Part shown: piece by piece, positions 1 to 64,000 of the stretch | How the letters are laid out: each line of letters opens with the position of its first letter | Position numbering within the stretch: the stretch's first letter is position 1 | NCBI GenBank assembly: GCA_000004985.1 | Contig: GG738861.1 | DNA from: Naegleria gruberi | Lineage: Eukaryota | Strand: one strand, 5' to 3' | DNA length: 64,000 nt | The notes under the pieces: generated by a model | Database searches by the model: none | Told to the model about the DNA's origin: nothing | What the model saw: the letters and a program-made list of their open reading frames with translations, nothing else | Program-made: the position numbers and the translations under genes

Positions 1-555
1 ACCCAAACCCAAACCCAAACCCAAACCCAAACCCAAACCCAAACCCAAACCCAAACCCAAACCCAAACCCAAACCCAAACCCAAACCCAACCACCCAAAC
101 CCAAACCCAAACCCAAACCCAAACCCAAACCCAAACCCAAACCCAAACCCAAACCCAAACCCAAACCCAAACCCAAACCCAAACCCAAACCCAAACCCAA
201 ACCCAAACCCAAACACAAACCCAAACCCAAACCCAAACCCAAACCCAAACCCAAACCCAAACCCAAACCCAAACCCAAACCCAAACCCAAACCCAAACCC
301 AAACCAAAACCCAAACCCAAACCCAAACCCAAACCCAAACCCAAACCCAAACCCAAACCCAAACCCAAACACAAACCCAAACCCAAACCCAAACCCAAAC
401 CCAAACCCAAACCCAAACCCAAACCCAAACCCAAACCCAAACCCAAACCCAAACCCAAACCCAAACCCAAACCCAAACCCAAACCCAAACCCAAACCCAA
501 ACCCAAACCCAAACCCAAACCCAAACCCAAACCCAAACCCAAACCCAAACCCAAT
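1..555. repeat. Telomeric repeat array (CCCAAA)n, G-strand TTTGGG
   Basis: About 92 tandem hexamers run from the window edge, with four variant units (near 86-99 CCAACCACCC, 214 CACAAA, 304 CCAAAA, 371 CACAAA). The C-rich strand reads 5'->3' at the left edge, as expected for a genuine left chromosome end. Confidence 0.9.
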
Positions 556-1860
556 GTAACTTTCCATGCTTCGCTGGCTGGTAGTAGTAATCTTTGAGAA
601 TGCATATTTGTTAACCCTAATATTACTTGATGCTGTTAAACTAAAATCATAATCGAATTGAATCTTGAAATTACCATTTGCCTTATCAGTCCAGAAACAT
701 TTTGGCTCAGTACCAAGCAATGCCAAGTCATCACCGTGAATCAACTTGGAGCATGGAACTGTATTTGCACTGTATGAAGGTGGAGCAAATAATTTGAGGG
801 TAACTCCATCAAATAGTTCATTAATTTGAGCATAAATTTCATTGACATAGCTTGAATTGAATGATCCAAAGTATGTTGCACAGTCACCTCCAAAGTAGCC
901 ATTCATACAATCATTACAAGAAGTTCCATTCCAGTGGCCATTATCTCTATCTTGATAGCAAGAGCATTTTCCAGTAGCGTCACAATTACCATTACCATTA
1001 CAAGTTGTTTGATCATTACAATACATATCACAATTTGACCCATAGTAATTAGTCTTACACTTTTCACAAATAAATCCATCAAAATTGCCTGTACAAACAC
1101 AAGTATTGTTGCTTCCACAAGATCCACCATTCAAACAAGTTGAGTCGGTACAATATCTCTCAGTACATGTTGTACCAGTGTAGGCAGGATGACATGTATT
1201 ACAATCAGATCCATAATAATGGCCATTTATGTGATCATTAACACATGAACAAGTATTGACATCTACACATTGACCATGTCCTGAACAAACATTGGAGCTA
1301 CTCTTTGAAATAGAATTACAATCAAATTGATCACACTTTTCACCATAGTATCCTGAATCACATGCGCATTTTCCAACACCACTTGTAGAATTGATAAAAC
1401 ATTTACCATGATTTGAACAAACTCTAAAATCAGTACTTGAGTAATAATCTTCAACGCCATTATAAATACCTATACAAAGTAAGTTTTCACAAGAATCACC
1501 TGTAATCTTGACTCCATAAATTGACAAGCAGGAACACTTATCAATATCTAAACAAGTACCTCTTCCTGAACAAACTTTTGCATCCATAGAAGAAATGCCA
1601 TAACAAGTTGTGTCTTGATAATCTTGACAATCTTTACCTCCATATCTCAACTGGCATATACACGTGTCAATATCAGTACAAACACCTCTTCCTGAACAAA
1701 CACTTGGATCGAGTGAAGTTTTACCAAAACAAGTTTTAACCTGACAATCTTTATCTCCATATCCATAAGAGCATTGACAATGACCATCTTCAAAACATTT
1801 GCCCTTTCCACTGCAAACAGTTGGATCATCTTGTCTCTTTCCATTACAACTTGTGATATT
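556..1860 (-). pseudogene. Telomere-truncated fragment of an EGF-like repeat surface-protein paralog (3' end lost to the telomere)
   Basis: My own minus-strand translation is stop-free from the gap to the telomere: ...NTCHPAYTGTTCTERYCTDS...VNTCSCVNDHINGHYYGSDC...SSNVCSGHGQCVD...CMNGYFGGDCATYFGSFNSSYVNEIYAQINELFDGVTLKLFAPPSYSANTVPCSKLIHGDDLALLGTEPKCFWTDKANGNFKI...[14 protein letters not shown]. It is colinear with residues ~512-900 of the 2770..8016 protein at roughly 60% identity. The frame reads straight into the TTTGGG repeats with no stop. Confidence 0.6.
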
Positions 1861-1911
1861 ANNNNNNNNNNNNNNNNNNNNNNNNNNNNNNNNNNNNNNN
1901 NNNNNNNNNNN
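1861..1911. other. Assembly gap (51 N)
   Basis: A run of N sits immediately after a ~180-bp tract that is ~99% identical to 6301-6480. Confidence 0.95.
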
Positions 1912-2512
1912 AATTAGAAAAAAATTAAACTTTAATGGTCCACTTATTATGAAAAATATGTTGGAAGGATCAAAAGAACTCTTTGTTTCTGCAAACAACA
2001 ATATTAATATTATTTCAAAATTTCAATCAATATTTATTTATTTAAATAGTGGAAATGAAAAATTAATGGATGATTTAGGAATAATTTTAAATTTAACAAA
2101 AGACAAAGTAAAACAAAAAGGTTATGTTGGATATCTTTATCATAACTATCCAATGTTATTATTTACTAAGAGAAATATTAATTATTCTTCATTTACAAAA
2201 GAAAATTTTAAAGATGTGAAATTATTTTGTGAAAATTATTTTAAATTTAAAATTGACGAATTCGATGGTATTAATGATTGGTGGAAAACTTTGACCACTC
2301 CTGCAGAATACGATGAAGACAAAGATTTAGACGAACACTGTTTTTGTGGAAACCAATTAAATCTATCCAATAGAAGGACTTGTTGTAATTGTCTTGATGG
2401 TATTTGTGAAGGTTGTGTAATTACAAGATTTAATAATTGTATTTATTGTGAGCCAGAGTGTTTGGAAAAGGATCACTTTAATACTCAAGTAGATGAAGAT
2501 GAAAATCAATAA
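1912..2512 (+). CDS. Partial CDS (5' end in the gap): hypothetical protein with a Cys-cluster C-terminus (CFCGNQ...CCNCLDGICEGC...CIYCEPEC)
   Basis: A 200-codon open frame in very AT-rich DNA has Dictyostelium-like codon usage and a TAA stop at 2510-2512. The Cys spacing suggests a zinc-binding module. The family is not recognised. Confidence 0.35.
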
Positions 2513-2769
2513 ATGGTATTTCAAATAAAGATTGACCTTGAATTATTTGCAACATTTCAAAAGCAATTCTTTTTTAACAAGAAATTGATTGTCTAGACAC
2601 ACTGAATAACAATGAAACTGTGTGTGACTTGTTGTTTACCACCATCACATTAAATTATACAGAATATCAATCATTCATATATTAATTCAGAAGTACAATT
2701 GTTGTCCGAATATTGATTATTCCGAAAATTGCTGAATATTTGGCTAAATAATAACAATAAAGAATAACA

Positions 2770-5700
2770 TTATGATAGGTTGGCATAATAAATCACATTC
2801 GGCACTAGATTAAGCCAAAAAAAAAAACATCGGGAATATTCCTCAACAATCATAGAGTAAATTATTGCAACATATTCCGTGGTTTCCATTGTTATAAATG
2901 ATGGAATGCTGATATTAACAAGAATAGTTTTGCTTACACCTTCCATTTCTGTTGGAATGGATGAAATGACAAAGTCTGAGAGATCGGTGAAATAAATCTT
3001 GTCCACTTGGACAGATAAAGAAGAAGTTTGTAAAACAACCGGATCAGCACTCACAGTTTGTTCCTTAACAACTGAATAAGCAAGTTGTTCAGTCACATTA
3101 ACCAATTGATCGTAAATAATGAGTTGTTCAAGAGTTGATGTAATATTTTCAACAGTCTTTTGCAAATTCTCAACAATTGACAAGACAGTTTGACTTGTTT
3201 CAGTTGAAATTTGAAGATTACTCTTAAGTGCTTGGTCAATTACTTCATTCAAAATAGAAATTGACTTATCAATAACTACTGGAACAATAATTTCATCGCA
3301 CTTAATCACAGAATAAACAGCATAAACAACCATTGATAAAGTTGACTCAATTGAGGTTTCCACTCTTGTAGTTTCCACAGCACTTGTAAGTGTACTAAGA
3401 AGTTGAGTTTGAATTTTAGTAATTGTTTCAGAATCTTGATGTTGAACTTGTGGTAAACTTTGCAACAATTGACTTGTTGAAACGATTGTATTAACAGTTT
3501 GTGAAATACTTTCAATTGGATTACCATCTTGAATGATGGCTAAAATGATTTCGGTTGTTTGATTGGACACCCGTTGCCAAATCTCTTCGACTGTGTTTAC
3601 CACAACTGTTGTCACTGTAATATTTGTGAACATGATTCTTGATTCTCCAGATTGGGTATCAGTCAATTCAACGAACCATTTAACAGGTGCAGATTGTGGA
3701 GTATTTGAACAAGAGGATACCACAGCAGGGATTTTAACAGTATCCTCCTTTGAGACTGGTACTTGAATTTTGATTCCAGTGTCACTATCTACATATCCTT
3801 GGGTGATTTGGATAGTATTTCGTTCATTTTGACAATTTACACATAAAACTTTGAATTCTGTTTCCATGGAAACGCCATTAGAAGGTGTAATACTACATGG
3901 ACATTTTTGTGGTTGAGTTCCTTTTGTAATTGTTGTTGAAATTTCGGTAGAAGCAATTTCAATACCATTAACAATATTAGATTCATTTGTTTGAACATAC
4001 GAAACTTTCAATGCAATACTATTTTCAGTTCCTTCATCAAATTCCCTAGCATCAATAATAATAGCACTTTGTGTATTCTTACTCACAACTTGAACATAAC
4101 TTGAAGTTGATAACATTGTGGTTGTCAAAAAAGAATCTCTTGATTCTATTCTTATAGTTTTACTCTCAGAAACAATGGAGTTGTCAATCTTCCATTCAGT
4201 TTTAATAGAAAGTGATGAATCTGATAAATCCTGTTTTGAGTGAGAGACTTCAATGGAAAACTTCTCATCACTTTTGACAACAGATTTAAAGTCTGGAGAA
4301 ATGTCAATAATATTGAGAATCGGAGGAAAATGAACAAAATTCAAAGTAATAGAACATGAAACCTTTCTTTCTCCTTTTGTAATGCTTAGAGTAAAAGTTG
4401 GTTTCTGTAAAGTTGAAACGGAAAAGTCAGATTTGTCAACATTGAAGAGAGTTAAATGATTCTTGGAATGGAAAGACATTTTGTCAACAACACCATCTCC
4501 ACAATAACCACCAGTTTCAGAATTGACACACGACCATTGCCATAATTCAGATTCGTCTGTGTTGTTTTCTGGATCTTGATAATTGACTTGAATTGTTGAT
4601 GAATAATTACTCACTCTCTTCAATGAAAGATAAAGTGAAAGGTCAGGTTGTTCTGTGTAAATTATCACATAATCGCTCGATGATAAACTTGAATTTTGTG
4701 CAGCTGTAATTGAAATTTGGAAAACGAATTTCCACTTTCCCTTAATGAAACTGTCAATAATCAAATTATTGTAAGCGTCCCTCTTGAATGAAAGGGATGG
4801 ACCCTCAATTTGTTCCCATTCAATATTAATTGTTTCATTCTTCAAATGGTCTGGAATTGTAGTTGTCTTTTTGATATGAACCGACTTTTCAGTTGACTTT
4901 TGTCTAATAATCTTACTACCTGAAATTACCACTGAAGGAACTTGATATTCAATAATTTGGAATGTGAAAATATTAATCGAACTGAATTCATTTGTTACTG
5001 TACTTCTCACAACTAGTGTCAACTTGTAAACTCCCAGTTTTAGTAATCCCTTATCAATCTTAATGGTTGCTTGCTTGTTGGATTTTAAGAAATTTTCAAT
5101 AGTTGAATTGATAGAGTTTCCCTCAATCTTCCAAGTATACTCCAGTTCTTTCCTATCTCCAGAGAAAGAGTATGATCCACTAAATATTATATCTTCTGTT
5201 TCACTGTAAATTCTTTTTGATGACTTCACATCAGCAACTGGACTTTTGACAGTATTTGGAGGCATTAAATAAATAATAGTGTCATCTATGATGGTTCTTG
5301 TAGAAAAAGCTCCAAGTTTGTTCAATCTTCTTGTAAGTGTAGTAAATAGATTTCTGTTCACTCTAAACTGGTTTCCTATGACTGACGAAGAGTTTAGAGT
5401 AAAATCATAATCGAACTGAATCTTGAAATCACCGTTTGCCTTATTAATCCAGAAACATTTAAGTTCTGTGCCGAATAATGGTTGATCATCTATGTAAATA
5501 AGTTTTGAACATGGAACAGAGTTTGGTAAATAGGAAGGTGGAGCAAATAGCTTAAATATCACACCATCAAAGTAATCCGTAACCTGAGAATAAATTTCAT
5601 TGACATAGGTTGAGTTGAATGATTCAAAATAAGTAAAACAATCGCTTCCAAAGTAACCAGTCTGACACGAGTTGCATGAGCTACCATTCCAATAACCATT

Positions 5701-8700
5701 CTTGGAATCTGAAAAACAAATACATTGTCCATTGGATCCACATTGACCATGTCCATTACAAGTTGATTGACTATTACAATAGACATTACATTGTGATCCA
5801 TAACTATTGGATTTACAAGTTTCACAAATCAATCCAGTAAAGTTTCCAATACAATCACAGCTATTATCAGTTCCACAAGAGCCACCATTCAAGCAAGTTG
5901 AACCAGTACATGTTTTAACATTACAATTTGGACCAGCATATGCAGGATGACAAATGTTACAATCAGATCCAGAATAGAAACCATTAGCACTATCTCTAAA
6001 ACATGAGCAAGTGTTAATTCCAACACAGTTACCATGTCCTGAGCAAACATTTGAGTTATTCTTGGCAATAGAGTTGCAATTAAACATTTCACACTTATCT
6101 CCGTAATATCCCGCAACACAGGAACATCCTCTTGTTGAGCAGTTACCATGCTTTGAGCAAACTCTATAATCATTGCTTGAATAAAAATCTTCAACATTAT
6201 TGTATACTCCTTTGCAAAGTAAGTTTTCACATTCATCACCAGTAATCTTTATACTGACACCGTTTGATGAAAAACATTGACAGGTGTCAATATCAGTACA
6301 AACACCTCTTCCTGAACAAACACTTGGATCGAGTGAAGTTTTACCAAAACAAGTTTTAACCTGACAATCTTTATCTCCATATCCATAAGAGCATTGACAA
6401 TGACCATCTTCAAAACATTTGCCCTTTCCACTGCAAACAGTTGGATCATCTTGTCTCTTTCCATTACAACTTGTTATATTACATTTAGATCCAAAAAATC
6501 CAATTAAGCATTTACATAAATCATTTCCTATACATTCACCTTTTCCAGAACAAACAACTGTATCTTCAAGACTTGAAATGCCAAAGCATTCAAAAGTTTG
6601 GACTGTAACAGCCGCATTCAATGAACAGTCTGCTCCAAAGTATCCAGCTGTACAATTACACTTATTTAATGAAAGACAATCACCATGTCCACTACAGACC
6701 TGTGATGAATTATATTCAACTCCTGAACATGTGTGGAATTCACATTCCATTCCAAAATATCCGACATTACATGCACATTGATCCACTTGAGAGCAATTAC
6801 CACGGTTTAAACAAGCACCATTTAGACCTTTTCCAAAACAAATTGGTGATGAACAATCTACACCTGCCCAATTTTGATTGCACGTACAATTATTTGGAGA
6901 GTTACATTGACCATGTGAGGAACAAACCAGTGATGAGTTTGAAAGAATATTGAAACATTTTGGGAGAGCACACCAATCTCCTCCGTACATAGTGTTGCAT
7001 TGACAAATACCACCCACACAAGTGCCATTAGATGAACATACTGATGGGTCATCCTTTGAAATGCCATTACATTTGAGTAGTTGACATTGGTTTCCTTCGA
7101 AATTAGGAGAACAGGAACATGTATCAACACCAGAACATGTTCCATGTCCAGAACAAACTGATGTTTCGTTTGACAATTTTCCAAAGCAATATGGGTATTG
7201 ACATTGTGGACCTCCATAGTCTGAGTTACATTGACATGAATCCAATCCAACACATGAACCATGGGAATTGCAAATAGATGAGTCGTTTTGTAAAGTCCCA
7301 TAACATGTTGTAATTGAACAATTAGATCCATAATAATTTGAAGAACATGAACACGAATTATAATCCATACAAATACCATGCCCTGAACAAACACTGGAAT
7401 TGGTTTTTGCTACAAAGTAACAATCAAAATCTTCACAATTAGATCCATAATAATTTGAAAAACATGAACATGAATTAAATGTTGAACATGTACCATATCC
7501 TGAACAAACCTGACTTGAATTAGAAAAGACTCCATTACATGTTGTAATTGAACAATTAGATCCATAGTAATTTGAAGAACATGAACACGAATTATAATCC
7601 ATGCAAATACCATGTCCTGAACAAACACTGGAATTGGTTTTTGCTACAAAGTAACAATCAAAATATTCACAATTAGATCCATAATAATTTGAAAAACATG
7701 AACATGAATTAAATGTTGAACATGTACCATATCCTGAACAAACCTGACTTGAATTAGAAAAGATTCCATTACATGTTGTGACTGAGCAATTGGCACCATA
7801 ATAATTTGATGAGCAGCTACAGGAATTATATGCTGTACAAGTGCCTTGATTAGAACAACCAGTGGTAATAGAGTTTGAATATCCATTACATGTCCAAGAA
7901 GAACAATTTGAATTGAAATAACCAGTTGAACAGAGATTACAATAACCTCCAGCATAATTCACATCACATGCAAGGTAAATTTTTCTGAGTTCATCGATTT
8001 CTGCAATTACCATCAAATTGCTATCGCTGGCAAAAGCTAAGCCTACAAGTGTATTGAACTTGGTATTGGCCAGAGTTTCTCCATCATTAAATGTGCCAGC
8101 ACTATTGCCAGCATATGACGATATTGTGCCCGTGTTAGCATTGGCAGCAGAGGGTGTGAAAAGTTTAAGCGCACCACTGTCAGTGTAGTATACATTACCG
8201 TTGTCGTTTACAAAAAAGTCTTTGATTGATACAGAAGAGGTCTTAATTAAGTTAGTTTAAACATTTGACCCAAAACTTACAGTACAAATTGTTGTAACTG
8301 TTGAAGCTGTGAAAACTTTTAGATAAAAAGTTGAACCGATTTGTTGAAAGTAATATATCTTTCCGTCAGAAGGTCTTATATTAAAAGAAACTAAAAGAAT
8401 TAAAAGAAAATGTCCGATAACTTACATAGTGATGCAATATTTGCTGATGAAGATGCACCATCAGAAGTGGAAGCACCCCCTCCCAAAACAACTTCAATCT
8501 TGCCAGTTAAAGAGTTGATTTTGTAAATGTAACTGTCTAATGCAAAATAGACCTCACCATTGTAATATTTTACATATTTGACAGACTAGAATAAATTGGA
8601 TATTCATTTAATATTCATTCATTTCAATATTATAAAAATACTTACAATAATAGTACAAGCAGTTGGAGTGTTTCCATTAGCACATACTGGTCCAGCTGAT

Positions 8701-10271
8701 ACACCAGCTACAACCGTTACTAAACCAGTGCTTTTAGAAAGTAATTTGATATATATTCCAGTAGAATAAGAATCGACTGTTATATGAAAAATGTAACCTC
8801 TAAAATTCCATAATATAAAACTTACTCAAATAGATATCTCCAGTTGGAGTGCATGTCATAGATATAATGTTAGAATATCTAGCAGTCACATATGAACCTC
8901 CAATATTGTCAGATCCACTTGGGGCTTTGTTATTATAAGGAAGATAAAAAAATCCTGCGTAATGCTTAATTGTTGAACTTGTTAAATTGTAAAACTTAAT
9001 ACTGGTTGAGTCAGCCATATAAAATCCATCGCTGTATAAAGCAATTGCACTTGGAGCCAATTTAAGAGTTTTGGCATTTCCTTCATTCAACACGTTTCTG
9101 TAGTGCAAAAAAGAAGACAAAGTAGTTCCAACAAGTTTTCTAATGTTGTAAGAATTTTCAGCAAAGTAAAGATCACCATTTGTTGGATCAATAGTTAAGT
9201 ATTCAATGAAACCAATTATTGAAGATGGTGTAATAGTTCCATCTGCTGACTCACCTCTATATCCATTACCCAAAACTTGTTGCACAATTCCATCGGTTGT
9301 TAGTTTTCTAATGCTATAATCATATGCATTCCAATAAAGCTCATTATTGTAGCAGTCCATCTTGGTAGGATAGTTAGTTGTATCCATTAGATACGAGGTT
9401 CCAGAAATACCTGTACTTTTTGAAGCACCATTTCCAACAACTGTTGTGACATTAATAGTTCCTCCACTTTCAGTCAATTTTTGAATATAGTTTTTACTGG
9501 CAGATACATAAACATAAAGACCTCCATTACAATATTTGATTTGCATTGCAAAACCTATTAAACCAGTTTTGTAAACACTAGCTGCATTGGTTGTTCCATC
9601 AATTTTTCTAATCAGCCGATTGTCTTTTCCAATAGTCAAGGAACCTCAAACAATTAATACTTACTATAATCTGCATAATAAATGTTATCTGAAGGATCTA
9701 CAGTTATTGAGGAAGAAGAACCGGTTTGAACCAAGAGAGGATTTGAAACAGTATTGTCAGAGTTTCCAATTCCAGCACCAAAAATTACCGAAACTTGACC
9801 AGTGGATGAATCTAATTTTCTAATTCTAACTGTTCCATCAATCCAAATTAAGTCTGTTTTCCATCTTATTAAGCTTTTTGGTGTACTCATTTGAGTCGTT
9901 GTGGGATCAGTTGTGTATGTTGATCCATATGTACCACTTCCAACCTTTACATAAAATTAACCAATAAAAACTTCTAGAAAACCTACAACAGTTGAAATAA
10001 TACCTGATGAAAGAGTAATCTTTCTAATTGTTGCTGACTCGGTCGTGTACAATACTCCGGCCGTAGCATCTAAATAAATATATCCAGGAGAAACTTGATT
10101 ACTTGAGATTGGTACATTGTTCAAAGCACTAGACATTCCTCCAATTACCATGGATTTGTAGGTTCCTGTGCACGCCACATTATTATTGCTAATATTCAAA
10201 ATAATTATCAAAAAACAAAGTAATAAGGCTATGACCTCATTCTTTGATGTTGTTGAATAGAAGCACCACAT
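2770..10271 (-). CDS. Multi-exon gene: signal peptide + NHL-repeat beta-propeller + ~25 EGF-like (tenascin/laminin-type) repeats + Ser/Thr-rich region; giant secreted/surface glycoprotein
   Basis: The 1748-aa ORF 2770..8016 actually continues open upstream to ~8256 and encodes NHL motifs (KDFFVNDNGNVYYTDSGALKLF...). Further NHL exons lie at 8827..9639, 9654..9890 and 9957..10271, separated by short GTAAGT...TAG introns (for example 8778..8826 and 8586..8645 on the minus strand). The first exon starts at ATG 10271 with a signal peptide, MWCFYSTTSKNEVIALLLCFLIIILNIS. EGF units follow the CxxHGxC...C.C...YyGxxC pattern and carry many N-x-S/T sites. Confidence 0.75.
7382..7849. repeat. Near-perfect 2 x 234-bp tandem duplication inside the EGF region of the 2770..10271 gene
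   Basis: The string cctgaacaaacactggaattggtttttgc recurs at 7382 and 7616. The protein repeats the 78-aa block NG(I/V)FSNSSQVCSGYGTCSTFNSCSCFSNYYGSNCE(Y/D)FDCYFVAKTNSSVCSGHGICMDYNSCSCSSNYYGSNCS(V/I)TTC twice. Confidence 0.85.
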
Positions 10272-11599
10272 GTTATTTTTTTGTTAGAGAGGAAACTCGT
10301 ACGGTATAAATACTCCTATTTCTTCACAATCCGTTAACCAGGCTTCACCAACATCTTCATTTTGCGCCTCGTCAAAAAGATGCAACATCCAAACTCGGCA
10401 GTATTACAAGCTGAGCAGAGTACTCTGCCCGGAACACTGTTACAAATAAAGAAGTAACCGTAAATTTAGAGGAGATACTAATTGACGGGTCAAACGGGAC
10501 AAGGCAGCATTAAGATACGGAGCAAGAAAAGTGTTTCAACGAGAATTTTCCTCGCTGTAAGTCAGTCACTTTTATTAAGGATAATACGGCAACAAAGAGC
10601 CAAACCAAATACAACATTCTAAACAATCTTTTATATTTGATATCACACTTATCACTTTGTAAAATTATGCTTCCATCTCAAAGGATAGCAGAGTGTTATA
10701 CTTGGTAGTGTCCCTACTCATGTTAATCAATGTTGTGAATGTTATTTACACTACTCTATTAAGGATTCTTGTAATATTCTCGAACAGGTTAATTTGCTGT
10801 TCAAATCATTGATAAGAGAAAGTTCTCCTATTCCGCAAGTTTATTTGGCCCCAAAGTAGATTTTCATCAAAATCTTCAAAATCGGCACATCTACTTGGTC
10901 ATCACAAAAACCATCTCCAATTAATTGGAGATTGTTCACTGATCAATAGTGTGTGGGGTTGAATTTTGGAAACTTTCTTCGGGTAATTCAGCAAGGCATC
11001 TTCATCATTACTTTCTTCAATAACTATATCATTGTGGAGGTTTCACACTGGCCAGGGCACTAGGAAGATTGTCATAATTATGTGGGGGTGGGTGGGTCGT
11101 GAAAAAAGGATGTCCATAATTACGTGGTCCAGAGTGGGTCAGAAAGTAGAGCAGAGCAAAAACAAAAATTGGCAAAAGTAGAGCCGAAGGTTTATTAGCC
11201 AAGAGTGAGACAGCGTTCAAAGTATCAATTATCACTTGTTCTGCTAGCAACAAGTACTTCTGGGTTCTTGATTGTTTGTGTACCAACAACTTTGGGCAGG
11301 CATTCATCTGGATTGTTATGGTTGAATGTGCTATGGCTGATGTGGAAGGAGGCAAAGGGAGAACTCTCCTCCTGGTACTGATGTTGGTAGTTAGCAGGGT
11401 GGTGATGAAATCATGGGTAATTGTTGTTTGTTGTTTTTTTTGTTGAATATTTAACGGTCAGAACATTCAACTTTCAGCGGTAACATGTGTGAAAAAGCTC
11501 ACATGCAGTGGCCAGGATTTGTTGGGACGATCTTACAGTGAGGTTGGGTGGGTCAAAAAGTGAGGGTCGTAATTATGACAATCTTCCCTAGACCAAGAT

Positions 11600-12180
11600 A
11601 AGAATCAAAAAATATTCACCAAATGGTCCTCTATGGGCATGATGATTTTCGGAGTGGTTTTACATCATGAAACCACCAAACTTTCACATCATCATCTCAA
11701 CATGATCTATATAGTAGTAATAATAGTAATTTTTATTGGTGGATTATCATCATGAAATTGGAATTTATTTTTCATGATGGAAAATCACAATTTGGTGTTC
11801 CATCATCGGATCATTCACCAACCATCATTATTGTTTTCCATCAATATAATAATAGTATTTGTGGAAATTAATTTTTAGTAATGTAATTTTGGTGAAATGT
11901 AAAAATTTTCACTAAATTCATCATCACTGCTGGATCTACTGGACAAGTTGGAAAACTGTCAATGTAGTATTGTTCGGAATGGTCAATAGTAGGTAGGAGA
12001 ACTTTCTCTTATCAATTTTGGTCAAGTTATGATAGGGATAGGTAGATGTGAATTTTGAAAAAGTACATGGATCATAACTCAACATGTACTTCACCAACTT
12101 GAATCATGTCTTTTAGTACTACTATTTAAATAGATAATAAACATCATATTTATTATCAGATTTTCGTCATGTTGTCAATT
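11600..12180 (+). repeat. Dispersed ~0.5-kb non-coding repeat, copy 1 (second copy at 32135..32620)
   Basis: Long stretches are near-identical between the two copies (for example ttttccatcaatataataatagtatttgtggaaattaatttttagtaatgtaattttgg and cactaaatccatcatcactgctg.atctactg.acaagttggaaaactgt.aatgtagtattgttcggaat). Copy 1 carries an extra ~110 bp near 12015-12125. A 23-bp inverted match lies at 10808-10830 versus 11990-12012 (ataggagaactttctcttatcaa). Confidence 0.8.
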
Positions 12181-13197
12181 TACCAAATTCCGATATTTGA
12201 TGCTACCAGAGTTGATTCATAGCCCAATTACAAACCAAACAACAATAAAACAACCATTAATAATGTTTATTATGTTATTAAATGTATAATTTCGAGTCTT
12301 GTAGCATAATTTGTGAAAATCATGGATATCTGATATTTTCATGATTTTATTGTTTTTCTCATGATGTGGATATTGTCTTCTCACTGAAACGTCACGAATA
12401 GCATGTAATTCATCCATTCTCTACCAGATAATTATCTTTTCCTGTAATTTTCACAATTAGACATTTTACTTTTAATAATTGTGATACTTTACTATTATAT
12501 TCAATGAATAAGAGATGAGAGACATTCATTAGAAGTAGATAGATTTCCAGTGATATATTCTCTCTCTATACAATTTATTATTTCAATATCTGTTAAATTA
12601 ATTGATATAGAAGGTATTTCATCAGACAATGATCTCATATCAAAAATAGCAGGAGATGTACTAGCTTGAAAAAGAAAAATCTCTTACCGGCTACACGTTT
12701 TACACCACAAATTACTAATAGCTGGAGGGTGACCAATTAAATGATTTGTGTTTGAACTGGATATGTTTCATGAATTATTTAACAGATTGTGCGAGGAGAT
12801 ACTACATCTTCCATCCACTTTTCATCAAAACATTACACACTAGTTGAGCCTTTTTTTCATCTCGAAGAGACACAATCTCAAGAAAAGAGATTTGTTTGCC
12901 TTTTCATAGAGACGCAGTCTCACCAGCTAAGACGAACAAAAATTAAGGTTAGGTTTAATTTTCTACAGCAAATAATATATTGGTATTCAATTGTCTTTAT
13001 TAAGCTTAATTGAAAATACATTCGCACGATTCGGCAATATAGACCTTATTCATACAAAAAAATTAGCGAGCACATTGTTAAACCGCCAGGATTAATTGTA
13101 AAATGGTGATTTAAATTTTACCTATTACTAAGGTGCCCTCATTCAGCGTTTCGGAACAAAACACTTCGCTAAAGAAGCTGTTGTGTGAAGAAAAAAA

Positions 13198-16100
13198 ATG
13201 GCAATAATACAAAGAAGGACTGCAACAATTGCATCCTTGTTGATTATTGTATTATGGTATTGCTTCTGTACTCAACACAGCATTGAGGCGAGTAACCCAA
13301 AAGTAGTGGGTGTCGTATCAACTATTGGAACTGATCAAGATAATGTGAAGACTTTGTATGACTTTGGACCCGATTGGAATGAAGGTACATACGCTTACTG
13401 GGGTGTTTTCAATGGTTTTCAATCAGGAACAATCTTCTTTAATGGTGACACCACCCCATTATTGGCTGGGTTGAATCCATCCAACTATATGTGTGTGGTA
13501 ATGTATTCGTCAAACAAACCCTCAAATGAAATTGTTCAAAAGGGTTGCCTCTATTCATCAAAGCAATTAGATATATTCTCAGCGACTGCATCAGCATACG
13601 GCTTTTATGTTACTGTTAGAAATTTAGGTTCGGTAGTGATGGCTGAGCAAGAATTTCCACCAGGAACATTCATTACAAGATTAAACCTAGAAGCAATAAC
13701 AGTTGAAAATGGGGCCAAAGTTGTTCATTCCAATGCAACCAATTACGTTGCATGGAGTGGTATGGCACGTTTAGATTTCAAGGAAGCTGATTTTTTGGTT
13801 GTGGTTGGTAATGCTCAATGCTCTCTCTCAAGTCAGGATACTGACAAATTAATCTTTGAAGATTCGTCCGAGTTGACTCTTCCACATACATGCGAAATGA
13901 CTTCTTTCGCTGCTCTATACACTGCAACTTATGATTCAATGACCTTGGGAAAAAAGCAAATGATAGAACAAATTAACCAAAGAAGTACATTCATAAAGAA
14001 GGTTATCAAGTCATCTACTACTTCCTTCTGGGTATATGGTAATTTTGTTGACTATACTTTATTTGATAATGAGAGACGCTATGGAAAACAAGCTCCTTTC
14101 TTTAGTTATTATGAAATTGACCCAAGCAATACCCAACCTTTCACACGGAAACACAGTACGTATATTTCTTCGTTTCAACCAACATACTCGGCTGAAGCAA
14201 ACGATATGAAAATAATTCCAGCTGACGGACAAATTGAAATATACATTGTTGGTTATGTGGAAATACCAAGCTCATTTTTATGTTGCTTCTTGAAGATTGG
14301 TACTGCCGAGCCATATCGAGCTAGAAAGCTAGAAATTGAAGGTGATGTAGTATTTACAGGAATAGATACCAACACAAATACTCAAGAAGTAATCGTTACG
14401 GGTCACTTTGCAGGTACAATTCAAATTGGTTCCACCAAATTGACAAGTAGTGGAGGACGAGATATTGTGGTTGCTGCTTTCAAAAGAGTTACTTTAGATG
14501 CTGTTTGGGCTATTAAAGAAGGAGGCTCAAACGATGATTATTCATATGGAATTAAGAATAATAATAATGAATTCATATCAATTTTTGGCAAACTTGGCTT
14601 GAATCCAAAATTTGATGGTAAGAATGTATCTGTTTCTGTGTCAACTGCATCAAACGGATTCATTGCGCATTTATCAGATCCTAATTATTGTTATGGAATT
14701 GCTAGTAATACTGAGACTGTTTGTAATGGTCATGGTCAATGTCAAAAAGATGGCAGTTGCCTTTGTAGTTCAGGTTTTGGAGATCAGTGTGAATTCCCAA
14801 CTTGTAACGAAATACACTTTAATGAAACAAATGTTTGTAATGGGCATGGTAACTGCACTGATTATGATACTTGTTCCTGTAATGATGGATGGACTGGTGC
14901 TAATTGTAATATACCTGTTTGTTTTGGTGTTAGTGAAGGTGAAAGTTGCAGTCAACATGGTTCCTGCATTTCAAATAATACTTGTCAATGTAATAATGGA
15001 TGGTTTGGAAGTAACTGCTCAATTCATTCATGTAATGGAACAAGTTCACAAGATGAGCAAAATATTTGTAATAATGGCAATGGTATATGTGTATCTGCAG
15101 ATATGTGTTCATGTAACCAAAATTGGACAGGTCAATTCTGTGAAATTCCTAAATGTTTTGGATTGAATTCAAGTGATATTTCAGTTTGTTCAAGTCATGG
15201 GCAATGTATTAATGCTAACACTTGTAGTTGTAATAAGGGATGGTTTGGAGCTGATTGTTCAATTCATTCATGTAATGGAACAAGTTCACAAGATGAGCAA
15301 ATCGTTTGTACTAATGGCAATGGTAAATGTGTATCTACAGATATGTGTTTATGCAATCAATATTGGACTGGACAATTCTGTGAAATTCCAAAGTGTTTTG
15401 GATTACCAGCAAACGATTCAAATGTATGTGCTGGTCATGGTAAATGTCTCTCCCCTGATGTTTGTTCTTGTAATCCTAAATGGTTTGGGGCTAAGTGTAA
15501 TTTCCCATCTTGTTTTGGAATTCCATTTTACAATTCTTCAGTTTGTTCCTCCCATGGCCAATGCATAACCTTGGACACATGCAAATGTCTAGATGGATAT
15601 GATGGAGAAACTTGTTCCTCTCATTCATGCTTTGGTTTTAAATCCAATAATGACTCGAGAGCTTGTACGAATGGTCAAGGAAAATGCACAGGTGCTAATC
15701 AATGTACTTGTTTGGAATCCGAAAGTGGAAGAGCAATAGGTCCACAATGTGAAACGATTTTATGTAAGGCAGGAGTTGATATGTGGTTACCACAAAAAGA
15801 TCCAAAAGTTTGTTCTCAACATGGTATATGTAAATTCAACATGTCAACTGTTGGATGTTTTTGTGAGGAAGGTTACGAAGGGCCAATATGTCAGTATCCA
15901 ATCTGCTATGGAATTTCATCGAATTCAAAGAAAGTTTGCAATGGAGTTGGTAAATGTAATGCTCCAAATAACTGTTCATGTTTTGATAATGATATTGATG
16001 GTCACTTTGTTGGAACAAATTGTGACAAGTGTAAAATTCCATACTCTGGAATTAATTGTACTGTTATTGAAAAGTGTAATGCTACATTGAAATGCAATTC

Positions 16101-19100
16101 ACATGGTACATGTGATGACTATGGTTTCTGTACTTGTTTCCAAGACGAAACTAACGGTTATTGGAATGGAACTAATTGTAATACTTGCAATGATGGATTT
16201 TATGGAGAAGATTGCATGACTCAATTGTCCAATGTACATTTCAATAATGAAGGAAATGGATTACTTTTCCAAATGACCTCTCCAAATCATTTCACATCCT
16301 TAAATGTTGATTGTAACAATTTATTAGATTCTTCAAGTATTTCCTCATTTGGTTCAAATGTAGTTTGTAGATATTCTAATAAGACATCCAATGATTTTAT
16401 TATTGAATTGGGAACTGATAATTCTATTCAAGTTGATCAAGAAATTTTATTGAATAGAAATGTGTTTAATAGAAACAAATTAGGAAATGATTATCAATCA
16501 TTCAAAATTGGAAATGCTGAAAATCCCATTCCACCAACAATTTTAATTTCTCAAAAAACAACATATTCAAGTTGTGAAAATATTCTATTGGATGCAAGTG
16601 AAAGTTATTCCACAGATGGAAAACAAATTTCCTATAAATGGGAAATTGTATCTTCCAACATGATGACACTTCCAAACAATAATTCAAGCAAACTGTCAAT
16701 CACCTATGACAGTATAAATGCTGGAAGTCATACTTTCAAACTGACAACTACAAGCCAAAGTTTGAAAACATCCTCATCCAAGCAAATCACATTCCAAAAG
16801 TTGAATTATGCAACACCTGTCATTTCTATTGAAGGAAGTGACAGCCTTTCACTTTCAACAAGCTCATTGCCTTTGATTGTAAGAAAATTAATCACCTTAC
16901 CTTCTTGTTTACCTTCAAAATCTGAAATTATTGTAAAATGGGAATATTTGAGTGGAACTGGAATGGAATATCAAGTTGACTCTACNNNNNNNNNNNNNNN
17001 NNNNNNNNNNNNNNNNNNNNNNNNNNNNNNNNNNNGATGGTTTGGAGCTGATTGTTCAATTCATTCATGTAATGGAACAAGCTCTCAAGATTTACAAAAT
17101 GTTTGTAATGGAGGAAGAGGTCAATGTATTGACACTGATATTTGCTCATGTAATGAAACATGGACAGGTCAATTCTGTGAAATTCCTAAATGTTTTGGAT
17201 GGAATTCAAGTGATAATTCAGTTTGTTCAACTCATGGTCAATGTATTAATGCTAACACTTGTCAGTTGTAATAAGGGATGGTTTGGTAGTAACTGCTCAA
17301 TTCATTCATGTAATGGAACTAGTTCACAAGATGTGCAAAACGTTTGTAATGGAGGAAATGGTCAGTGCATTGGAACAGATTTGTGTTTGTGTAACCAAAA
17401 TTGGGCTGGTCAGTTCTGTACTATTCCTAAATGTTATGGCGTTATTTCTACAGACGCTACAGTTTGCTCTACTCATGGTAACTGTACTGATATTAATACT
17501 TGCCAATGTAATACAGGTTGGTTTGGTCCATTATGTAGTATTCACTCCTGCAATGGAACTAGTTCACAAGATTTAAAACACGTCTGCAATGGTGGTAATG
17601 GAGTATGCATTCAAATGGATAAGTGTGATTGTAAATCTGGTTGGACAGGCCAGTTCTGTGAAATTCCGAAGTGTTTTGGTTTAGCTTCAACTGATAAAAA
17701 AGTGTGTGCTGGTCATGGAGGTTGCATGAGCTCTGATAAATGCTCTTGTAATAATGGATGGTTTGGAGCTGATTGTTCAATTCATTCATGTAATGGAACA
17801 AGCTCTCAAGATTTACAAAATGTTTGTAATGGAGGAAGAGGTCAATGTATTGACACTGATATTTGCTCATGTAATGAAACATGGACAGGTCAATTCTGTG
17901 AAATTCCTAAATGTTTTGGATGGAATTCAAGTGATATTTCAGTTTGTTCAACTCATGGTCAATGTATTAATGCTAACACTTGTAGTTGTAATAAGGGATG
18001 GTTTGGAGCTGATTGTTCAATTCATTCATGTAATGGAACAAGTTCACAAGATGAGCAAATCGTTTGTACTAATGGCAATGGTAAATGTGTATCTACAGAT
18101 ATGTGTTTATGCAATCAATATTGGACTGGACAATTCTGTGAAATTCCAAAGTGTTTTGGATTACCAGCAAACGATTCAAATGTATGTGCTGGTCATGGTA
18201 AATGTCTCTCCCCTGATGTTTGTTCTTGTAATCCTAAATGGTTTGGGGCTAAGTGTAATTTCCCATCTTGTTTTGGAATTCCATTTTACAATTCTTCAGT
18301 TTGTTCCTCCCATGGCCAATGCATAACCTTGGACACATGCAAATGTCTAGATGGATATGATGGAGAAACTTGTTCCTCTCATTCATGCTTTGGTTTTAAA
18401 TCCAATAATGACTCGAGAGCTTGTACGAATGGTCAAGGAAAATGCACAGGTGCTAATCAATGTACTTGTTTGGAATCCGAAAGTGGAAGAGCAATAGGTC
18501 CACAATGTGAAACGATTTTATGTAAGGCAGGAGTTGATATGTGGTTACCACAAAAAGATCCAAAAGTTTGTTCTCAACATGGTATATGTAAATTCAACAT
18601 GTCAACTGTTGGATGTTTTTGTGAGGNNNNNNNNNNNNNNNNNNNNNNNNNNNNNNNNNNNNNNNNNNNNNNNNNNCCAAATGACAGCTAGACCACTAGT
18701 TGTTAACTTGATCCAAATTGAATCAACAATTGACCAAGTAATAATTGAGATTGAAGAAATTGATTCTGATTTGCAAACTATTCCATTCGAAAGAGAATGG
18801 TCCACCAATAATTTGAATAACAATGACAACATATTACAATATCTATCATCTATCAAGAATAATACATTAACAATTACAAAATCATTAGTGAACGGTGCTT
18901 CTCAATTCGACATTTCATTAAGGTCAAGTAAGGTTTCCAGATATTCCACTTCAACTCTCTCCATTTTATTCCCAGAATCTCCTGAACAAATTCCACCTTC
19001 AATAACACCAGCTAACTCGCCTCCATCAAAATTGAATAAGGGAACTTTATTAAGCGTACAAAGTATTGTTTCGAGTGCAAGTAACAATATTATTAGAGAA

Positions 19101-20900
19101 TGGACAATGAATGGTCAATCTATTCCTTCAGAATTGACAAGAAATATGAGAATGCAACTTTCTGAGTCTGACGAATTAATTTTGGACACATCTTCTTTGA
19201 CAGAAGGTGCAACTTATCAAATTTCTTTCAAAGTTACTAATGTTGATTCTTTGTTATCTGCTTCATTGAATCATTCATTTGTAATCAACAAATCACCAAA
19301 ACCATGTGACTGTCAAGTGTCACCTTTGAGTGGTATTGCAATGACAACAATATTTACTTTCAATTGTCCAAAATGTCAAAACGATCAGAATAGTAATACT
19401 TTTGAATATGGTTTTATTGATGACTTTTCAAAATCCAACTTTCCACTTTCTAAAACAGAAGAATTATATCAAAAACTTCCAATGCCAAATTCTGGAAACA
19501 AATTAGATCTTTATGTCAAGGTAATTGATTCATTGACAGGATCTAGCTCCATAACAACCAAACAAGTTACCATTTCTCTTCCGGTTGTCAAAAGTTTAGC
19601 AGGAATCAAAAAGTTAACAGCCTCATGGAACCAAATAGCAACATTGGCTCCTGTTGGTGATTATCAACGAAGTGTTTTCAATACTGCAACCATTTCTAGA
19701 ACAATGAATTTATTATTTAAGAGTATAAGTTCAAAGAGAGATTTTTGTAATGGAAATGGACAATTTAAAGATGGGAAATGTGTTTGCAATTCTGGATTTA
19801 CAACAAGTAATTGTAAATGGTCCACTGAAGATTTTGAATTTATTCAATCTTTAATTAGAGATTTATTGAATGATTTTATGGGTTCAAGTCAAATCATGAC
19901 AACCGCTTCAGAATCAACAAATAGAAATTACATTACAAATTTATTATTTGGATTGAATTCAATTTCACAAAATTCTGAATATCTTTCTAACCAAATGGTC
20001 AACTCTAGTTTAATTTTATTGAGAGATGCTTTGGTATCAGTTCAATCAAGTACCACCTTTGTTCTGTCTAGAGGAGATTTGGTCAACTTGCAAAATATTT
20101 TGAACTTACAAGAAAATTTAATGGATGGTGAAAAATTATTGGAAACTGTTGAATTATTAGGGCAAGTTTTATTGAGAAATGTTTTAATTGGTCAAATACC
20201 ATTTAAATTTGAAACTAACAGTTATTTGACAGTTTTAAACAAACATTTCAAGAATCAAATGAATGGAATGAAATTCGAAAGTGAGATGGTGAATATCACG
20301 TTACCATGGAACATTTCATCTCTCTTGAAAACTAATTCAATCAAGTCACCAATCAAGTACAGATGGAATATTCAAAAAAATACAGACACCATTGCAATTG
20401 CAAATCAACCTGGAAAGATAATATCAATCAATTCAGTTGTGAATAGTTTACAACTTGATCCTTCACCTCAATCTTATTCGAAATACTTATTCGACATTGA
20501 GATGAAACAATACGACAGTCAGGCAGCTTATGTTTGTGCTAACATTGGATCAGCATCATTGGAAACTGATTGTTCCATTTCTATCAAGAATAACCAAATA
20601 GCAACTTGTGAATGCTCTTCATTAGGATATAATCTTGTAATTCTTGAATACAAATCCATTGAAAATCATGTATCAACCTCCTCTTCATCAAATTCAAATA
20701 TAATTGTCAAAAAACCTCCAACGAGCAATCCATTAATGTGGTTATTATTGTTACTAGTCCTCATTCCACTTACTGCCCTACTAATTGCAGTAATTGTATG
20801 GTTTGTAGTAAAGAAACTGGGTAAAGATAAGAATAATACAAGAAATCCATACATGCAAACACAAGAAAGCAGTTCTACAATTGAATTGAAGCATGTTTAA
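13198..20900 (+). CDS. Giant type I membrane glycoprotein: signal peptide, ~430-aa N-terminal domain, more than 20 EGF-like repeats, Ser/Thr-rich stalk, TM helix and short cytoplasmic tail. One gene broken into three ORFs by two assembly gaps
   Basis: ATG at 13198 begins MAIIQRRTATIASLLIIVLWYCFC. ORFs 13198..17271, 16952..18691 and 18507..20900 share architecture and differ in frame only across the N runs at 16986-17035 and 18627-18676. The C-terminus has a TM segment, PLMWLLLLLVLIPLTALLIAVIVWFVV, followed by KKLGKDK... and a TAA stop at 20900. Confidence 0.7.
16986..17035. other. Assembly gap (50 N) inside an EGF tandem-repeat array
   Basis: An N run flanked by near-identical EGF cassettes. 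Confidence 0.95.
18627..18676. other. Assembly gap (50 N)
   Basis: An N run at the end of a ~700-bp block identical to 15170-15880. Confidence 0.95.
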
Positions 20901-21244
20901 TCTCGTTAATAATATGAAAAAGATTAGTTTGATAGGAGACGGTTATGTGATTGTGACTGAAACAACTCCGAAAGTGTCTAATTTGTGGAAATAAACACCA
21001 TTCGAGTCATTCGAGCTCGTAAACCCATGAAGTATAATTTCTGTCTATTATTATTGTATTACATTACGAATCACCACAACATTGAAAAAACACAAAAGAA
21101 TTCACTAAGAGAGCTCAAAATATCTGACATTGCGTTCCTTTCATTTTGGATTTACCTACCGGATAAGTTATAAAAATCGTTTTGGGATCACATATCATGA
21201 ATTTCGTGTCATTGTGAAAATTCTACTATCAAGTCTCATAAAAA

Positions 21245-21585
21245 ATGTTTCCACAACAAGCTCCACGGATTGTGGTAGAGATAAAACTTGGTAACACAGT
21301 TGCTCAATTGTTTCCAGATGGTAGCTTGAGTAATGGTTCAACCAGTATTACTGATTTCAGCGCAGTTGCACTAAACAAGCAAAACAAGCAAGTATGGGGG
21401 TTTGAAAATGACAAAGTTAAAATATTGTGCAATCAAAACCACGTTTGTAGTTATGGTCAAGTCAACCACTTGATAACAGGCAAGGGATTAAATAGGCTTC
21501 GTTCTCTTTACAATCTCGTAATAACAAAATATCTCCAACAACAGCCAAACATCACCGTTCCCAGAACCAATGCTGGTGACACCAN
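21245..21585 (+). CDS. 5' partial CDS of a hypothetical protein, interrupted by a 1020-N gap
   Basis: An ATG-started open frame of 113 codons runs into the gap. No recognisable domain. Confidence 0.3.
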
Positions 21586-22605
21586 NNNNNNNNNNNNNNN
21601 NNNNNNNNNNNNNNNNNNNNNNNNNNNNNNNNNNNNNNNNNNNNNNNNNNNNNNNNNNNNNNNNNNNNNNNNNNNNNNNNNNNNNNNNNNNNNNNNNNNN
21701 NNNNNNNNNNNNNNNNNNNNNNNNNNNNNNNNNNNNNNNNNNNNNNNNNNNNNNNNNNNNNNNNNNNNNNNNNNNNNNNNNNNNNNNNNNNNNNNNNNNN
21801 NNNNNNNNNNNNNNNNNNNNNNNNNNNNNNNNNNNNNNNNNNNNNNNNNNNNNNNNNNNNNNNNNNNNNNNNNNNNNNNNNNNNNNNNNNNNNNNNNNNN
21901 NNNNNNNNNNNNNNNNNNNNNNNNNNNNNNNNNNNNNNNNNNNNNNNNNNNNNNNNNNNNNNNNNNNNNNNNNNNNNNNNNNNNNNNNNNNNNNNNNNNN
22001 NNNNNNNNNNNNNNNNNNNNNNNNNNNNNNNNNNNNNNNNNNNNNNNNNNNNNNNNNNNNNNNNNNNNNNNNNNNNNNNNNNNNNNNNNNNNNNNNNNNN
22101 NNNNNNNNNNNNNNNNNNNNNNNNNNNNNNNNNNNNNNNNNNNNNNNNNNNNNNNNNNNNNNNNNNNNNNNNNNNNNNNNNNNNNNNNNNNNNNNNNNNN
22201 NNNNNNNNNNNNNNNNNNNNNNNNNNNNNNNNNNNNNNNNNNNNNNNNNNNNNNNNNNNNNNNNNNNNNNNNNNNNNNNNNNNNNNNNNNNNNNNNNNNN
22301 NNNNNNNNNNNNNNNNNNNNNNNNNNNNNNNNNNNNNNNNNNNNNNNNNNNNNNNNNNNNNNNNNNNNNNNNNNNNNNNNNNNNNNNNNNNNNNNNNNNN
22401 NNNNNNNNNNNNNNNNNNNNNNNNNNNNNNNNNNNNNNNNNNNNNNNNNNNNNNNNNNNNNNNNNNNNNNNNNNNNNNNNNNNNNNNNNNNNNNNNNNNN
22501 NNNNNNNNNNNNNNNNNNNNNNNNNNNNNNNNNNNNNNNNNNNNNNNNNNNNNNNNNNNNNNNNNNNNNNNNNNNNNNNNNNNNNNNNNNNNNNNNNNNN
22601 NNNNN
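21586..22605. other. Large assembly gap (1020 N)
   Basis: N run. The ORFs predicted across it are artefacts. Confidence 0.95.
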
Positions 22606-23571
22606 ATAAGAGATTGGAGTAAGAGGTATCCGAAGGTTTGCAATACCAAACTCATTTAATGGTTTTGTGAAATAATAAAATTATTATTATTCGGGTCTCT
22701 TCAAAAAAAAATCCTTTACAATGTTATTAGCACCAGAGCCTGCTAAACCTCAGGATGATTGGTTTATTGATGAATGTTTACTTATGAATATTGGCAATCA
22801 ACGACCGAAATATATCTTTCAAACTAAAGAGGGAGATGACATCATTTGGGAAACATTGTTCTTTAATTTCGTTGATGAGCCAAACGTTTAAATATCAAAC
22901 TCTTTCAATGATGGATACAATTACAAAAGATACACAGCAGAGGTGGTGGAAGTGGGAGACTTTGCCAAGAAAAGGGACGACTCTAATGATTGGGCTTTGT
23001 TGAGACTTGTGACTGATGATTTCACAGAAGATTTGAACAATACAGAGTACTTCATTCCTTCTCCAATTAGAACACGTCAAAGACGAAGATGATATTCCAG
23101 ATATCTACACCACGTTAATGATTGGTTTCTTTACAAGAGGTGCCTCAAAAGGAGATCTAAGAGAAACTCAAAGGGAATTGATATTGAAGATGTTTGGAAA
23201 ATTATTCCTGAAGGTATGGCAGTTTCCTTTGGTTGGACTGTACCCTATCCATAATTGTGGAAGTACAGCCAGCTGCTCTGGAGGCCCTTTACTCAAATGT
23301 AGAATCCAAATTAAAGAGCTTGTAGATATTCTGAACCAAAAACCATCTGTTCAGCCTTATTTCCTTATTCGCAAGTAGTTTCATCTCTAGAAGAATCATG
23401 GCTCTCCACAGTGGTGGTGATAACTATTACAAAATAAATAGAAATCCAAAACTTGAAATATTTAAGAGAAATTAGAGCTTGGAATTTTCCAAAAGCAAAA
23501 GCAGATAATTGATTGAAATAAGTACTATGAAATATTGAATGAAGTGTTTATATCGATATTAGTATGGATTT

Positions 23572-26500
23572 TTAAAGCATTAACAAGCACATCATGATTG
23601 AAACCAGTAAGGAAACACTGAACGAAATCATTGCAACGTTGTTGACACGAGCTGAAACCTTTGGAATAAAAGGAGCAGGAGAAGATTTTGGAGAGACAAC
23701 AGGTGTTGGAATAGCCTTTGGTTGAGCAGTTAACAAATATTTGCCAGTTGAAGAGACAGAAACAGTTACAGAGTTACTGGTCTTGGAAATGACTGAACAA
23801 CTGGTTGAGAGTTGATAATTATTGGTTGCTGAATTGTAAACTTGACAATAGACATCATATGCAGAAACCGATCTTGCCATTGTTATATCCTTTGAGGTAG
23901 AGAAGGTCAATTCGGCAATAGAACTTGAACTAGAAACGGTAACTGCAGATTTTTCAGCAAGAGAAATATCAAGAGCATCTGAAACAGAGTTGGTGACTCC
24001 GCCACTTGATGATTTTACCTTAAGAATGAGAGTCTTGTAATTAGAAACAAGATCAGAAAATTTAGCTGCCATTTTGAACTTATTTCCATTAATAATATCT
24101 TGTAAATTATTCAAAGTTGCAATATTGACCTTTCTTGAATAAGTAGTTGTTTGATTAGCAACAATATAGTTGGCTGGAAGGTCAGCAACTGTATCCTTAA
24201 CGAGAGCGCTTGATAAACTGTCATACGTAGCTTGAATATTAGTAATATCAGAATTGGAGAATGATCTCTTTGAAACACCCTTTGCTACAATAAATCTATA
24301 GAATTTATCAGCAGCTTCCTTCGCCTTTGTCAACAGTTCAGTAGCCAATTTAACTTCATCACTCGAAGCAGCATTAGCAGCAGTTTGAGCAAGATTGGTG
24401 ATCATCTTGGAAATAATGTCATCGACAATATATTCCAAACTTGAAGTACCAGAAGAAATCATTGACAATTTAGAGGAGGCAGAGTTAGTATTTTCAGAAG
24501 CAACAGATTGAGCCTTTGCTTGATTGTCCAAATAGGAAAGAATCATATTGGAAGTCAATTTTGCAATTTCAGCTTTTTGCTCAGCAGTTGCACCAGCAAT
24601 AGAGCTAACAACCTTAATGACAGCAGATACGGAAGCAAGGGTTGGTGTTTCCTTCGCAGTTGATTCAATAGAATTCACTGCTTGAGTGGTAGTTGGTTGA
24701 GTAACAGCTACAGAAATTTCAGATTCTGTAAATGCCAACTTGGAATCATAAACTGCAACTTTAAGACGGAGTTGAGAACTGCTTGAAGAAGGTAATTTGA
24801 TTCTTGTAGATCTAGTTTCAGTTCTCTCCGTCAATGCAGTCCAAGAGGATGAAATGTCATCATAATAGAAGAATTGATAGGTAAGTGGCAACTGAGAGTC
24901 TGTCCAACCATTTCCACATTTCAATTCGAATAAGGTACTGAGAGCAACACCAGATTGTGGACTAGCTTCGAAAATACCTCTTGTTGGAGGAGAGTTTACA
25001 TTAACACTTGTTGTAGCAACACCATTCTTTGAACCATCAGTAATATTCAAACTAATAGAGTATGAAGCGCCAGCACTCAACAATGATTTTGGAATCTTGA
25101 TAAAGCTGGAAGTTTGGGTGAGTGATGATAAATCAAACTTATCAGAGAACCAGAAGAAGGTTGGAGATGATAAAACTTCAAGAGAGGAATAGGTCAAATA
25201 CAAATCAGATGATGGGCTAACAAGTGAAAGATCGCTATTAGAAGTAATTGAAGCTCTAATCAAAGTATTCTTTGGAACGGACTTAGCTTTAACAATTAAA
25301 TTAGTTGATGCAGATCTTGATCCCTTAACAACAGTAGCAGTATACTTGTATTCACCAGCAGAGAGGAATGTGGAGAAGGTTCTTTGATTTAAATTTGGAG
25401 AAGAACATGACTTAATGTTGACAATATCAAAACATGTGATAGTGACAGTTTCTGAATCAGACGTACTACTTGGATCAACAACTGCAACAGAGAAATCCAA
25501 TGAATCTTGAGTTGATTGAGTAATGTCAGAAATGTTGAATTGAATAGTCAAATCTTGAGCTACAGCAGTTACCTTGAAAGGAAGAAATGCATCGTTAGCA
25601 TTGTCAGAAACAGCCCTAAGGATAAAGTAATAATCGCCTTCCTTATTAATATCAGTGAAGGATTTACCAATAGCGAATAAATTATTACTAGATTTTGGAG
25701 TTACAACTGATTTAGAGGCTGAAGAAGTATCAACAGAATAGGTATAATCAGTTTGATAATTTCCAGAATAACACTTTGGGAATTTGATGACTGGTGTCAA
25801 TACAATAGTAGATCCAATCATGTAAGTCACAGAAATACCTTCACTGAGTGATAGAGTTGGAACTGGATTGCTAACAACATTCACGGTAACACTTGATGTG
25901 GCAACTTTAGAGAATGCAGTTGTGACAGTAACTTGAATAATGAATGATCCACCAGAAATTGCACTCAATGAAGAGGAGCTGAAATCGACAATAGCGCTTG
26001 AAGTTTTAACACCACTCAAGTAAGTATTCAAAGCATTCATTTCACCAACAGTTGGACCGTTAGTGACATACCAAGAGAATAACAATGCACGACGATCTGA
26101 TGAAACTGATCCAGAAGCATCCAAATATAGAGTATCACACTTGGAAACAGAGCTCTTATCAGAAACTAGATTAACACTTGGAGGAAGTGCAACAAATGTA
26201 CCAGAAGAAACTGTAACAGACAATGTTTCAGCGCTTCCTGGGAATTTGAATAATCTCAAAGAATTACCTGGTACAATATTTGCACTGGTTCCTAATATAA
26301 TTTCCAAAGAGGAAGTTGCAGAATTCAAAATACATTTAGCATCAGAACCTATCAATGATAAATCAGAGCTAGAAATGACATCTGAACAATCTGATTGTTT
26401 CAATAAACTTGATTTGACTTCACCAATAATTGACCCACCAGTTGAAGTGAAAACAAAACTATTAGAATTAATTTGGAAATCACAATTGCTTCCAAACCAT

Positions 26501-28425
26501 CCATTCAAACACTTGGCACAATTACTGGAAGCATCAAAGTTTCCATAACAAGTACATGAGCCATCATTATTACAGTAACCTTTAGAGGAACAATTACTAA
26601 CACTATTACAAGTAATTGAGCAACTGGAACCAACAAATCCACTAGCACATTGATCACAATATGTACCAACAAAGTTACCTTCACAAACACATTTCAAATT
26701 AACACAATTACCTCTGGAATTACAAGTTTGAACTCTATCACAAACTGGAGTGTTACAATTAGCTCCTGAATAATCAAGTGAGCAGCTTGAACAAGATTTA
26801 CCATCATTGTAATTAATTGGACATGAACACTTATTAGGAGCTGAACAAATACCACGAGATGAACAAACACTAGAGCTTGACTTGTCAATTCCATAACAGC
26901 TAAACGTTTGACAAGCTGTACCATTATAACCTTCAGAACAATGACAGATATTTGGAGCAATACATGAACCCTTTCCAGAACAAACTCTATTATCGGTAGC
27001 ACTAATTTCAAAACAAACGGGAATATCACAATTATCACCAACAAAACCATCAACACATTTAGAACAAAACTTGGATGAATCAAAGTTACCATTACAAGAA
27101 CAAACATCCTTTGAAACACATGAACCTCTATACGAACATCCTCCTTGAGATTCACTCAATCCATTACAAGTAGTGTATTGACATCTATCACCAGTGTAAC
27201 CACTATTACATTCACAAGTATTTGGGGCAGTACAATTACCTTGTTTGTTACAACCAGATGTACCTGTTTGATTGTTACAAAGTGGAATAGTACAATCACT
27301 ACCAGTATATCCACTACCACAAACCATAACACTACACTGAGAACCAGTAAAACCTGGATAACAATCACATTGATCTTTTCCTATACATTTACCCTTACTT
27401 GAACAAACAGATGAAGAATTACTCAAAGTATTAAAACATCTTGTTTCAGAACAAGATGGACCTTCCCAACCACTCTTACATGAACATTGATTTAGTGATG
27501 AACAGTTACCATTAGATGAACAAACACTTGATTGATTGGCCAAAATACCAAAACATGAAGTAATTTCACACAACTTGCCATAGAATCCACTATTACATTG
27601 GCAAGTATTTGGACCAACACATTGACCATTTCTTGAACAAACAGTTTGATTGGAGTTGGTTAAACCAGAACAAGAATATGTTTGACATTCAGAACCAATG
27701 TAACCACTCTTACATAAACAGCTATCAACAGAAACACAAGTTCCTGATCCAGAACAAACAGATGAATCAGTAAAATTCTTTCCAAAACATTGATGAATCT
27801 GGCATTCTAATCCACTGTATCCATTATTACATTGACACATATCTTGAGAAATACAAGTACCTTGATTACAAGCTTCAGCTCTTGGCTTAGTGAAACATGT
27901 GATATTCTTTGAGACACAAGTATTTGGAGCAATACATGTATCGTATTGTCCACAGGATTGAGTTTCGTTAGCCAAATAATTATTGCAAATTGGCATGTTA
28001 CAAACACCAGCAGGTCCATAACCTGATTTACATTCGCACTTGTCAAAATCACTGCAGATACCTTTCGAAAAACAAACTTGAGGTGATTGAGAATCGATGC
28101 CATTACAAGTTGTAAAAGAACAATTGTCTCCGTGGTAATTTGTTGAGCAGATACAATCATCGAGACTAGAACATGAACCATGGGATGAACAAACCTTGGA
28201 ATCGTTAGCTGGAGTACCATAACAGGAAGGAATTTCACAGAATTTTCCAATAAATCCATTAACACATATACAACCGCCATCCAGACATGTTCCATTACCA
28301 TTACAGATATTTTCCAAATGAGTAGATCCACATTTAACTGGTTCTGGTTGTGGGGTTTCCGTTGTTGTTTCATTACAGAATGTTCCATTGATATTTGAGT
28401 TACAAATACAGACACCGTTCAACAA
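23572..28425 (-). CDS. C-terminal ~1600 aa of a giant surface glycoprotein: Cys-repeat and EGF-like modules, long Ser/Thr-rich region, C-terminal GPI-anchor-like hydrophobic signal
   Basis: The ORF begins inside a 43-aa repeat unit (CICNSNINGTFCNETTTETPQPEPVKCGST...), so it is not a real N-terminus. It ends ...SARVNNVAMISFSVSLLVSIMMCLLML, which is GPI-signal-like. It is contiguous with 28510..31428 except for two 1-nt homopolymer deletions. Confidence 0.7.
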   Translation of the reverse strand: MLNGVCICNSNINGTFCNETTTETPQPEPVKCGSTHLENICNGNGTCLDGGCICVNGFIGKFCEIPSCYGTPANDSKVCSSHGSCSSLDDCICSTNYHGDNCSFTTCNGIDSQSPQVCFSKGICSDFDKCECKSGYGPAGVCNMPICNNYLANETQSCGQYDTCIAPNTCVSKNITCFTKPRAEACNQGTCISQDMCQCNNGYSGLECQIHQCFGKNFTDSSVCSGSGTCVSVDSCLCKSGYIGSECQTYSCSGLTNSNQTVCSRNGQCVGPNTCQCNSGFYGKLCEITSCFGILANQSSVCSSNGNCSSLNQCSCKSGWEGPSCSETRCFNTLSNSSSVCSSKGKCIGKDQCDCYPGFTGSQCSVMVCGSGYTGSDCTIPLCNNQTGTSGCNKQGNCTAPNTCECNSGYTGDRCQYTTCNGLSESQGGCSYRGSCVSKDVCSCNGNFDSSKFCSKCVDGFVGDNCDIPVCFEISATDNRVCSGKGSCIAPNICHCSEGYNGTACQTFSCYGIDKSSSSVCSSRGICSAPNKCSCPINYNDGKSCSSCSLDYSGANCNTPVCDRVQTCNSRGNCVNLKCVCEGNFVGTYCDQCASGFVGSSCSITCNSVSNCSSKGYCNNDGSCTCYGNFDASSNCAKCLNGWFGSNCDFQINSNSFVFTSTGGSIIGEVKSSLLKQSDCSDVISSSDLSLIGSDAKCILNSATSSLEIILGTSANIVPGNSLRLFKFPGSAETLSVTVSSGTFVALPPSVNLVSDKSSVSKCDTLYLDASGSVSSDRRALLFSWYVTNGPTVGEMNALNTYLSGVKTSSAIVDFSSSSLSAISGGSFIIQVTVTTAFSKVATSSVTVNVVSNPVPTLSLSEGISVTYMIGSTIVLTPVIKFPKCYSGNYQTDYTYSVDTSSASKSVVTPKSSNNLFAIGKSFTDINKEGDYYFILRAVSDNANDAFLPFKVTAVAQDLTIQFNISDITQSTQDSLDFSVAVVDPSSTSDSETVTITCFDIVNIKSCSSPNLNQRTFSTFLSAGEYKYTATVVKGSRSASTNLIVKAKSVPKNTLIRASITSNSDLSLVSPSSDLYLTYSSLEVLSSPTFFWFSDKFDLSSLTQTSSFIKIPKSLLSAGASYSISLNITDGSKNGVATTSVNVNSPPTRGIFEASPQSGVALSTLFELKCGNGWTDSQLPLTYQFFYYDDISSSWTALTERTETRSTRIKLPSSSSSQLRLKVAVYDSKLAFTESEISVAVTQPTTTQAVNSIESTAKETPTLASVSAVIKVVSSIAGATAEQKAEIAKLTSNMILSYLDNQAKAQSVASENTNSASSKLSMISSGTSSLEYIVDDIISKMITNLAQTAANAASSDEVKLATELLTKAKEAADKFYRFIVAKGVSKRSFSNSDITNIQATYDSLSSALVKDTVADLPANYIVANQTTTYSRKVNIATLNNLQDIINGNKFKMAAKFSDLVSNYKTLILKVKSSSGGVTNSVSDALDISLAEKSAVTVSSSSSIAELTFSTSKDITMARSVSAYDVYCQVYNSATNNYQLSTSCSVISKTSNSVTVSVSSTGKYLLTAQPKAIPTPVVSPKSSPAPFIPKVSARVNNVAMISFSVSLLVSIMMCLLML

Positions 28426-28429
28426 GTTC

Positions 28430-31250
28430 CATTATAATAGCAATTATTTTCTTCAACGGTTGATCCACAGTTTAATTGGTTCAGTGGAACAGAGTATTCT
28501 GGTGTGCTTTCATTGCAAATGTTCCGTTAACGTTGTATTGCAAATACAAATACCATTTACACATGTTCCGTTACCATAACAGGCATTTTCTTCCAATGTT
28601 TCACCACATTTAATTGGTTCAGGATGTGGGATAACTGGTTCTGTATTTGTTTCATTGCAATATGTACCATTAATGTTTGAATTACAAATACAGACACCAT
28701 TAATGCAAGTACCATTTCCATAACAAATATTTTCATATTCAGTGATACCACATTTAACAACTGGTTCTGGTTGAGGTGTTGGAGTTTCAGAAGTCTCATT
28801 ACAGAAGGTTCCATTAACGTTTGTATTACAAATACAAATACCATTTACGCATGTTCCATTTCCATAACAATTATTTTCCTCAATGGTTGTTCCACATTTA
28901 ATTGGTTCAGGTTGTGGAATTATTGGTTCAACAATGGTTTCATTACAGAAAGTACCGTTTGAGCCACCTAAACATGAACAAATACCATTCAAACAAGTTC
29001 CATTTCCATAACAATTATTTTCTTCAACGGTTGATCCACATTTAATTGGTTCAGGTTGGGGAATTGGAGTTTCTGGAGTTGTTTCATTACAGAATGTTCC
29101 GTTTACATTAGAGTTGCAAATACAAATACCATTTACACATGTTCCGTTACCATAACAGGCATTTTCTTCCAATGTTTCACCACATTTAATTGGTTCAGGA
29201 TGTGGAGTAACAGGTGCTGATGTTGTTTCATTACAATATGTACCATTAATGTTTGAATTACAAATACAGACACCATTCAAACAAGTTCCATTTCCATAAC
29301 AATTATTCTCATCTTCAGTGAAACCACATTTAACAACAGGTTCTGGTTGAGGCTCATGACTTGTTTCATTACAGAAGGTTCCATTAACGTTGGTAATACA
29401 AACACAAATACCATTCATGCAAGTTCCATTTCCATAACAATTATTTTCTTCAATGGTTGATCCACATTTAACTGGTTCAGTTGGAATTTGAGGTTCTGAA
29501 GCAGTTGTTTCATTACAGTATGTTCCGTTCATACCCTCAACACAGATGCACAATCCATCAAGACATGTGCCGTTACCATAACAATTGCTTTCTTCCTGAG
29601 TTGTACCACAAATAATTGGTTCAGGTTGTGGAGAATCAGAATTTGTTTCATTGCAATATGTACCATTTACGTTTGAATTACAAGCACAGACACCATTGAT
29701 GCAAGTTCCATTTCCGTAACAGTTGTTTTCTTCCATGGTTGATCCACATTTAACTGGTTCAGGATGAGGAATTGGAGTTTCAGGAGTTGTTTCATTACAG
29801 AATGTTCCGTTTACCTTTGAATCACAAACACAAATACCATTTAAACAGGTTCCATTACCGTAACAGTTATTTTCTTCCAATGTTTCACCACATTTGACAG
29901 GTTCTGGTTCTGGAGTAACTGGTTCTGTAGTTGTTTCATTGCAGAATGTGCCATTAACATTCTCAAAACATACACACAAGCCATCAACACAAGTACCATT
30001 TCCAAAACAGTTATTTTCTTCTTCGGTCGAACCACATTTAACTACTGGTTCTGGTTGAGTTGGATCTTGAGTTGTTTCGTTACAGAATGTACCATTCACG
30101 CCAATAAAACAAATACAAACACCCTCAATGCATGTACCGTTACCATAACAAGTATTTTCTTCTATAGTTTCACCACATTTGACAGGCTCAGGAACAACTG
30201 GATCTGGAGATGTTTCGTTACAGAATGTACCATTAATATTCTCGTTGCAAACACACAAACCATCAACACATGTTCCATTTCCGTAGCAGCTATTTTCTTC
30301 TGTTGTTTCGCCACATTTAATTGGTTGAGTTGGAACTTGAGGTTCAGTAGGATTAGTTTCGTTACAGAATGTACCATTAACATCTTGATTACAAACACAG
30401 AATCCATTTACACAACTTCCATTGTTGTAGCAATTATTCTCTTCCAAAGTTTCACCACATTGTAAAGGTTGTGGAATTTCAGGTTCTATATTTGATTCAT
30501 TACAGAATGTACCATTTGCGCCTTCTTTGCAAATACAGGAGCCACCAATACAAGTGCCATTACCATAGCAGTTATTTTCATCTTCTGTAAAACCACATTT
30601 AACTGGCTCTGGTTGAGTTGGGATTTCAGGAGCTGTTTCGTTACAGAAAGTACCATTAGCGCCTTCAATACAAACACACAGTCCATCAAGACATGTTCCA
30701 TTACCATAACAATTACTTTCTTCCTGAGTTGTACCACAAATAATTGGTTCAGGTTGGCTGGGAACTGGACTGGTTTCGTTACAGAATGTACCATTACTAC
30801 CTTCATTGCAAGTACAAAAACCATTCTCACACGTACCATTGCCATAACAATTATTCTCTTCTTCTGTAGTACCACATTTAACCAATTCTGGTTGTGGTTC
30901 CATGCTGAAGGTTTCATTACAAAATGTACCATTAACATTCTCGTTACAAATACACAAACCATCGACACATGTACCATTACCATAACAAATATTTTCATCT
31001 TCTGTGAAACCACAGTTAACTGGTTGAGTAGGGACTTGTGGTTCTTGAGTTGTTTCATTACAGAATGTACCATTCACACCTTCAATACATATGCAGAAAC
31101 CATCGACACATGTACCATTACCATAACAATTTTGTTCTTCCAATGTTTCACCACAAGTGGTAATGGTATCATTACAGAATAAACCAATGAAACCTTCTGA
31201 ACATTGACAAACACCACGAGTACAATTACCATTAGAATAGCAAGATTGTT
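28430..31250. repeat. Tandem array of about 24 x 129-bp coding repeats (43-aa Cys module)
   Basis: The periodicity is visible in both the nucleotide and the protein sequence. Units are roughly 70-95% identical. Confidence 0.85.
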
Positions 31251-31428
31251 CATCTAATGTTTCACCACAGAAAACATCCTGACATTCCATTGTACCCAAG
31301 AGGTCACATGTCTGGGACAATAAACATTCAGTGTCTGAACTGCATGTTGCTGATACGAGACCAACAGCAGCAATTACAGAAAGTACAATTAAAAGTATTG
31401 TTGTTTTGAACAGCAAGTTACTTGCCAT
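28510..31428 (-). CDS. N-terminal part of the same giant gene: signal peptide plus about 22 tandem 43-aa six-Cys repeats, VKCG.T.EEN.CYGNGTC..G.C.C....NGT(F/Y)CNET, with Pro/Thr/Glu linkers
   Basis: ATG at 31428 begins MASNLLFKTTILLIVLSVIAAVGLVSA, a signal peptide. The repeats are highly regular, about 129 nt each, with three N-glycosylation sequons per unit. Confidence 0.75.
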   Translation of the reverse strand: MASNLLFKTTILLIVLSVIAAVGLVSATCSSDTECLLSQTCDLLGTMECQDVFCGETLDEQSCYSNGNCTRGVCQCSEGFIGLFCNDTITTCGETLEEQNCYGNGTCVDGFCICIEGVNGTFCNETTQEPQVPTQPVNCGFTEDENICYGNGTCVDGLCICNENVNGTFCNETFSMEPQPELVKCGTTEEENNCYGNGTCENGFCTCNEGSNGTFCNETSPVPSQPEPIICGTTQEESNCYGNGTCLDGLCVCIEGANGTFCNETAPEIPTQPEPVKCGFTEDENNCYGNGTCIGGSCICKEGANGTFCNESNIEPEIPQPLQCGETLEENNCYNNGSCVNGFCVCNQDVNGTFCNETNPTEPQVPTQPIKCGETTEENSCYGNGTCVDGLCVCNENINGTFCNETSPDPVVPEPVKCGETIEENTCYGNGTCIEGVCICFIGVNGTFCNETTQDPTQPEPVVKCGSTEEENNCFGNGTCVDGLCVCFENVNGTFCNETTTEPVTPEPEPVKCGETLEENNCYGNGTCLNGICVCDSKVNGTFCNETTPETPIPHPEPVKCGSTMEENNCYGNGTCINGVCACNSNVNGTYCNETNSDSPQPEPIICGTTQEESNCYGNGTCLDGLCICVEGMNGTYCNETTASEPQIPTEPVKCGSTIEENNCYGNGTCMNGICVCITNVNGTFCNETSHEPQPEPVVKCGFTEDENNCYGNGTCLNGVCICNSNINGTYCNETTSAPVTPHPEPIKCGETLEENACYGNGTCVNGICICNSNVNGTFCNETTPETPIPQPEPIKCGSTVEENNCYGNGTCLNGICSCLGGSNGTFCNETIVEPIIPQPEPIKCGTTIEENNCYGNGTCVNGICICNTNVNGTFCNETSETPTPQPEPVVKCGITEYENICYGNGTCINGVCICNSNINGTYCNETNTEPVIPHPEPIKCGETLEENACYGNGTCVNGICICNTTLTEHLQ

Positions 31429-32134
31429 ATTTTTTTCAATTCGAATAGTTTTAGCATGGTAGCTAATAAGATTTTAATGGCAAGGGAATTGTTGTGTGAA
31501 ATGAGCCAACAAGTCACGTTACAATTTCATAGGATATTTGTTGAACAGTGCATTTGCCAAGTACCAACAAGATTAAATTGCTTAAATAAGCCAACAACAT
31601 GTCAACAATCCTCGTCACGGAATTTTCACAATTACGAATTCGTCTTGCATCATCATTCAAGTTGCAATTCCTCACTAAATCACGGGAAACACAGTTTCCT
31701 CTTCTTGCCATAAAGTGACCACATCTTTCACACCTTCTAACATTGGCATTTCCACTTCTGTCCTCACTAAACGAACAAAAGGAAGTTTCCAATGTTTGTG
31801 GATGTAAAATTTCGATGGAGCAAAATTAACTTCCTATTAAGAGTCGTTTTAAATCATGATGAACTTGTCTCATTTCATGTTCAGTATTCATTAGCAACAT
31901 TCAATTCCGAAACGTGATAAAAACTGTAAACTTTTCATCTACAGTTTCTTACTTACTTTCCGAGCCAAATTTTCTCATCAATTCTCCTGGTTAAAGAGGG
32001 GTGGCCGAAGAATTATTGAGGCAACACCATATTTCATCCAACAAACGACAACTACAGTACGGCTCAAACAACAATTATTGGCTGGAAAGAAAGCACCCCT
32101 CAAGATTTAAATGAATTTCAAAGCCGAAAAGATG

Positions 32135-32620
32135 AAAAAAAAAATATTCAACAAATAATCCGTTGTGACTTGCTGATTTTCAGAGTGATTTCACATCATG
32201 AAAGCACCAAACTTTCACATCAGCATCTCAACATCATCCGAATAGTAATAACAATCATTGTTTTTTATTAGTGGATTATTATCAGCAAATAGGAATTTAT
32301 TTTTAAAGTTGGAAAAATACCAGTTGGTGAACCATCATATGAGCACTCACCAACCATCATCATTATTGTTTTCCATCAATATAATAATAGTATTTGTGGA
32401 AATTAATTTTTAGTAATGTAATTTTGGTTGAAGAGCCAAAATTTTCACTAAATCCATCATCACTGCTGAATCTACTGAACAAGTTGGAAAACTGTGAATG
32501 TAGTATTGTTCGGAATTGTCAATAGGAGGCAGGAGAACTTTCTCTGATTCTACTACTATTTAAAATAGATAATAAACATCATATTTATTATCAGATTTTC
32601 ATCATGTTCTATTGCCCTAT
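32135..32620 (+). repeat. Dispersed ~0.5-kb non-coding repeat, copy 2
   Basis: See copy 1. It has the same orientation and also lies in a 5'-flanking/intergenic position. Confidence 0.8.
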
Positions 32621-32739
32621 CATCATTGCAATAATATAATTAATGAAAGACTTCCAATACGGCCCAAACCATTTGCACCACCCAAACAATCAAGTTTGCG
32701 ATTGAAAGATTTTCAAGTTTGCGATTGACTCTTCAACAC

Positions 32740-34310
32740 ATAAAGTAAAGTATTCAGATTGATTTTAATTTTACATAATAGTTTTATTACAAACAAGTTT
32801 TTGTTGTTTGTTTGGGAGAATTGAATTGTTTCAAAATCAATAGATTTAGAAACACTTTCTGTGGACAATACCTGGACCGGCATCCTCATATTCTTCCTTG
32901 GTGATCCACATTTGTTGGAAAGTGGACAATGAAGCCAAGATGGAACCACCAATCCAGACAGAGTACTTTCTTTCAGGTGGAGCAACAACCTTAATCTTCA
33001 TGGAAGCTGGAGCCATAGCAGTCAATTCCTTGGTCATTCTTTCAGCAATACCTTCGAACATAGTAGTACCACCAGACAAGACAACGTTACCGTACAAGTC
33101 CTTTCTGATATCAATATCACATTTACCAATAGAGTTGAAAGTAGTTTCATGAACACCAGCAGCTTCCATACCAATGAAGTTTGGTTGGAACAAAACTTCT
33201 GGACATCTGAATCTTTCATTACCAACAGTGATAACATTACCGTCTGGCAATTCGTATGACTTTTCAACAGATGATGATTCAGCAGCAACCTTCATTTCAG
33301 CTTCGAAATCCAAAGCAATATAACAGAGCTTTTCCTTAATATCTCTGACGATTTCTCTTTCAGCAGTAGTATTGAATGAGTAACCTCTTTCCATCAAAAT
33401 CTTCATCAAGTAATCAGTCAAATCACGGCCAGCCAAATCCAATCTCAAAATGGCGTGTGGCAAAGCATAACCTTCATAAATTGGAACAGTGTGGGAAACA
33501 CCATCACCAGAGTCCAAAACAATACCAGTGGTTCTACCAGAAGCATACAAGGACAAGACAGCTTGAATAGCGACATACATAGCTGGAACTGAGAAGGTTT
33601 CAAACATAATTTGAGTCATCTTTTCTCTGTTTGCCTTTGGATTCAAAGGAGCTTCAGTCAACAAGACTGGGTGTTCTTCTGGAGCAACTCTCAATTCATT
33701 GTAGAAAGTGTGATGCCAGATCTTTTCCATATCGTCCCAATTGGTAACAATACCGTGTTCAATTGGATACTTCAAAGTCAAAATACCTCTCTTTGATTGA
33801 GCTTCATCACCAACATAGGCATCCTTATTACCCATACCAACCATAATGGACTTTTGCTTTGGTCTACCAATAATTGAAGGGAAGACAGCTCTTGGAGCAT
33901 CATCACCAGCAAAACCAGCTTTACACATACCAGAACCGTTATCGACAACGAGGGCTTGAACGTCTTCACAGAATGACATTTTATAGATTATTTGAATGGA
34001 TTTGTTTTTTTTGATTTTTAATTGATGATTTGTGTGTTAAAAAAATATTTAAATGAAAAATTAATGAAAGAATGATTGATGTGATTGATGGCAAGTCAAA
34101 TTGAAGTTTTAAAAAACTATTTTAGAGGTCATTTTTTAAATGTGGAAAGTCAAGTGAAGAAGAACAACTTTACAATATGACTTTTCATTCTTTTCATTCA
34201 ACACATCATCAAAATTACTAGCAATCAACTGTAAAATTTAACACATCAAACATTGCTTTGTCAACTTACTGTAATTTTCAACGTGGAAAAAATTCATCAA
34301 GTTTGAATGA
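32740..34310. repeat. Left arm (~1.57 kb) of an inverted duplication containing an actin gene
   Basis: This arm is the reverse complement of 40160..41730. The flanks match (for example ctattttagaggtcattttttaaatgtggaaagtcaagtgaagaagaac) and the 3' flank matches for ~100 bp past the stop. Confidence 0.85.
32846..33979 (-). CDS. act: Actin (377 aa, intronless)
   Basis: Sequence begins [41 protein letters not shown]...IVHRKCF. It is a canonical conventional actin, closest to amoebozoan actins. Confidence 0.95.
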
Positions 34311-35072
34311 AACCAACTTCGTCATCATGGAGGAACTAACAGCAACCAGGAATTAATTTATTGTTAGGATTGTGGTCAAGAGACGAAATTAACAAAATTG
34401 TCTCACCCTATATATTCATTGATGCATCAGTGATTCGCATTCTTGTTGTGGTGAGTCCTCTATGGACTTTGATTGGATTGATACTTGGTAATCGGATTCT
34501 CCTTCTTAATACCTCACAAATGGGAATAAGTTTTCTTCTGATTTTCAATTCCCAAGACTAGTATTTATTGTGGTCAGTCTTTTTGGCCTTACACTTGATA
34601 AGTGTGATCTACTGGATTTGGCCAAAATCATCAATAACACTGCCTCGTATCTGCTTGTTGGAATGCCAATTTTTTTAAGTTGGAAGTGCTTGTTGTTATT
34701 AAGAGAGTAATCCAAACAATAATCATTCCTCAATGGTTGTGATATTTTTGATATTTTAGACACAAAGTGGAATTTAATTTGGCTTCAGGTAGGCCTAATT
34801 GCTCTTTTTCCCAACATGAAGATTGTTGGAAACAATACTATGGAGAAAGAATAATAGATTTGGAATTGACCTATTTGGTCCTAATTGCTTGTGGATATTA
34901 TGAGTTTTTTATTGTTTTCTTAAAATTTGAGTTTCACCAATATTTGGATATTTTATTTATTACAAAGCCATACTACGGGGCAAAACATCAATCAACAAGT
35001 GAATGTTCAAGTAATTTCAATAATTGAGCAAAGTTCATCCATCACAATAAATTATTTACAATTCATAAAAAA

Positions 35073-35975
35073 ATGTCTCAAACAACAGTAAAGAATCGTT
35101 GCCCTCACAGAGTTTGGTATCGATTGTATGAATCCGATGATGTAAACTTTACAGGAAAAGACATTGCATCAGGTGAACAGCAAACTGTGGAGGGTGAATT
35201 TAAATCAGTGAAGGGATTCAAGTGGGAGAGAGGAGAGGATGAAGTTTGGGAACCAACTTTTAAAAGTCTATTAGAACCACAAGATGCTTGGAATTATCAC
35301 GTTGATTTGACTTCATTGTTTGGATGTAGACCTGCTAGCTCAATCAAAGTGTTCATGGCATGTTTGGCTGGTCCAGCAGATCCAATGACAAGGAATGACA
35401 TTATTCTCATCGATAAATTACATAAAGAGATTGGTGTACCAAGGGAGAATATTTGGATGTTTTTGGAGAGACAATGTACACCAAATGCAATTTATGAATC
35501 ATTGAAGGTGGCTGCCGAAATTTGTAATGATGAAAATGATATCCTATTTGTTTATTTGGGAGGACATGGAAGCAGAAAACAAAGTGAAGTTTATCAAGAA
35601 AGTGGAAACAAGTTTGAATATAATTTGGGAACTTGGGGAGGATCTACTCCTAGCTCACTTGTTTTGAAAGCAATTCAAAATGTAAAGTGTCCTGTTTTTA
35701 TGGTAGTGGACTCGTGTTATAGTGGCCAAATGATTGATGATGCAAAGAGTTATTTCCTTCATGCACCTCTTGCTCATGAGTTGTATGTTTTAACTTCAAC
35801 TCAGAATGACAAGTCAGCTCAAACTGGCTGGAGACTAATTCAAATGTTGATTGATATCATGATTGAAAGATCAAAGAGTATTACAATTACTCCTACTCTG
35901 ATAGGAAAGACAATTTCAGAAAATTTGAGAACCCCCTATGAAGAACAACGATCTCAATTCCAAATTATTGAATAA
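35073..35975 (+). CDS. Caspase-family (C14) peptidase, metacaspase-type catalytic dyad, with an uncharacterised N-terminal ~150 aa
   Basis: The catalytic His lies in ILFVYLGGHGSRKQ and the catalytic Cys in PVFMVVDSCYSGQMIDD. A p10-like STQNDKSAQ matches the metacaspase SGCQDNQTSAD region. Single exon with a real ATG at 35073. Confidence 0.6.
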   Translation: MSQTTVKNRCPHRVWYRLYESDDVNFTGKDIASGEQQTVEGEFKSVKGFKWERGEDEVWEPTFKSLLEPQDAWNYHVDLTSLFGCRPASSIKVFMACLAGPADPMTRNDIILIDKLHKEIGVPRENIWMFLERQCTPNAIYESLKVAAEICNDENDILFVYLGGHGSRKQSEVYQESGNKFEYNLGTWGGSTPSSLVLKAIQNVKCPVFMVVDSCYSGQMIDDAKSYFLHAPLAHELYVLTSTQNDKSAQTGWRLIQMLIDIMIERSKSITITPTLIGKTISENLRTPYEEQRSQFQIIE

Positions 35976-36366
35976 GTAACTGGCCCACAACAAATCTCCC
36001 AAAATCATATTCGAATGATGAACGAGATCTACAAAATGAGAAATAAACATTAGTCTCCATTATGTCTGTAAACTGTCCCATTCAAGGAAGGGTTCAGAAA
36101 GATATGGAAAATTTGTCAAACAGTCAAACTGCATTATTGCAATGTATTTCAAGCAATTTATTTCATGTTCATTTCTTGAGATATTTGGTAGTAATGTAAA
36201 ATGTGTTTCCAATTATTAAATATCTATGTAACATTATAATTATGAACGAAATCACTTCAGTTAAATTTTGACGATGAAAACAATTCTGAAAATAGCATAA
36301 CTTTAAAAAACATAAATTTTTGCCATCAACTTTTAATGTCCAACCATCAAATCAACATAAAAAAAA

Positions 36367-37116
36367 ATGCAACCCATTCAACCACCAAACAAACAATCAT
36401 CATCAGCAACACCTTCTTTCCTTAATTCTCAGCAACGGAACCAACATGATGAAAAACAACCTGTGAATGATAATGAAGAACAAGATGAACTAAATTTATC
36501 AATTTATGAAGAGGATAATATCAGCACAGATGATGAATGTCATGATAATGGAATTTCCAATTTATCTTTGCATTCCAATCATCAAGAAGATGAAACAGAG
36601 GATGCATCTCCACTTGAGGAATTGAACAAATTCGTCTTCAACATTCATGCTTTCAGAGGTGAATTGTTAATGAATGAGACAAGTAATAATGCCACTATTC
36701 AAGTTTACAAAAATACAAATTATAGCTGTAGAAATTCAAATTTCAAGTTACATGATATTCCCTTGATATTCTTGGATGGTTGTAAAGATAATGTATTTTA
36801 TTGTAAGAAACATTGTGAGAAAGTGTATTCACATTCGAATCTCCATACCACAATTGACAGATTAGGTGGATCCACAACAAGAATTACAGCATTTGGACTT
36901 TCTTTATTGAAGAAGGCAATGGTGCTGATAAACAAGGAATCGAATAGTTTTGATACACTGCTATCTAATCATGCTCAACAGCTGGCTTTGGTTTCGTATA
37001 CAGGATTGATGCTAATGGCTAATAAGAAGAAGAATCAACCTGAATGGGACGAAACTGAATTATCTTCCTTTTACAAGCACAAGTTTATTATTGTATTGAA
37101 GGGAATTACTTTATAA
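36367..37116 (+). CDS. Hypothetical protein (249 aa) with an acidic/Ser-rich N-terminus
   Basis: ATG-started ORF with coding-like codon usage. No recognisable domain. Confidence 0.45.
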   Translation: MQPIQPPNKQSSSATPSFLNSQQRNQHDEKQPVNDNEEQDELNLSIYEEDNISTDDECHDNGISNLSLHSNHQEDETEDASPLEELNKFVFNIHAFRGELLMNETSNNATIQVYKNTNYSCRNSNFKLHDIPLIFLDGCKDNVFYCKKHCEKVYSHSNLHTTIDRLGGSTTRITAFGLSLLKKAMVLINKESNSFDTLLSNHAQQLALVSYTGLMLMANKKKNQPEWDETELSSFYKHKFIIVLKGITL

Positions 37117-37153
37117 CTCAAATTGTTGTAATCATAAATTCGAATATTAAAAA

Positions 37154-37513
37154 ATGTCATATCTTCAACTCCCCACAGAGATGCACCACCAGATTCTATC
37201 CTATTTATCACCTTTTTGTGAATTATTCCACAATCAAATTGGTGGAAAACACTTGGATCCATTTATAAAGTTCATTCCGATAATATTGAACTTTCGATTG
37301 ATTCATCCAAATTATTCGAAATTAATTTCAAAATATGTAGATGAATTTTGTTGGAGTTTATTTGGAAATATGATGGATACTTATTCGATAGAACCCAAAG
37401 AAATTGATTTATTGAAAATTAAATTCACCAAAATTGGAATTGTGAAAAGTTTTGGTTCCTTTATTCATCTGATTCGAACAAGAGAAAAACAAATCCGATT
37501 CATCAGAAATTAA
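37154..37513 (+). CDS. F-box-like N-terminus (LPTEMHHQILSYLSP); a small protein, or the N-terminal part of a fusion with the downstream GTPase domain
   Basis: The ATG at 37154 is real. The LP.E....ILSYL.P match to the F-box consensus is moderate. The downstream frame opens at 37473, before this ORF's stop. Confidence 0.4.
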   Translation: MSYLQLPTEMHHQILSYLSPFCELFHNQIGGKHLDPFIKFIPIILNFRLIHPNYSKLISKYVDEFCWSLFGNMMDTYSIEPKEIDLLKIKFTKIGIVKSFGSFIHLIRTREKQIRFIRN

Positions 37514-38180
37514 ACTCTTTCTACTGGGAAGTGTGTACAGTGGCAAAACCTCAATTATTAAGAGATTTGTTTATAATCAGTTCACACAAGGTTATGAATC
37601 ACCTTCCTGTTTTTATGAAGAATTCAAACAAACAATTTCTATAGATCAAAGAGAAGAATCCATACTCTTAATAGATTCATTTGGGATCCTTAGTCGTTTC
37701 CTTCCATTTGAAGAACGTTATTATTGTAAAAAGATTAATTTCAATGTTTTGGTAATTGTTTGCTCAATGACGGAATATGAAAGTTTGCATGATTTGAAAC
37801 AAATATTGAGGAGATTTGTGGATGATAAGGGATTGAATGCTCCTTGTGTTGTGGCCATTAATAAGTGTGATCTTTTTCATCATTGTGTGGTTGATATAAG
37901 GGAGGTTAATGAAATTGTGGAAAATTTTGGATTGACTGATTATAAAATTATGGAGACGAGTGCAAAAACAGGAAAGAATATTGAAGAATTAGTGGAAGAA
38001 TGTGTTAGAAAGTTTAGAGAACGATTGAGAGATGTAAAAAGTGTTGTAGAACAAGTTCTGTTATTGGATCAAGAGGAGAAAGATGACAGAATGAGTATTT
38101 ACAAGATGGTGTTTATACCTCTTTGCTTTCTTTGGAATTTGATACTAAACTCGATTTTTCTCTGGAAGCTTAATGAATAG
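37473..38180 (+). CDS. Ras-superfamily small GTPase domain (G1 GSVYSGKTS, G4 NKCD, G5 ETSAK) with degenerate switch II (DSFG, no Gln) and no ATG in this frame
   Basis: The frame is open from 37473 (FEQEKNKSDSSEIKLFLLGSVYSGKTSIIKRF...). The ORF-track start at 37533 is a GTG. The domain is probably joined to the 37154 ORF by a frameshift or intron. Confidence 0.5.
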   Translation, partial: FEQEKNKSDSSEIKLFLLGSVYSGKTSIIKRFVYNQFTQGYESPSCFYEEFKQTISIDQREESILLIDSFGILSRFLPFEERYYCKKINFNVLVIVCSMTEYESLHDLKQILRRFVDDKGLNAPCVVAINKCDLFHHCVVDIREVNEIVENFGLTDYKIMETSAKTGKNIEELVEECVRKFRERLRDVKSVVEQVLLLDQEEKDDRMSIYKMVFIPLCFLWNLILNSIFLWKLNE

Positions 38181-38949
38181 AATCTCACCGACACGGAATT
38201 CACTAGACAAGTTTTCATTATTTTATGAAACAGAAAGGATAACCTTCTTAATGTTTCAAAAGATGCTAATCAAATAATTGGAAATGTTATAATCTATCAA
38301 CATTTCATTCTGTGGATCATCTTCTGAAATTCTGAATTGAATAGCAATGGAGCTTTGTTTAAAAGATAACTTGATAAGATTTGTTAATTAATTATAATTT
38401 ACAATTTTTCATGACTAACGTAATTCTCAACAATAACATACCAATTTGAAATTTGGTAAAACTGCAAATAGAATATTTTATTGGAAAGAAAAATAAAGGA
38501 GTCTAACCTTTGACTATTTTCTCGATGGAATTAGGAGATAAGGTTTTGAAAATTGGCAGATATGTTGATTACATACCAGTCTTCATATTATGAAAAAAAT
38601 TTTAAATTAAATAGTGAAGATAAAGTTAAAAATTAATCTCGAGTGCCGGGAATTGAATTTCCTAATTTGGAAGATGACTTCAACAACCAAATAACAATAA
38701 TAAATTGGGTTATTAAATTAATGTTTATTAAATAGTGACCGTTAGGTCACTGATTGTTAATTAATTATTGATGATGATTTGTTGTTGAACAGATACTAAC
38801 CACCACCGATTGTTGTCATAATATTAAACACAGAGTAATCACCGTGTCGCCAAATTCCTTGATAATTATTCATAACTGTAACTTCTTGATCAAAAGGCAC
38901 TCGAGCAATAAACAATTTGATTTCACACAGCCAAAACTCTCGTTCATAC

Positions 38950-39092
38950 TTTGGGTACCGGGAATGAAATTTCCAAATAAGGAATGACCGATATCATTCA
39001 ACTATTACTAACTCATACTCACACTAACAAAACAAATTGAACCCGGGTCGCCAGAGTGACAGTCTGGAATGCTACCACTATACCACACCCGA
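38950..39092 (-). tRNA. tRNA-Asp(GUC) gene interrupted in the T-loop by a 66-bp insertion (probably non-functional)
   Basis: The 5' part at 39092..39035 reads TCGGGTG TG GTATAGTGGTA GCAT T CCAGA CTGTCAC TCTGG CGAC CCGGG TTCAATT. After the insertion, 38968..38950 supplies TTCATT CCCGG TACCCAA A. The acceptor stem pairs 6 of 7. Confidence 0.6.
38969..39034 (-). mobile_element. 66-bp insertion in the tRNA-Asp T-loop; a short member of the family that also interrupts tRNA-Gly
   Basis: The insert is TGTTTTGTTAGTGTGAGTATGAGTTAGTAATAGTTGAATGATATCGGTCATTCCTTATTTGGAAAT. Its first ~40 nt and its GGAAAT 3' end match the ends of the 1334-bp Gly insertion. Confidence 0.5.
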
Positions 39093-40159
39093 TTTCATAT
39101 TAAGTGATAAATATTATTGAATATATAGACGTATTTTCAACAATTTTAAATAATTCTACCAACACCAATCCTGTGGTGAGATCCAGTTTCAAACCCTTTT
39201 AAAGGCATCCATTGCCCATCAGTAATTATAAACGAGTTGATCTCACAATAGTTCCTCGGACAATATTCCAATTTCCTTCAACACGTATTCTTCTTCCAAT
39301 CTCTCAAGCCTTTCCATAAATTGCAATACAATAATGATTCAGAAGTATGAATAAATTCAATAGTATCACATTTACATATAGTACATTTAGAACATGATCA
39401 GCACAGCCATTAGTTTCCCAAATTCCACTCTCTGAAAATCTTAAAGATTCAGTACTATCAGTCTCGTGTAGAAATTAACAAGAATACTGTGATAATTCAT
39501 TCACTCACAGAATTCAATTCAGTAGGTGAAAAGACAGGAAAGTTAATTTGATCTACCTTAAAATTGGTTTCCATCTTTGTCTAGAATATCACCTTAATTC
39601 ATTGAACAAGGGAATTTTCTAGAATATACATGTTAACTTTGCAAGAGCTTATTTCAAAAGATCAACTCTTGACACAAGTGGAAAATTAATCAACTCAAAT
39701 TAACAATGCTGTTCAATCACTGATGTCAAATATTAAAGGGTTCATCCCTATCCCCAATTACTATTCTCTTAAAATCACATAACTTTATCCAAAATGATTT
39801 CCAGTGTTTTCCCTTCTTCATTCCAGAATTAACTGAAGAAATATCATCCACTCAACTAATCATCTCAATAATACATGTGTTTATCTCAAATTATAATGTA
39901 AATATATCCACAGCACACAATGTTGCAACTTGAATTGATTGGAAGAGTAGAGTCACTTTGGGATGATTAAATTTGTTGTAGCCTCTCCACTAAATGTTAA
40001 ACCAACAACAACAATAATACCATCCAATGATAATCAACAATTGACGGCCCTCCAACTAGAAAGGGACAAGAAATAACGATGTGATATTACTATCAATATG
40101 TATGTGGTGGGAATTGTGTGAGCAGATGCAAGAATATTGTAGATGAAGGTTTTCTATTT

Positions 40160-41730
40160 TTTATCAAACTTGATGAATTTTTTCCATGTTGAAAATTACA
40201 GTAAGTTGTTAATTGCAATGTTTGCTGATTGTTTGCTCGTAATGTTTGATGATGTGTTGAATGAAAATAATGAAAAGTCATATTGTAAAGTTGTTCTTCT
40301 TCACTTGACTTTCCACATTTAAAAAATGACCTCTAAAATAGTTTTTTAAACTTCAATTTGACTTGCCATCAATCACATCAATCATTCTATCATTAATTTT
40401 TCATTTAAATATTTTTTTAACACACAAATCATCAATTAAAAATCAAAAAAAAACAAATCCATTCAAATTCTATAAAAATGTCATTCTGTGAAGACGTTCA
40501 AGCCCTCGTTGTCGATAACGGTTCTGGTATGTGTAAAGCTGGTTTTGCTGGTGATGATGCTCCAAGAGCTGTCTTCCCTTCAATTATTGGTAGACCAAAG
40601 CAAAAGTCCATTATGGTTGGTATGGGTAATAAGGATGCCTATGTTGGTGATGAAGCTCAATCCAAGAGAGGTATTTTAACTTTGAAGTATCCAATTGAAC
40701 ACGGTATTGTTACCAATTGGGATGATATGGAAAAGATCTGGCATCACACTTTCTACAATGAATTGAGAGTTGCTCCAGAAGAACATCCAGTCTTGTTGAC
40801 TGAAGCTCCTTTGAATCCAAAGGCCAATAGAGAAAAGATGACTCAAATTATGTTTGAAACTTTCTCAGTTCCAGCTATGTACGTCGCTATTCAAGCTGTC
40901 TTGTCCTTGTATGCTTCTGGTAGAACTACTGGTATTGTTTTGGACTCTGGTGATGGTGTTTCCCACACTGTTCCTATCTATGAAGGTTATGCTTTGCCAC
41001 ACGCCATCTTGAGATTGGATTTGGCTGGTCGTGATTTGACTGATTATTTGATGAAGATTTTGATGGAAAGAGGTTATTCATTCAATACTACTGCTGAAAG
41101 AGAAATTGTCAGAGATATTAAGGAAAAGCTCTGTTATATTGCTTTGGATTTCGAAGCTGAAATGAAGGTTGCTGCTGAATCATCATCAGTTGAAAAGTCA
41201 TACGAATTGCCAGATGGTAATGTTATCACTGTTGGTAACGAAAGATTCAGATGTCCAGAAGTCTTGTTCCAACCAAACTTCATTGGTATGGAAGCTGCTG
41301 GTGTTCATGAAACTACTTTCAACTCCATTGGTAAATGTGATATTGACATCAGAAAGGACTTGTACGGTAACGTTGTCTTGTCTGGTGGTACTACTATGTT
41401 CGAAGGTATTGCTGAAAGAATGACCAAGGAATTGACTGCTATGGCTCCTGCTTCAATGAAGATTAAGGTTGTTGCTCCACCTGAAAGAAAGTACTCTGTC
41501 TGGATTGGTGGTTCCATCTTGGCTTCATTGTCCACTTTCCAACAAATGTGGATCACAAAGGAAGAATATGAGGATGCCGGTCCAGGTATTGTTCACAGAA
41601 AGTGTTTCTAAATCTATTGATTTTGAAACAATTCAATTCTCCCAAACAAACAACAAAAACTTGTTTGTAATAAAACTATTATGTAAAATTAAAATCAATC
41701 TGAATACTTTTTGTGTTGCGAAAGAGAAAT
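40160..41730. repeat. Right arm of the actin-containing inverted duplication
   Basis: Reverse complement of 32740..34310. Confidence 0.85.
40478..41611 (+). CDS. act: Actin (377 aa), second copy, protein identical to the 32846..33979 copy
   Basis: The protein is identical. Off-frame ORFs differ at a few residues, so the nucleotide differences are synonymous. Confidence 0.95.
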
Positions 41731-42004
41731 TGAAATCTTTAACAAACTTCGAATAGGTTCAAAGTTATTATAGACAAAACTTGGAAATGAACTAAATTAA
41801 TCTTCCCTTAAATCAAAAAGATTCTCATTTACTCTCAAGCCCTTAAATAGTCATCATCAACATGTTGACTCTCTCTCGAATATTCGTCATCACCAACAGC
41901 ACGGAAGTTTAGGATGACGCACAAAAAGATATTATTCGTAAATAATGTACTTATGAATAAAATATATTTGGATCTATTCAAAAGGATCTAAAATAGAAAA
42001 AAAA

Positions 42005-44138
42005 ATGAGCAAACAAGAATTGCAGGAAACCATTGAAAAATCAACTAGCAAGACTGCTGCTGATGAGAGCAGTTTTGAAGAGGAAGAACATGAGGATATC
42101 ACTGCAGATGAACAAGTATTGCAAGATTTTTACAAGAAGGAAGCTCAGATTAAACAAGCTACTAAACCAAAGGAAGAAAAGCCGGTTGCTGCTTCTACTT
42201 ATGAAGATCAGGGAGAAGGTGCACATATGATTGAAATGCCATTAGATAAAACTAAGCTTTCCAAGACTGATATTAGGTCATTGCACAAAGATGAAGTAAA
42301 ACAAGCTAGAAAGGAATTGGACAAGCTTCCGAAGCCTCAAACTTTCCCAAATCATGCTGAAATTAGTTTCTTTGGTGCTTCAGGTACTGTTACTGGTAGT
42401 AAGCACATGATTACTTATGGATCTTTGAATGCTTTGATTGATTGCGGAATGTATCAAGGTTTGAAGGAACTTAGGTATGTTTTTTAATTCTTTCATTTGT
42501 TTTAATTAGATTAATTATCAAAGAGAGAGAAACTGGAAATTAATTTCATCATCAAAACCTGTTGAAACAATGTGTGATGCCATCATTATTACTCACTCTC
42601 ACTTGGATCACACTGGTTATCTTCCAAGGTATGTTTTTTATACAATGTTTTGATACAAATGAAAATTAAAACTATCAAAAATCATCAATCGGAATGAATA
42701 ATTTAATCTTCAATCATCATAATAATATCAAAATAGAATGGTTGCTCTTGGATTTACTGGACCAATCTACATGACAGAACAAACATTTAATTTGACCAAA
42801 CTAATCTTGTTGGATTCTGCTCGTTTACAAGAAGAAGATGCTCACTATGCCAATCACAAAGAAACTACTAAACATGAGGTTGCCCTTCCACTCTATTCCG
42901 AAGAAGATGTTCTCAACTGTTTCAAGTTGGTGAGAACTGTCAAGTATGGAGAAAAAATTGTTGTTAAAAGTAGATTGGATGAAGACAAATTCAGCTTTAA
43001 ATACTTTAATGCAGGACACTTGTTGGGATCATCGTTTGTTGAAATTACTCTTGACACAAAGGAAAAGATTATCTTTTCAGGAGATTTGGGAACTTTCCAC
43101 ACCTCCACTCCAATGCAACAACAACCTCAATTACCAATGGGAGCTGATTATGTTATTTGTGAAGCTACTTATGGTGGCAAGTCACACATTGATTTTGCAA
43201 CTGGTAGAGCTGCTGAGGATCAAGATTACATTATTGAAACTAAGGTTAAACCAGCGTTGAAACAAGCTGTTGAACATATTGTGGAAAATGATGGTGTAAT
43301 TCTTATTCCAGCTTTTGCCATTGGTCGTTCTCAAACTATTGCTTATCACTTGTTAAAGATGATGAGAGAGAAGGAAATTCCAACACTTCCTGTCCACATG
43401 AACTCTCCAATGTCAGTTGAAGCTCTTGATTTTTATCAACAATATTTATTGGACGAACATCAAAAGGATGCACACGAAATTTTGAGAGATGTCATTTGCC
43501 ATAATAGTGCTAAGGAATCTAAGGAACTTCACAAAAAGCTCAAGGATGGTTATTCTAAATGTGTCATTATCAGTAGTAGTGGTATGATGACAGGTGGTCG
43601 TTGTTTATTCCACTTTGAAGAATTGGCTCCTCATGAAAAGAACGTTCTCTTATTGAGTGGTTTCCAAGCTGAAGGTACAAGAGGTAGAGACTTGCTTAAT
43701 GGTGTCAGAGATATCAAATTATTGGGCAAGACTGTCAATGTTAAATGCCAAGTCATGCAAGTCCAAGGTTTGTCTGCTCACGGTGATACTGATGATGTTA
43801 TTAAATGGATTGAGGCTGCCAAAAATCCAAAACCAAAGATGGTTTTCGTTGTCCACGGAGAACCAACCTCACTCCGTAGTATGGCTAGAGAAATTTGTGT
43901 TGAATTGGATGTTAATGCTCTCGTTCCAAAGAGAGGTACAACATTCCACATGAGAACTGAACTCTCCTTCAGTCACAGTAGAAGAGCTAGTGTTGTTTCA
44001 ACCAATAACAGTTTACAAGATGTCATTTCAAGCAATATGCCTGATATTCCAAAACTTGGAAAGACCAATATGGTTCACGTGATGTATGCTGGTATTATTT
44101 TAATTGCCTTTATTGCCTTCCTTTTAAGATTCTTTTAA
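42005..44138 (+). CDS. Metallo-beta-lactamase fold / beta-CASP family hydrolase (RNA-processing nuclease-like) with a K/E-rich N-terminus and a C-terminal TM anchor; 3 exons
   Basis: Exons are 42005..42475, 42510..42628 and 42736..44138, separated by GTATGT...TAG introns that I traced by hand. Motifs are GASGTVTGS, HSHLDHTGYLPR (HxHxDH), FSGDLG, CEATYGG and VVHGE. The sequence ends MVHVMYAGIILIAFIAFLLRFF, a tail-anchor-like segment. Confidence 0.7.
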
Positions 44139-44403
44139 ATTATTTGTAAATATATTTGACTTGTAAATTTCATTTGAATAATAATAAATTAAGTTATCCA
44201 CAACAATAAATAGGATGCTTCTCATTATTCTCTCTGCAGAGAGTTTCATCATCCATTGCACAATTCTTACTTTTTGTTCAACGGTAATGATACAAGTCAC
44301 AATCCACGCACTGATGATGACAAACACAAAAAAATTCCCTCTAACCTAATACAACGTGCTTTCATCACAACAAATAGAGAGGAAATTTTCATCATCAAAT
44401 AAT

Positions 44404-45781
44404 ATGGTCTCTAAATTATCATCAACAAGGAGTCTGTCGTCCTTTGCGATTGTACTCACCATTTTGTTCTCCATACTCGTATTGTGTAGTGCCGCAGATG
44501 AGAAGAAAACAGTTACCAGACAAACAAAAACCAACTCTGTCTATGAAACTCATGATGTTATCGATTTAGTGGTTGAAAAGTTGTGGTCTAAATACAACCC
44601 ATCAGAAACTTATAGTTATAAACAATTACCATTTTGCGATGCTAAAGGATCAACAGATACTTCATTGGGTGAAGAACTTACTGGTAGTGCTGATTCTGTC
44701 ATTTCAAATTATGATATTAGATTTGAAGGTTTGTTATTGCTTGTGTTAATTCAATCCCACTTACTATTAATTCTTTTCAACAATTTACTTTGATTGTATT
44801 ATTTTCTTTCTAATAATAATAATACCTAACAACAATAATACAATAATTAACATTAATAATGATAATGATAATAATAATTGATAATGTAAAATTCTAGTCG
44901 ATGTTCCTGCCGAGACTGAACTTTGCTCCAAGTCATTGAACAAGGAAGATTTGTCACTTTTACGTTCCTCAATCAAGGAAGATTATCTCATGCTCATGTA
45001 TTATGATGGTATTCCAATGATTGTTCACATTGGTTATTATGACACTGTTGAACACAAGTATTATCTTTACAATAGCTACAAATTCTCTTTGACTTACAAT
45101 GGTAATCATGTTATTACTGCTGTTGCTCAACCTTCTTCCAAGGTTGATATTTCTTCCGATGATGTTACTCTCATCAAGTTTAAATATTCAGCTGAATGGC
45201 AACAAACAGCCAAACAATACGTTACACGTGTTAATTACTTTATTGGTATGAACTTTAATAGTGATGAATTGGAAATCCAATGGTTCTCAATTATTAACAG
45301 CTTGATCTTTATCCTTGTTTTGACATCATTCTTGACATTTATCATTATTCGTATGCTCAGAAAGGATTATGATGCTATGGATTTGGTAATACACTATATT
45401 GAACTCCATTATTTGTATTTGAGTATGTGGGGTCAATATGGTCACGTTCCATTCCCAATTGTTTTGATGGTTGTCTTGATTTTGATTGCTGTCACTAGTT
45501 GCATTACCATTTCTCTCATTTATTTGACTCTCTCACAAGAAAACCACAATTGGTGGTGGAGAAGTATCAAGTTTGGTGGTACTAGCAGTATTTTCGTTTT
45601 TGGTTATTCCCTCTATTACTACATTATGGAAAGTGGCATGTCAGGCACTCTCCAAACAACCTTCTTTGTTGGTTACAACTTGGTTATTGCCTTTGCTGTT
45701 TTCTTAATGATGAGTACTGTTGGTTTCCTCTCTAGTTTGACCTTTGTCAAGAATATTTATAGTTCTATTAAGTGTGAATAA
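44404..45781 (+). CDS. TM9SF/nonaspanin (Phg1)-like membrane protein, unusually short (~400 aa); 2 exons
   Basis: The signal peptide is MVSKLSSTRSLSSFAIVLTILFSILVLCSA. Exon 1 (44404..44728) has YKQLPFCDAKG. A 169-bp AT-rich intron (44729..44897) follows. Exon 2 begins DVPAETELCSKSLNKEDL...MLMYYDGIPM and ends KNIYSSIKCE, resembling the TM9SF C-terminus ...KIYSxxKxD. Confidence 0.55.
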
Positions 45782-46007
45782 ATTTGATAATTTTTGTAAA
45801 ATTCAATTAGTTTTATTCATTAATGAACGGAGCAATCTCTGTTGTTGTCAATTAGGTTGATAAGTTTGACCTTGCTCTCATTGTAAAGGAAAAAAAGATT
45901 TGAAAAAGATTGTGGAATTTCCAACATTCATCAGATAACATTCTCCGTACAACCAACTGGTGTTGATGTTTTAATAATCACACGATAAAAAACCAGCACA
46001 CACACAA

Positions 46008-48755
46008 GATGACATCACGGGGGATCAGCAAATTGTCATCCTCATCATCGTGCTCTTTCCTTTTATTTGTATTGCTATTATCATTGGCATTACTCTTAAT
46101 TAATTGTCATGCTGTTATCGGAGGTGAGTAAAATTATCATCATTATCATATCTTTACCAAATCTAAATATTGTACATTATCAATGACACAATACAATTTC
46201 ATCATCATAATCTTCTAATAGCCACTTACAAATTCCAGAGTGAATTGAAACAAATTGAAAACGGCAAAATTGTTGGTTTAGCTCAAGTGGAATATTCCTT
46301 TGAGAAATCACAACTTTTAATCAAGACTTCCTATTCATCAGAAGAAGAAGATATCGATGAAGAAGAAGCAGATAATTTATTGAAATATCAACTAGTACAT
46401 TCCAATTCATTATATTTAAATTATACCAAGTCGTTGATTGGTATTGAGGAAACCAATGATGAACCATTGAAGAATTATACACTTCCGATTGTAATTGAAT
46501 TGGGAAATTCAATTGATGGTTCAATAATAGTTGTAAATAATACGAATTATTATGTGAAAATTCCAGATTTGTTCAAGGGAAAATATGCTTTGCAAATTGT
46601 GAATCATTCTCGTGGTGGTGTTGCTTTTGGAATTTTACAAAATACTTGTGGATCTTTATCTCCAATTCAGGATTATTCAATTACTAGTTGGAAATTGTGG
46701 TTTGTTTTGGTAACTGTTTTGGGAATGTTGATTGGTTTGATTTTTGACTTGTACAGACCTTATTTTGTAATTTTTATGGCTCTTGTTTTCTTTTTATTGA
46801 GTGGAGTTTTGACATTGAAGGAGGCATTGAATGGGTTCTCAAATGATGGATTGTTGGCTATTGCATTTCTCTTCCCAGTTGTCCAACCTCTTTCTACCAA
46901 TCCAATTTTGTTGAAATTGTCAAGTATCATGTTTGGAAAACCTTGGCTTACTCCAAGATTATCCTATTTGAGAATGTTTCTCCCAATTGCCATCTTGTCC
47001 TCAATTTTGAACAATACTCCAATTGTTGTCTTGTTTTTACCAATTATTAAGGATTGGTGCAGAGCTAATGGGTTATCTCCTTCCAAGTTTTTAATTCCAT
47101 TGAGTTATTTCACTGTTGCTGGTGGTTTGTGTACATTGATTGGTACTAGTACTAATCTGGTGGTTTCAGGATTGATGGTCAATTATGGATATAGATCCTT
47201 CTCATTCTTTGAATTTATTTATATTGGTGGAATTTTACTCGTGGCTACCTTTATTTACATGATGACATTCGGATATAGTTTATTACCTAATAAGAAGGGT
47301 GGTTTATTCAAGTATGCAACTGAGAGGGCTGAAAATTTCCTTTCCCAATTGACTGTTACGGATCCACAATCTCCTCTCTTGAGAAAGAACAAGACTAAAT
47401 TATTGGAACATTTACATTTACCTAAATTGGAAATTATTGAAGTGATTCGTCCACAAGGTCGTTTTGAAGAAAGCGCCGAATCTTTGGATGATAACATGAC
47501 GGAAAAGATTGTTCCAGTTCCAGATGATTATATTGTTCAGTTGGGAGATAAGATTTTCTTCAAGGGAAGTCCAAAGGATATTATGGCCTTGCACTCAGTT
47601 ACTGGACTTTCTGATAAATTTAAGGATACTAGTATTTTCAAAGTGATTGGTACTGAAGAATTGAGAAAATCTTTGGATGAAACTACAGTCAATTTGGATC
47701 AAAATGAAGTCACTGAGGAAAATGCTCAAGAAGAAGGATCTCAACCGCAAGCAGGTGAAAATTCCCTCACTAGATTCCCAGTTCCAAAGAGTCAATTGAA
47801 ACAAGCTTTAGGTCAAGAAGAATCAGAGCCATCCAATGATCCAGAATATTTTGAAATTGTTGTAGGAACCAGTAATCCATGTTGTGGACAGACCTACAGT
47901 GAATTCTCTCAATTCTATCAAGTTGCATTATTCGCAGTGAGACATCGTGAGTCAATTATCAAATCAACCACTGATGCCAGTGACTTTTCTGAACTCAAAG
48001 TTCAAGTTGGTGATACAGTTCTCGTTTTATGCAAGGCAGATTTCTATGAGAAACATAGAGAAAGTCTCGAATTTTTCAGCATTTCTAGATGTAGTGTCAA
48101 TCCAAAAATCGATCACAGACCATTCATTGTGAAATTTAGAGGAAGAGAGTTTAACTTGTGGTGGTGGGAATATTTAATCTTTCCAATCTTTATGGCCATG
48201 ATTATTGGAGCTAGTGCTGGAATTCCAATGGTCATTTGTGCAATGGTTGCATTTGGATTGATGGTCATTTTGAAATTGCTCTCACCAACCAAAGCTATAG
48301 CCTCTGTCGATTGGGAATTAATCATTCTGGTAGCATGTTCTTTAGGTGTTGGTACTGGTATTAGAAATTCAGGCATTTCTGAAGCATTTTCTGAACTCAT
48401 CAATGCCATGAATATTCCGGATATTATTTTGCCAGCCATCATGTTCTTCATTACTCAAACCATCACTCAGGTCATTACCAATAACAGTGCAGCAGCCACA
48501 ACTCTCCCACTCGCTCTAGCATTGGCTCAATCAAGAAATTTAAACTCTCAAATGTTTGGAATTATTGTTGCTGTTGCCTCCTCCAGTGAATTTGCAACTC
48601 CAATCGGATATCAATGCAATTTAATTATTCAAGGACCTGGTGGATATGGATTTTTGGATTATGTAAAGGTGGGTCTTCCTCTCAATATGATTTACTTTGT
48701 GCTGTGTAGTGTGTTTATTCCATTAATTTGGGGATTGAGAGAACCAAACTTTTAA
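46008..48755 (+). CDS. Ion-transporter-superfamily permease (SLC13/DASS-like two-half fold) with two central TrkA_C (RCK_C)-like domains, a signal peptide and an N-terminal luminal domain; 2 exons
   Basis: Exon 1 (46008..46113) is MTSRGISKLSSSSSCSFLLFVLLLSLALLLINCHAVIG. A GTGAGT...ATAG intron spans 46114..46221. Exon 2 (46222..48755) has TM blocks flanking a soluble ~300-aa insert. The ORF-track start at 46170 lies inside the intron. Confidence 0.55.
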
Positions 48756-48813
48756 TAAATCCTTAAATAATATCGTTAACAAGTTTGAAATTTAATTAAA
48801 TCTCATATTCTCT

Positions 48814-50001
48814 TTAAGGTTGAAAACAATCGAAAAATCGTTTCTTTCTCTGCAATGCTTCACATCCATATTCCTCATAATCCGCCATAGCAACAGCCAT
48901 TTCTGCGAAGGACTCAAGGGAACCAGCAATACTTCCTCCAATCCATGATGAGTAACGTCTCTCAGGAGCTGCCACCACACTTAATCTCAATGATTTTGGT
49001 ATTAATTGTGCCAAATCATGTCTAATTCTGTCTGCCAGTCCAGGAAGGAGCGAAACTCCTCCCGAAATGATAATATTATTGTAGAGACCGTAGCGAGTGT
49101 CAATGTTTGATGCTTGCATGCTGTCTTGAATAATATCAACAATTCCTGGATATTCAGAATTAATTATTTGAGGATTGAAGAGAATTTCATTACATGTGAA
49201 ATGTTCATGAGATAGATTTAACACTTGACCATCAGGTAGCTCATACTGTTGATGTCCTTCACTAGACATTCGACTATTTTCATATTCTCTATCATAATCC
49301 TCTGCAACACGACCAATTTTCCTAATCATTTGATCCACAATTGACCTATTCCCTTCCAAACAAATTCCATGATTTTCACTCAACATTTTAATCATGTAAT
49401 CTGTAACATTGGCTCCTCCAAAATTAATCCTCCTCGTTGTATTATTATCTACAAATCCCCAATAACATGGCACTATCTGAATCACACCCTCTCCCAAGCA
49501 TAAACTCAGTGCCGTCGTTGTTCCACATGCATAGACAGACATGAGAGGTTGTGGAGAGCAGGCAAACGATCCAAATCCATACTTTTCAAAGAATAATTGC
49601 ATTAAATGATTCTTCTGTGAGGAGGGTTGTAAAATTGAATCAATGAATAGTATTGATCTCGATTCATTGTCTGAAATTTCACATTCAGAATTTTGAGTAT
49701 TTTTTGAGAGAATTTCTTGAAAGGTATAATCAAGTAAAATTTCCATCAAATCCCAATTTTTAATAATTCCATTTCGGATGGGATAGTTTAGATTGAGAAT
49801 TCCTTCTCGTTTAATTGCCTGATCACCAATATAACCTGATTTCATAGTGCAATCACTAATCATGATGGGTGAATATTTAGGTGTTCCGATACAGGAAGGA
49901 AAGACACAGCTGGGTGCATCTTCTCCTGCTATGCCTGCATAGAATGTGCTTGAACCGCAATCTAAAACGAATACTTCTGGCCACTCATCACTGAATGACA
50001 T
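48814..50001 (-). CDS. Divergent actin-related / actin-like protein (395 aa)
   Basis: The actin fold is recognisable (VLDCGSSTFYAGIAGEDAPSCVFPSCIG, LPDGQV, ISGG, SSWIGGSI) but it has insertions and is only ~30% identical to actin. Confidence 0.7.
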   Translation of the reverse strand: MSFSDEWPEVFVLDCGSSTFYAGIAGEDAPSCVFPSCIGTPKYSPIMISDCTMKSGYIGDQAIKREGILNLNYPIRNGIIKNWDLMEILLDYTFQEILSKNTQNSECEISDNESRSILFIDSILQPSSQKNHLMQLFFEKYGFGSFACSPQPLMSVYACGTTTALSLCLGEGVIQIVPCYWGFVDNNTTRRINFGGANVTDYMIKMLSENHGICLEGNRSIVDQMIRKIGRVAEDYDREYENSRMSSEGHQQYELPDGQVLNLSHEHFTCNEILFNPQIINSEYPGIVDIIQDSMQASNIDTRYGLYNNIIISGGVSLLPGLADRIRHDLAQLIPKSLRLSVVAAPERRYSSWIGGSIAGSLESFAEMAVAMADYEEYGCEALQRKKRFFDCFQP

Positions 50002-50093
50002 TTTTTTTAAATTATTCTCTTATTGGAGAGATTACAAAAAAGGTATTACAAAATCAAAATATCAATGTGAATAGTTGTGTTGTTAAAATATAT

Positions 50094-51242
50094 TTACAAT
50101 TTTTGATACAAGACTACTTGAACTAATTCCTTTCCATCATTGGCATTGGAAATTTCAATAACCTTAATTAAAGATGAATAGGAATTGAGCCACAACTTGA
50201 CCTTTTCAGTGAGTGAAAGTAAAGAGCTAATTTTTTGACTCTTTGAAGTATATGGAACTGTGAATGCCTTTGAAGCAAAGAAACCAGATGGAAGACTATT
50301 GACGTATTGATAATCGGAATAGGCAGTAATGCTCAATCTAACACCCAATTTACCGACATGTTCTCTCAATTGTTGATCCTTGAATAAATCGAATGAATAC
50401 ATTGGTTGTTGTTGTTGTTCGGTGCCTGTCTTTAAAAAGTCAGCCAAAGTAAAACATGGTGAATAAGCAATAGCAGTCTTTTGGACATCCAAAAGGTTAA
50501 CCTTGGTCTTTTTCACAATAACATAAATAAAAAAGTTGTGCAATGATTTTTGTGGATCAGAATTGACAAGAGCTTCAATTCTCTCAGTGAAGGTGGATAC
50601 CTTATCTAAGGCAGTAATGTGAACCTTCAAGTCAGGTCTATAAGTGGCACTTCCTCCAATTTCATTCTTGTTAATCTTTTGAGAAATATTTGGAATTGTC
50701 TTGTGTTGGATGATCATTTCAAAAGTAATTCTTGAACTGACTTGACCCAATGCAGTTGGATGAACCAATTGGCAATCCAAAAATCCAGAATCAATAGTAT
50801 ATTCATATAAAGTTTGAGGATTTTCAATATTGCCAATTGGATTATACTTTGGTTGGAGATAGGTATTATTTCTAGTGGTTGAATTTGTGGTTGGTGTGGA
50901 GGAAATGGACATGCTATTTACAAGACTACTCAATGAATCATTAACCGTCTCGATAATACCACGGGATGGTGGTGCCTGATTGTTAGTATTATTATTATTA
51001 TCATTGGTCATAATGGTTGATTCAACTAATGGTTGTTGTTGAGAAGGGGATGATCCGACGACAACTGGTGGTAATTGTTGTTGTTGATACATTGGTTGTT
51101 GTGGCTGTTGTTGGTTATATACAGATCCACTCATGGTAGTATCAATGGATGAATACATCAGACCATTACTTTGATCATGATCATCCAACTTGACGTAGTG
51201 TTCAGTGCTTTGTGGAGGCAAGTTATTATTGTTATTGGACAT
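50094..51242 (-). CDS. Hypothetical protein with a poly-N/Q N-terminus and a conserved-looking ~250-aa C-terminal domain
   Basis: ATG-started 382-aa ORF. The low-complexity N/Q tracts are typical of dictyostelid proteins. Confidence 0.5.
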   Translation of the reverse strand: MSNNNNNLPPQSTEHYVKLDDHDQSNGLMYSSIDTTMSGSVYNQQQPQQPMYQQQQLPPVVVGSSPSQQQPLVESTIMTNDNNNNTNNQAPPSRGIIETVNDSLSSLVNSMSISSTPTTNSTTRNNTYLQPKYNPIGNIENPQTLYEYTIDSGFLDCQLVHPTALGQVSSRITFEMIIQHKTIPNISQKINKNEIGGSATYRPDLKVHITALDKVSTFTERIEALVNSDPQKSLHNFFIYVIVKKTKVNLLDVQKTAIAYSPCFTLADFLKTGTEQQQQPMYSFDLFKDQQLREHVGKLGVRLSITAYSDYQYVNSLPSGFFASKAFTVPYTSKSQKISSLLSLTEKVKLWLNSYSSLIKVIEISNANDGKELVQVVLYQKL

Positions 51243-52233
51243 TGAGCGGGAAAGATTTTGAGATATTTTTTAAGAGTTTTGATTTTGAATAGAGATTGGA
51301 AAAGGCTCAAAATAAAGTTTGCTTGAATTTGAAGGGAATTGGAAAGAAGATAAGGATGGAAGGTTTTGTTAAGTGAAAAGGAAGAGGAATCCAAAATGAT
51401 GATAATTGCAAATATGGATTAAGGGTGTTTGACACGTGTAAATTACATATTTTAATATTTCTTAATGATGATGATGAACATTATTGAATTTTTGTGAAAC
51501 TTTCTGATGAATTAAAATTCCTTCAAGCGTATGTATGGACAATGTATTAGAATACCACATCTCTGTAATGTGATTGGAATTGTACAATGAAACAATCAAT
51601 CTATGGAATATTCCAAACCCTACCCAGAATCCTTAATCGTCATACTGTTATTCTAACTGTATTCAGTTTATATAACTACTGGATAGGAAGACTTAATCCT
51701 AACAAACTCAAAGACCTTTATATCTCTCAATGAGCGTGCAACTTGACGATATTGATGGATGTAAAAATCGATTGATAATCAAAAATACTACAGAAATTTC
51801 CTAACTGTGTGCATTCTCACCTGTTGAAAGAGATAAAACAGTGACCTCTGCTTTATATAATTGTTATAAACATCTGTGCCGATCAATCTCTCTTGATGAT
51901 TTTAAGGATAATTCACAGGATTGATGTATAGCAGCACAATATTAGCAGAGTTTACAAAAGTATTAGTGTGAAAGGAATATTCTCCATAGCCACTGTTGTT
52001 GATAATTTCTTCAAATAGTGGTTTTTTGGCCAAAATAAAACATCTTTATATTCTTCTCAAATTATAGATTCATCCAAAAAAGTCAAAAAGACGAAAACGC
52101 GATTTTATTTGGTATCCAAAACTCATTTTTAGGCAATTTTATACTGTACTATATTTGAAAGACTCGCTATGCACTTTGTGTTCTCTCTCCAAACACATAC
52201 AAAGGCTACCCATGAAAAAAAAGCCTAAACATC

Positions 52234-53748
52234 ATGTTGGCGGCAAATTATCAAAACAACAATAGCAAGCTGAACATTTCGAAGGCTTCGTTTTCGTCTT
52301 GTGAACCAAACAAGGAAGAAGTAAGCAGCATGCTTGAACAACAACAGCAACAACAACAATCATTGAATGATTCATTGGGTGTTCTCTTGTTTCATTCCTC
52401 ATCATCAACAGCACCTCCTCCTCATACAAACAATAATTCTTCTTCACCATCCACTCCAACAAGGAGACAACCATCTGCAAGAAAACAACAACAAATTACT
52501 GAATATGAAGATGACATTGTATTCGGAAAGGCTTTGGAAGTGTTGGATCTCAAACAAGGAGTTAACAAGTCAATTGTATCATCTGCTTCTGGTTCTGTTC
52601 ATTCACCTTTTAGTGTTGTTCAACAACAACAACAGAATAAGGAATGTTTTGGAGTAAATACAAGTTCTCAATTGAATGGTGGTGGTGATCCATCAAGGAG
52701 GGCAGAGTTTAATTCACCACTTCCTTCACTCTCTCCAAAGCCATTTACTAAATTAACGAGTCAGCTCTCTTCGTCATCATCCAATTCGTCATCTTCGAAT
52801 GGATCAGAAGAGACGTTATCTTCCAATTCGAATGAGGATGGAAACTGTCTGTATGGCAGTCCAAAGAAACCAAAGACACCCACCAAAAAGACATTTGCAA
52901 CCTATGATGGTTATTTGACATCTCAATCTTTCAATTCTTGCAATTCTTCAATGAATTCAATTAGTACGGGTGGTAGCAGAATTTATGATCCATCAACTTC
53001 ACCATCCATTGTTGAAAGGAGAAGGAGTAGAACACTTGCCTCGTGTGATGCCTATCAAAAGACAATAGATGACTATCTCCATATTCAATGTATTGAGAAT
53101 TATATTCCAACCATTACTAATAATTCAACGAAATGTATACAGGTCACTTTGAAAATTGATTCCTACATTAAGGGATTCGAGAGTGAGGTACTGACTGATT
53201 GTCATCCATTAGAGCACGAATGTGTTTCTCCAACATTAAGCAAGACAAAGAAGAAGGAAAAGCCACAATTTGCGAGTGTGGTTGTTTACAAAAAGAATTG
53301 TAAAAATAAGAAACATTTAGAAACAATGTTCAAGACTATGATTCTTCCACCCAACTCTACCATCAATCTTACTCCAAACAGTTGTCAAGATACAATGTCT
53401 TTGACTGACGACTGTCATAGCCCAGACTGTGTAAAGAATGTAAAAAAGCACTATAGTTACGAGATTATATCCAAAGGATTTGTCAAGGGAAATTCGAGCC
53501 CTTCCCAATCAGATTTATTTATTCCATCACCATCTAGCAATACATACGAACAAGCAGATGGCATGATGACTAGTAGCTCTTCAGAGAGCTCGTCCACCTC
53601 CTCACCAACACAATCATTCTTTGGCAGTAGCCATTCCCTGAATAGAAACCTCTCTGTAAATGAAGAAACAAGACAATGCACCACACCACCTCCAGGTTGG
53701 AATCTAGAAAGATTGAAATTCCTGTCAATAGCAGACCACGTCGATTGA
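52234..53748 (+). CDS. Ser/Gln-rich low-complexity protein; possibly the N-terminal part of a single gene with the overlapping 53676..54782 ORF
   Basis: The ATG at 52234 is real. A 504-aa ORF overlaps the next ORF by 73 nt in a different frame. Confidence 0.45.
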   Translation: MLAANYQNNNSKLNISKASFSSCEPNKEEVSSMLEQQQQQQQSLNDSLGVLLFHSSSSTAPPPHTNNNSSSPSTPTRRQPSARKQQQITEYEDDIVFGKALEVLDLKQGVNKSIVSSASGSVHSPFSVVQQQQQNKECFGVNTSSQLNGGGDPSRRAEFNSPLPSLSPKPFTKLTSQLSSSSSNSSSSNGSEETLSSNSNEDGNCLYGSPKKPKTPTKKTFATYDGYLTSQSFNSCNSSMNSISTGGSRIYDPSTSPSIVERRRSRTLASCDAYQKTIDDYLHIQCIENYIPTITNNSTKCIQVTLKIDSYIKGFESEVLTDCHPLEHECVSPTLSKTKKKEKPQFASVVVYKKNCKNKKHLETMFKTMILPPNSTINLTPNSCQDTMSLTDDCHSPDCVKNVKKHYSYEIISKGFVKGNSSPSQSDLFIPSPSSNTYEQADGMMTSSSSESSSTSSPTQSFFGSSHSLNRNLSVNEETRQCTTPPPGWNLERLKFLSIADHVD

Positions 53749-54782
53749 CCATTGGAAGTGTTCATTATGCTGGAGAGCCTTACATACCACCTGTCATTCA
53801 TCAAATTATTCTCACCATGAAGCAACGAAGAAATATCAGAGACTTGATTAATATCATTGATAACAATATTAGAAATGATTCATTCTCAATAGAAGGTGAT
53901 TGGAGACAACGATTGGATTTTCTAATCTATTCTCCAGACTCCTTCGTGTTGATTAGAGATCAAGAATTTTTACACATGATTGGAGAAGAATTTGTTGGTT
54001 TTAGCTGTTTCACTTATGCTGCCAAGAAGAGAAGAATTGACATTCTGAAAATGCTCTGTAAGGCACAACCAAGCAAGGTATATGAAAATATTCTCCTTGA
54101 TATTGAGCAATTAGAAAAGATTATAGAACTGAAAGACAATGATGTGATTAAAATCTTGATCACTGCCCTCCAGTTCCACATTGAAAATGAAAGAAATCAA
54201 AATCTCAAATTGGAAGAAGAGGGTCAAAAGAAGAAGAAACCATCCCTTTCAATCTTATTGAAAAGACCACATCACCACCACGAAGATGATGGTATTGAAA
54301 CTGAGGCATTCATTAGAAAATATGTTGCCAGAAATTTCATTTTCATTGACAATTTGAACGCAGTGAAGGTTATTTTGGAAATGAATTTAGTCACAGTCCA
54401 AATGGCAGCAAAAATTGCTGCAACCATGTCCAAGGTTAACACTTTAAGATTCCTTCTCTCTAGAGAATACATCAAGCCATGTGATTACTTTGAGGGAGGT
54501 AATGTACTCCACTGGAGCGTTCTCAATAGAGCTTCAGATGTCATACAACTAGTTTGTGGAATGAGAGCTACCAAGAAGGGCCACCGTGTTAATGTGAAAC
54601 GAGGTAGCTCCAGTCGACTTCAACCATTCAATGGCATGACAGCATTCGAAATTGCCAAGACAGTCTATGATCAAAACAAATTGTCGGATGAGGAAAAACT
54701 GATTTATGAACATTTACAACCAACCAAAGCAGAGCTTATTAAGGGTGTTGTAGAAATTGTTGTACATAAAGTTATTCATTAA
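53676..54782 (+). CDS. Ankyrin-repeat-like protein (368 aa)
   Basis: ANK-like segments are present (GFSCFTYAAKKRRIDILKMLC and GNVLHWSVLNRASDVIQLVCGM). Real ATG at 53676. Confidence 0.5.
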   Translation: MHHTTSRLESRKIEIPVNSRPRRLTIGSVHYAGEPYIPPVIHQIILTMKQRRNIRDLINIIDNNIRNDSFSIEGDWRQRLDFLIYSPDSFVLIRDQEFLHMIGEEFVGFSCFTYAAKKRRIDILKMLCKAQPSKVYENILLDIEQLEKIIELKDNDVIKILITALQFHIENERNQNLKLEEEGQKKKKPSLSILLKRPHHHHEDDGIETEAFIRKYVARNFIFIDNLNAVKVILEMNLVTVQMAAKIAATMSKVNTLRFLLSREYIKPCDYFEGGNVLHWSVLNRASDVIQLVCGMRATKKGHRVNVKRGSSSRLQPFNGMTAFEIAKTVYDQNKLSDEEKLIYEHLQPTKAELIKGVVEIVVHKVIH

Positions 54783-55251
54783 TTTATTGTCAATTTAACT
54801 CCAACATGTCCATATTCGCAATTCAAAATTCAAATGAGGTGAATGTGAGCCAAATTGGGGTAACAATTAATATTCATCTTTTTTGATCATTACTTAACTA
54901 TATTTGTACATAATAACCTGGGTTTAGAACTATGAGAATTGCGGAAGAGGTCCTCTTCATTGCTTGTACGATTATGTACAGTAATTGAGTTTGGGTACTG
55001 TCTTGTCCTTAATTAATTGATAAATTTTGCAAACAAATAAAATCGAATTCCAATTCTATTCTGGGTAGCCAAACTCACGCTGCATTACCCCAACTCTAAT
55101 ACTAATTGGTTTAAAAAAAATTAAAAATGACCCATTCTCAAAAAGAATTGGGATTAGAGGTAGTAATATTTGGATGGAAGATAGTAATTAATGTCTGGTT
55201 TTAGTGATAATCAAACAAAATGTAAAAGGAGGCTAAGAAAAGTAACTGGTT

Positions 55252-56663
55252 TGCGTCGACCGGGAATTGAAATTTCCTTTTTTGGAATTCATTTAACTTT
55301 TAATTTTATGATGAAATTATGAATTATTTATTTTAATATTATTCATGATGTGAAACATCATGTTGAATTCTGTTCATTATTTTTAATTCATGATGTGAAA
55401 CATCATGTTGAATTATTAACAAATGTTGTTCTTCAATTTTTCATTGAATGTTGTTCTTTCAATGAATGTTGGAATAAGTGTCCAGTATATGATAGAATTG
55501 TTAATACAAGTAAGTTTTCTATTATTTTATATTTATTAATTGACTCACGGGTAATGGAATTTCCTTTTTTGTAAATCATCATGATTGATGATGATTGATG
55601 ATGATTAAATAATAATAATTTATTATTTTATAGATGATGGTACAATTAGATTTGTTAGTACATATCCTAATTGTATTTTAAAGAAAGAAAATTCACCAAC
55701 TAAAATTGAAGATATTATTCGTGAATATGAAGATGTAAAAGTTGTTTTAAATGAATTAGGTAAATCAACAACAAAAATTTATTCATCAGATACAACAAAA
55801 CATATGAATTTCCTAAAAGTTTTATTTATTTATGTAATGGTAATATTAAATATGATCAATCATTAAATATATCACAAGGAATTTATACAATTAAAATTCA
55901 AGATGATGAACATGATCACAAATATTATTATTTATTCGGAAGAGGTTTATTATTTCTATCAATTACATTACAAATGATTCCAACATTTAGTTTAAACAAG
56001 TATTATTATGAAATTGTATTGAATGATTTAAGTAACACATATTTTGATAAGAATGAAATTATTCAATATAAAATTGAAATTTTGCCATCAAATATTATTC
56101 AACAATATTCTAAACGAAAGTTTCTTGTTAGAAAAGATAGTCAAAAGAACTCAAGATTTATTACATATCAACCTGACGCTCAATCACCATCAAAGAAAAC
56201 AAAGAAGAATAACATTATTGAAAGTGATATTGAAGATTTCGATTGCAATATTAAAGATATTGATGATTGGGTATAGGGAAACGGAATTTCCTAATTGGGA
56301 ATGTCATCACACAATAAATTAAATTTATTATTTATTCATTGATGTTCACAAACTGTGAATTAACACATTACATGATGAAACAATTCAAACATTTACTCAA
56401 ACTTTAAACATTAACCATCGGGTAACGGATTTTAATACATGTACTAGTATGTTTATTAATTGGTCGACGCACATAAATTTAAATAAACAAAATTAACAAG
56501 ATTTTAAACAAAATCCTACATAGAGTTGGAGAACGGGAAATGAAATTCCCAAATTGAAATTGAGAAACAACTATTCATTTCACAATAATTCATACTATCA
56601 AAATGAATTGAACCCGGGTCACGGCGATGGCAACGCCGTATTCTACCACTAAACCATCGACGC
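55252..56663 (-). tRNA. tRNA-Gly(GCC) gene split by a 1334-bp insertion in the T-loop
   Basis: The 5' part at 56663..56606 reads GCGTCGA TG GTTT AGTGGTAG AATA C GGCG TTGCCAT CGCCG TGAC CCGGG TTCAATT. The 3' part at 55271..55252 reads TTCAATT CCCGG TCGACGC A. T-stem and acceptor are perfectly complementary, and TTCAATT is present at both junctions. Confidence 0.8.
55272..56605 (-). mobile_element. 1334-bp insertion in the tRNA-Gly T-loop, probably composite. Contains AT-rich ORFs and several internal 'GGAAAT + tRNA 3'-end-like' junction motifs
   Basis: It starts CATTTTGATAGTATGAATTATTGTGAAATGAATAGTTG..., similar to the Asp insert start, and ends ...CCAAAAAAGGAAAT next to the duplicated TTCAATT. 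There are no terminal inverted repeats. It carries a 100-aa ORF (55974..56276) and palindromic tcatgatgtgaaacatcatg direct repeats at 55343 and 55389. Confidence 0.55.
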
Positions 56664-56969
56664 TTCTTGTTAAGATATTAAGGTTCCTTAATTTAATATA
56701 AGGAATATCCAAAATGCTTAAAGTACAACACAACAAGAATTGAGTATTCGTTTGAACATGCTGTAAAATATTTCAAATTATGCTAAGATCATTTGATGTA
56801 TTTAATGCCATAGGGCATTGAGAGCCATCATTTGAAGATTCAAATAGTATGTTCTTGATTTTATCTGATAAAGCACAAGAATAACATTTCATCCACTAAA
56901 TTTTATAAATGTTGACTGTGTTACATAATAGTATTTAATTATTATTGAAATGAGGATAACAATAAATTA

Positions 56970-58640
56970 TTAGAAACCATCTCTCATTACATAATACTTT
57001 GAAGATGAAGAGTCCATCATGGCAATTGAAGGATTATTAATATGAGCTGCCTGTCTCTTCATTCTCCACTTTGAAACAAGTACAAAAACAATGGTAATGA
57101 CAGCTGCCAACAATAAACCACCAAACACAACTCCAATTGACACATAAAGCCATGTGAAATCTCTTTTTTCAGAGATTATATTTCCATCATTACTACTTGG
57201 ACTTCCAATAGTTGGATTACTGTAAGAGGGAGAAATAGGCATCATGAAAGCTGACACGTCAATATAATTAATGGCATTCTGATTTGCAAATAATTGAAAG
57301 TATGCTGTACGAGCCAATGTTTCATTATTGGAAATTGTAATACTTTTCATAGTTTTTGAAATTTCTACAACATTCTCATAATTTTGACTATTTGGAGTTT
57401 CAGATTTGAATGATTGATAGATTGTAAAGGTGGATGCATCCTTTCCAAATATTCTTGGAATTTTCAAAATAACTTGTTGACCAGCAGGTAAGGAAATTTG
57501 ATATAAATGTGAAATTCCATTAGAAATTGGTTCCAAATAGAGTTTTGAATTGTTTCTCAATGTAACTCCATGGGCAGTGTCCTCTCTCTCGTGATGTGGA
57601 GGTGGTGGAGTATTGTCAATGACACCACAAATTGTGACAAGTCTGCCAGAAATCACACTACTTGTCAGTTCACAAGTTTGTTCATTACAAACTAATTTTT
57701 GATCAGGTATCCAATAATCATTGACCCAAGTTGCAATACTCAAGGTATCTTCTTTGATATTAAATGACTTTCCATTTGTGGCATTGTAAAATGTGAAATT
57801 TGAATTGAAAGAAAAGACAACATTAAAAAAGCTTGGATCTGATGTGTTGGTTTTTGTTGAAAATAAATAGAGTGGTACATAATCATCATAATCCAACTTA
57901 ATTTTTGAATATTCCCCTTGCCTATTTTGTAAATTAACCGAATATGGAAAGTTAAAAATATCTTTAAATTCCATTTTTAGATTTTCATCCATTGGCGAAT
58001 ATTGTTGACGAAAATTCAAACTTCTCTTAAACTCAATCGTGTAAGGAACATCAAAATCAGCTCTAACATTCTCAAATGTCTTTCCCACCAATCCAAACAT
58101 GAGTGTCTTATTATTTCCAATATAATCTCTTTCCAAATTTAGAACAGTAAATGTAAATTCATTTCCTTTTTGAGAAAGAGCTTTAACTGGCACCACCGTT
58201 TGACTATCCTTAAATACGACACATCTATAACTTTTTGGATCCGTGTCCATCACATCCGTTCCTACAATTGCCATTGTAATATCAAGTGTTGGAATAGTTG
58301 CCATTTCTGGTATAAAACTTTTCGATAAATCCAATTGAAAAACATTGTAAATATTCATGGTATCATATGGTAGAAAGGGTAAATTTGAAACAACTCGTGG
58401 GAAGGAATTTGACACCAACTCGAGATTGTTAATTTTTGCCATTCCGCTCATGTTTGTAAATTTCACAATCATACTCGAGTCAACGCCAATTCCTGTTAAT
58501 GTAAATGAAGTAAATGATGTTTTTCTGATGGTAAAATATTCATCGAATGAGAAACCACAAACGGCGGACGCGAGAAGTGTCAAAATGAGAAGGTGTTTGA
58601 GTAGTGACATTTTTTTAAATAACATTAAAAGGGGTTTCAT
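56970..58640 (-). CDS. Type I membrane glycoprotein, hypothetical (signal peptide, ~490-aa ectodomain, one TM, short tail)
   Basis: The first real ATG is at 58640 (MKPLLMLFKKMSLLKHLLILTLLASAVCG). The ORF-track start at 58682 is a TTG. The TM segment is WLYVSIGVVFGGLLLAAVITIVFVLV, followed by SKWRMKRQ. Confidence 0.55.
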   Translation of the reverse strand: MKPLLMLFKKMSLLKHLLILTLLASAVCGFSFDEYFTIRKTSFTSFTLTGIGVDSSMIVKFTNMSGMAKINNLELVSNSFPRVVSNLPFLPYDTMNIYNVFQLDLSKSFIPEMATIPTLDITMAIVGTDVMDTDPKSYRCVVFKDSQTVVPVKALSQKGNEFTFTVLNLERDYIGNNKTLMFGLVGKTFENVRADFDVPYTIEFKRSLNFRQQYSPMDENLKMEFKDIFNFPYSVNLQNRQGEYSKIKLDYDDYVPLYLFSTKTNTSDPSFFNVVFSFNSNFTFYNATNGKSFNIKEDTLSIATWVNDYWIPDQKLVCNEQTCELTSSVISGRLVTICGVIDNTPPPPHHEREDTAHGVTLRNNSKLYLEPISNGISHLYQISLPAGQQVILKIPRIFGKDASTFTIYQSFKSETPNSQNYENVVEISKTMKSITISNNETLARTAYFQLFANQNAINYIDVSAFMMPISPSYSNPTIGSPSSNDGNIISEKRDFTWLYVSIGVVFGGLLLAAVITIVFVLVSKWRMKRQAAHINNPSIAMMDSSSSKYYVMRDGF

Positions 58641-58697
58641 AAAATCTTTGTAAAGCCAATAAGAAGGTTTAATTGGCAACAAGATCGATAATTGGAA

Positions 58698-61491
58698 ATG
58701 TTACACGGAGTTTCGGCTAGAATAGTTTCGGTGAAACACGCAAAAAAAATGAAAAGAAACAGTTCACCCACATGGCTCACAGCAGCATGCTTGTTGATTT
58801 TCTCATTGTTTGGCAGCTTCTGTTTAGTTTCTGCCACAGCAGTGAACGAAGGAATCTTTAAAAGCGAAACTAATATTCAGTTTCTTTCAGAATATTTTCA
58901 TGTGGAAACTAAACTTGCAGCAACAGGTAGAAGAAATGGCATGTATAATTTATTTACACAAAATGAGAAGAGAAGAGATATGAATAGGTTTCTTCATGAA
59001 TCTAATCCATTTCTTTTGAATGAACCTTTACTTTCGTCTACTTTAAATCATCAACGAAATATTCAACAAGAAGACGAAACTCAATTTTTCAGTGTCTTGT
59101 TGAAAGTGAAAGATATCCAAAAGTTTAAAAAGGAAAACACTAACTTGAATATCCAACCAATGGCCAAAAATGTAATTTCCACAAGAATGGACATGGATTC
59201 AATTCAATCCTTATTAGGAAAAGATTACATTGAATGGATTGGACAAATTGACCCAATTTTCAAGTTTGATATTCAAGATTTCATGGAAAATAAGCAAGAA
59301 ACAGTTGAATTGTTAATTCAGTTTGCAAGTGGCATTTCTAATGAAATGAAACGAATGATGGAAATATTCGAAACTCAATTTGGCGTTTCACTTTTAAGAA
59401 TTGAAAAGCAAAATCTCATGTTATTGACAGTGCCTAGAAGATATGCCCTCGGAGTTTCGTATGAAATTTCCAAAGATTCTTCAGTAATTTGGATCGAACC
59501 AAAACAAGAAATTTCACTCACCAACAAATTTTCCAAAAGTATCATTGATGATGGAAGTGAGAGAATTCAAGAACGTGTGAATTTTGGTGGATTGACAGGT
59601 GAAGGTGAAACAGTAACAGTGGTCGATGGATCTTTTGATGTCACTTCATGTTTCTTTGCTGATCCAAATGTTCCTGTCACTCAATTTAAAACCTACAAGG
59701 AAGGAATGAAGTTGACTTCACAACAAGTCAATTCACACAGAAAAATCAAAGCTTACTATGCATTTGTAGATAATAGAACAAGAGATAGTGATCATGGTTC
59801 ACATGTGGCTGGAAGTGTTGCAGGAAATTCCATTTATAGTAATAGTATTGGTGATACGTTAGTTTCTGATTATAATGGAATAGCTCCAGATTCAAAAATG
59901 GTATTTATTCAACTTGGATGTACATCACCAGTATGTATTTCAGAAAATGGTGAGAAATTTACTTCAAGTCCTGGTTCACTTTTTCCACCTTCTGATCCAT
60001 ATAATTTCTTTTCCTTCTCCAAGGAGATTGCCAATAGTAGAGTGCAAACGAATAGTTGGGGAGGAGGTAGTTCCTATAATTATTATGCCTCCTCTACGGA
60101 TGAGTACATTTTTAATAATAAGGATATGGTTACCTTGTTTGCAGCTGGTAATTCTGGAAGAAGTGGTTTTAAAACTATTGGAGGTCAAGCGCACGCCAAG
60201 AATGTTATCACTGTTGGAGCTAGTCATAATTCCTTTGGAGCACGTACAGTTCAGTATGCCAACTTGACATCCTCAACAAATTCAGTTGTGAGAGAGTATA
60301 TTGTGGCAGTTTTACAATGTTCTCCATATTCTACCAAGTACATTAATCAATGTACATATTTCAATGATTTGAACAATATTGTGGATGCATGTGATGAGAG
60401 TGGATATTGTGCTAAAGGAACTATGTCCGTTTCGACTGGATCTTGTGGATGTGCCATTGGAGGAGTTGGACAATTGTATTGTGGAAGATGTGTCTATCCG
60501 AGTCTTGCTGTTAAGGATATTCAACCTGATTCAGTGACCTCTTTCAGTAGTAGAGGACCAACTATGGATGGAAGAATTAAGCCAGATATTATGGCTCCAG
60601 GTGATCAAATTATTAGTGTGAGATCTTATCCGACTCTGGATGATGTTGGAACTCAATGTTCTCAAAGAAAAAACCTAATTGACCATGTTACTGCTAAACG
60701 GGGAACAAGCATGGCAACACCAACTTTAGGTAAGTTTAATTCACCATTCATATTTACATTATTCTATGATTTGTAAAGCTGGCTTGACTGCGATCGTTAG
60801 ACAATATTTCAGAGATGGATACTATGTGGATGGTGTGAAGAATGCAAAGATTGCATTTAATCCATCAGCATCACTTGTAAAAGCTACAATGATTAATTCT
60901 GCTGTTGATTTGGCATCTCTTTCTGAGGATACTCAATTTTTGGAAAAGCTAGCACCAAGAAATTGGAATTCCACTCGTTATCAAGGATTTGGTAAAGTTC
61001 AAATTGATAATGTGTTCCAATTTGGTAAAAGTGAAAGAAAATTGTGGATTGGAAGAACTGAAAACATTCAAAACATTGCACAATTATCAAATGTTGAGAC
61101 TGAATTTGGTGATCCAGTTCTTTCAAGTGTCGAGGATGAACATGTTTATTACATTGCTCCTACTAATGCTAATTTGCCAATGAAGAATGTTAAAATTACA
61201 CTAGTCTGGTCAGATTACCCTTCAAATCCTCTTAGTCGTCTCAATATTGTCAATAATCTTGACTTGGAGGTGAATGTTTTTAGAGATGTGATTTTTGGAA
61301 ATTCTCAATTGTATGGTCTTTCACAAGATAACATGGCCAGGGATACTTTGAATAATGTTGAACAAGTTTGGCTCGATAGTACTGATCACGGAGTGGTAAT
61401 TAGAGTTTATGCAGAGTATTTGTTTGTTCCACAAAGTTATTCACTCGTAGTTTCTGGAGATAATGTTTCCATGCACTTACTGAAAGAGTAA
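58698..61491 (+). CDS. Subtilisin-like serine protease (peptidase S8) with a signal peptide; 2 exons
   Basis: The catalytic triad motifs are VTVVDGSFD (Asp), DSDHGSHVAGSVAG (His), NVITVGASHN (Asn) and GTSMATPTL|AGLTAIVRQYF (Ser). The Ser motif is split by the intron 60731..60778 (GTAAGT...AAAG). The ORF-track starts at 58692 and 60766 are artefacts. Confidence 0.7.
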
Positions 61492-61540
61492 CTTGTAATT
61501 ATATCAATACACCATTTTGAACATTTAATCTAGATGAGTC

Positions 61541-63049
61541 TTATATAATTCTCTTTTTATTGAGCAATACATCTTCAGATGATTCAGTTCTTCCTCTCTT
61601 CAGGCTGCTGTTGCTGCAATGAGATTGGAGGAAGGTATCAAAACTGCTAATGGAAGGCAAAATTTGTTGTGAGGAGGAATGATATTGTACAGGGGAGGTT
61701 GTTGGCTTTTCATCAAAGAAGGTTGAAATATTTGGAAGAGATTGATGAGCTGATTGTGATCCAACATGGTGGCAGCAATTGGATGCTGAATGTTTTTGCT
61801 GAGAATAAGCCAAACCAGAAGAACCTGTAGGTTGTTGAGCTGGATAATATTGAACTTCACACTTTGCTTGATAGGAATAAGTATTTGCCAAATGATTCTG
61901 TTGAACTGTTTGATTGTAAGCTTGGAAAGCTCCCTTTGGTTGTGACTTATTCTTTGGACTTCCCATTAGAGTGGAATTTTGTTGCACATTGAATGAAATA
62001 TTGCTTGCTGTGGATGGGCTTGATAGGCTACATATGGAGCCATTATTCGGAGACAAGCATGCTGGATTCTTCTCGACGTTTCCTGTAATCTTGACAATTT
62101 TGTTTGGTTTCTTGTTTGGCTTATTGGTAGCCAATGGTGATGATTGCTGCTGCTGACCAACACAATTCGAATTATCCACAATGACCATTGAATTGCTGTG
62201 TGGCTGTGGTGTTGATCTGAACTTTTTCCTTTGTTGTGGTGGATAGCAGGTTAGTGGTGGACAACCCGTCTCAATAACAGAACACAACTGTTCAAAGTGA
62301 GAAGTAACTGTATTGAATTGGGTAACCTTCTTGGCATTGGTTTTTGGCCACCTGGACACACCCAATACATTCAAACGTTCCTTCAAATCCCTCCATGAAA
62401 CCTTCAGAGCAGTACAAGCATCTTGTCTCGTCAAGTGGTAATGTCTAGATATTTCCTCGAGTGTGAGTGAGGCAGCAATGTTTCTATAGCTCTCAGATGG
62501 ACATGGTCTCTTATACTTTTCCTTTGTGAGGCCATTGATATTGGTTGGACTTGGAGAGGAATCATCTGAGGAGGAGTTTGTGCAATACACTGTTTGATTG
62601 TAAGAATTAATTGTATTGTTATTGTTATTATTTTGAGTAGTATTAGTATTAATATTGGAAGTTGTTCTTGATGGAGAGGAGGTTGATTGTGAGTGATTAT
62701 TGTTATTATTATTATTATTATTGTTAACCATCTTTGTATGAATGACCATAGGACGAGCCTTAGTCGATGATGAATTAAAGTAATTATTATGAAGTGTATG
62801 AAAGGAAGCTTGAACTGAAGGTGTATTATTATTCACAACAACAGAATTAGTAGAAGGAGCCAACACTCCTTCAGCAGATTCAGAGCAGCACTGATTAGAA
62901 GAATTTACAGGACATGTAGAGTCATGGGAGGATGGTTGCTTAGTAGTATTGGTCTGTATTGGAATGACGGTATATTCTGGTCGATGAGAATGGTATTGCT
63001 GATTATAATTGTGGGCGAAGTGCAGCTGTTGTTGTGGATTGTTATTCAT
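61541..63049 (-). CDS. RWP-RK domain protein (putative transcription factor) with poly-N/Q low-complexity regions
   Basis: The sequence LTLEEISRHYHLTRQDACTALKVSWRDLKERLNVLGVSRWPKTNAKK matches the RWP-RK consensus L..yF.l....AA..LgVs.T.LKk.CR.lGI.RWP.RK. It also has a poly-N run (NNNNNNNNNNH). Confidence 0.55.
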   Translation of the reverse strand: MNNNPQQQLHFAHNYNQQYHSHRPEYTVIPIQTNTTKQPSSHDSTCPVNSSNQCCSESAEGVLAPSTNSVVVNNNTPSVQASFHTLHNNYFNSSSTKARPMVIHTKMVNNNNNNNNNNHSQSTSSPSRTTSNINTNTTQNNNNNNTINSYNQTVYCTNSSSDDSSPSPTNINGLTKEKYKRPCPSESYRNIAASLTLEEISRHYHLTRQDACTALKVSWRDLKERLNVLGVSRWPKTNAKKVTQFNTVTSHFEQLCSVIETGCPPLTCYPPQQRKKFRSTPQPHSNSMVIVDNSNCVGQQQQSSPLATNKPNKKPNKIVKITGNVEKNPACLSPNNGSICSLSSPSTASNISFNVQQNSTLMGSPKNKSQPKGAFQAYNQTVQQNHLANTYSYQAKCEVQYYPAQQPTGSSGLAYSQQKHSASNCCHHVGSQSAHQSLPNISTFFDEKPTTSPVQYHSSSQQILPSISSFDTFLQSHCSNSSLKRGRTESSEDVLLNKKRII

Positions 63050-64000
63050 CTTGTATTGATGATGAGTATTATTAGGTTTATAATAATTATTGATTGGATG
63101 ATTGGATGGATGGTATTACTTATTAATTGAATAGGATCTTCTTAATAGTAGTTATATTCAAGCTGCTTATTGATCAGAGAATATCGAAATAATTAAGGTA
63201 GAGTTATCAATACAGAGAAGGTTCTATATATAATGTATCTTCTTCTTCTTGTTGTGTTGTGGTTGTTTTTTGTTGTGCGTGAGAGTACTTTACTTTATAG
63301 AGTGATGGGTAAACACAACAAAAGCAAAAACAAGCAGCCTTATTCAGATAAACAAGCAATGGTCTCTGCACTTAATAAATATCATCACCGCACCCGCCCT
63401 TTTTTGGGAACACACACACCACAAATACAAACACCCAAGGGAAAGCAAACATTTGCACAAGAAAGCAAAAGGAAAACAGTTTGAAAAACAAGGCAGCAGA
63501 AATAAGGGTAAAATAAAGTGGTTGGTTTTTGTTGATAAATATTACATGGATCGGATGATTAACAAATTTGAGAATGCAAACACATTTTGAGGAATATGTT
63601 ATTGAATACAAGATTCGATCAAGTCACCACTTGTATTGCCTTGATTTGATTTGGTTTTTTATTAAGGAATAATAATCAAATTTGTTGAAGAGAAGAATCG
63701 ATTCTTGAATAATCAAATAATGTTGGTTAGAATGCTCTTCTAGTAATGAGATTTGAAAGATTTCACATTAAAGAACTGACAGAATAAAGACAAGTATGTA
63801 TCGAATCATCCTCAAAAGCGTCTTTCCCACCATTAATAGTAAACAACCAACATTTACAATTGATAAACTTATTCGCCTTTAATGCTTTCTGAATATGGAA
63901 CACGTACAAGCTTTACATTAATACCCAAAATACGATTCACAAATATGAGAAAGTAATCCATTTTTGAACAATAGATACCTTAATATATAATTTGAATAAC

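What the first reader, a model, noticed from the sequence alone, without database searches (positions are those of the whole stretch)
1..555. TTTGGG-type telomere repeat on a dictyostelid-like chromosome
The window starts with ~92 CCCAAA units in the correct orientation for a left chromosome end, with four variant units. The other features point to a social-amoeba-like genome. The best-studied member, D. discoideum, is described as capping chromosomes with rDNA-palindrome-derived sequence and short irregular AG-rich repeats, not a regular hexamer. A clean TTTGGG array therefore suggests a canonical telomerase-maintained telomere, with an implied telomerase RNA template of CCCAAA type, in this lineage.
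Basis: partly seen in the sequence, partly recalled or inferred. Interest (0 to 1): 0.5.

Follow-up and report, generated by a model that had tools for sequence, protein, structure and literature searches.

The report
Naegleria gruberi TTTGGG chromosome-end telomere
The 554-base CCCAAA/TTTGGG array is a real chromosome-end telomere, but it belongs to the amoeboflagellate Naegleria gruberi, not a social amoeba, and TTTGGG was already proposed as that species' telomere repeat in 2013, so the finding is correct but ordinary.

Summary
Window 1-554 is a head-to-tail (CCCAAA)n array of 92 units at 98% match, with exactly four variant sites. The G-rich strand runs 5'->3' towards the window start. No telomere-like word of 9 nt or longer occurs in the other 63.4 kb.

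The taxonomic premise is wrong. Six proteins encoded in the window are exact matches to Naegleria gruberi proteins (strain NEG-M named for one). Five of them were seen on a single contig of 507,294 bp. Naegleria is a heterolobosean, not a dictyostelid, so the contrast with D. discoideum rDNA-derived chromosome caps does not apply.

TTTGGG was already reported as the candidate N. gruberi telomere from genome-assembly searches (Fulneckova et al. 2013, PMC3622300).

The best explanation is a telomerase-type T3G3 telomere. I could not test for TERT or telomerase RNA.

One new detail: the array sits directly on an open reading frame with no stop codon and no subtelomeric repeat in between. That ORF is a truncated paralogue of the neighbouring 1748-aa EGF/REJ gene and leads a roughly 31-kb subtelomeric cluster of that family. 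The telomeric contig (1-1861) is joined to the rest by a 50-N gap, which is an assembly caveat.

Verdict: already known, low interest.

The parts
1..554 (.). Telomere array. (CCCAAA)n is on the + strand, so (TTTGGG)n on the - strand runs 5'->3' towards window position 1. 92 units. The length is a lower bound set by the assembly.
86..93 (.). Irregular 8-nt unit CCCAACCA (G-strand TGGTTGGG). It shifts the repeat phase by +2. It could be telomerase slippage or a read error.
214..219 (.). Variant unit CACAAA (C->A).
304..309 (.). Variant unit CCAAAA (C->A).
370..375 (.). Variant unit CACAAA (C->A).
550..560 (.). Telomere/unique-DNA junction: ...CCCAAACCCAA|TGTAAC... There is no degenerate repeat zone and no telomere-associated satellite.
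556..1860 (-). Open reading frame of 435 codons with EGF_2 / teneurin-type EGF domains. It runs from the assembly gap straight into the telomere without a stop codon. It is 60% identical to residues 484-895 of the neighbouring 1748-aa gene, so about 850 C-terminal residues, including the REJ domain, are missing. This is a truncated terminal gene copy.
1862..1911 (.). 50-N scaffold gap joining the telomeric contig (1-1861) to the rest. The 202 bp before it (1660-1861) are 99% identical to 6280-6481.
2773..8016 (-). Full-length paralogue: a 1748-aa ORF with EGF repeats and a REJ domain.
13198..20900 (+). Further EGF/PKD-like/REJ family gene or genes, interrupted by two 50-N gaps. Part of the subtelomeric family cluster.
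23575..31428 (-). Two more ORFs of the family: a 1617-aa EGF+REJ ORF, and a 972-aa ORF built from about 20 tandem 144-nt EGF units. This is the end of the roughly 31-kb subtelomeric cluster.

Best explanation
This is the left telomere of a Naegleria gruberi NEG-M chromosome, at the start of a 507-kb scaffold of the published draft genome. It consists of T3G3 hexamers.

Shown: a regular, strand-polarised terminal array of at least 554 bp. It is joined directly to Naegleria coding DNA.

Inferred from general telomere biology: telomerase adds the repeats to the 3' end of the G-rich strand by copying a short RNA template holding about 1.5 copies of CCCAAA. The array is bound by Myb/TRF-type and OB-fold end-binding proteins. 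It compensates for end-replication loss. The four variant units are either telomerase slippage or misincorporation products, or Sanger read errors.

The repeat abuts a gene copy truncated in mid-ORF with no subtelomeric satellite. This suggests that this particular end arose by breakage or terminal deletion inside a subtelomeric EGF/REJ gene cluster, followed by de novo telomere addition.
For: - The array's anatomy, orientation and uniqueness in the window are established.
- Organism: six exact protein matches to N. gruberi; five were seen on a single contig of 507,294 bp. GC outside the array is 34%, against 35% published for N. gruberi.
- Published precedent: genome-assembly searches, judged by position and orientation, gave TTTGGG as the candidate N. 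gruberi telomere.
- The flanking DNA is native. The terminal ORF is a 60%-identical paralogue of the next gene, which excludes vector or adaptor chimeras.
- The first ~31 kb is a multigene surface-protein-like cluster, a typical subtelomere feature.
- (CCCAAA)n behaves as a telomere elsewhere. Among 120 metagenome contigs with at least 7 units, terminal arrays were in telomere orientation 32 times and in the wrong orientation 9 times (p = 4e-4). In one project, JAESGV01, all 16 arrays were terminal and correctly oriented.
- A Naegleria fowleri TRF-type Myb protein is listed in a published TRF phylogeny.
Against: - Only one chromosome end is visible. The other N. gruberi scaffolds could not be retrieved, so recurrence at many ends rests on the 2013 paper. 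That paper itself says experiments are still needed.
- The telomeric contig (1-1861) is attached through a 50-N gap, and its last 202 bp are 99% identical to an internal site. Its placement on this scaffold is therefore not certain.
- I could not show a TERT gene or a telomerase RNA for N. gruberi. None is in the window, and no paper in the library reports them.
- That the window start equals the scaffold start is an inference.
Confidence: 0.9

Rival explanations
1. It is a genuine Naegleria telomere, but the small telomeric contig (1-1861) is mis-scaffolded. It would belong to another chromosome end that carries a related EGF/REJ gene, and was attached here because of the near-identical 202-bp stretch.
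For: A 50-N gap at 1862-1911. 1660-1861 is 99% identical to 6280-6481, while the rest of the contig is only 72% identical to the paralogue. The gap is far too short to hold the roughly 1.5 kb of 5' coding sequence that the paralogue has upstream of this point.
Against: The contig has the same orientation as the neighbouring paralogue, as expected for a tandem family. Sanger scaffolds are normally joined by mate pairs, not by similarity. A gene cluster of this family does sit next to it.
Confidence: 0.12
2. It is an interstitial telomere-like block or internal satellite that merely coincides with a window or contig boundary, not a chromosome end.
For: The sequence to the left of position 1 cannot be seen. 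Fulneckova et al. note that many genomes also carry internal telomeric blocks.
Against: The array starts at base 1 and has the correct polarity. It is highly regular, with no degenerate flanks. A random 64-kb tile boundary falling inside a 0.5-kb block has a probability of about 1%. No other telomere-like word occurs in 63 kb.
Confidence: 0.04
3. One reading: a canonical TTTGGG telomere on a dictyostelid (social amoeba) chromosome, which would reveal telomerase-type ends in that lineage.
For: AT-rich genome, tenascin-like EGF repeat proteins, poly-N/poly-Q tracts, intron-poor genes.
Against: Six exact protein matches to Naegleria gruberi, including accession-numbered neighbours seen on one 507-kb contig. 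GC of 34% fits N. gruberi.
Confidence: 0.01
4. The array is a real telomere but is maintained without telomerase, by recombination or rolling-circle copying of the hexamer array.
For: TERT and TER were not demonstrated here.
Against: Short, very regular TnGm hexamers with strict strand polarity are the signature of telomerase products. Recombination-maintained ends usually have longer or heterogeneous units. An abrupt junction on a truncated ORF fits de novo addition by telomerase better.
Confidence: 0.04

Closest known systems
Candidate TTTGGG telomere of Naegleria gruberi (Fulneckova et al. 2013, Genome Biol Evol, PMC3622300)
   Same: Same organism and same repeat unit. It was inferred the same way, from terminal position and orientation in the genome assembly. 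This window is one instance of it.
   Different: Nothing essential. Added here: unit-level anatomy, the four variants, the abrupt junction on a truncated EGF/REJ ORF, and the scaffold-gap caveat.
Paramecium telomeres (mixed TTGGGG/TTTGGG)
   Same: They contain the same TTTGGG hexamer, made by telomerase.
   Different: In Paramecium, TTTGGG is interspersed with TTGGGG, attributed in the cited review to stuttering of the enzyme on its RNA template. Here the array has no CCCCAA unit. The genes use the standard genetic code, so the organism is not a ciliate.
Tetrahymena TTGGGG and trypanosomatid TTAGGG telomeres
   Same: Same class: short TnGm or TnAGm hexamers added by telomerase. Trypanosomatids are the closest relatives (Discoba) with characterised telomeres (my own background knowledge).
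   Different: The unit differs by one base from each. According to the 2013 survey, TTAGGG is inferred ancestral for excavates, so T3G3 would be a derived variant.
Dictyostelium discoideum chromosome ends (rDNA-palindrome-derived caps, irregular AG-rich repeats)
   Same: Only a superficial resemblance in genome style.
   Different: A different organism and supergroup. No rRNA or rDNA-like sequence is in the window. Naegleria rDNA is on a circular plasmid.
Hyposoter dolosus TTTGGGTTTG and other divergent insect telomere motifs
   Same: T/G-only telomere motifs recently found by long-read scans.
   Different: A 10-nt unit in an animal lineage; an independent origin.

Membership tests
Telomerase-type TnGm telomere repeat | Short G/T-rich unit repeated strictly head to tail | tested here: met
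   Period 6, 92 copies, 98% match; unit parsing
Telomerase-type TnGm telomere repeat | Located at the physical end, with the G-rich strand running 5'->3' towards the end | tested here: met
   The array begins at base 1 with the C-rich strand on +. Met for the sequence record only; the molecular end needs a BAL31 or long-read test.
Telomerase-type TnGm telomere repeat | Same repeat at many or all chromosome ends of the genome | not testable with these tools
   The N. gruberi reference scaffolds could not be retrieved. Contigs of homologues carried no array. This feature rests on the literature.
Telomerase-type TnGm telomere repeat | TERT gene present in the genome | not tested
   No usable query was available: the best-120 listing would be swamped by distant TERTs. 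Literature searches were empty.
Telomerase-type TnGm telomere repeat | Telomerase RNA with a template complementary to the repeat | not testable with these tools
   Only the window could be scanned. It has no Rfam hit and no 9-nt-or-longer template-like word outside the array.
Telomerase-type TnGm telomere repeat | Single-stranded 3' G-overhang and telomerase activity giving a 6-nt ladder | not testable with these tools
   Experimental only.
Dictyostelid chromosome end | Host genome is a dictyostelid | tested here: not met
   Exact matches to six Naegleria gruberi proteins.
Dictyostelid chromosome end | rDNA-palindrome-derived terminal sequence | tested here: not met
   No rRNA family hit in the window. 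The end is a pure hexamer array.
Paramecium-type mixed telomere | Interspersed TTGGGG and TTTGGG units; ciliate host with reassigned stop codons | tested here: not met
   No CCCCAA within 1-554. ORFs of 1600-1750 codons are open under the standard code. The organism is Naegleria.

The most novel reading that the evidence does not exclude
This chromosome end is a healed break. A terminal deletion inside a subtelomeric EGF/REJ surface-protein gene cluster of the NEG-M laboratory strain was capped by de novo addition of TTTGGG repeats directly onto a gene body. That would show that Naegleria telomerase can seed telomeres on non-telomeric DNA. It would also show that Naegleria subtelomeres lack any telomere-associated repeat buffer, so surface-protein genes are gained and lost at chromosome ends.
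Probability: 0.3. Interest if true: 0.3.

Novelty: already known. Interest (0 to 1): 0.12.

Why it matters
It matters little beyond correct annotation. The feature marks a true chromosome end in the N. gruberi draft assembly. It also illustrates the published T3G3 telomere of a heterolobosean, a derived variant of the TTAGGG type that the 2013 survey infers to be ancestral.

Residual value:
- No experimental confirmation (BAL31, TRAP) and no TERT or telomerase RNA for Naegleria turned up in the searched library.
- The implied CCCAAA-type template is a usable handle for finding that RNA.
- The abrupt telomere/truncated-gene junction hints at subtelomeric gene turnover.

The claimed significance, a canonical telomere in social amoebae, disappears because the organism was misidentified.

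Tried and rejected
- **Dictyostelid origin:** rejected by exact protein look-ups.
- **Ciliate (Paramecium) origin suggested by TTTGGG:** rejected. ORFs are long under the standard code, there are no CCCCAA units, and the proteins match Naegleria.
- **Other N. gruberi scaffold ends:** the reference genome is not in the contig index. Only a 1.2-kb Logan contig carried the actin, and three other window proteins were 'not on record'.
- **Independent copies of this end or of paralogous ends:** a homology search with the terminal ORF gave only 6 hits at 32-39% identity. Their contigs, L122-L127, hold no array.
- **Telomerase RNA in the window:** no Rfam family and no template-like 9-mer. Two 8-mers near 32663 and 32680 are at the chance rate.
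- **TERT in N. gruberi:** literature searches found nothing. A protein search was not run, because only the best 120 hits are listed and a human-type query would be swamped.
- **Later papers on Naegleria telomeres:** none in the held library.
- **Link between the window and the metagenome contigs carrying the same repeat:** no protein similarity. The best-represented organism (JAESGV01) has an AFG1 ATPase at most 43% identical (mostly 32-41%) to any listed homologue other than its own near-identical copy, so it stays unplaced.

Full report
**1. Observation**

The array is real and as described.
- Tandem Repeats Finder reports a single array at 1-554: period 6, 92.0 copies, 98% matches, score 1069.
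- Reading the bases and parsing units gives one leading A and 14 perfect CCCAAA units (2-85).
- An irregular 8-nt unit CCCAACCA follows at 86-93 and shifts the phase by two.
- Then come 76 units, of which three are single C->A variants: CACAAA at 214-219, CCAAAA at 304-309 and CACAAA at 370-375.
- The array ends with a partial CCCAA at 550-554. Unique sequence starts at 555 (TGTAAC...).
- The C-rich strand is on the + strand, so the G-rich TTTGGG strand runs 5'->3' towards position 1. This is the polarity of a left telomere.
- Outside the array there is no 9- or 10-nt permutation of the repeat on either strand (2.2 and 0.5 expected). 8-mers occur at the chance rate, 9 seen against 8.7 expected.
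- All four variants lie in the distal two thirds. The 180 bp next to unique DNA are perfect.
- In a Sanger draft the distal part is probably covered by few reads, so the variants may be read errors rather than biology.

**2. Which organism**

Exact-sequence look-ups settle this.
- Six proteins encoded in the window are identical to Naegleria gruberi entries (strain NEG-M named for one). They are actin, an actin-related protein and four 'predicted proteins': EFC45734, EFC45735, EFC45736, EFC45850, EFC45851 and EFC45853.
- The five non-actin proteins were each seen on a single contig of 507,294 bp.
- GC outside the array is 34.1%. Published N. gruberi GC is 35% (ACER00000000, 784 scaffolds).
- The window also carries 50-N and 1021-N scaffold gaps, which fit a scaffolded draft assembly.
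- Naegleria is a heterolobosean (Discoba), unrelated to dictyostelids. The comparison with D. discoideum rDNA-derived chromosome caps is therefore irrelevant.
- Naegleria rDNA lies on a circular plasmid, and no rRNA or any other Rfam family is found in the window.

**3. What is known**

- Fulneckova et al. 2013 (PMC3622300) searched 143 genome assemblies for TnAmGo-type blocks and judged them by position and orientation. [quoted passage not shown] They also say that experiments are still needed to confirm terminal position.
- The feature in this window is one instance of that published repeat in the same species.
- I found no later paper in the held library that characterises Naegleria telomeres, TERT or telomerase RNA.
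- A Naegleria fowleri TRF-type Myb protein appears in one published TRF phylogeny.
- TTTGGG is otherwise known as a minority unit in Paramecium telomeres, mixed with TTGGGG. Here no CCCCAA unit occurs in the array, and ORFs of 1600-1750 codons are open under the standard code. A ciliate origin is therefore excluded independently.

**4. Surroundings**

- On the minus strand an ORF of 435 codons (556-1860) runs from the 50-N gap (1862-1911) straight into the telomere without a stop codon. The translation reads ...SMESY then IGFGF from the repeat.
- It carries EGF_2 and teneurin-type EGF domains.
- It is 60% identical to residues 484-895 of the neighbouring 1748-aa ORF at 2773-8016. That ORF continues for about 850 more residues, including a REJ domain.
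- The terminal gene copy is therefore truncated by the telomere. There is no degenerate-repeat zone or telomere-associated satellite between them.
- More members of the family fill the first ~31 kb. They lie at 13198-20900 (+) and 23575-31428 (-), the latter including about 20 tandem 144-nt EGF units.
- A multigene, surface-protein-like cluster next to the end is typical subtelomere architecture.
- It also shows that the DNA joined to the array is native Naegleria sequence, not vector or adaptor.

**5. Caveats on the assembly**

- The telomeric contig is only 1-1861 and is attached through a 50-N gap.
- Its last 202 bp are 99% identical to 6280-6481, whereas the rest is 72% identical to the paralogue.
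- The gap is too short to hold the 5' coding part that the paralogue has.
- The array is a telomere either way, but its assignment to this particular scaffold is not certain. I give mis-scaffolding a probability of about 0.12.
- That window position 1 is the scaffold start is an inference. An arbitrary 64-kb boundary falling inside a 0.5-kb block is about a 1% event.

**6. Related sequences elsewhere**

- The N. gruberi reference is not retrievable through the contig index. I could not count other scaffold ends.
- A homology search with the terminal ORF found only six distant relatives. Their contigs carry no array.
- Of these, 79 arrays are internal (mostly in GC-rich contigs), 32 are terminal in telomere orientation and 9 are terminal in the opposite orientation. 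The binomial p is 4e-4.
- In one project (JAESGV01), all 16 arrays are at true contig ends in the correct orientation, on contigs of 21-39% GC (mostly 30-39%) with long standard-code ORFs.
- That organism is not close to Naegleria. It has no protein similarity to the window. Its AFG1-like ATPase is at most 43% identical (mostly 32-41%) to any listed homologue other than its own near-identical copy.
- It does encode two DYW-type PPR proteins. A Ty3-like retroelement lies immediately next to one of its telomeres.
- TTTGGG-type telomeres therefore exist in at least one further, unplaced eukaryote. This supports the general reading of such arrays as telomeres.

**7. Mechanism**

Shown: a polar, regular, terminal hexamer array on native DNA.

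Inferred from established telomere biology:
- Telomerase (TERT plus an RNA whose template holds roughly 1.5 copies of CCCAAA) extends the 3' G-strand.
- The irregular TGGTTGGG unit and the C->A variants would be slippage or misincorporation products if they are real.
- The abrupt junction on a truncated ORF is best explained by breakage or terminal deletion within the gene cluster, followed by de novo telomere addition.

I could not demonstrate TERT or the RNA. Neither lies in the window.

**8. Verdict**

- The feature is already known for this species.
- The only additions here are the unit-level anatomy, the truncated-gene junction and the scaffold caveat. Interest is low (0.12).
- The most novel reading still open is a healed chromosome break showing de novo telomere seeding and satellite-free subtelomeres in Naegleria. 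I put its probability at about 0.3, and its interest would be modest.

Noticed in passing
window 556-1860 (- strand): An EGF-family ORF is open right into the telomere. It is a truncated paralogue (60% identity to residues 484-895) of the 1748-aa EGF/REJ gene at 2773-8016. No subtelomeric satellite lies between the gene and the telomere.
   Followed up: yes
window 1862-1911, 16986-17035, 18627-18676, 21585-22605: Scaffold gaps: three runs of 50 N and one of 1021 N. The first separates the telomeric contig from the rest. The 202 bp before it (1660-1861) are 99% identical to 6280-6481.
   Followed up: partly
window 32747-33982 and 40475-41710: Two identical 377-aa actin genes lie in an inverted duplication: arms of 1236 nt at 98%, plus two short extra arms. 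The arms are 6.5 kb apart and flank three unrelated genes.
   Followed up: partly
window 28364-31155: About 20 tandem copies of a 144-nt (48-aa) EGF-like unit lie within a 972-aa ORF. This is part of a ~31-kb subtelomeric cluster of EGF/REJ-domain genes.
   Followed up: partly
window 2773-8016 (- strand): The large protein database did not return the 1748-aa EGF/REJ ORF when I queried with its 60%-identical neighbour. It may be missing or split in the N. gruberi gene set.
   Followed up: no
loci L004, L018, L019, L028, L036, L052, L053, L055, L056, L067, L077, L080, L086, L096, L114, L119 (contigs JAESGV01...): Sixteen contig ends from one metagenome project carry (TTTGGG)n, all in telomere orientation. 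The eukaryote is unplaced: its AFG1 ATPase is at most 43% identical (mostly 32-41%) to any listed homologue other than its own copy. TTTGGG telomeres are therefore not confined to Naegleria.
   Followed up: partly
L056:1-3762 (+), 5671-8631 (-), 8705-11509 (-): In that unplaced eukaryote, a Ty3-like retroelement ORF (RT, RNase H, integrase) starts right at the telomere array. Two tandem DYW-deaminase PPR genes follow, a protein type best known from plant organelle RNA editing.
   Followed up: partly
The listing of cluster members clusters 2-4 and 6 (P0003, P0005, P0007, P0010): ENA/Logan contigs of 3.8 and 7.1 kb encode proteins in the same 90%-identity clusters as four window proteins, with neighbouring window genes sharing a contig of the same length. 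This points to an independent assembly of a close Naegleria strain or species. It could be used to check the subtelomere.
   Followed up: no

Follow-up and report, generated by a model that had tools for sequence, protein, structure and literature searches.

The scaffold end and its gene cluster

The stretch of DNA analysed here (hereafter the window) comprises the first 64 kb of a 507,294-bp scaffold of Naegleria gruberi strain NEG-M. It has a GC content of about 33%, uses the standard genetic code and contains open reading frames (ORFs) of up to 1748 codons. A tract of telomere-like hexamers occupies its left edge and is followed by a piece of a gene for an EGF-type surface protein, an assembly gap, the nearest paralog of that gene and further members of the same family (Table 1).

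Table 1. Features of the window, in order of position.
Feature	Position	Strand	Basis or remark
Telomere tract (TTTGGG)n	1..554	minus	about 92 units, 4 variant units
Telomere/gene junction, GTTACA/TTGGG (gene sense)	553..560	minus	sequence inspection
3'-truncated EGF-REJ surface-protein gene copy	555..1860	minus	435 codons; 5' part also missing at contig end
191-bp identical run	1664..1854	minus	matches 6284-6474 of the neighbouring paralog
Assembly gap, 50 N	1862..1911	.	apparently a placeholder size
187-aa ORF with Cys-rich C-terminus (…CFCGNQLNLSNRRTCCNCLDGICEGCVITRFNNCIYCEPEC…)	1949..2512	plus	divergent from the fragment, convergent with the paralog
Nearest paralog, main ORF of 1748 aa, EGF repeats and REJ	2770..8016	minus	Pfam, alignment
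Partner of the 191-bp identical run, inside the paralog	6284..6474	minus	alignment
Family member with signal peptide, EGF repeats, PKD and REJ	13198..20900	plus	two 50-N gaps inside
EGF and REJ ORF with C-terminal hydrophobic anchor	23572..28425	minus	Pfam, hydrophobicity
EGF-only ORF	28510..31428	minus	Pfam
Protein EFC45734, exact match	35073-35975		protein comparison
Protein EFC45735, exact match	36367-37116		protein comparison
Actin EFC45736, exact match	40478-41611	plus	protein comparison

The hexamer array at the scaffold start has a period of 6 and is reported by Tandem Repeats Finder as 92 copies of the unit ACCCAA with 98% matches. Allowing at most one mismatch, the 12-mer CCCAAACCCAAA occurs 90 times, always on the plus strand and always within positions 1-555, compared to a mean of 0.55 occurrences in shuffled sequence; at the same threshold, no interstitial copy was found outside 1-555 in the 64-kb window. 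The G-rich strand of the tract runs 5' to 3' towards the scaffold end, which is the orientation needed for a left chromosome end, and the repeats remain near-perfect up to the junction. TTTGGG has been proposed as the telomere repeat of N. gruberi from genome data (Fulneckova et al., 2013; PMC3622300). Given an outward-oriented array of 92 CCCAAA units at the very start of the scaffold, in a motif that agrees with the published candidate, we infer that the tract represents a physical chromosome terminus. Variant units are found at 80-95, 208-225, 298-315 and 364-381 (CCCAAC-CA, CACAAA twice and CCAAAA), the first of which shifts the phase of the array; these could be real variants or Sanger read errors.

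Next to the telomere, about 31 kb (positions 1-31428) consist almost entirely of large genes for EGF-REJ/PKD surface proteins. None of these family members was found among the N. gruberi proteins of the searched database, and the EGF-REJ family seems to be unannotated in this organism. A tandem array at 28289-31155(-), built of some 15-20 copies with a period of 138-144 bp and 67-70% identity, corresponds to the EGF units of ORF 28510-31428. Further assembly gaps are located at 16986-17035 (50 N), 18627-18676 (50 N) and 21585-22605 (1021 N). Both of the 50-N gaps fall within one and the same EGF-PKD-REJ gene, next to an EGF tandem array of 240 bp, and the repeat number of that gene is therefore uncertain.

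The nearest paralog of the terminal fragment had been described as intact in the original prediction, a description that requires revision. ORF 2770-8016 is not the whole gene: minus-strand ORFs upstream of it reach approximately position 10271, where a signal-peptide-like start is present. At the other end, the ORF stops about 200 residues short of a metagenomic relative (P0030, described below) and is devoid of the C-terminal anchor region, and no anchor-coding or transmembrane sequence is recognisable in the 258 bp after the ORF end. It is possible that this paralog has lost its C-terminus, is a secreted protein or has become a pseudogene.

Farther from the telomere, three predicted proteins match N. 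gruberi entries exactly (Table 1), which identifies the organism. A ciliate macronuclear (Paramecium-like) origin of the DNA is ruled out by these matches together with the standard genetic code and the very long ORFs. Two actin genes, at 32846-33979(-) and 40478-41611(+), lie inverted 6.5 kb apart. Their protein products are 100% identical; 26 nucleotide differences separate the two coding sequences, and the flanks are almost the same over about 100 bp either side. Another actin-like ORF, the third and a divergent one, is located at 48814-50001(-). A tRNA-Gly(GCC) at 56593-56664(-) is the sole tRNA gene detected in the window. Exact-protein look-ups for an independent copy of the locus, done with EFC45734 and with ORF 42738-44138, both returned no record. 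A Logan contig (L001, from SRR3922091) was rejected as such a copy because it carries a different actin copy, with 96.7% identical DNA.

The open frame and the missing half

The junction between the telomere and the gene is, in gene sense, ...GAAAGTTACA ending at base 555 and continuing as TTGGGTTTGGG...; with a longer context it reads ...AGCATGGAAAGTTACA followed by TTGGGTTTGGG.... Base 555 is the last unambiguously non-telomeric base. The T's at 554-553 are assignable to either side, and the possible overlap of the junction with the repeat is 0-2 nt (TT). An overlap of at most 2 nt is compatible with telomerase priming and is uninformative, speaking neither for nor against it. Inspection of the junction shows neither linker nor vector-like sequence, and the repeats abut the coding sequence directly, with no subtelomeric element between them.

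On the minus strand, the frame stays open between 1860 and 555, spanning 1306 nt of non-telomeric sequence (435 codons), and runs on into the repeats as (GF)n without encountering a stop; no stop exists in any of the three TTTGGG frames. This measurement bears out the original prediction of a minus-strand frame of about 430 codons that reads into the hexamers without a stop. The inner limit of the frame at 1860/1861 does not belong to the gene itself but is the contig edge before the 50-N gap at 1862-1911. In the other two sense frames of the fragment, 9 and 60 stops are present. An open frame by chance is ruled out by the strong homology described below and by composition-preserving shuffles, 0 of 2000 of which stayed open.

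Pfam domains in the fragment are EGF_2 (3e-14), EGF_Teneurin and EGF_TEN. More specifically, the fragment consists of tandem teneurin/tenascin-type EGF repeats followed by a post-EGF module (…YFGSFNSSYVNEIY…KCFWTDKANGNFKIQFDYD…), which is common to the fragment, the neighbouring paralog and P0030, a relative of 1412 aa encoded on a metagenome contig. That contig (L002; ENA ERZ929261, k127_25426, positions 1-5299) is Naegleria-like, with 33% GC. Upstream of its EGF units lies a repeat region (…IYFADNKLCNIQKL…LYIADRRSIKFLNY…) that resembles window ORF 8800-9639 (…IRKL… repeats), and no Pfam match was obtained for either of these two.

Alignments to these relatives define what the fragment retains and what is missing. 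The fragment is 60% identical to ORF 2770-8016(-) over 421 residues (range 60-63%), and homology to family members persists to within about 10 codons of the junction. The alignment to the paralog stops at residue 895 of 1748 in ORF numbering, in agreement with the earlier placement of the break at the equivalent of residue ~900. P0030 is 55% identical to fragment residues 70-423, with a match that reaches P0030 residue 403 of 1412. Beyond the junction point, P0030 continues for about 1000 more residues, which include a REJ domain (1.3e-21) and, after it, one transmembrane helix with a short tail behind it. Both the 13198 and the 23572 paralog likewise run well past the junction-equivalent point. 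In total, all four relatives checked extend past it, by about 650-1000 residues, and two of them (P0030 and the paralog at 23572-28425) carry a membrane anchor at the C-terminus. Both the REJ domain and the C-terminal membrane anchor are absent from the fragment, and the telomere is found in their place. The fragment is a truncated derivative and not a complete member of the EGF-REJ type I membrane-protein family, for which 'surface protein' is a fair label.

A full-length orthologous allele was not found by protein searches or by a scan of JGI metagenomes, and the sequence that would have been deleted distal to the junction is therefore known only through the paralogs and P0030. Matches in the protein search with the fragment did not exceed 39% identity, and no N. 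gruberi model was among them. With the REJ half of the paralog as query, a single metagenomic match was obtained and no N. gruberi protein like the missing half. The scan of JGI metagenomes found no relatives of the fragment.

To date the truncation, we compared the fragment with the neighbouring paralog, excluding the identical tract described below. Values of dN 0.23 and dS 1.19 were obtained, that is a dN/dS of about 0.19. Because of this low ratio, the fragment can be considered to have been constrained as a gene for nearly all the time since duplication. Single-base changes in the fragment create a stop in 5.9% of cases, and no stop is present in its 435 codons. The probability of observing zero stops is 0.10 at 3% neutral divergence and 0.02 at 5% (0.02 or lower beyond). 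Since an absence of stops is improbable under neutral divergence, the constraint would have been lost recently. This selection signature suggests that the truncation is recent, and both the dN/dS and the stop-codon expectation argue against an old, decayed pseudogene. Because no TTTGGG frame has a stop, any transcript of the fragment would be a non-stop mRNA. The copy is presumably a young pseudogene that is not expressed.

The junction evidence comes from one 1861-bp contig (1.86 kb) of the 2010 Sanger draft assembly. Telomere and fragment together form this contig island, tied to the rest of the scaffold by scaffolding alone across the 50-N gap. Because of the gap, the 5' half of the fragment and its placement are uncertain. 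The other 50-N gaps sit in EGF tandem repeats, which suggests that 50 N is a placeholder and not a measured size.

The inner end of the island contains a 191-bp run that is identical to a segment of the neighbouring paralog (Table 1). Within this tract dS is 0.08, compared to 1.19 across the rest of the fragment. Past the tract the alignment is abruptly lost, the fragment having one extra EGF unit (a 117-bp offset), and the remainder of the fragment is only 71% identical to the paralog at the DNA level. The tract is probably an inter-paralog recombination or gene-conversion tract that extends into the gap, and it is the likely reason why the contig breaks there. A mis-overlap of a paralog read is an unlikely source of the tract, since the sequence beyond it fails to align.

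Because the inner end of the island is identical to sequence 4.4 kb away, mate-pair placement could have been misled; its placement next to position 1912, as a same-orientation tandem copy, is plausible. Sequence of the interval 1912-2800 is not duplicated within the window. On the far side of the gap, the divergent 187-codon ORF begins at 1949, 38 bp past the gap, and has no Pfam match and no exact record in the protein collection. If the gap is truly about 50 bp, the position of this ORF implies that the fragment is truncated on both sides.

A proposed terminal deletion and its alternatives

With moderate confidence, we regard a terminal deletion followed by de novo telomere addition as the best reading of this sequence. 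The original prediction had proposed the same event under the name of chromosome healing. Much of its basis stands, namely the repeat and its orientation, the direct junction, the open frame and the greater length of the relatives. Its weaknesses are the dependence on a single draft contig and the oversight of the 5' assembly gap, of the 191-bp identical tract and of an attachment made by scaffolding only.

The sequence of events would be as follows. The scaffold start would be a real chromosome end of N. gruberi NEG-M, whose outermost ~31 kb carries clustered genes for EGF-REJ type I membrane proteins. A double-strand break in the outermost family member, or terminal erosion into it, would have removed the original tip. 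Telomerase would then have put TTTGGG repeats straight onto the exposed 3' end (...GTTACA, with a TT match of at most 2 nt), resulting in a stable, shortened chromosome and a terminal gene copy deprived of its REJ region, membrane anchor and stop codon. An exchange of sequence between the 5' part of the terminal copy and the neighbouring paralog would also have taken place at some time, and this would account for the identical 191 bp as well as for the break in the contig at that site. The repeat tract would have been made by telomerase and not by recombination.

The alternative that survives best, although unlikely, accepts the junction as real and gives it another history: a partial segment of the gene, truncated on both sides, would have been copied to the end by ectopic recombination or break-induced replication, its donor possibly being another already healed end. 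Fifty N is the apparent minimum of the assembler, and a small gap leaves no room for the 500 or more upstream residues and a promoter, all the more with a divergent gene beginning 38 bp past the gap. In addition, the 191-bp tract points to past recombination with the neighbour. Set against this, break-induced replication or telomere capture normally imports the subtelomere of the donor, and both are disfavoured because no donor subtelomeric DNA lies between the gene and the repeats. Furthermore, the selection signature is that of a gene constrained until recently, and the occurrence of the other 50-N gaps in repeats makes it probable that the size of this one is a placeholder.

Quite unlikely is an artefactual junction, in which repeat and gene would have been joined by chimerism of a plasmid clone or by faulty assembly of the contig end while the real gene continues elsewhere. 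Such an artefact would be in keeping with a junction located within a tiny 1.86-kb contig island at a gap, in a region whose EGF repeats broke the assembly at least twice more, and with the fact that the protein search and the scan of JGI metagenomes found no independent data set containing the fragment. However, the repeat has the orientation of a true end, which a random chimera would give half the time, and several overlapping Sanger reads are needed to cover 554 bp of repeat and the adjoining 1.3 kb of unique sequence. The junction is also free of visible linker or vector-like sequence. Nor is a simple mis-overlap probable at the other end of the contig, where the flanks are too dissimilar, being 71% identical and unalignable without the 117-bp offset.

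The least probable of the three alternatives is an interstitial TTTGGG array within the gene, at which the scaffold merely stops while the 3' half lies on another scaffold or is unassembled: assemblers cannot pass a 0.5-kb perfect hexamer array, a scaffold end in repeats proves no physical end and the repeat tract is open in the reading frame of the fragment, but there is no other telomere-like 12-mer in 64 kb, interstitial tracts tend to be short or degenerate whereas this one is long and close to perfect as far as the junction, and the protein search brought up no N. gruberi counterpart of the missing half, the last being a weak argument given that the annotation misses the family.

Known healed ends and the place of the Naegleria locus

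The closest known parallel to the proposed terminal deletion is found in Plasmodium. In P. falciparum 3D7, telomere repeats lie inside truncated var genes at four chromosome ends (chromosomes 5 and 6 as well as the two ends of 14), and the hallmarks of these ends are the absence of subtelomeric repeats and a direct fusion to coding sequence (PMC5550746). Breakage and healing also underlie pfhrp2 deletion in Plasmodium (PMC11458181). As in the var genes of 3D7, the Naegleria repeats are fused inside a member of a subtelomeric surface-protein family, which would leave a 3'-truncated pseudogene. The two cases further share the lack of intervening subtelomeric repeats, the presence nearby of chimeric family members from homologous recombination and an event in a long-cultured laboratory clone. 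Unlike Plasmodium, the Naegleria case concerns a heterolobosean with a TTTGGG repeat and an EGF-REJ family, in a free-living amoeba that faces no host immune system. Moreover, the Plasmodium events have been verified by long-read sequencing, by inducing breaks and by comparing the ends with intact ones, whereas the Naegleria case consists of one draft contig. Nanopore data exist for N. gruberi (PMC12695648).

De novo telomere addition at double-strand breaks has been described in Saccharomyces cerevisiae (PMC8012806, PMC10055226), and neotelomeres or terminal deletions are known in humans (PMC4427916, PMC11293586). The mechanism proposed for Naegleria is similar to that of yeast and human: after resection, the end would anneal over a few bases with the RNA template of telomerase, repeats would be synthesised and the distal arm would be lost. 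Yeast events favour TG-rich seeds and hotspots, whereas the sequence upstream of the Naegleria junction (GCATGGAAAGTTACA) is not notably TG-rich.

A further comparison is offered by ciliates. In Paramecium macronuclei, chromosomes undergo programmed fragmentation and telomere addition, with TTGGGG and TTTGGG repeats. The Naegleria locus resembles ciliate macronuclei in having nearly the same repeat and a telomere on non-telomeric DNA; unlike in ciliates, nothing in the window suggests a programmed process.

In the literature on telomere structure or healing in Naegleria, we found only the 2013 motif report and no paper that links Naegleria with telomere healing. The mechanism itself is well known, and what is new is the organism, in which healing is so far undescribed. 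As the mechanism is a textbook one, the gain is incremental. In practical terms, the fragment, as a presumed pseudogene, is one to annotate as such, and the first contig of the scaffold is one to verify.

A broader reading goes beyond a single terminal deletion. Naegleria chromosome ends might be without dedicated subtelomeric repeats and continually remodelled by breakage, healing and ectopic recombination within the EGF-REJ family. We consider such general remodelling distinctly unlikely. If it did occur, it may act as a var-like generator of diversity in a free-living amoeba, and the truncated copy and the 191-bp tract may be footprints of one ongoing process.

If confirmed, the terminal deletion with de novo telomere addition proposed here would give the heteloboseans a first healed chromosome end described at the sequence level. 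Its defined junction would directly support TTTGGG, until now only a candidate, as the functional telomere repeat of Naegleria. It would also mean that at least one Naegleria chromosome end holds an EGF-REJ gene cluster undergoing truncation and inter-paralog exchange, a kind of subtelomeric family dynamics that is best known from parasites and yeasts.

Follow-up and report, generated by a model that had tools for sequence, protein, structure and literature searches.

At the left end of a Naegleria gruberi scaffold, a gene copy cut short by the telomere carries a stretch that is nearly identical to part of a neighbouring paralog. This stretch begins abruptly on one side and runs into an assembly gap on the other. 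The question that the locus raises is whether the step in identity records an exchange between the two genes, and of what kind, or whether it was produced during cloning, assembly or scaffolding. The window analysed here is a stretch of 64,000 nucleotides of contig GG738861.1 (assembly GCA_000004985.1), with positions counted from its first base. The assembly, of strain NEG-M, is one that we take to be the Sanger draft of 2010. The features under discussion are collected in Table 1; the truncated copy is referred to as T, the neighbouring paralog as F and the family member at 13198-20900, which carries EGF modules and a PKD/REJ region, as H.

Table 1. Features of the window, with strand and the basis on which each was defined.
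Feature	Position	Strand	Basis and remarks
Telomere	1..554	-	Read directly, with a unit census: ~87 perfect CCCAAA units and four variant units
T, diverged part	556..1663	-	EGF-type modules; translation, BLAST, dS/dN, Pfam
Hybrid EGF module of T	1627..1731	-	T residues 44-78, CFGKTSLDPSVCSGRGVCTDIDTCICQLRYGGKDC; regular-expression module census, protein alignment, codon comparison
Breakpoint	1660..1664	-	Within the C-x-C motif of an EGF module, ...CSGRGVCTDIDTC/ICQLRYGGKDC...; mismatch list, codon alignment
Near-identical tract	1664..1861	-	197/198 to 6284-6481; last base is the contig end
Assembly gap	1862..1911	.	50 N, directly after base 1861
X gene, ORF between T and F, right of the gap	~1949-2512	+	Plus-strand ORF; protein search made with the ORF at 1913-2509
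F, main open frame	2770..8016	-	1748 codons; EGF array, then REJ domain; ORF list, Pfam
Part of F collinear with diverged T	5394..6404	-	BLAST to 6383, extended by codon comparison (own reading)
Twin of the tract in F	6284..6481	-	Residues ~513-578: module F1 and head of module F2
Second perfect tract	17960..18626	+	667 bp, 100% identical to 15202-15868 (gene H); ends at the 50-N gap at 18627
EGF-module genes	556-1861, 2770-8016, 13198-20900, 23572-28425, 28510-31428		ORF list, Pfam

The G-rich (TTTGGG) strand of the terminal repeat points 5' to 3' towards position 1, the orientation that a true chromosome end should have, and TTTGGG is the candidate telomere repeat of N. gruberi (PMC3622300). 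The repeat tract at 1-554 and the published repeat together indicate that the window is the left end of a scaffold that starts at a real telomere. Several paralogs lie within tens of kb of this correctly oriented telomere, as expected of a subtelomeric gene family. The view of T and F as subtelomeric paralogs, taken in a preliminary description of the locus, is therefore borne out by a genuine (CCCAAA)n telomere.

T and F share orientation, which a collapsed twin would demand. F comprises ~17 teneurin/tenascin-type EGF modules and, after them, a REJ domain (Pfam EGF_TEN, 2e-44, 152 bits against a cut-off of 65; EGF_2, 2e-40; REJ, 6e-20, 71.6 bits against a cut-off of 25). Further open frames lie upstream of F in the same orientation, with a signal-peptide-like start near 10271, and the gene probably extends to this start with the upstream frames as putative parts of it. 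T likewise consists of teneurin/tenascin-type EGF modules, as judged from Pfam matches to EGF_2 (53.5 bits, cut-off 22.1) and EGF_Teneurin. The C3A3 type of telomere had pointed to Paramecium and a ciliate code, a possibility that was rejected, since the long frames of the window are open under the standard genetic code and five proteins are exact matches to N. gruberi NEG-M. The minus-strand frame of T (556-1860) is open through all 435 codons and enters the telomere without a stop codon. BLAST aligns T 636-1646 with F 5394-6383 at 71.2% DNA identity, and codon alignment with F over 303 codons outside the near-identical tract gives a dS of 1.35 and a dN of 0.22. The low dN/dS of 0.16, taken with the intact 435-codon frame, shows that T spent most of its history as a functional gene, and its truncation by the telomere must be recent relative to that functional history.

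The junction of T with the telomere corresponds to approximately residue 895 of F (>1748 residues). At window positions 1-560 no separate subtelomeric repeat element stands between the T frame and the telomere. Overall, the end of T looks like a chromosome break that was healed by the addition of a new telomere within a gene. In this respect it resembles chromosome healing in Plasmodium, ciliates and yeast, where telomere repeats likewise abut an interrupted sequence; here they abut the stop-less frame of T. Healing concerns the other end of T, however, and not the tract, and the T-telomere junction could be old. Elsewhere in T, a 60-base patch at 643-702 is 92% identical to F (55/60) as against 71% for the rest, with only two synonymous differences and the protein pattern KCFW..KANG.FKIQFDYDF. 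It may reflect an earlier, short conversion or a segment under strong constraint.

The near-identical tract differs sharply from its surroundings. Mapped at an offset of 4620, positions 1664-1861 differ from F only at 1855 (G vs T), and BLAST aligns 1660-1861 with 6280-6481 at 99.0% identity with two mismatches and no gap, the second mismatch lying at 1663. Both differences are synonymous (ATC/ATA, Ile, at 1855; ACG/ACC, third position, at 1663), and across the 67 codons of the tract dS is 0.05 and dN is 0. The longest mismatch-free run is 191 bases, a length reached in none of 20,000 permutations of the mismatch positions (mean 22, maximum 64), and the probability of at least 197 matches in 198 at a background identity of 71% is ~3e-28. 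Chance was ruled out by these two results as the cause of the identity step. Purifying selection alone was also ruled out as the cause of the tract, the synonymous sites being identical too. The dS of 0.05 within the tract, set against 1.35 outside it, requires a recent transfer of sequence between T and F.

The preliminary description had placed the tract at 1681-1860 and 6301-6480, with a 1-nt indel at its boundary, a sharp drop in identity and 60-70% identity for the rest of T. The near identity holds (197/198), as does the sharp boundary (99.5% vs 71%), and the measured 71.2% over 636-1646 agrees with the figure for the rest; the coordinates, however, are to be corrected to 1664-1861 and 6284-6481, and the indel is absent at either end, both from the offset alignment and from the gap-free BLAST alignment. 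The adjoining gap, previously given as 51 N, counts 50 N.

Only the left boundary of the tract, at 1663/1664, lies within the assembly; the right boundary is absent from it, the 50 N following directly after 1861. The length of 198 bp is thus a minimum, because the tract reaches the last base of its contig. There are four N runs in the window, of which three hold 50 N each (1862-1911, 16986-17035 and 18627-18676) and the fourth holds 1021 (21585-22605). The identical length of three of the four suggests that 50 N is probably a placeholder and not a measured size.

At the join on the left side of the tract, the two parental registers have in common only the Cys codon TGT at 1660-1662 (3 bases). 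To the left, 12 of the 22 bases at 1642-1663 are mismatched at the offset of the tract, and in either register this flank matches F at ~70%. The join keeps the reading frame. It does not keep the module register: the part of F that is collinear with diverged T (to ~6383-6404) overlaps the twin of the tract by ~100-120 bp, the tract restarting at 6284, and F 6284-6404 occurs twice in T, at ~1540-1663 with ~70% identity and at 1664-1784 with 100% identity. At the protein level this appears as a net insertion of 40 residues in T relative to F, which is one EGF module. The modules of T run in the order F1 (identical), a hybrid of the F2 head (identical) with the tail of T's own equivalent of F1, and T3, which is a ~60-70% counterpart of the whole of F2.

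The tail of the hybrid module is ~75% identical to the tail of F1. Indeed, in our own reading of the codon comparison between the T2 tail and the F1 tail, the T segment ICQLRYGGKDCQ matches the F segment QCSYGYGDKDCQ at 27 of 36 bases. The hybrid is a canonical module of 35 residues, with the length and cysteine spacing that prevail among the modules of F, H and the gene at 23572, and a census of modules by regular expression, which covered T, F, H and G, found at least 20 others in the family like it. The genes at 13198 and 23572, compared as outgroups for the extra module of T, proved too diverged.

The nature of this join bears on whether it could have been made in the laboratory. A false overlap would require tens of identical bases on both sides; here 3 shared bases and a left flank of ~70% identity allow none, so that the junction must lie within one physical read or more. 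No stretch long enough for a false read overlap is shared at 1660-1662. The idea that the tract is foreign to the T locus, brought in by a chimeric clone or read, by recombination of a clone in E. coli or by a false join of the assembler, draws on the position of the tract at a contig end, which perhaps a single read covers, on the gap that it abuts and the scaffolding errors that can be demonstrated nearby, and on the 1855 mismatch, which could be a read-end error. Random ligation, however, would have to pick the neighbouring paralog from a genome of ~41 Mb, and in matching orientation, and a random join would give the right frame and the right module point in only about 1 in 100 cases by our estimate. 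There is no long homology at the join on which recombination of a clone in E. coli could have acted, and library hosts are normally recA-deficient. Moreover, both differences between T and F, at 1663 and 1855, are synonymous, a hint that the tract stems from a locus of its own and not from F reads used a second time. An artefactual origin of the tract is accordingly very unlikely. The breakpoint at 1663/1664 is very probably real, a judgement reasoned from the sequence. Of the mis-join raised early on as an alternative to conversion, the pasted-in tract is contradicted by the 3 shared bases and by the preserved frame and module position, while the caution about the gap was well placed, given a mis-scaffolded contig nearby.

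That contig (17036-18626) stands between two of the 50-N gaps, and contains the second perfect tract of Table 1. The 213 bases that precede 17960 are 84% identical to H, and nothing further left is collinear. The frame of H halts at 16985 ('...EYQVDS') and resumes as REJ-type sequence at 18677, and the intervening contig encodes EGF modules amid the PKD/REJ region of H, with a frame shift near 17265. The first bases after the second gap, 17036-17333, are 97% identical to 17757-18053. The contig is clearly misplaced, and almost certainly represents a repeat boundary or a haplotype that was wrongly scaffolded. Both perfect or near-perfect tracts, of 667 and 198 bp, run to gap edges, and both are presumably shorter than a Sanger read, as would follow if reads with an anchor in unique flanking sequence had carried a contig some way into a repeat that the assembler left unresolved. 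Orphan contigs from such boundaries would then have been placed in whichever gap was nearest. In this respect the locus resembles the collapsed repeats of Sanger drafts: the tract continues as far as the contig's final base, is below read length and stops at one of four gaps, three of which are fixed at 50 N, and the second case, 667 bp at 100% identity, stands in an impossible place inside H. A collapse of this kind, for which read depth and mate pairs are the normal proof, is here proposed from the sequence. The assembly breaks, and misplaces contigs, at near-identical repeats. The same pattern of a perfect tract running to a gap renders the adjacency of contig 1-1861 to the sequence from 1912 onward insecure.

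With the breakpoint very probably real, it can be asked what kind of exchange produced it. A patch replaced in register by gene conversion would leave the number of modules unchanged; T carries one extra module, and a simple in-place conversion patch is disfavoured because it would not add one. Recombination shifted by one module fits the doubling of F 6284-6404 and the extra EGF module of T better than a short patch does. The reading that we favour, and to which we give about an even chance, is that 1663/1664 would be a real ectopic, module-shifted recombination breakpoint between subtelomeric members of the EGF-repeat/REJ family, and that F-type identity would extend into the gap. The ~180-bp gene conversion of the preliminary description is thus retained as a recent ectopic exchange, and set aside as a tract with two boundaries and as a replacement in register.

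If the favoured reading is correct, the sequence to the left of 1663/1664 would be the 3' part of an old, diverged paralog, T, itself cut by the telomere, and that to the right would be F-type sequence, joined at the C-x-C motif with a shift of one EGF module. The join would leave T with an extra, hybrid module composed of the F2 head and the tail of T's F1-equivalent. The event may have been a crossover, break-induced copying, or conversion that halted where module-type homology ends, and the mechanism that we infer is unequal ectopic recombination among subtelomeric genes of a family built from module arrays. It could have taken either of two routes. By the first, a T-type paralog would have exchanged sequence with F, or with a recent twin of F, through a misaligned crossover or break-induced copying; everything 5' of the join would then be F-type, and a join of microhomology scale would be needed. 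By the second, T would already have had an extra module with an F2-like head, and conversion by F would have stopped at the end of homology, in which case no illegitimate joining would be needed. On the favoured reading, identity to F would continue past 1861 for longer than a read, the reads concerned would have been merged into the single F contig, and the 50-N spacer would carry no information; the contig would end within the tract since a Sanger assembler could not resolve the near-identical repeat. Indeed, a repeat of 198 bp should have been read through, so that the real extent of the tract probably exceeds a read length.

Tandem module duplications within F and H indicate that module-shifted exchanges are common in the EGF/REJ family. 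F contains a tandem duplication (7298-7596 vs 7532-7830) that is 93.6% identical with a period of 234 bp, which corresponds to two EGF modules or 78 residues, and H contains a two-module tandem at 14976-15164 vs 15216-15404. The T join shares several features with unequal crossing-over in tandem-module proteins, such as the EGF arrays of tenascin, teneurin and Notch or the repeats of yeast adhesins: it is in frame, it falls at an equivalent module position, it changes the module count by one, and the same genes carry two-module tandem duplications. It differs from sister or allelic unequal crossing-over in that the exchange would have taken place between paralogs of 71% identity, with almost no identity at the exchange point.

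Three observations weigh against the favoured reading. First, position 1855, six bases from the contig end, could mark where a short patch really ends on the right; at 71% identity, the probability of six more matches after 1855 is ~0.13. Second, if the 50-N gap is a small estimated distance, it leaves no room for a long F-type continuation. Third, the near-absence of microhomology at the breakpoint is unusual for homologous recombination, and requires either conversion that ended at a homology boundary or a microhomology/template-switch event.

The first two of these points also enter the main competing account, a short-patch ectopic gene conversion in which ~190-200 bp were copied between F and T, the scaffold order is right and the contig stops simply because coverage near the telomere gives out. 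Tracts of a few hundred bp are usual for gene conversion, and the sharp left boundary, the dS near 0 within the tract, the possible right edge at 1855 and a gap of 50 N, which suggests that the contigs lie close together, would all fit such an event. The right boundary is nevertheless not observed, and the tract is shifted by one module, which a patch could accommodate only if T had previously gained a further module whose head resembled that of F2. Furthermore, an assembly built from Sanger reads of roughly 700 bp should pass through a repeat of 198 bp unbroken, and the same pattern of a perfect tract running to a gap recurs at the clearly misplaced contig 17036-18626. A short patch is, on this evidence, possible but rather doubtful.

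The favoured module-shifted exchange also has a variant in which the whole of contig 1-1861 belongs elsewhere, namely to the other homologue or to another chromosome, where an F-type gene recombined with a T-type paralog and was capped by a telomere. The scaffolder would then have chosen the nearest free position since the mates map to the single assembled F. The small contig 17036-18626 shows exactly such behaviour, T and F are co-oriented and the tract reaches the contig end; moreover, Naegleria has been described as a heterozygous diploid (PMC9928731). Against this, T is ~29% diverged from F and so is no allele of it, and an extra step of translocation or ectopic exchange would be needed. 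We regard a misplacement of this kind as unlikely. A paralog of 1912-2770, sought near the region upstream of F as a sign of segmental duplication, was not found, and a protein search with the ORF at 1913-2509 returned no homolog.

Comparison with sequences outside the window was made with the proteins, with the junction itself and with assembled reads. With T as query, the protein collection returned no match that exceeded 46% identity, and matches at that level spanned at most a quarter of T; by this search, neither T nor F was found in other assemblies. Metagenomes were scanned for the junction as a 24-base string and, separately, for a degenerate pattern that encodes CSGRGVCTDIDT, with 0 matches in both cases, and exact-protein look-ups with the ORF beside the gap and with other genes found no independent assembly of the junction. 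Naegleria contigs in ENA ERZ929261 (run ERR1078381) and Logan SRR3922091 are 94-97% identical to the window, and this identity indicates that they derive from other strains, close relatives of NEG-M; they cover the actin region and 41446-42598, not the T/F locus. Nanopore reads and a Flye re-assembly of N. gruberi exist (PMC12695648).

The same searches bear on the annotation of the chromosome end. In the first ~32 kb, protein searches with T and with the ORF at 1913-2509 gave no N. gruberi self-match, even though T should hit F, and the 972-residue gene at 28510-31428 had no exact match among GenBank proteins. Genes from 32.8 kb onward, starting with an actin gene, match GenBank entries exactly; five predicted proteins at 35-63 kb are identical to NEG-M entries EFC45734, EFC45735, EFC45850, EFC45851 and EFC45853, all of them on one scaffold of 507,294 bp. 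The public N. gruberi protein set thus appears to be without gene models in window 1-32000.

Some further features of the window were recorded. Two actin genes (32747-34306 and 40164-41710) lie inverted, ~6 kb apart, and are 96.4% identical over 1.56 kb including flanks; their proteins of 377 residues are identical to each other and to N. gruberi actin. A gene at 42738-44138 encodes a beta-CASP/metallo-beta-lactamase protein of RNA-processing type, whose closest named relatives are those of Naegleria fowleri (80%) and Willaertia (68%) and whose next closest are bacterial (Acidobacteriota and others, 35-40%). Among its best 120 matches, most of them without a name, there was no other named eukaryote, and the matches listed held no N. 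gruberi entry. Heterolobosea may have acquired the gene from bacteria long ago. A dispersed direct repeat of ~0.5 kb (11595-12173 and 32129-32608) is 85-97% identical between copies, with no long open frame seen.

The arrangement at this chromosome end is reminiscent of Plasmodium var, Trypanosoma VSG, Giardia VSP and yeast FLO genes, in that paralogs for cysteine-rich surface proteins are clustered beside a telomere, form a mosaic that ranges from saturated synonymous divergence to near identity, and include a truncated copy at the very end. The differences are equally clear. N. gruberi is a heterolobosean amoeba that lives free, and antigenic variation is neither known nor implied as a role of these genes; its proteins are unrelated EGF-module/REJ receptors, and only one breakpoint is visible.

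For the use of the genome sequence, the immediate consequence is that the first ~20 kb of this N. gruberi scaffold contain at least one misplaced contig and one insecure join. These two features, together with the N. gruberi protein entries that are absent for the first ~32 kb, are the reason why copy number and gene structure of the EGF/REJ family should not be taken from the NEG-M draft assembly. Taken by itself, the junction is an ordinary phenomenon of a well-known kind, a routine feature half hidden by a gap of the 2010 draft. A more far-reaching possibility, which we offer only tentatively and consider improbable as matters stand, is that the EGF-module/REJ receptor genes at N. gruberi chromosome ends would be actively reshuffled by module-shifted ectopic recombination and truncated by new telomeres. 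By analogy with the families named above, it is conceivable, and again rather doubtful, that this would amount to a subtelomeric diversity-generating system of the kind found in parasites, here in a free-living amoeba. If so, it would have left three traces within 20 kb, namely the 1663/1664 junction, the perfect 667-bp tract at 17960-18626 and the open frame capped by the telomere. Were several exchanges and a telomere-capped gene to prove true, they would constitute the first described hint that Naegleria subtelomeres are recombination-prone nurseries of surface genes, and would bear on how free-living amoebae diversify their adhesion or prey-recognition receptors.

Follow-up and report, generated by a model that had tools for sequence, protein, structure and literature searches.

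We propose that four loci at this chromosome end of Naegleria gruberi NEG-M belong to a large family of cell-surface proteins, found throughout Naegleria, whose members are secreted, heavily glycosylated and built on an EGF–REJ–GAIN-like core, an assignment that we consider likely. The members of this cluster are new, while the general type of protein that they represent, a REJ- and EGF-containing surface protein related to the outer part of polycystin-1, is already known. The window (the whole stretch of 64,000 nucleotides that was analyzed) is one scaffold end and opens with a telomere repeat, (CCCAAA)n, at positions 1–554 (92 copies, 98% match, no strand assigned). This is the C-rich strand, with TTTGGG on the G strand, and its orientation fits a left chromosome end; TTTGGG is the candidate telomere repeat proposed for N. 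gruberi (PMC3622300). Coding sequence of the family begins at 556, directly after the repeat ends at 554, and from 31 to 64 kb of the window there are ordinary genes and no further EGF–REJ family member was found.

The sequence-only reading of this DNA had placed a set of related genes for giant, secreted, EGF-rich glycoproteins beside the telomere. Our analysis supports this, and the large Cys-rich reading frames that it had reported are indeed present at the positions given (7–12% Cys). It had counted five genes on alternating strands, of which four loci remain, since the supposed pair at 23572–31428 is a single gene, and the strands run −, −, +, −.

Gene cluster next to the telomere

Gene 1 (556–1860, minus strand) is a 435-codon open fragment consisting of EGF units, a CxxC block and a two-Cys module (643–873). 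As had been claimed, it is truncated by the telomere: the fragment ends at the telomere repeat, which cuts its 3′ end ahead of the REJ domain. Its 5′ end is cut by a 50-N scaffold gap (1862–1911), one of four N gaps in the first 23 kb, beyond which lies an unrelated plus-strand ORF and not the 5′ part of the gene. The telomere/gene 1 junction is contained within a single contig (1–1861), which is linked to the remaining window by the scaffold gap only. Over 202 bp gene 1 (1660–1861) is 99% identical to gene 2 (6280–6481), while the remainder, about 1 kb, is 71% identical and includes one extra EGF unit.

Gene 2 (2770–10271, minus strand) is modeled as encoding 2411 aa, interrupted by six GT..AG introns that range from 35 to 60 nt (9945–9986, 9624–9664, 8777–8825, 8586–8645, 8391–8425, and 8242–8280). 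The predicted protein has, in order, a signal peptide, an NHL-type propeller region, ~16 EGF units, the CxxC block, the two-Cys module (5401–5631) and a REJ domain (3511–4731). The TEN_NHL match is borderline (27.2 bits against a Pfam cut-off of 27.1), and the EGF array includes a 234-bp tandem duplication (7298–7830, 93.6%) inside contiguous sequence. The protein stops ~150 aa short of its paralogs, and motif inspection and hydropathy revealed no GPS-like motif, TM segment or GPI signal at its C-terminus.

Gene 3 lies on the plus strand in two parts. The 5′ part (13198–16985), which runs into a 50-N gap, encodes a signal peptide, an N-terminal domain of ~470 aa that has no Pfam match, an EGF array from ~14689, the CxxC block, the two-Cys module (16222–16413) and the PKD-like start of the REJ domain (16576–16779), and it contains a tandem duplication (14976–15404, 87%) inside contiguous sequence. 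The 3′ part (18678–20900) continues with REJ (18804–19670), one EGF unit, a helical and then a β region, and a GPS-like motif (20529–20651) that has four Cys and reads C-E-C-S-S-L-G-Y where the canonical form is C-x-C-x-H-L-T-x-F. It ends in a Ser-rich stalk, a TM helix (20733–20810) and a basic cytoplasmic tail of ~29 aa, as judged by hydropathy. Between the two parts, and flanked by 50-N gaps, is a 1.6-kb plus-strand contig (17036–18626) that consists solely of EGF units (a 240-bp unit present in 4.7 copies) and has a frameshift near 17268, and its distal part (17747–18626) is 96% identical to gene 3 (14989–15868). This contig breaks into the REJ domain of gene 3 at a point where, judging from a collinear paralog, just ~46 residues should be missing, so it was most likely put there by a scaffolding error or represents a piece of another copy.

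Gene 4 (23572–31428, minus strand) is one gene of ~2600 aa, presented as two ORFs that are separated by ~5 single-base indels within 28430–28560, where there is no intron. After a signal peptide, its head consists of ~20 six-Cys repeats with N-glycosylation sites (28364–31155); the repeats had been described as 43 aa in length and measure 46–48 aa. The head is followed by an EGF array, the CxxC block, the two-Cys module (26290–26478), REJ (24628–25368) and a GAIN-like domain (23719–24690) with a degenerate GPS-like motif (23725–23853, S-S-T-G-K-Y). A Pro/Ser stalk then leads to a hydrophobic, GPI-like signal of 21 aa (23575–23637), and the protein ends ...KVSARVNN-VAMISFSVSLLVSIMMCLLML, as several paralogs do in similar fashion. 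The hydrophobic C-terminus with no cytoplasmic residues beyond it and small residues before it has the features of a GPI signal, and lipid attachment at this end is putative.

The claim that the genes differ in membrane attachment stands, in that hydropathy shows a TM helix in gene 3, a GPI-like end in gene 4 and no anchor in gene 2, and the same split between TM-anchored and GPI-like C-termini is found across the wider family. Since gene 2 has no anchor and gene 4 is frameshifted as assembled, some copies may be pseudogenes. A non-coding repeat of ~420 bp (11595–12012, plus strand) is 85% identical to a second copy at 32129–32548, and the two copies have matching orientations, each upstream of a minus-strand family gene (gene 2 and gene 4, respectively).

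The shared core and the predicted GAIN-like domain

The REJ domain (PF02010) is recognized by Pfam well above the cut-off of 25 bits in genes 2, 3, and 4 (70.9, 81.8, and 134.1 bits, respectively). The EGF_TEN and EGF_2 models also match strongly, with EGF_TEN and EGF_Teneurin the top-scoring of the EGF models. The module order that had been proposed, namely signal peptide, EGF array, CxxC EGF block, two-Cys module and Ser/Thr/Pro stalk, is indeed common to the genes, and what it missed are the REJ and GAIN-like domains. Ahead of this core are heads that vary from gene to gene, with an NHL-type propeller in gene 2, the ~470-aa domain in gene 3 and the six-Cys repeats in gene 4. The two-Cys module, a small β-type unit between the laminin-EGF-like CxxC block and the PKD-like/REJ region, had been introduced as a conserved KLFAPPSY/CFW..KANG signature. 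That description applies to genes 1 and 2, where the module is 65% identical, while genes 3 and 4 retain no more than the Cys pair and the overall pattern.

The region that follows REJ in gene 4 was modeled with AF2, giving helices at 8–174 (pLDDT 74–93) and then a low-confidence β region. When this model was compared with the PDB using Foldseek, the top five matches were the GAIN domains of BAI3, CELSR1, BAI3 chain B, latrophilin-1 and CD97, with E values of 9e-5 to 3e-3 and TM-scores of only ~0.27. The GAIN-like fold rests on the gene 4 model, as that of gene 3 was unusable (pLDDT 40). The gene 4 region has a predicted helical subdomain A and β subdomain B before the anchor, which is the GAIN arrangement, and we refer to it as GAIN-like. 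Neither gene 3 nor gene 4 matched the Pfam GPS (PF01825) and GAIN models even at E ≤ 10. By hhalign, the Naegleria post-REJ profile aligns with those relatives that have the canonical C-x-C-x-H-L-T-x-F (89.5% probability, E 2e-6), such that S-T-G-x-Y in the gene 4 group lines up with H-L-T-x-F, where gene 3 reads S-L-G-Y. Two Cys, corresponding to the first two GPS cysteines, are invariant in both the Naegleria group and the canonical-GPS relatives, and a more distant relative from Stygiella contains REJ plus a Pfam GPS. With S-T-G or S-L-G in place of the H-L-T autoproteolysis triad, the GAIN-like domain is probably not self-cleaving and would act as a structural module beside the membrane.

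Age of the family and origin of the chromosome-end arrangement

At least 12 N. gruberi paralogs are found on 11 other scaffolds, and there are homologs in N. fowleri and N. lovaniensis. Outside the EGF region, identity among the full-length paralogs of the cluster is 22–30%. A neighbor-joining tree resolves two deep subfamilies with long branches, in which genes 3 and 4 have their closest relatives on other scaffolds and the N. gruberi paralogs nearest gene 4 group together, apart from the genes of the other species. Judged by its divergence, the cluster is an old array of mixed composition, with members from two deep subfamilies, and the only recent pair within it is the gene 1 fragment plus gene 2.

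These data bear directly on the earlier claim of a rapidly evolving contingency family, that is, a set of subtelomeric variant adhesins in which the position at the chromosome end drives ectopic recombination, conversion, truncation and switching, as in var, VSG, EPA, and FLO. That claim was not borne out, and we regard such a family as distinctly improbable here. The cluster does lie directly at the telomere with one copy cut by it, gene 1 matches gene 2 in mosaic fashion, EGF units are tandemly duplicated within contiguous sequence and the N. gruberi paralogs nearest gene 4 form a group of their own. A metagenome contig also joins the 3′ end of gene 4 (99.39% identity over 1806 bp) to 973 bp of unrelated upstream DNA, representing either a structural variant or a chimera. 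Against these points, the full-length genes are too diverged outside the EGF units for continuing homologous exchange, and no recent exchange among highly similar paralogs was evident from them; the genes most closely related to 3 and 4 lie on other scaffolds. The near-identical tracts that had been cited are of two kinds, as the two in-gene tandem repeats (87–94%) are real while the two most similar tracts (96–99%) abut 50-N scaffold gaps. In the 1.73 kb of gene 4 coding sequence shared with the metagenome contig, divergence between isolates is also low, with 10 differences (six nonsynonymous and four synonymous).

The position of those tracts raises a rather different possibility, that telomere adjacency and the apparently dynamic features are largely assembly artefacts, with the contigs at 1–1861 and 17036–18626 misplaced and the true locus an internal three-gene cluster. 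There are four gaps in the first 23 kb, the 96–99% tracts stop exactly at gaps, and misplacement would account for the split REJ domain of gene 3, the local burst of single-base indels in gene 4, the frameshift in the mid contig and the unrelated ORF beyond the first gap. We nevertheless think it unlikely, as the telomere and gene 1 are joined within one contig and gene 1, with its divergence and its extra EGF unit, is distinct and not a misassembled copy of gene 2. Moreover, scaffold joins are usually supported by read pairs, and genes 2, 3, and 4 are clustered wherever the first contig belongs. Gene 1 would most plausibly have been cut by a terminal deletion that was then healed by a new telomere.

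Database annotation suggests yet another interpretation. The 3′ 1474 codons of gene 4 correspond to N. gruberi XP_002678591.1 (99% identity), which carries the label ‘basal body protein,’ and a paralog, XP_002680062.1, is labeled ‘basal body protein NBP family.’ If these labels were correct, the products would belong to the basal body or the flagellar apparatus rather than to the cell surface. This is extremely improbable in view of their secreted architecture, with a signal peptide, >100 Cys in EGF units, dozens of N-x-S/T sites, REJ and a C-terminal TM or GPI-like signal, and no such protein appears in a review of Naegleria basal bodies (PMC4819266).

Known relatives and proposed role

The surface proteins proposed here most resemble the PKD1/REJ family, in which a REJ domain that scores above the Pfam threshold is likewise followed by a GAIN-type domain beside the membrane, and in which large glycosylated ectodomains likewise contain EGF and PKD-like units. 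The sea urchin protein SpREJ1 has an EGF unit, a REJ domain and just one or two TM segments (PMC1934368). The Naegleria genes differ from the PKD1/REJ family in having no PLAT/LH2 domain, 11-TM region or C-type lectin (Pfam PLAT and PKD_channel gave no match in the cluster genes, and hydrophobic segments after the signal peptide number one each in genes 3 and 4 and none in gene 2), in the altered H-L-T triad, in the GPI-like ends of some members, in EGF arrays of 10–16 or more units and in a heterolobosean protist as host. The adhesion GPCRs BAI3, latrophilin, CELSR1 and CD97 similarly place a helical and a β subdomain directly before the anchor, and the first two GPS cysteines are kept, whereas the Naegleria proteins have neither seven TM helices (gene 3 has a single TM and gene 4 a hydrophobic tail) nor the cleavage triad, and their fold comes from a medium- to low-confidence model.

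With teneurins and tenascins the cluster shares EGF units of the EGF_TEN/EGF_Teneurin type and the borderline TEN_NHL match in gene 2. Teneurins have a type II orientation, with EGF units followed by NHL and then a YD shell, whereas the Naegleria proteins are type I with an N-terminal signal peptide, the NHL region of gene 2 precedes the EGF units, and no Pfam match to a YD shell or Tox-GHH was found in the cluster genes. Plasmodium var, Trypanosoma VSG, Candida glabrata EPA and yeast FLO genes also encode large telomere-adjacent surface glycoproteins, with a truncated terminal copy and internal tandem repeats, but the Naegleria paralogs are ancient (22–43% identity) and their host is free-living. 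The suggestion of tgr-like allorecognition in a social amoeba does not hold, as the source is N. gruberi, according to the best protein matches and the TTTGGG telomere, and the cluster genes have no Pfam match to IPT/TIG (PF01833). Dictyostelium tgrB1/tgrC1 share with them only the property of being polymorphism-prone, single-pass surface proteins of an amoeboid organism, and they differ in supergroup (Dictyostelia versus Heterolobosea), in their IPT/TIG domains and in forming a head-to-head polymorphic pair.

By analogy with this architecture, a stiff EGF/REJ stalk would hold a variable binding head off the membrane, a layout similar to that of the ectodomains of polycystin-1, sea-urchin REJ1 and adhesion GPCRs. 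Such proteins may help the cell to attach to or sense a substrate, prey or other cells, and an adhesion or receptor role is a sensible default for an EGF–REJ protein. A bolder reading, which we consider quite improbable as a whole, is that the conserved S-T-G-x-Y would mark out a GAIN variant that is carried by single-pass and GPI-anchored proteins and is either uncleaved or processed in another way, and, separately, that the chromosome end would be a breakage-and-exchange hotspot that diversifies the EGF–REJ–GAIN-like surface family of Naegleria. The leads for the hotspot are the telomere-healed fragment, the 99%/71% mosaic of genes 1 and 2 and the other 5′ context of gene 4 in another isolate. 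If true, this would be the first case of a contingency-like surface family at the subtelomeres of a free-living heterolobosean.

Gene models at the chromosome end

At its start (1-554) the window carries 92 tandem CCCAAA units, the C-rich strand as expected for a left chromosome end; for N. gruberi, TTTGGG has been proposed as a candidate telomere repeat (Fulnečková et al., 2013; PMC3622300). The large open frames described in the sequence-only reading are present in the adjoining 31 kb, with 7-12% Cys, but they represent four related loci rather than five, arranged on strands −, −, +, − rather than alternating, as the two ORFs within 23572-31428 are parts of a single gene. No further family member was found anywhere in the window by tblastn with the family proteins. 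From ~33 kb on it contains ordinary genes, namely two actins, a β-CASP nuclease, EMP70, a CitMHS transporter, an actin-related protein and a subtilase, and there is no Rfam match within the window, while the single tRNA detected (tRNA-Gly, 56.6 kb) is far outside the cluster. The two actin genes (32747-34306 and 40164-41710) encode 377-aa proteins that are 100% identical and form a 1.56-kb inverted repeat (96.4% DNA identity, copies ~6 kb apart). The same actin protein is also encoded by a transcript-like contig, from SRR3922091, whose DNA is only 94-96% identical.

The locus nearest the telomere, gene 1 (556-1860, minus strand), is an open fragment of 435 codons. The telomere stands in place of its 3′ part, directly after a two-Cys module and ahead of any REJ domain, and its 5′ part is lost into the first scaffold gap (1862-1911, 50 N), beyond which there is no continuation of gene 1 and an unrelated plus-strand ORF appears. 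This ORF (1913-2512), which has the gene 1 fragment on one side and the truncated 3′ end of gene 2 on the other, is open for 199 codons, has no Pfam match and ends in a Cys-rich C-terminus, CFCGN..CCNCLDGICEGC..CIYCEPEC, that resembles a zinc-binding motif. Gene 2 (2770-10271, minus strand) becomes a single 2411-aa frame once six GT..AG introns are removed (9945-9986, 9624-9664, 8777-8825, 8586-8645, 8391-8425 and 8242-8280). These are very short (35, 39, 41, 42, 49, and 60 nt) and are confined to the NHL-like head, the part from the EGF units to REJ being one exon. Gene 2 ends ~150 aa short of the ends of its paralogs, and a GPS-like motif, a TM helix and a GPI signal are all missing from every downstream frame.

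Gene 3 (13198-20900, plus strand) is broken by two 50-N gaps (16986-17035 and 18627-18676) that flank a 1.6-kb contig, and gene 4 (23572-31428, minus strand) is one gene with a frame of ~2600 aa. The possibility that an intron separates the two ORFs of gene 4 was considered and ruled out, as the intervening DNA aligns to a normal repeat unit except for ~5 single-base indels within 130 bp (28430-28560). All of these indels lie inside one 46-48-aa repeat unit, where they split the frame in two, and such a tight local burst suggests low-quality sequence rather than the decay of a pseudogene. The annotated protein XP_002678591.1 (23572-27996, on a 507,294-bp scaffold) corresponds to the 3′-terminal 1474 codons of gene 4 but lacks the ~1100 codons upstream of them. 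Its public name is ‘basal body protein’, and one of its paralogs is called ‘basal body protein NBP family’; this label is implausible for a secreted EGF-REJ protein, and no literature source for it was found.

Genes 3 and 4 are separated by a gap of 1021 N (21585-22605) with AT-rich flanks (25-26% GC). A 113-codon ORF (21245-22609) runs into this gap, so that anything located there is unassembled. A non-coding repeat of ~420 bp (11595-12012 and 32129-32548; 85% identity, no Rfam match) is found in the same orientation 0.7-1.7 kb upstream of the minus-strand genes 2 and 4, and may be either a regulatory element common to both or a dispersed repeat.

EGF-REJ architecture, a GAIN-like domain and two types of anchor

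All three of the longer genes encode a REJ domain, with Pfam scores of 70.9 (gene 2), 81.8 (gene 3), and 134.1 bits (gene 4) against a cut-off of 25 bits, preceded by strong matches to EGF_TEN, EGF_2 and EGF_Teneurin and by a PKD-like unit. An alignment of 42 family sequences shows a conserved order of EGF units, a CxxC..G[YF].G..C block, the two-Cys module, and then the PKD-like unit with REJ. The two-Cys module is the region previously noted as a conserved YFxSFNS/KLFAPPSY segment; the module is indeed common to the family, but that wording describes the version in genes 1 and 2. The heads of the proteins differ. Gene 2 encodes, in order, a signal peptide, a region of “..IRKI/L..” repeat motifs that barely reaches the Pfam TEN_NHL model (27.2 bits versus a cut-off of 27.1), ~16 EGF units and the REJ domain, and the N-terminal domain of gene 3 (~470 aa, 13198-14688) has no Pfam match at E ≤ 1.

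We conclude that the region after REJ carries a GAIN-like domain in which two elements of the GPS, the cleavage motif within GAIN domains, are missing, namely the catalytic His and the Thr/Ser nucleophile. Profile comparison of the Naegleria post-REJ region with relatives that have the canonical motif C-x-C-x-H-L-T-x-F gave a probability of 89.5% (E 2e-6), in which S-T-G-x-Y aligns with H-L-T-x-F. GPS cysteines 1 and 2 are invariant in the Naegleria group and in the canonical-motif relatives alike, and gene 3 keeps all four cysteines, although its GPS-like motif reads C-E-C-S-S-L-G-Y. The Pfam GPS and GAIN models gave no match even at E ≤ 10, and searches of PDB sequences with the gene 4 tail and with the post-REJ profile gave nothing meaningful. 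For the C-terminal 379 residues of gene 4, AlphaFold2 with an alignment of six sequences gave a model (mean pLDDT 64.6) with seven helices at residues 8-174 (pLDDT 74-93) followed by a β region of lower confidence; a model of the post-EGF region of gene 3 was unusable (pLDDT 40). Because the catalytic His and the Thr/Ser nucleophile are absent, we infer that canonical self-cleavage is unlikely.

The proteins differ in their predicted membrane attachment, as the sequence-only reading had correctly recognized. Gene 3 ends with a single TM helix (20733-20810) and a basic tail of ~29 aa, and gene 4 ends with a hydrophobic stretch of 21 residues and nothing thereafter, which is the pattern of a GPI signal. 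Both types of ending recur among family members from N. gruberi, N. fowleri, and N. lovaniensis; the split in anchoring is a family trait and no local innovation.

A cluster of old paralogs and its assembly gaps

When the gene 4 tail without its EGF part was used in an exhaustive HMMER search, 498 matches were obtained at E ≤ 1e-3, among them 20 with E ≤ 1e-30. The best are proteins of N. gruberi NEG-M, with XP_002678591.1 in the top cluster. Word-indexed protein searches, in which low-complexity words swamped the candidate lists, returned three proteins with the gene 4 tail, none with the C-terminal part of gene 3 and mostly unrelated giant REJ proteins with the 42-sequence alignment. At least 12 N. 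gruberi paralogs are located elsewhere, on 11 scaffolds that range in size from 13 kb to 1.56 Mb. Genes 2, 3, and 4 are only 22-30% identical to one another when the EGF arrays are left aside, and the only close pair is genes 1 and 2 (65% protein and 71% DNA identity). In a rough neighbour-joining tree gene 4 forms a group with three paralogs located on other N. gruberi scaffolds, and genes 2 and 3 fall within a separate deep subfamily in which XP_002681431, from another scaffold, is nearest to gene 3. The N. gruberi genome is reportedly ~41 Mb (Fritz-Laylin et al., 2010), and with ~15 detected members only ~0.01 further members would be expected per 31 kb, so the clustering seen here is not due to chance. 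A metagenome scan for (CCCAAA)6 gave 120 loci, of which 22 have terminal repeats; no family member is encoded at any of these 22, none is similar to the window and none is demonstrably from Naegleria.

Near-identical tracts had been taken as signs of rapid evolution. Two tandem EGF duplications, at 7298-7830 (93.6% identity) and 14976-15404 (87%), lie in contiguous sequence and are real, but the tracts of 96 and 99% identity adjoin scaffold gaps. The 96% tract (17747-18626 versus 14989-15868) has its duplicate part within the contig at 17036-18626 (plus strand), an EGF-only piece that, with a gap on either side, splits the gene 3 REJ domain. This contig contains a frameshift near 17268 and matches only the EGF region of P0030, a collinear paralog, which predicts that just ~46 residues are missing at the REJ join. 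Most likely the contig was misplaced or derives from another or unplaced copy. The end of the 99% tract common to genes 1 and 2 (1660-1861) coincides exactly with the first gap, and this tract could reflect gene conversion or a contig-end artefact.

A second isolate may be represented by a 2779-bp metagenome contig (ERZ929261, k127_411397) that matches window 25308-23503, in the 3′ part of gene 4, with 99.39% identity, differing at six nonsynonymous, four synonymous, and one non-coding positions. This level of divergence does not suggest hypervariability. Upstream of the breakpoint at 25308, contig positions 1-973 are unrelated to the window and contain a different ORF, and the break reflects either an assembly chimera or structural variation in another isolate, for example a second copy that is truncated. 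Overall, the sequence-only observation is confirmed in part: the cluster is real, and consists of old paralogs of a known kind of protein at a Naegleria telomere in a region that is poorly assembled.

Relation to known surface-protein families

The nearest known kind is the PKD1/REJ family. Like its members, the Naegleria proteins have a REJ domain and a membrane-adjacent module of the GAIN type, but they are without PLAT, the multi-pass region or the cleavage triad, have long EGF arrays and in some cases have a GPI-type end. In sea-urchin SpREJ1, a carbohydrate-binding receptor, an EGF unit and a REJ domain likewise occur together with a GPS region, and there are no more than one or two TM segments (PMC1934368). 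The Naegleria proteins are not adhesion GPCRs, because a 7TM domain is absent, nor are they teneurins, because they have a type I orientation and no YD shell. Literature searches gave no paper on Naegleria REJ/GPS proteins, those described here included, and none on Naegleria subtelomeres.

A surface or adhesion-type family is supported, but a contingency family is not, in that the paralogs are old, the 96-99% tracts lie at gaps and coding divergence from the single metagenome match is low. Subtelomeric contingency families are resembled in position only, and at one chromosome end only. The proposed analogy to tgr genes fails because the organism is N. gruberi and not a social amoeba, as indicated by the best matches to NEG-M proteins and the TTTGGG candidate telomere repeat; a dictyostelid origin, to which the actin sequence and base composition had first pointed, was rejected. 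Adjacency to the telomere is a single observation, and would be of importance only if enrichment of the family at chromosome ends emerged from a complete assembly.

Giant Naegleria database entries named “predicted protein” or “basal body protein” can now be read as an EGF array, REJ, a dead-site GAIN-like domain, and a TM or GPI anchor. The REJ-GAIN pairing of polycystin-1 and the sea-urchin REJ proteins is thus also present, and expanded, in a deep-branching protist, which bears on the origin of this module, and the family is a source of candidate receptors or adhesins at the Naegleria cell surface. These candidates extend to N. fowleri, a pathogen in which homologs occur.

Follow-up and report, generated by a model that had tools for sequence, protein, structure and literature searches.

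Is the DNA upstream of a very long EGF-encoding reading frame in Naegleria gruberi part of one gene with the EGF repeats, and does it encode a β-propeller placed N-terminal to them? The question arose from a window of 64,000 nt of contig GG738861.1 (assembly GCA_000004985.1), in which an original prediction had read positions 8016-10271 as exons for at least five NHL-type blades, preceded by a signal peptide exon and followed by about 25 EGF units. Six intronless ORFs of the window match proteins of N. gruberi strain NEG-M with full identity. We characterized 8016-10271 as the 5′ portion, predicted to be spliced, of a large N. gruberi gene on the minus strand that seems to lack annotation and extends from 10271 to 2770. 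The predicted product is, with high probability, a secreted or cell-surface glycoprotein combining an NHL-type head, an EGF rod, a PKD-like segment and an REJ module.

The gene model consists of seven exons on the minus strand (10271-9987, 9944-9665, 9623-8826, 8776-8646, 8585-8426, 8390-8281 and 8241-2770) separated by six introns of 35-60 nt; all introns are bounded by GT..AG and five of the six begin with GTAAGT. An annotated paralog has a comparable intron of ∼40 nt. The joined exons make 7,236 nt in one frame with zero internal stops, giving a predicted product of at least 2,411 aa. The splicing is deduced from the sequence alone. We estimated the chance probability of the 588 stop-free head codons as ∼3e-20, given the local base composition, and that of an open frame of 2,411 codons with six intact splice sites as ∼5e-81; in addition, three exon junctions restore the register of the canonical NHL motif, as judged against the NHL consensus.

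Exon 1 (9987-10271) carries the start codon, the signal peptide (aa 1-34) and NHL-type blade 1, which matched the HMM of the NHL unit with an i-E of 1.2e-7; the signal peptide, once assigned to an exon of its own, is thus encoded together with a blade. An in-frame stop lies four codons 5′ of the ATG at 10271, which opens a signal-peptide-like hydrophobic segment, IALLLCFLIIIL, with a Kyte-Doolittle mean of ∼2.0. Intron 1 (9945-9986; 42 nt, GTAGGT..AAG) contains an in-frame stop of the ORF, and its splicing restores IRKITLSSGIISTV followed by VGSGTYGS; splicing of intron 2 (9624-9664; 41 nt, GTAAGT..AAG) yields the canonical NHL motif YYADYN/NRLIRKI (the slash marks the junction). Between these two introns exon 2 (9665-9944) encodes blade 2 and the first half of blade 3, as placed by the exon chain and the NHL unit HMM, while exon 3 (8826-9623) extends from the second half of blade 3 to the start of blade 8, with an AF2 model and Foldseek matches described below.

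The exon chain also places intron 3 (8777-8825; 49 nt, GTAAGT..CAG), intron 4 (8586-8645; 60 nt, GTAAGT..TAG), intron 5 (8391-8425; 35 nt, GTAAGT..TAG) and intron 6 (8242-8280; 39 nt, GTAAGT..AAG). An alternative acceptor for intron 5, located 16 nt downstream, was rejected because the frame then meets a stop. Together with the NHL unit HMM, the same chain assigns the remainder of blade 8 to exon 4 (8646-8776), blade 9 (NGEVYFALDSYIYKINSLTGKIEVVLGGG) to exon 5 (8426-8585) and blades 11-12 to the start of exon 7 (7969-8241). Blade 10 (DGKIYYFQQIGSTFYLKVF) falls in exon 6 (8281-8390), and has a conserved counterpart at the paralog locus L001, where blade exons lie directly 5′ of the EGFs. All three blade peptides quoted in the original prediction were located on the minus strand: GDLYFAENSYNIRKLV in the 8826-9623 exon, NGEVYFALDSYIYKINSLTGKIEVVLGGG in 8426-8585 and DNGNVYYTDSGALKLF at ∼8200.

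Could the NHL exons and the EGF array be two genes? The program-made list of ORFs starts the big ORF at 8016, the position given for its start in the original prediction as well, and the coding sequence upstream of it is broken into short ORFs; on these grounds 8016-10271 might be read as a gene separate from the EGF ORF. We consider such a division very improbable. The EGF frame stays open upstream to 8241 and there encodes blades 11-12, no ATG start with a signal peptide is present ahead of the EGF array, and the N. gruberi protein EFC41042.1, annotated as a single protein with head, EGF, REJ and TM parts, is collinear with our gene across the junction. As a single uninterrupted exon encodes both blades 11-12 and the EGF array, fusion of NHL and EGF parts needs no splicing assumption. 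Frame continuity and the collinear annotated paralog therefore bear out the proposal that the NHL exons and the EGF array form one gene. The warning that the head is missed if only the long ORF is annotated proved apt: a protein collection of 5.8 billion sequences held no high-identity match to the head, or to the REJ part of the locus.

The head itself, 689 aa long once spliced, comprises the signal peptide followed by ∼12 divergent NHL-type blades, counted from the sequence; this corrects the figure of at least five and leaves their NHL-type nature standing. The Pfam NHL profile PF01436, suggested as a check in the original prediction, gave no match to the whole head or to single exons even at E<=10, hence no score reached the gathering threshold. 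TEN_NHL scored 19.1 bits, under its 27.1-bit cut-off, and a scan of the head with NCBIfam produced nothing relevant. The head is NHL-type on the evidence of transitive homology, profile-profile comparison and the fold match of exon 3. A homology search with the head returned 75 matches, each of them a PF01436 protein, at 22-34% identity, with coverage up to 97% and a best E-value of 1.3e-33. With exon 3 as query, an exhaustive search yielded 7,375 matches at E<=1e-3 and 1,724 at E<=1e-10; the three checked against Pfam were all NHL proteins (P0108 and P0211 by our own scan, P0110 by a precomputed domain list). Searching PDB sequences, we observed a match to the NHL domain of SOQ1 (E 5e-4), and hhalign aligned the 12 head units, with hand-chosen unit boundaries, to canonical NHL units with a probability of 97.3% and an E-value of 1.8e-11.

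The AF2 model of exon 3 (pLDDT 74.7) has four complete four-stranded blades. Foldseek matched it to SOQ1 (4e-12) and to teneurins (3e-10 to 2e-7), the best eight PDB matches being SOQ1 and teneurin NHL domains with a query-normalised TM-score of ∼0.65. Homology, profile comparison and fold thus uphold the reading of the upstream exons as NHL-type blades behind a signal peptide. In the predicted protein the ∼12 blades would most likely form two six-bladed propellers. No further copies of the NHL head were found within the window.

Downstream of the blades the EGF array occupies 5638-7968 (aa 680-1456). It contains 119 Cys with a period of ∼39 aa, corresponding to ∼20 EGF units rather than the ∼25 first proposed. 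The EGF profile search, also suggested earlier, gave strong Pfam matches: EGF_TEN reached 152 bits (cut-off 65) and EGF_Teneurin 134 bits, with 14 stretches each for EGF_2 and EGF_Teneurin. By these profiles the units are classified as teneurin/tenascin-type EGFs. Among ∼350 retrieved sequences this EGF type was seen only in Naegleria or Naegleria-like proteins. The rod is rich in N-glycosylation sequons, and part of the array was recently duplicated in tandem (7298-7596 versus 7532-7830, copies 93.6% identical).

The rest of the product (2770-5637), delineated by Pfam and by paralog homology, consists of a weak PKD-like segment, the REJ module and a C-terminal region. Pfam REJ (PF02010) reached 71.6 bits (cut-off 25), matched best over ∼4728-3511, and is preceded by a weak PKD_4 match. 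The REJ module and the absence of a membrane anchor had gone unmentioned in the original prediction.

The end of the gene bears on whether this copy is functional. Homology to paralogs stops near 2830, and downstream of ∼2830 neither paralog tblastn nor a three-frame reading of 1850-2900 revealed a GPS-like region, TM helix, hydrophobic segment or homologous sequence. In comparison with the paralog the C-terminus is truncated, the last ∼200 aa including the TM helix being absent. This copy without a membrane anchor is either secreted or 3′-truncated. One could argue that it is a non-functional 3′-truncated pseudogene, or a local mis-assembly in a repeat-rich paralog cluster, with the family architecture real and this locus unexpressed; the early end of paralog homology, the lack of any public protein matching the locus, four N gaps in the neighbourhood, with gaps at 1862-1911 and from 16986 onward, and a 202-bp repeat, 99% identical, adjoining one of these gaps are all in line with that. 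We regard it as possible but unlikely. The 2,411-codon frame and its six splice sites are intact throughout, which would make any inactivation a very recent event; the gene is truncated in the interior of the contig and not at a gap; and an anchor-less secreted variant is plausible as well.

Is the architecture a peculiarity of this locus? The closest annotated counterpart, EFC41042.1 (UniProt D2VQ49, NAEGRDRAFT_71165), is an uncharacterised N. gruberi predicted protein of 1,843 aa encoded on a different scaffold. As in our gene, a signal peptide, a divergent NHL-like head, tenascin/teneurin-type EGFs and REJ follow one another in this order; the differences are its ∼8 EGFs, shorter head, and C-terminal TM helix with a cytoplasmic tail. 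The head and the EFC41042.1 N-terminus form a collinear alignment (E 2e-15) that reaches the first EGF. P0086, a member of the 90%-identity cluster of EFC41042.1, shares 45% identity with the EGF-REJ part of our gene across 1,187 aa. Pfam leaves the NHL identity of the head undetected in EFC41042.1, just as in our gene. Paralogs end either in a single transmembrane helix with a short tail or in a GPI-like hydrophobic end. By collinearity and similarity the gene is placed, as a predicted member, in the EFC41042.1-like paralog family, from which it departs in having no C-terminal anchor.

A second N. gruberi protein, EFC47410.1 (D2V6A0), and the metagenomic P0255 likewise have a signal peptide and tandem NHL blades followed by EGF of the same CxSGxGxC..CxC..yxG type. 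In contrast to our gene, their NHL repeats are canonical (EFC47410.1 matched PF01436 at 5e-79), they have one or two EGF units, and they lack REJ; P0255 directly ends in a hydrophobic anchor. A homology search with EFC47410.1 was dominated by NHL proteins, mostly from metagenome assemblies, and P0255 was the one further NHL-EGF protein recognised among them. The architecture of NHL head, EGF and REJ is rare among NHL proteins and recurrent in N. gruberi: it had been called unusual, which holds for NHL proteins generally but not within this species, where EFC41042.1 and EFC47410.1 resemble it.

Genes neighbouring ours in the cluster carry the same stalk with different heads or none; one has an unknown domain of 500 aa. 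For the head of a neighbouring gene (13198-14697) the Pfam search was empty, and a single-sequence AF2 model (pLDDT 35.9) was unusable. Rfam had zero matches in the window.

The variety of heads on one stalk, along with the character of the head's matches, raises the question of origin. The head could have come by horizontal transfer from a bacterial tandem-NHL surface protein and been fused to an existing Naegleria EGF-REJ stalk, a scenario compatible with our main explanation. The head's matches are mostly metagenome assemblies and every organism-named match is bacterial; EFC47410.1 is 41-57% identical to the NHL proteins listed, the organism-named ones including Spirosoma and Fibrella. Still, such a transfer appears doubtful to us. 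The head is only 22-34% identical to any match, the gene holds six spliceosomal introns, so that any transfer would be old, and high identity among regular repeats may mirror conservation of the consensus.

Returning to the single-gene reading with an NHL-type head, one could speculate on function from the domain content. The propeller head would serve as a distal ligand-binding or adhesion module, held off the membrane by a stiff EGF rod above the REJ module; the protein's likely task would be to recognise substrate, prey or other cells. A bolder proposal is that Naegleria independently assembled a teneurin-like propeller-on-EGF-rod in a type I chain and diversified it, by placing different heads on one common EGF-REJ stalk, as a system for recognition of prey, substrate or kin; under head swapping the set of heads in the cluster may comprise the NHL propeller, the unknown 500-aa domain, or none. 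We advance this proposal as a conjecture with a small chance of being right. If true, a free-living amoeboflagellate would possess a clustered, fast-evolving family amounting to a metazoan-style adhesion receptor that arose convergently beyond animals and the unicellular lineages nearest to them.

With the gene as modelled, the N. gruberi gene set gains one unannotated gene of ∼7.5 kb, and an uncharacterised family of REJ-containing paralogs is seen to have an NHL-type propeller as its N-terminal region; its members are candidates for Naegleria surface adhesion and recognition proteins. All parts are known domain types and no long-standing question is opened. Our literature search turned up nothing on Naegleria NHL/EGF/REJ proteins, and the combination of an NHL head, a long tenascin-type EGF rod and REJ was not described in the literature searched. 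We see in it an example of protist shuffling of 'metazoan-looking' extracellular modules.

Several known systems share some of these modules. In sequence and fold, the nearest relatives of the head are bacterial tandem-NHL surface proteins and the lumenal NHL domain of SOQ1 (PDB 7djl and related), a protein of the thylakoid that also has thioredoxin-like domains; none of these relatives has an EGF stalk or REJ. What our gene has in common with the Polycystin-1/sea-urchin REJ receptor family is a large extracellular region in which a weak PKD-like segment precedes an REJ module that passes the Pfam cut-off; the head and stalk domains differ. GPS, PLAT and the 11-TM channel-like region had no Pfam match in our gene or in EFC41042.1 (the latter at E<=10); TM helices number one in EFC41042.1 and zero in our copy. 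The juxtamembrane region of the paralog looks GPS-like by eye, and was dropped as a GPS motif for want of a Pfam GPS match. The tenascin layout, with FN3 repeats and a fibrinogen globe after the EGFs, is not reproduced, as Pfam matched neither FN3 nor fibrinogen.

A further parallel is with metazoan teneurins. These are type II proteins with membrane-proximal EGFs (PMC5851990), whose tenascin-type EGF rod carries a distal six-bladed NHL propeller mediating trans interactions (PMC5851990). Kinship with teneurins, whether as a true relative or in an ancestor-like form with rearranged domains, would account for the EGF_TEN score of 152 bits and the 14 EGF_Teneurin stretches, the weak TEN_NHL match and the presence of teneurin propellers among the best fold matches. 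Yet we find this descent hardly credible. Pfam detected no TTR domain, FN-plug, YD shell or toxin-like C-terminus of teneurins in the 2,411-aa product; an REJ module, absent from teneurins, is present instead; the head is nearest to bacterial-type NHL arrays and SOQ1; and the EGF matches reflect a widespread tenascin-type EGF, present in ∼20 units here against eight in teneurins. Membrane topology is opposite as well (for the teneurin side, PMC5851990): the signal peptide is N-terminal, the head precedes the EGFs and the paralog's TM helix is C-terminal, while in teneurins EGF comes before NHL in the chain. The two systems share an EGF rod by the membrane with a distal NHL propeller, and the spatial layout proposed here would match that of teneurins, with a chain direction that, in a type I protein, would be opposite. 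The original description of the order as inverted relative to teneurins is thus correct only for the linear chain. Read from the membrane outward, the predicted type I proteins of Naegleria and the type II teneurins have the same order, EGF rod and then propeller.

The predicted gene that joins NHL-type blades to EGF repeats lies on the minus strand. Its exon chain was built from the DNA and checked by script: 10271-9987, 9944-9665, 9623-8826, 8776-8646, 8585-8426, 8390-8281 and 8241-2770. The six predicted introns (42, 41, 49, 60, 35 and 39 nt) all have GT..AG borders, five starting with GTAAGT, and the predicted spliced product has 2411 aa with no internal stops. The ATG at 10271 follows a stop located four codons upstream and precedes a hydrophobic segment resembling a signal peptide. 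In the head (the NHL-type blade region of 689 aa, exons 1-6 and the start of exon 7) there are 588 stop-free codons, with chance probability of ∼3e-20 at this base composition. At three predicted junctions, IRKITLSSGIISTV|VGSG, YYADYN|NRLIRKI and GDIYL|IDSYSTG, the canonical NHL motif register was restored; the reference was the consensus YIADxxNxRIRKVxxxGxIxTxAG from bona fide NHL arrays. The frame of the EGF ORF stays open upstream as far as 8241 and encodes the last two blades there; thus, the NHL-EGF fusion is independent of any splice prediction. When the minus strand was read in three frames between 10500 and 7900, all the peptides quoted in the original prediction were present. The observation of NHL-EGF architecture in the predicted gene is confirmed, and the fusion is well supported at the level of the DNA sequence. 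Searches among 5.8 billion proteins returned no high-identity match for the head, nor for the REJ part; hence the gene appears to be unannotated.

HMM searches with Pfam NHL and EGF models had been proposed originally. EGF families were found in the array; a direct Pfam scan gave no PF01436 match in the head even at E≤10, and the TEN_NHL score (19.1 bits) was below the 27.1-bit cut-off. The head matched 75 of the 5.8 billion proteins with identity of 22-34% and query coverage up to 97%, and each of the 75 contained PF01436. Exon 3 alone gave, in an exhaustive HMMER search, 7375 matches at E≤1e-3 and 1724 at E≤1e-10. The best solved structure related to the head by sequence was the plant SOQ1 NHL domain (E 5e-4). 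An HMM built from one bacterial NHL unit found nine units in the head, while reading by eye with alignment gave 12 units repeating every 40-60 aa; the profile of these 12 units, with hand-chosen boundaries, was aligned by hhalign to a profile of canonical NHL units with a probability of 97.3% (E 1.8e-11). The AlphaFold2 model of exon 3 (265 aa, 48-row alignment, pLDDT 74.7) has four complete four-stranded blades. Foldseek against PDB ranked the SOQ1 NHL domain first (E 4e-12), followed by a teneurin-like protein, teneurins 2 and 3 and fly Ten (3e-10 to 2e-7, TM ∼0.65); SOQ1 and teneurin NHL domains were placed above WD40, YWTD and other propellers. Sequence comparison and modeling together support the NHL-type character of the head, and its expected arrangement would be two six-bladed propellers.

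The array itself (aa 680-1456, window 7968-5638) has 119 cysteines in units of ∼39 aa, which makes ∼20 EGF-like units rather than the ∼25 estimated originally. In Pfam it scored 152 bits for EGF_TEN, and EGF_2 and EGF_Teneurin matched 14 stretches each. A two-EGF unit is tandemly duplicated on the minus strand (7298-7596 versus 7532-7830, 234-nt period, 93.6% identical); this duplication is recent. On the 3′ side of the array there are a segment weakly resembling PKD and a REJ domain (71.6 bits against a cut-off of 25), the latter missing from the original prediction. Of the 38 N-glycosylation sequons in the product, 23 fall within the EGF rod.

With the REJ half as a query, the sole cluster matched was P0086, from a metagenomic contig, whose 90%-identity cluster includes N. 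gruberi EFC41042.1 (D2VQ49, 1843 aa). This paralog starts with a signal peptide and a blade-like head in which Pfam detected no NHL, followed by ∼8 EGFs, REJ, one TM helix and a short tail; its N-terminus is collinear with the predicted head up to the first EGF (24% identity, E 2e-15). In the paralog-bearing contig L001, which includes a ∼40-nt intron, blade exons immediately precede the EGFs. The HMM of the EGF unit matched only four of all 354 retrieved proteins: EFC41042.1, P0086, EFC47410.1 (D2V6A0, N. gruberi; signal peptide, 10 canonical NHL repeats, one EGF) and the metagenomic P0255 (signal peptide, 11 NHL repeats, ∼1.5 EGF units, hydrophobic tail). The architecture, described earlier as unusual, is therefore rare across NHL proteins at large, yet it recurs in Naegleria (EFC41042.1, EFC47410.1), and annotated paralogs within the N. 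gruberi genome weaken the claim of novelty. Another N. gruberi protein, P0110, combines 17 NHL blades with a Ser/Thr-rich stalk and a C-terminus that is hydrophobic; together with P0255 it suggests that Naegleria-like amoebae have a broader range of NHL-headed surface proteins.

Similarity to the paralog ends near 2830, with ∼200 aa of the paralog still to come, and the gene terminates at 2770 without a TM helix; neither tblastn nor three-frame reading found an anchor exon downstream. As the break is inside a contig, away from gaps, this copy either is a secreted form, or was truncated recently, or reflects mis-assembly at this site. A plus-strand ORF adjoining this end (1913-2509) is cut by an N gap; its C-terminus is rich in Cys (CFCGNQLNLSNRRTCCNCLDGICEGC...), and Pfam gave no match. 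Abutting the N gap at 1862-1911, a 202-bp stretch (1660-1861) is 99% identical to 6280-6481 in the EGF array, with the remainder of the left-edge paralog only 71% identical; gene conversion or an assembly problem could produce such a repeat.

The interval 1-31428 contains a cluster of at least four EGF-REJ paralogs encoding surface proteins: a left-edge copy extending beyond the window edge; the NHL-headed gene (2770-10271, minus strand, no anchor found); a plus-strand gene from 13198 with a C-terminal TM helix and a distinct 500-aa head (13198-14697; no Pfam match, and an unusable single-sequence AlphaFold model with pLDDT of 35.9); and a minus-strand gene (23572-31428) in which EGFs directly follow the signal peptide and the tail is GPI-like. 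The last consists of two long ORFs (28510-31428 and 23572-28425) with a short spacer that repeats adjacent EGF sequence; this points to an intron, a frameshift or an assembly error. Heads in the cluster are thus variable on a common stalk (NHL, the 500-aa domain or none), and anchors are a TM helix, a GPI-like tail or none. The window is gene-dense (30-37% G+C, four runs of N) and carries a tRNA-Gly(GCC) gene (56593-56664, minus strand) and six intronless ORFs identical to N. gruberi NEG-M proteins on a 507-kb scaffold, among them EFC45734, EFC45735, EFC45850, EFC45851, EFC45853 and actin.

The product is probably a surface glycoprotein that is either secreted or tethered to the membrane. A stiff, glycosylated EGF rod would hold the NHL head outward, above the REJ module, and the distal propeller could bind a ligand or a like molecule. 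We rated the gene as a lineage-specific variant within the modular class of surface receptors that combine a beta-propeller with EGF repeats; it is useful chiefly for annotation and comparative work.

A polycystin-1-type protein was considered and rejected, since Pfam found no GPS, PLAT or multi-pass region in the gene or in EFC41042.1. Nor is the protein a teneurin, as its topology is the reverse and Pfam detected no YD shell, TTR or FN-plug in the product. In teneurins, which are type II, the EGFs lie next to the membrane and the NHL propeller, which mediates trans interactions, is farther out (PMC5851990), whereas the Naegleria family is type I, with chain order NHL-EGF in place of EGF-NHL. 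The order originally called inverted is so in the linear chain, but because of the type I topology the order from the membrane outwards is the same as in teneurins.

Follow-up and report, generated by a model that had tools for sequence, protein, structure and literature searches.

Two same-strand reading frames near a telomere of Naegleria gruberi read as halves of one giant EGF-REJ surface-protein gene, probably broken by a faulty patch in the draft consensus

The REJ domain (PF02010) is found in polycystin-1, PKDREJ and the sea-urchin receptor for egg jelly, and tandem EGF repeats of 31 aa are found in teneurins and tenascins (PF25024, PF23106, PF18720). Both modules occur on a single chain in a family of giant Naegleria proteins, all annotated 'predicted protein', which includes EFC47371/XP_002680115, EFC39663 and EFC50530 of N. 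gruberi and extends to N. lovaniensis (KAG2377469) and the pathogen N. fowleri (KAF0975103). These proteins have a signal peptide, a variable Cys-rich N-terminal part, a teneurin-type EGF array, a REJ domain and a C-terminal anchor. Frameshift-split genes of draft assemblies and pseudogenes of subtelomeric surface families form another group for comparison; there, homology carries on in shifted frames from one ORF across the break to an adjacent one on the same strand, and close to a chromosome end the lesions coincide with short mononucleotide runs. Decaying gene copies abound in subtelomeres.

The locus described here shares features with each of these systems. It lies in a window of 64,000 nt (the whole stretch of DNA analysed; contig GG738861.1 of assembly GCA_000004985.1), which is the telomeric end of the N. 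gruberi NEG-M scaffold that carries EFC45734 and EFC45853, in a genome called a draft in the literature (PMC9081340). The original prediction had interpreted two minus-strand ORFs, 28510..31428 (ORF A, 972 aa) and 23572..28425 (ORF B), as one subtelomeric gene for a GPI-anchored repeat glycoprotein of ~2600 aa that is split by two 1-nt deletions. We found both ORFs at these positions, 23–31 kb from the telomere, and the subtelomeric placement is borne out by the terminal telomeric array. The gene is the largest in the last 31 kb of the scaffold (Table 1).

Table 1. Features of the locus (positions in the window)
Feature	Coordinates	Strand	Remarks
Whole gene	23572..31428	-	2,619-codon frame after three 1-nt repairs; predicted giant EGF-REJ surface protein
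Signal-peptide-like segment MASNLLFKTTILLIVLSVIAAVGLVSA	31348..31428	-	Hydropathy scan; one of two hydrophobic segments in the protein
Tandem array, 22 units of 138–144 nt (46–48 aa)	28336..31272	-	Crosses the break between the ORFs
Teneurin/tenascin-type EGF repeats, period ~31 aa	26475..28335	-	ORF B residues ~31–650; EGF_TEN 135.9 bits, EGF_Teneurin, EGF_2
REJ domain, best-scoring stretch	24628..25368	-	PF02010, ORF B residues 1020–1266
Hydrophobic tail VAMISFSVSLLVSIMMCLLML	23575..23637	-	Extreme C-terminus, stop codon directly after; hydropathy scan
Defective patch, 113 nt	28422..28534	-	All frame-disrupting lesions, and in-frame stops at 28512, 28455, 28446 and 28434
Lesion 1	28533..28534	-	AATACAACGTT vs AATACAAACGTT in other units; one A missing; missed by the original prediction
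Lesion 2	28517..28519	-	ACATT-TGC vs ACATT[C/T]TG in other units; one base missing
Probable compensating pair	28470..28484	-	Base (or 4 nt) missing between CCAC and TGAACC at ~28484; extra C in AAA[C]TGTGG at 28470
Lesion 3	28421..28422	-	ACTTGT-TGAACGG vs ACTTGTTTGAATGG in other units; one T missing
Telomeric (CCCAAA)n array	1..554

The repeat was followed across the junction by two methods. Tandem Repeats Finder reported a single array (28364..31140, period 144) crossing the gap between the ORFs, and a profile HMM trained on 18 intact units gave an ordered tiling of the junction over three frames with E-values of 1e-16 to 1e-9 for the individual pieces. The ORF frame contained HMM positions 1–27, a second frame NVNGTF, and a third frame positions 33–43 together with positions 1–18 of the next unit, after which positions 18–48 followed back in the ORF frame. 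The repeat continuity from ORF A into ORF B was thus confirmed. Examples of unique sequence flanking the junction are the linker of unit u18 (AATACAGAACCAGTTATCCCACAT) and the ORF B segment encoding KCGSTHLENICNG.

This ordered tiling argues for a single gene, and so does the repaired frame. Three 1-nt insertions (A in ACA^AC at ~28534, T in ACATT^TGC at ~28519 and T in TGTT^GAAC at ~28422) yielded an ORF of 2,619 aa, in agreement with the predicted size, with perfect 47-aa and 46-aa units. The hydropathy scan of the repaired protein detected hydrophobic segments only at residues 5–30 and 2599–2619, so that the signal peptide is confined to ORF A and the other segment to the C-terminus of ORF B. 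Moreover, homologs of 1,500–2,650 aa carry the ORF B-like C-terminal 950 aa on a single chain, aligning over this whole region at their own C-termini, behind EGF-rich parts. We conclude that, as far as sequence can tell, ORF A and ORF B are the halves of one surface-protein gene of ~2,620 residues, as originally proposed. It is highly improbable that they represent two separate functional genes, with ORF A encoding a secreted repeat protein and ORF B a separate EGF-REJ protein. Two long ORFs do exist as such, and ORF A possesses an ATG and a signal peptide of its own, but it ends in frame-shifted junk (TTLTEHLQ, then stop), and if read in other frames, its last 25 nt as well as the 84-nt gap to ORF B still yield the repeat. 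ORF B starts within a repeat unit; despite being Cys-rich and clearly extracellular in type, it lacks a signal peptide as well as any ATG in its first ~150 codons, and all paralogs have the homologous parts in one chain. We consider it less probable still that the cell itself gets past the break, with an intron excising the patch or with programmed ribosomal frameshifting. N. gruberi has introns, and in-frame GT...AG pairs spanning all stops exist in the gene; however, the shortest pair would excise 204 nt, its donor (GTATTTGC) is non-consensus and its acceptor (CCACAACCAG) is purine/C-rich. This candidate consists of 1.4 repeat units of coding-like sequence, unlike the genuine intron in the window, which is ~57 nt long and AT-rich (GTAAGT...AAAG). 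Frameshifting would need three to five shifts within 113 nt, and no slippery sites were found. Both mechanisms were therefore rejected, and the lack of a credible intron across the gap further supports the one-gene claim.

The repaired protein would be composed, in order, of a signal peptide, 22 EGF-plus-Pro/Glu-linker units, ~17–20 teneurin-type EGF repeats, the REJ domain, a Ser/Thr-rich region and the hydrophobic tail. In each unit of the array, a 6-Cys EGF-like module (kCGeTxEEnnCYGNGTCxnGxCxCxxnvNGTFCNET) precedes a Pro/Glu/Thr linker, and in Pfam scans the array matched EGF_Teneurin with 219 bits (123 bits for the other ORF). EGF_TEN exceeded its cut-off of 65 bits in both ORFs (135.9 and 160.8 bits). 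The REJ match (134.1 bits vs a cut-off of 25; E=7e-39) lies within a region of ~950 aa common to the Naegleria paralogs. No PDB sequence matched the C-terminal 975 aa. The protein ends in ...SARVNNVAMISFSVSLLVSIMMCLLML directly followed by the stop codon, leaving no cytoplasmic residues, and this tail resembles a GPI-attachment signal. A GPI anchor, as originally predicted, is plausible from the sequence, given that the protein terminates in its hydrophobic tail, like the paralogs EFC47371 and EFC39663, and the tail would then probably be exchanged for the anchor; candidate omega sites picked by eye are S/A in KVSAR and N in VNN, with poor omega+2 residues. The predicted glycoprotein nature is consistent with 79 N-x-S/T sequons in the repaired protein, ~3 per EGF/linker unit. 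The protein may be glycosylated, and it may act in adhesion or recognition at the cell surface.

We searched 1.84 billion representative proteins by phmmer with the C-terminal region. At E<1e-30 there were 20 hits, the majority of them N. gruberi proteins 1,500–2,650 aa long. In the top hits, which were Naegleria proteins, query residues 1–945 aligned to the last ~950 residues with 33–43% identity, so that homology extends end to end over the C-terminal 930–950 aa, comprising the REJ region and the Ser/Thr-rich tail. Judged by these alignments, the gene belongs to a Naegleria-specific family of single-chain giant EGF-REJ surface proteins, and after frame repair it shows the part order of that family. 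The bare hydrophobic tail is shared with EFC47371 and EFC39663, whereas EFC50530 and KAG2377469 have a transmembrane helix and a basic cytoplasmic tail in its place. The module of 22 near-identical EGF and PEP-linker units, which the protein searches detected in no other protein (best outside match: 33% identity), sets the present gene apart from the rest of the family, as do its broken frame and its lack of a gene model.

Outside Naegleria, the resemblance is confined to domains. Like polycystin-1, PKDREJ and the sea-urchin receptor for egg jelly, the predicted protein has a REJ domain in a large extracellular, predicted glycosylated, modular chain. In contrast to polycystin-1 and PKDREJ, it lacks GPS/GAIN, PLAT and polycystin channel domains (EGF families and REJ were the only Pfam matches), and the hydropathy scan detected no internal transmembrane segment. 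By its predicted domain content, the protein is not a polycystin, although it has a domain in common with polycystins. With teneurins and tenascins it appears to share only the repeat type: its tandem 31-aa EGF repeats exceed the family thresholds, but Pfam (E<=0.01) detected neither an intracellular domain, a type II membrane anchor or a YD shell as in teneurins, nor FN3 repeats or a fibrinogen globe as in tenascins.

The original prediction had referred to two annotated ORFs, but no public protein model covers the gene. Searches with residues 1–420, 694–1194 and 1645–2619 of the repaired protein found no near-identical N. gruberi protein. The sole near-identical match was P0001, a 582-aa fragment of the C-terminal part, and a collection of 5.8 billion proteins contained neither a gene model nor a transcript-derived protein for the gene. 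Neighbouring genes, unlike the broken gene, were matched exactly in protein searches. The public proteome thus misses this gene, apparently because the patch breaks its frame. Repairing the patch would add one member, with a unique 22-unit EGF/linker module and probably GPI-anchored, to the Naegleria giant EGF-REJ family.

We called the lesions from a DNA alignment of all repeat units. ORF A and ORF B share one frame [(31428-28425) mod 3 = 0], and two 1-nt deletions can therefore not be the whole story. After insertion of the two T's proposed originally, 56 stops still interrupted the frame, among them one at codon 983. Instead, the alignment identified three ORF-breaking deletions within a probable total of five indels, one of which is a non-homopolymer insertion; the two proposed sites were misplaced by ~12–15 nt (28519 rather than 28505, and 28422 rather than 28436). 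If the frame were open, the other units would lead us to expect AATACAAACGTT, ACATT[T/C]TGCAAT, CCACC(T)GAACCAATTAAATGTGG and ACTTGTTTGAACGG at the patch. With three edits, the conserved GAACCAATTAAA (EPIK) reads LNQLN, and with five edits the translation becomes ...PPEPIKCG..., suggesting that a compensating −1/+1 pair (~28484 and ~28470) is probably a further lesion between the three deletions. The earlier description of both lesions as T-run length errors did not hold, as the run at one site consists of A's and all runs at the lesion sites are only 2–4 nt long. The gene contains 381 other runs of >=3 nt, none longer than 5 nt and all unaffected. On the basis of these short runs, the unaffected others and the non-homopolymer insertion, we rejected a systematic 454- or nanopore-like homopolymer error.

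All three to five lesions fall within 113 of 7,857 nt. For random sites, the chance of such clustering is ~6×10−4 with three lesions and ~2×10−7 with five. The other 7.7 kb of the gene contain no stop, no frameshift and no loss of conserved Cys, and the Cys pattern of the repeats, the signal peptide and the tail are all kept intact there.

The original prediction rightly asked whether a sequencing error or a very recent lesion lies behind the break. We favour a low-quality or mis-merged stretch of the draft consensus, with the gene intact in the organism, as the cause of the break (probability roughly 0.6). The tight clustering, the flawless remainder of the gene and, in very short runs, the co-occurrence of deletions and a non-homopolymer insertion, as produced by poor base-calling, all point to such a patch. 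Unlike the lesions of other frameshift-split genes and subtelomeric pseudogenes, those described here are confined to one patch with a net frame change of zero, which fits a local problem of consensus quality better than gradual decay. The surrounding draft is also poor: there are four N gaps less than 27 kb away from the gene, the frame of a paralog at 13198-20900 is broken by a 1-nt insertion located 228 nt from a gap, and of the seven closest annotated paralogs in N. gruberi that we looked up, two carry the flag 'partial'. Furthermore, the first 75 nt of junction unit J1 are identical to unit u15, and such identity within a tandem array makes read placement ambiguous in the 2010 draft assembly. 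The draft may also have collapsed or expanded the array, which would alter the number of units. Against an artefact, five consensus errors in 113 nt would need locally very poor coverage, the unusual substitutions in the J1 linker (ES..YSV) could reflect real decay, and the absence of a gene model or transcript-derived protein would also be expected of a silent pseudogene.

A genuine pseudogene, that is, a single gene inactivated in NEG-M by a local burst of small indels and now decaying near the chromosome end, is possible but in our view doubtful. Such a burst could stem from error-prone repair, template switching or misaligned gene conversion between neighbouring units, and tandem repeats favour slippage and unequal conversion. 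The patch as sequenced contains four in-frame stops, and the gene lies among paralogs that include a truncated copy adjoining the telomere in the same window, in a setting where decaying copies are common; this also speaks against an artefact. Compared with a 99.4%-identical metagenome contig (L001), we found four synonymous and six nonsynonymous differences, which is compatible with neutrality and too few to show purifying selection. However, with the rest of the gene flawless, inactivation would have to be extremely recent and yet comprise three to five separate indels, and independent mutations would not be expected to cluster in this way. In the draft, a paralog has this kind of indel beside a gap as well. 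No independent copy of the junction was found in protein searches, and a DNA scan of metagenomes gave only a chance 22-mer match in an unrelated contig (51% GC).

The case also shows that, in the N. gruberi draft, repeat-rich subtelomeric genes should not be called pseudogenes without support at the level of reads. If the lesions are real, the locus is one more subtelomeric pseudogene. It seems a long shot that the lesions are real and that this chromosome end carries a cluster of giant EGF-REJ genes in different states, one intact, one frame-broken and one telomere-truncated. On that speculative reading, Naegleria subtelomeres would store variant or silent genes for surface proteins, which recombination between repeats would diversify or switch; if true, this would loosely resemble the contingency gene families in the subtelomeres of parasites. 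The practical value of the finding is modest, and whether artefact or pseudogene, it leaves current understanding unchanged. As a side observation, D. fasciculatum and P. pallidum are reported to have telomere repeats that differ from the (CCCAAA)n array at the end of the scaffold.

ORF A and ORF B, two minus-strand reading frames, are structurally one gene (23572..31428; coordinates of features are collected in the table). Tandem Repeats Finder detected a single tandem array (28364..31140, period 144) that spans the gap between them. We split ORF A into units and aligned their DNA, which yielded 19 intact units of 138-144 nt and two junction units, J1 and J2. An 18-unit profile HMM tiled the junction consecutively in three frames, with the model order kept. 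The pieces match well beyond chance, confirming that the repeat runs seamlessly across the break, as the original prediction had proposed.

The repaired protein contains only two hydrophobic segments, at residues 5-30 (the signal peptide, in ORF A) and 2599-2619 (the C-terminus of ORF B). ORF B begins within a repeat unit, lacks a Met for ~150 codons and has no leader of its own; ORF A ends in the frame-shifted residues TTLTEHLQ-stop. The shortest in-frame GT..AG pair over the four in-frame stops would be an intron of 204 nt with non-consensus ends and repeat-coding content, unlike the real intron in the subtilase gene of the window (~57 nt, AT-rich, GTAAGT...AAAG). The hydrophobic segments, the start of ORF B, the end of ORF A and the lack of a plausible bridging intron all bear out the predicted single gene, and we consider two separate genes or a biological bridging of the break, taken jointly, very improbable. 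The ordinary ~57-nt intron (~60728..60784, plus strand, GTAAGT...TTGTAAAG) lies in a subtilase-like gene with the motif GTSMATP, and this intron, not a frameshift, is why ORFs 58692-60776 and 60766-61491 seem to overlap. Two further plus-strand ORFs, 52234-53748 and 53676-54782 (52234..54782), share 73 nt but not their frame; an intron or another indel would be the candidate causes.

Coordinates of reading frames, junction units, profile HMM pieces, gaps and actin-type genes
Feature	Position	Strand	Description
ORF A	28510..31428	minus	972 aa, ATG start
ORF B	23572..28425	minus	1,617 aa, nominal TTG start
J1	28611-28473	minus	junction unit, DNA alignment
J2	28472-28336	minus	junction unit, DNA alignment
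HMM junction piece 1	model positions 1-27		ORF frame
HMM junction piece 2			NVNGTF, second frame
HMM junction piece 3	model positions 33-43, then 1-18 of the following unit		third frame
HMM junction piece 4	model positions 18-48		ORF frame again
N runs (n=4)	1862-1911, 16986-17035, 18627-18676, 21585-22605
Actin gene	32846..33979	minus	intronless, Pfam actin; at least this one encodes exactly the 377-aa N. gruberi actin (four GenBank accessions)
Second actin-type gene	40478..41611	plus	intronless, Pfam actin match identical to 32846..33979
Actin-related protein gene	48814..50001	minus	nearby

The break had been attributed to two 1-nt homopolymer deletions. ORF A and ORF B share one frame [(31428-28425) mod 3 = 0], and therefore two such deletions cannot explain it; the two proposed T insertions, whose sites were placed 12-15 nt off, leave 56 stops, the first at codon 983. 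A third deletion had been overlooked at ~28534 (AATACA-ACGTT, where sister units have ACAAAC). Three insertions (A at ~28534, T at ~28519 and T at ~28422) produced a single uninterrupted ORF of 2,619 codons in which the two junction units measure 47 and 46 aa. The J1 linker then reads ...PLNQLNCG from the DNA TGAACCAATTAAA, in which the conserved GAA CCA ATT AAA (EPIK) falls out of frame. The DNA unit alignment places a deletion between CCAC and TGAACC (~28484) and an additional C in AAA[C]TGTGG (28470), and a five-edit repair yields ...CNESTPEYSVPPEPIKCGSTVEEN..., the consensus. The best count for 28422-28534 is thus four deletions of one base each plus a single insertion. Runs at the lesions are 2-4 nt long. 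In the gene, 321 runs are 3 nt long, 56 are 4 nt and 4 are 5 nt, with none longer, and all non-lesion runs are intact; a homopolymer error in the usual platform-specific sense does not fit.

The gene was most likely split by a local assembly error in the draft genome, and we put the probability of an artefact at about 0.6. All 3-5 lesions fall within 113 of 7,857 nt (chance ~6×10−4 for three random sites and ~2×10−7 for five) and the remaining 7.7 kb of the gene shows no defect, a clustering that argues for an artefact. The mix of dropped bases with one inserted base is typical of a poorly supported consensus. J1 shares its first 75 nt, base for base, with another repeat unit (u15), and since the patch lies within a tandem array, reads could be misplaced or alleles mis-merged. 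Also consistent with an artefact are the four gaps in this part of the scaffold, a frame-breaking insertion 228 nt past a gap in the paralog at 13198-20900, and the "partial" status of two close paralog models.

A real, recent pseudogene is possible and the less probable reading. In its favour, the gene is subtelomeric, adjoins a paralog copy that the telomere truncates and shows no evidence of expression, and five errors in 113 nt would need very poor local coverage. Comparison with a second strain does not show constraint: 4 differences are synonymous and 6 nonsynonymous. That Naegleria subtelomeres serve as a store of surface-protein genes, variant or silent, seems to us most improbable. 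The arguments on artefact or lesion are indirect: no independent sequence of the junction was found, and a metagenome DNA scan matched a single unrelated contig through a chance 22-mer.

The two ORFs had been described as annotated. However, a collection of 5.8 billion proteins contained no near-identical N. gruberi protein for residues 1-420, 694-1194 (a query that includes the mended junction) or 1645-2619, and the exact ORF A product was absent from it, although neighbouring genes of the window have exact entries. The sole near-identical match was P0001, a 582-aa fragment from a metagenome contig (L001, ENA ERZ929261) whose identity to window 23503-25308 is 99.4%. Positions 1..973 of L001, upstream of the part matching window 25308, carry a different gene and intergenic sequence from an unrelated locus. 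Either another Naegleria strain has the 3' half of the gene as a truncated copy, or the contig is a chimera of the metagenome assembly.

Pfam identified teneurin/tenascin-type EGF arrays in both ORFs (EGF_TEN, 135.9 and 160.8 bits; cut-off 65), with ORF B also carrying a REJ domain (134 bits; cut-off 25), and found no GPS, PLAT, FN3, fibrinogen or YD domains in either. The repaired protein has 238 Cys, 228 of them within the first 1,660 residues, and 79 N-x-S/T sequons, 62 within the first 1,040 residues (~3 per unit); Ser and Thr make up 28-30% of the C-terminal 900 aa. Its composition and domain content point to a probable role in adhesion or recognition at the cell surface, as an extended and heavily glycosylated molecule with a predicted GPI anchor.

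With the C-terminal 975 aa as query, a full HMMER search against 1.84 billion representatives gave 495 matches, and 20 had E-values below 1e-30. The strongest aligned query residues 1-945 with the last ~950 residues of 1,500-2,650-aa proteins at 33-43% identity. We looked up ten of these proteins: seven N. gruberi "predicted proteins" (EFC47371, EFC39663, EFC49938, EFC50530, EFC43684, EFC35887 and EFC44302; two flagged partial), one each from N. lovaniensis and N. fowleri, and an unnamed JGI protein. Their sequences share the target's order of leader, variable Cys-rich part, teneurin-type EGFs, REJ region and anchor. EFC47371 and EFC39663 end, like the target, in a bare hydrophobic tail, whereas EFC50530 and the protein from N. 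lovaniensis combine a transmembrane helix with a basic tail. On sequence grounds, the target is a new, unannotated member of a Naegleria-specific giant surface-protein family. Its N-terminal 22-unit EGF/linker module had no close counterpart in the 5.8-billion-protein collection, the best outside matches being 32-33% identical.

Outside the EGF part, the identity of the two other EGF-REJ genes of the window (2770-8016 and 13198-20900) to the target reaches only 22-28%, the range found among all three members. Together with one truncated copy, these three giant genes fill almost all of the terminal 31 kb (600..31428). The paralog at 13198..20900 (plus strand) encodes EGF, K319L-like PKD, REJ and transmembrane parts and is interrupted by two 50-N gaps. 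Its single additional C at ~17264, ACTTGT[C]AGTTG (ACTTGT[C]AGTTGTAA), throws the frame off 228 nt past the gap ending at 17035, and the inter-gap segment repeats the EGF units of 14,900-16,400 at ~83% identity.

Window positions 1..554, at the scaffold end, consist of ~92 tandem CCCAAA units (TTTGGG on the opposite strand) with a few variant units, apparently the telomere repeat of N. gruberi. For Naegleria, a survey of telomeres across eukaryotes from 2013 lists no available information (PMC3622300); later literature is only partly covered here. The G+C content of the window is ~33%. Several intronless ORFs match N. gruberi NEG-M GenBank proteins exactly (EFC45734, EFC45735, EFC45850, EFC45851, EFC45853 and the 377-aa actin), and the scaffold carrying them is 507,294 bp long. 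From the telomere array and these matches it follows that the window is the telomeric end of a 2010 draft scaffold; the genome is termed a draft, with 15,727 curated genes (PMC9081340).

Next to the first N gap, the telomere repeats directly adjoin coding sequence (555..1861, minus strand). The product of this frame is an EGF/REJ-family fragment that differs little from an interior stretch of the protein encoded by ORF 2770..8016 (minus strand), and the frame runs directly into the telomere. The chromosome end may have healed within a duplicated copy of the gene; the alternative is a join made in assembly. The actin protein of the window is also encoded by Logan contig L003 (SRR3922091), yet the DNA of that contig is only 96.4-96.7% identical.
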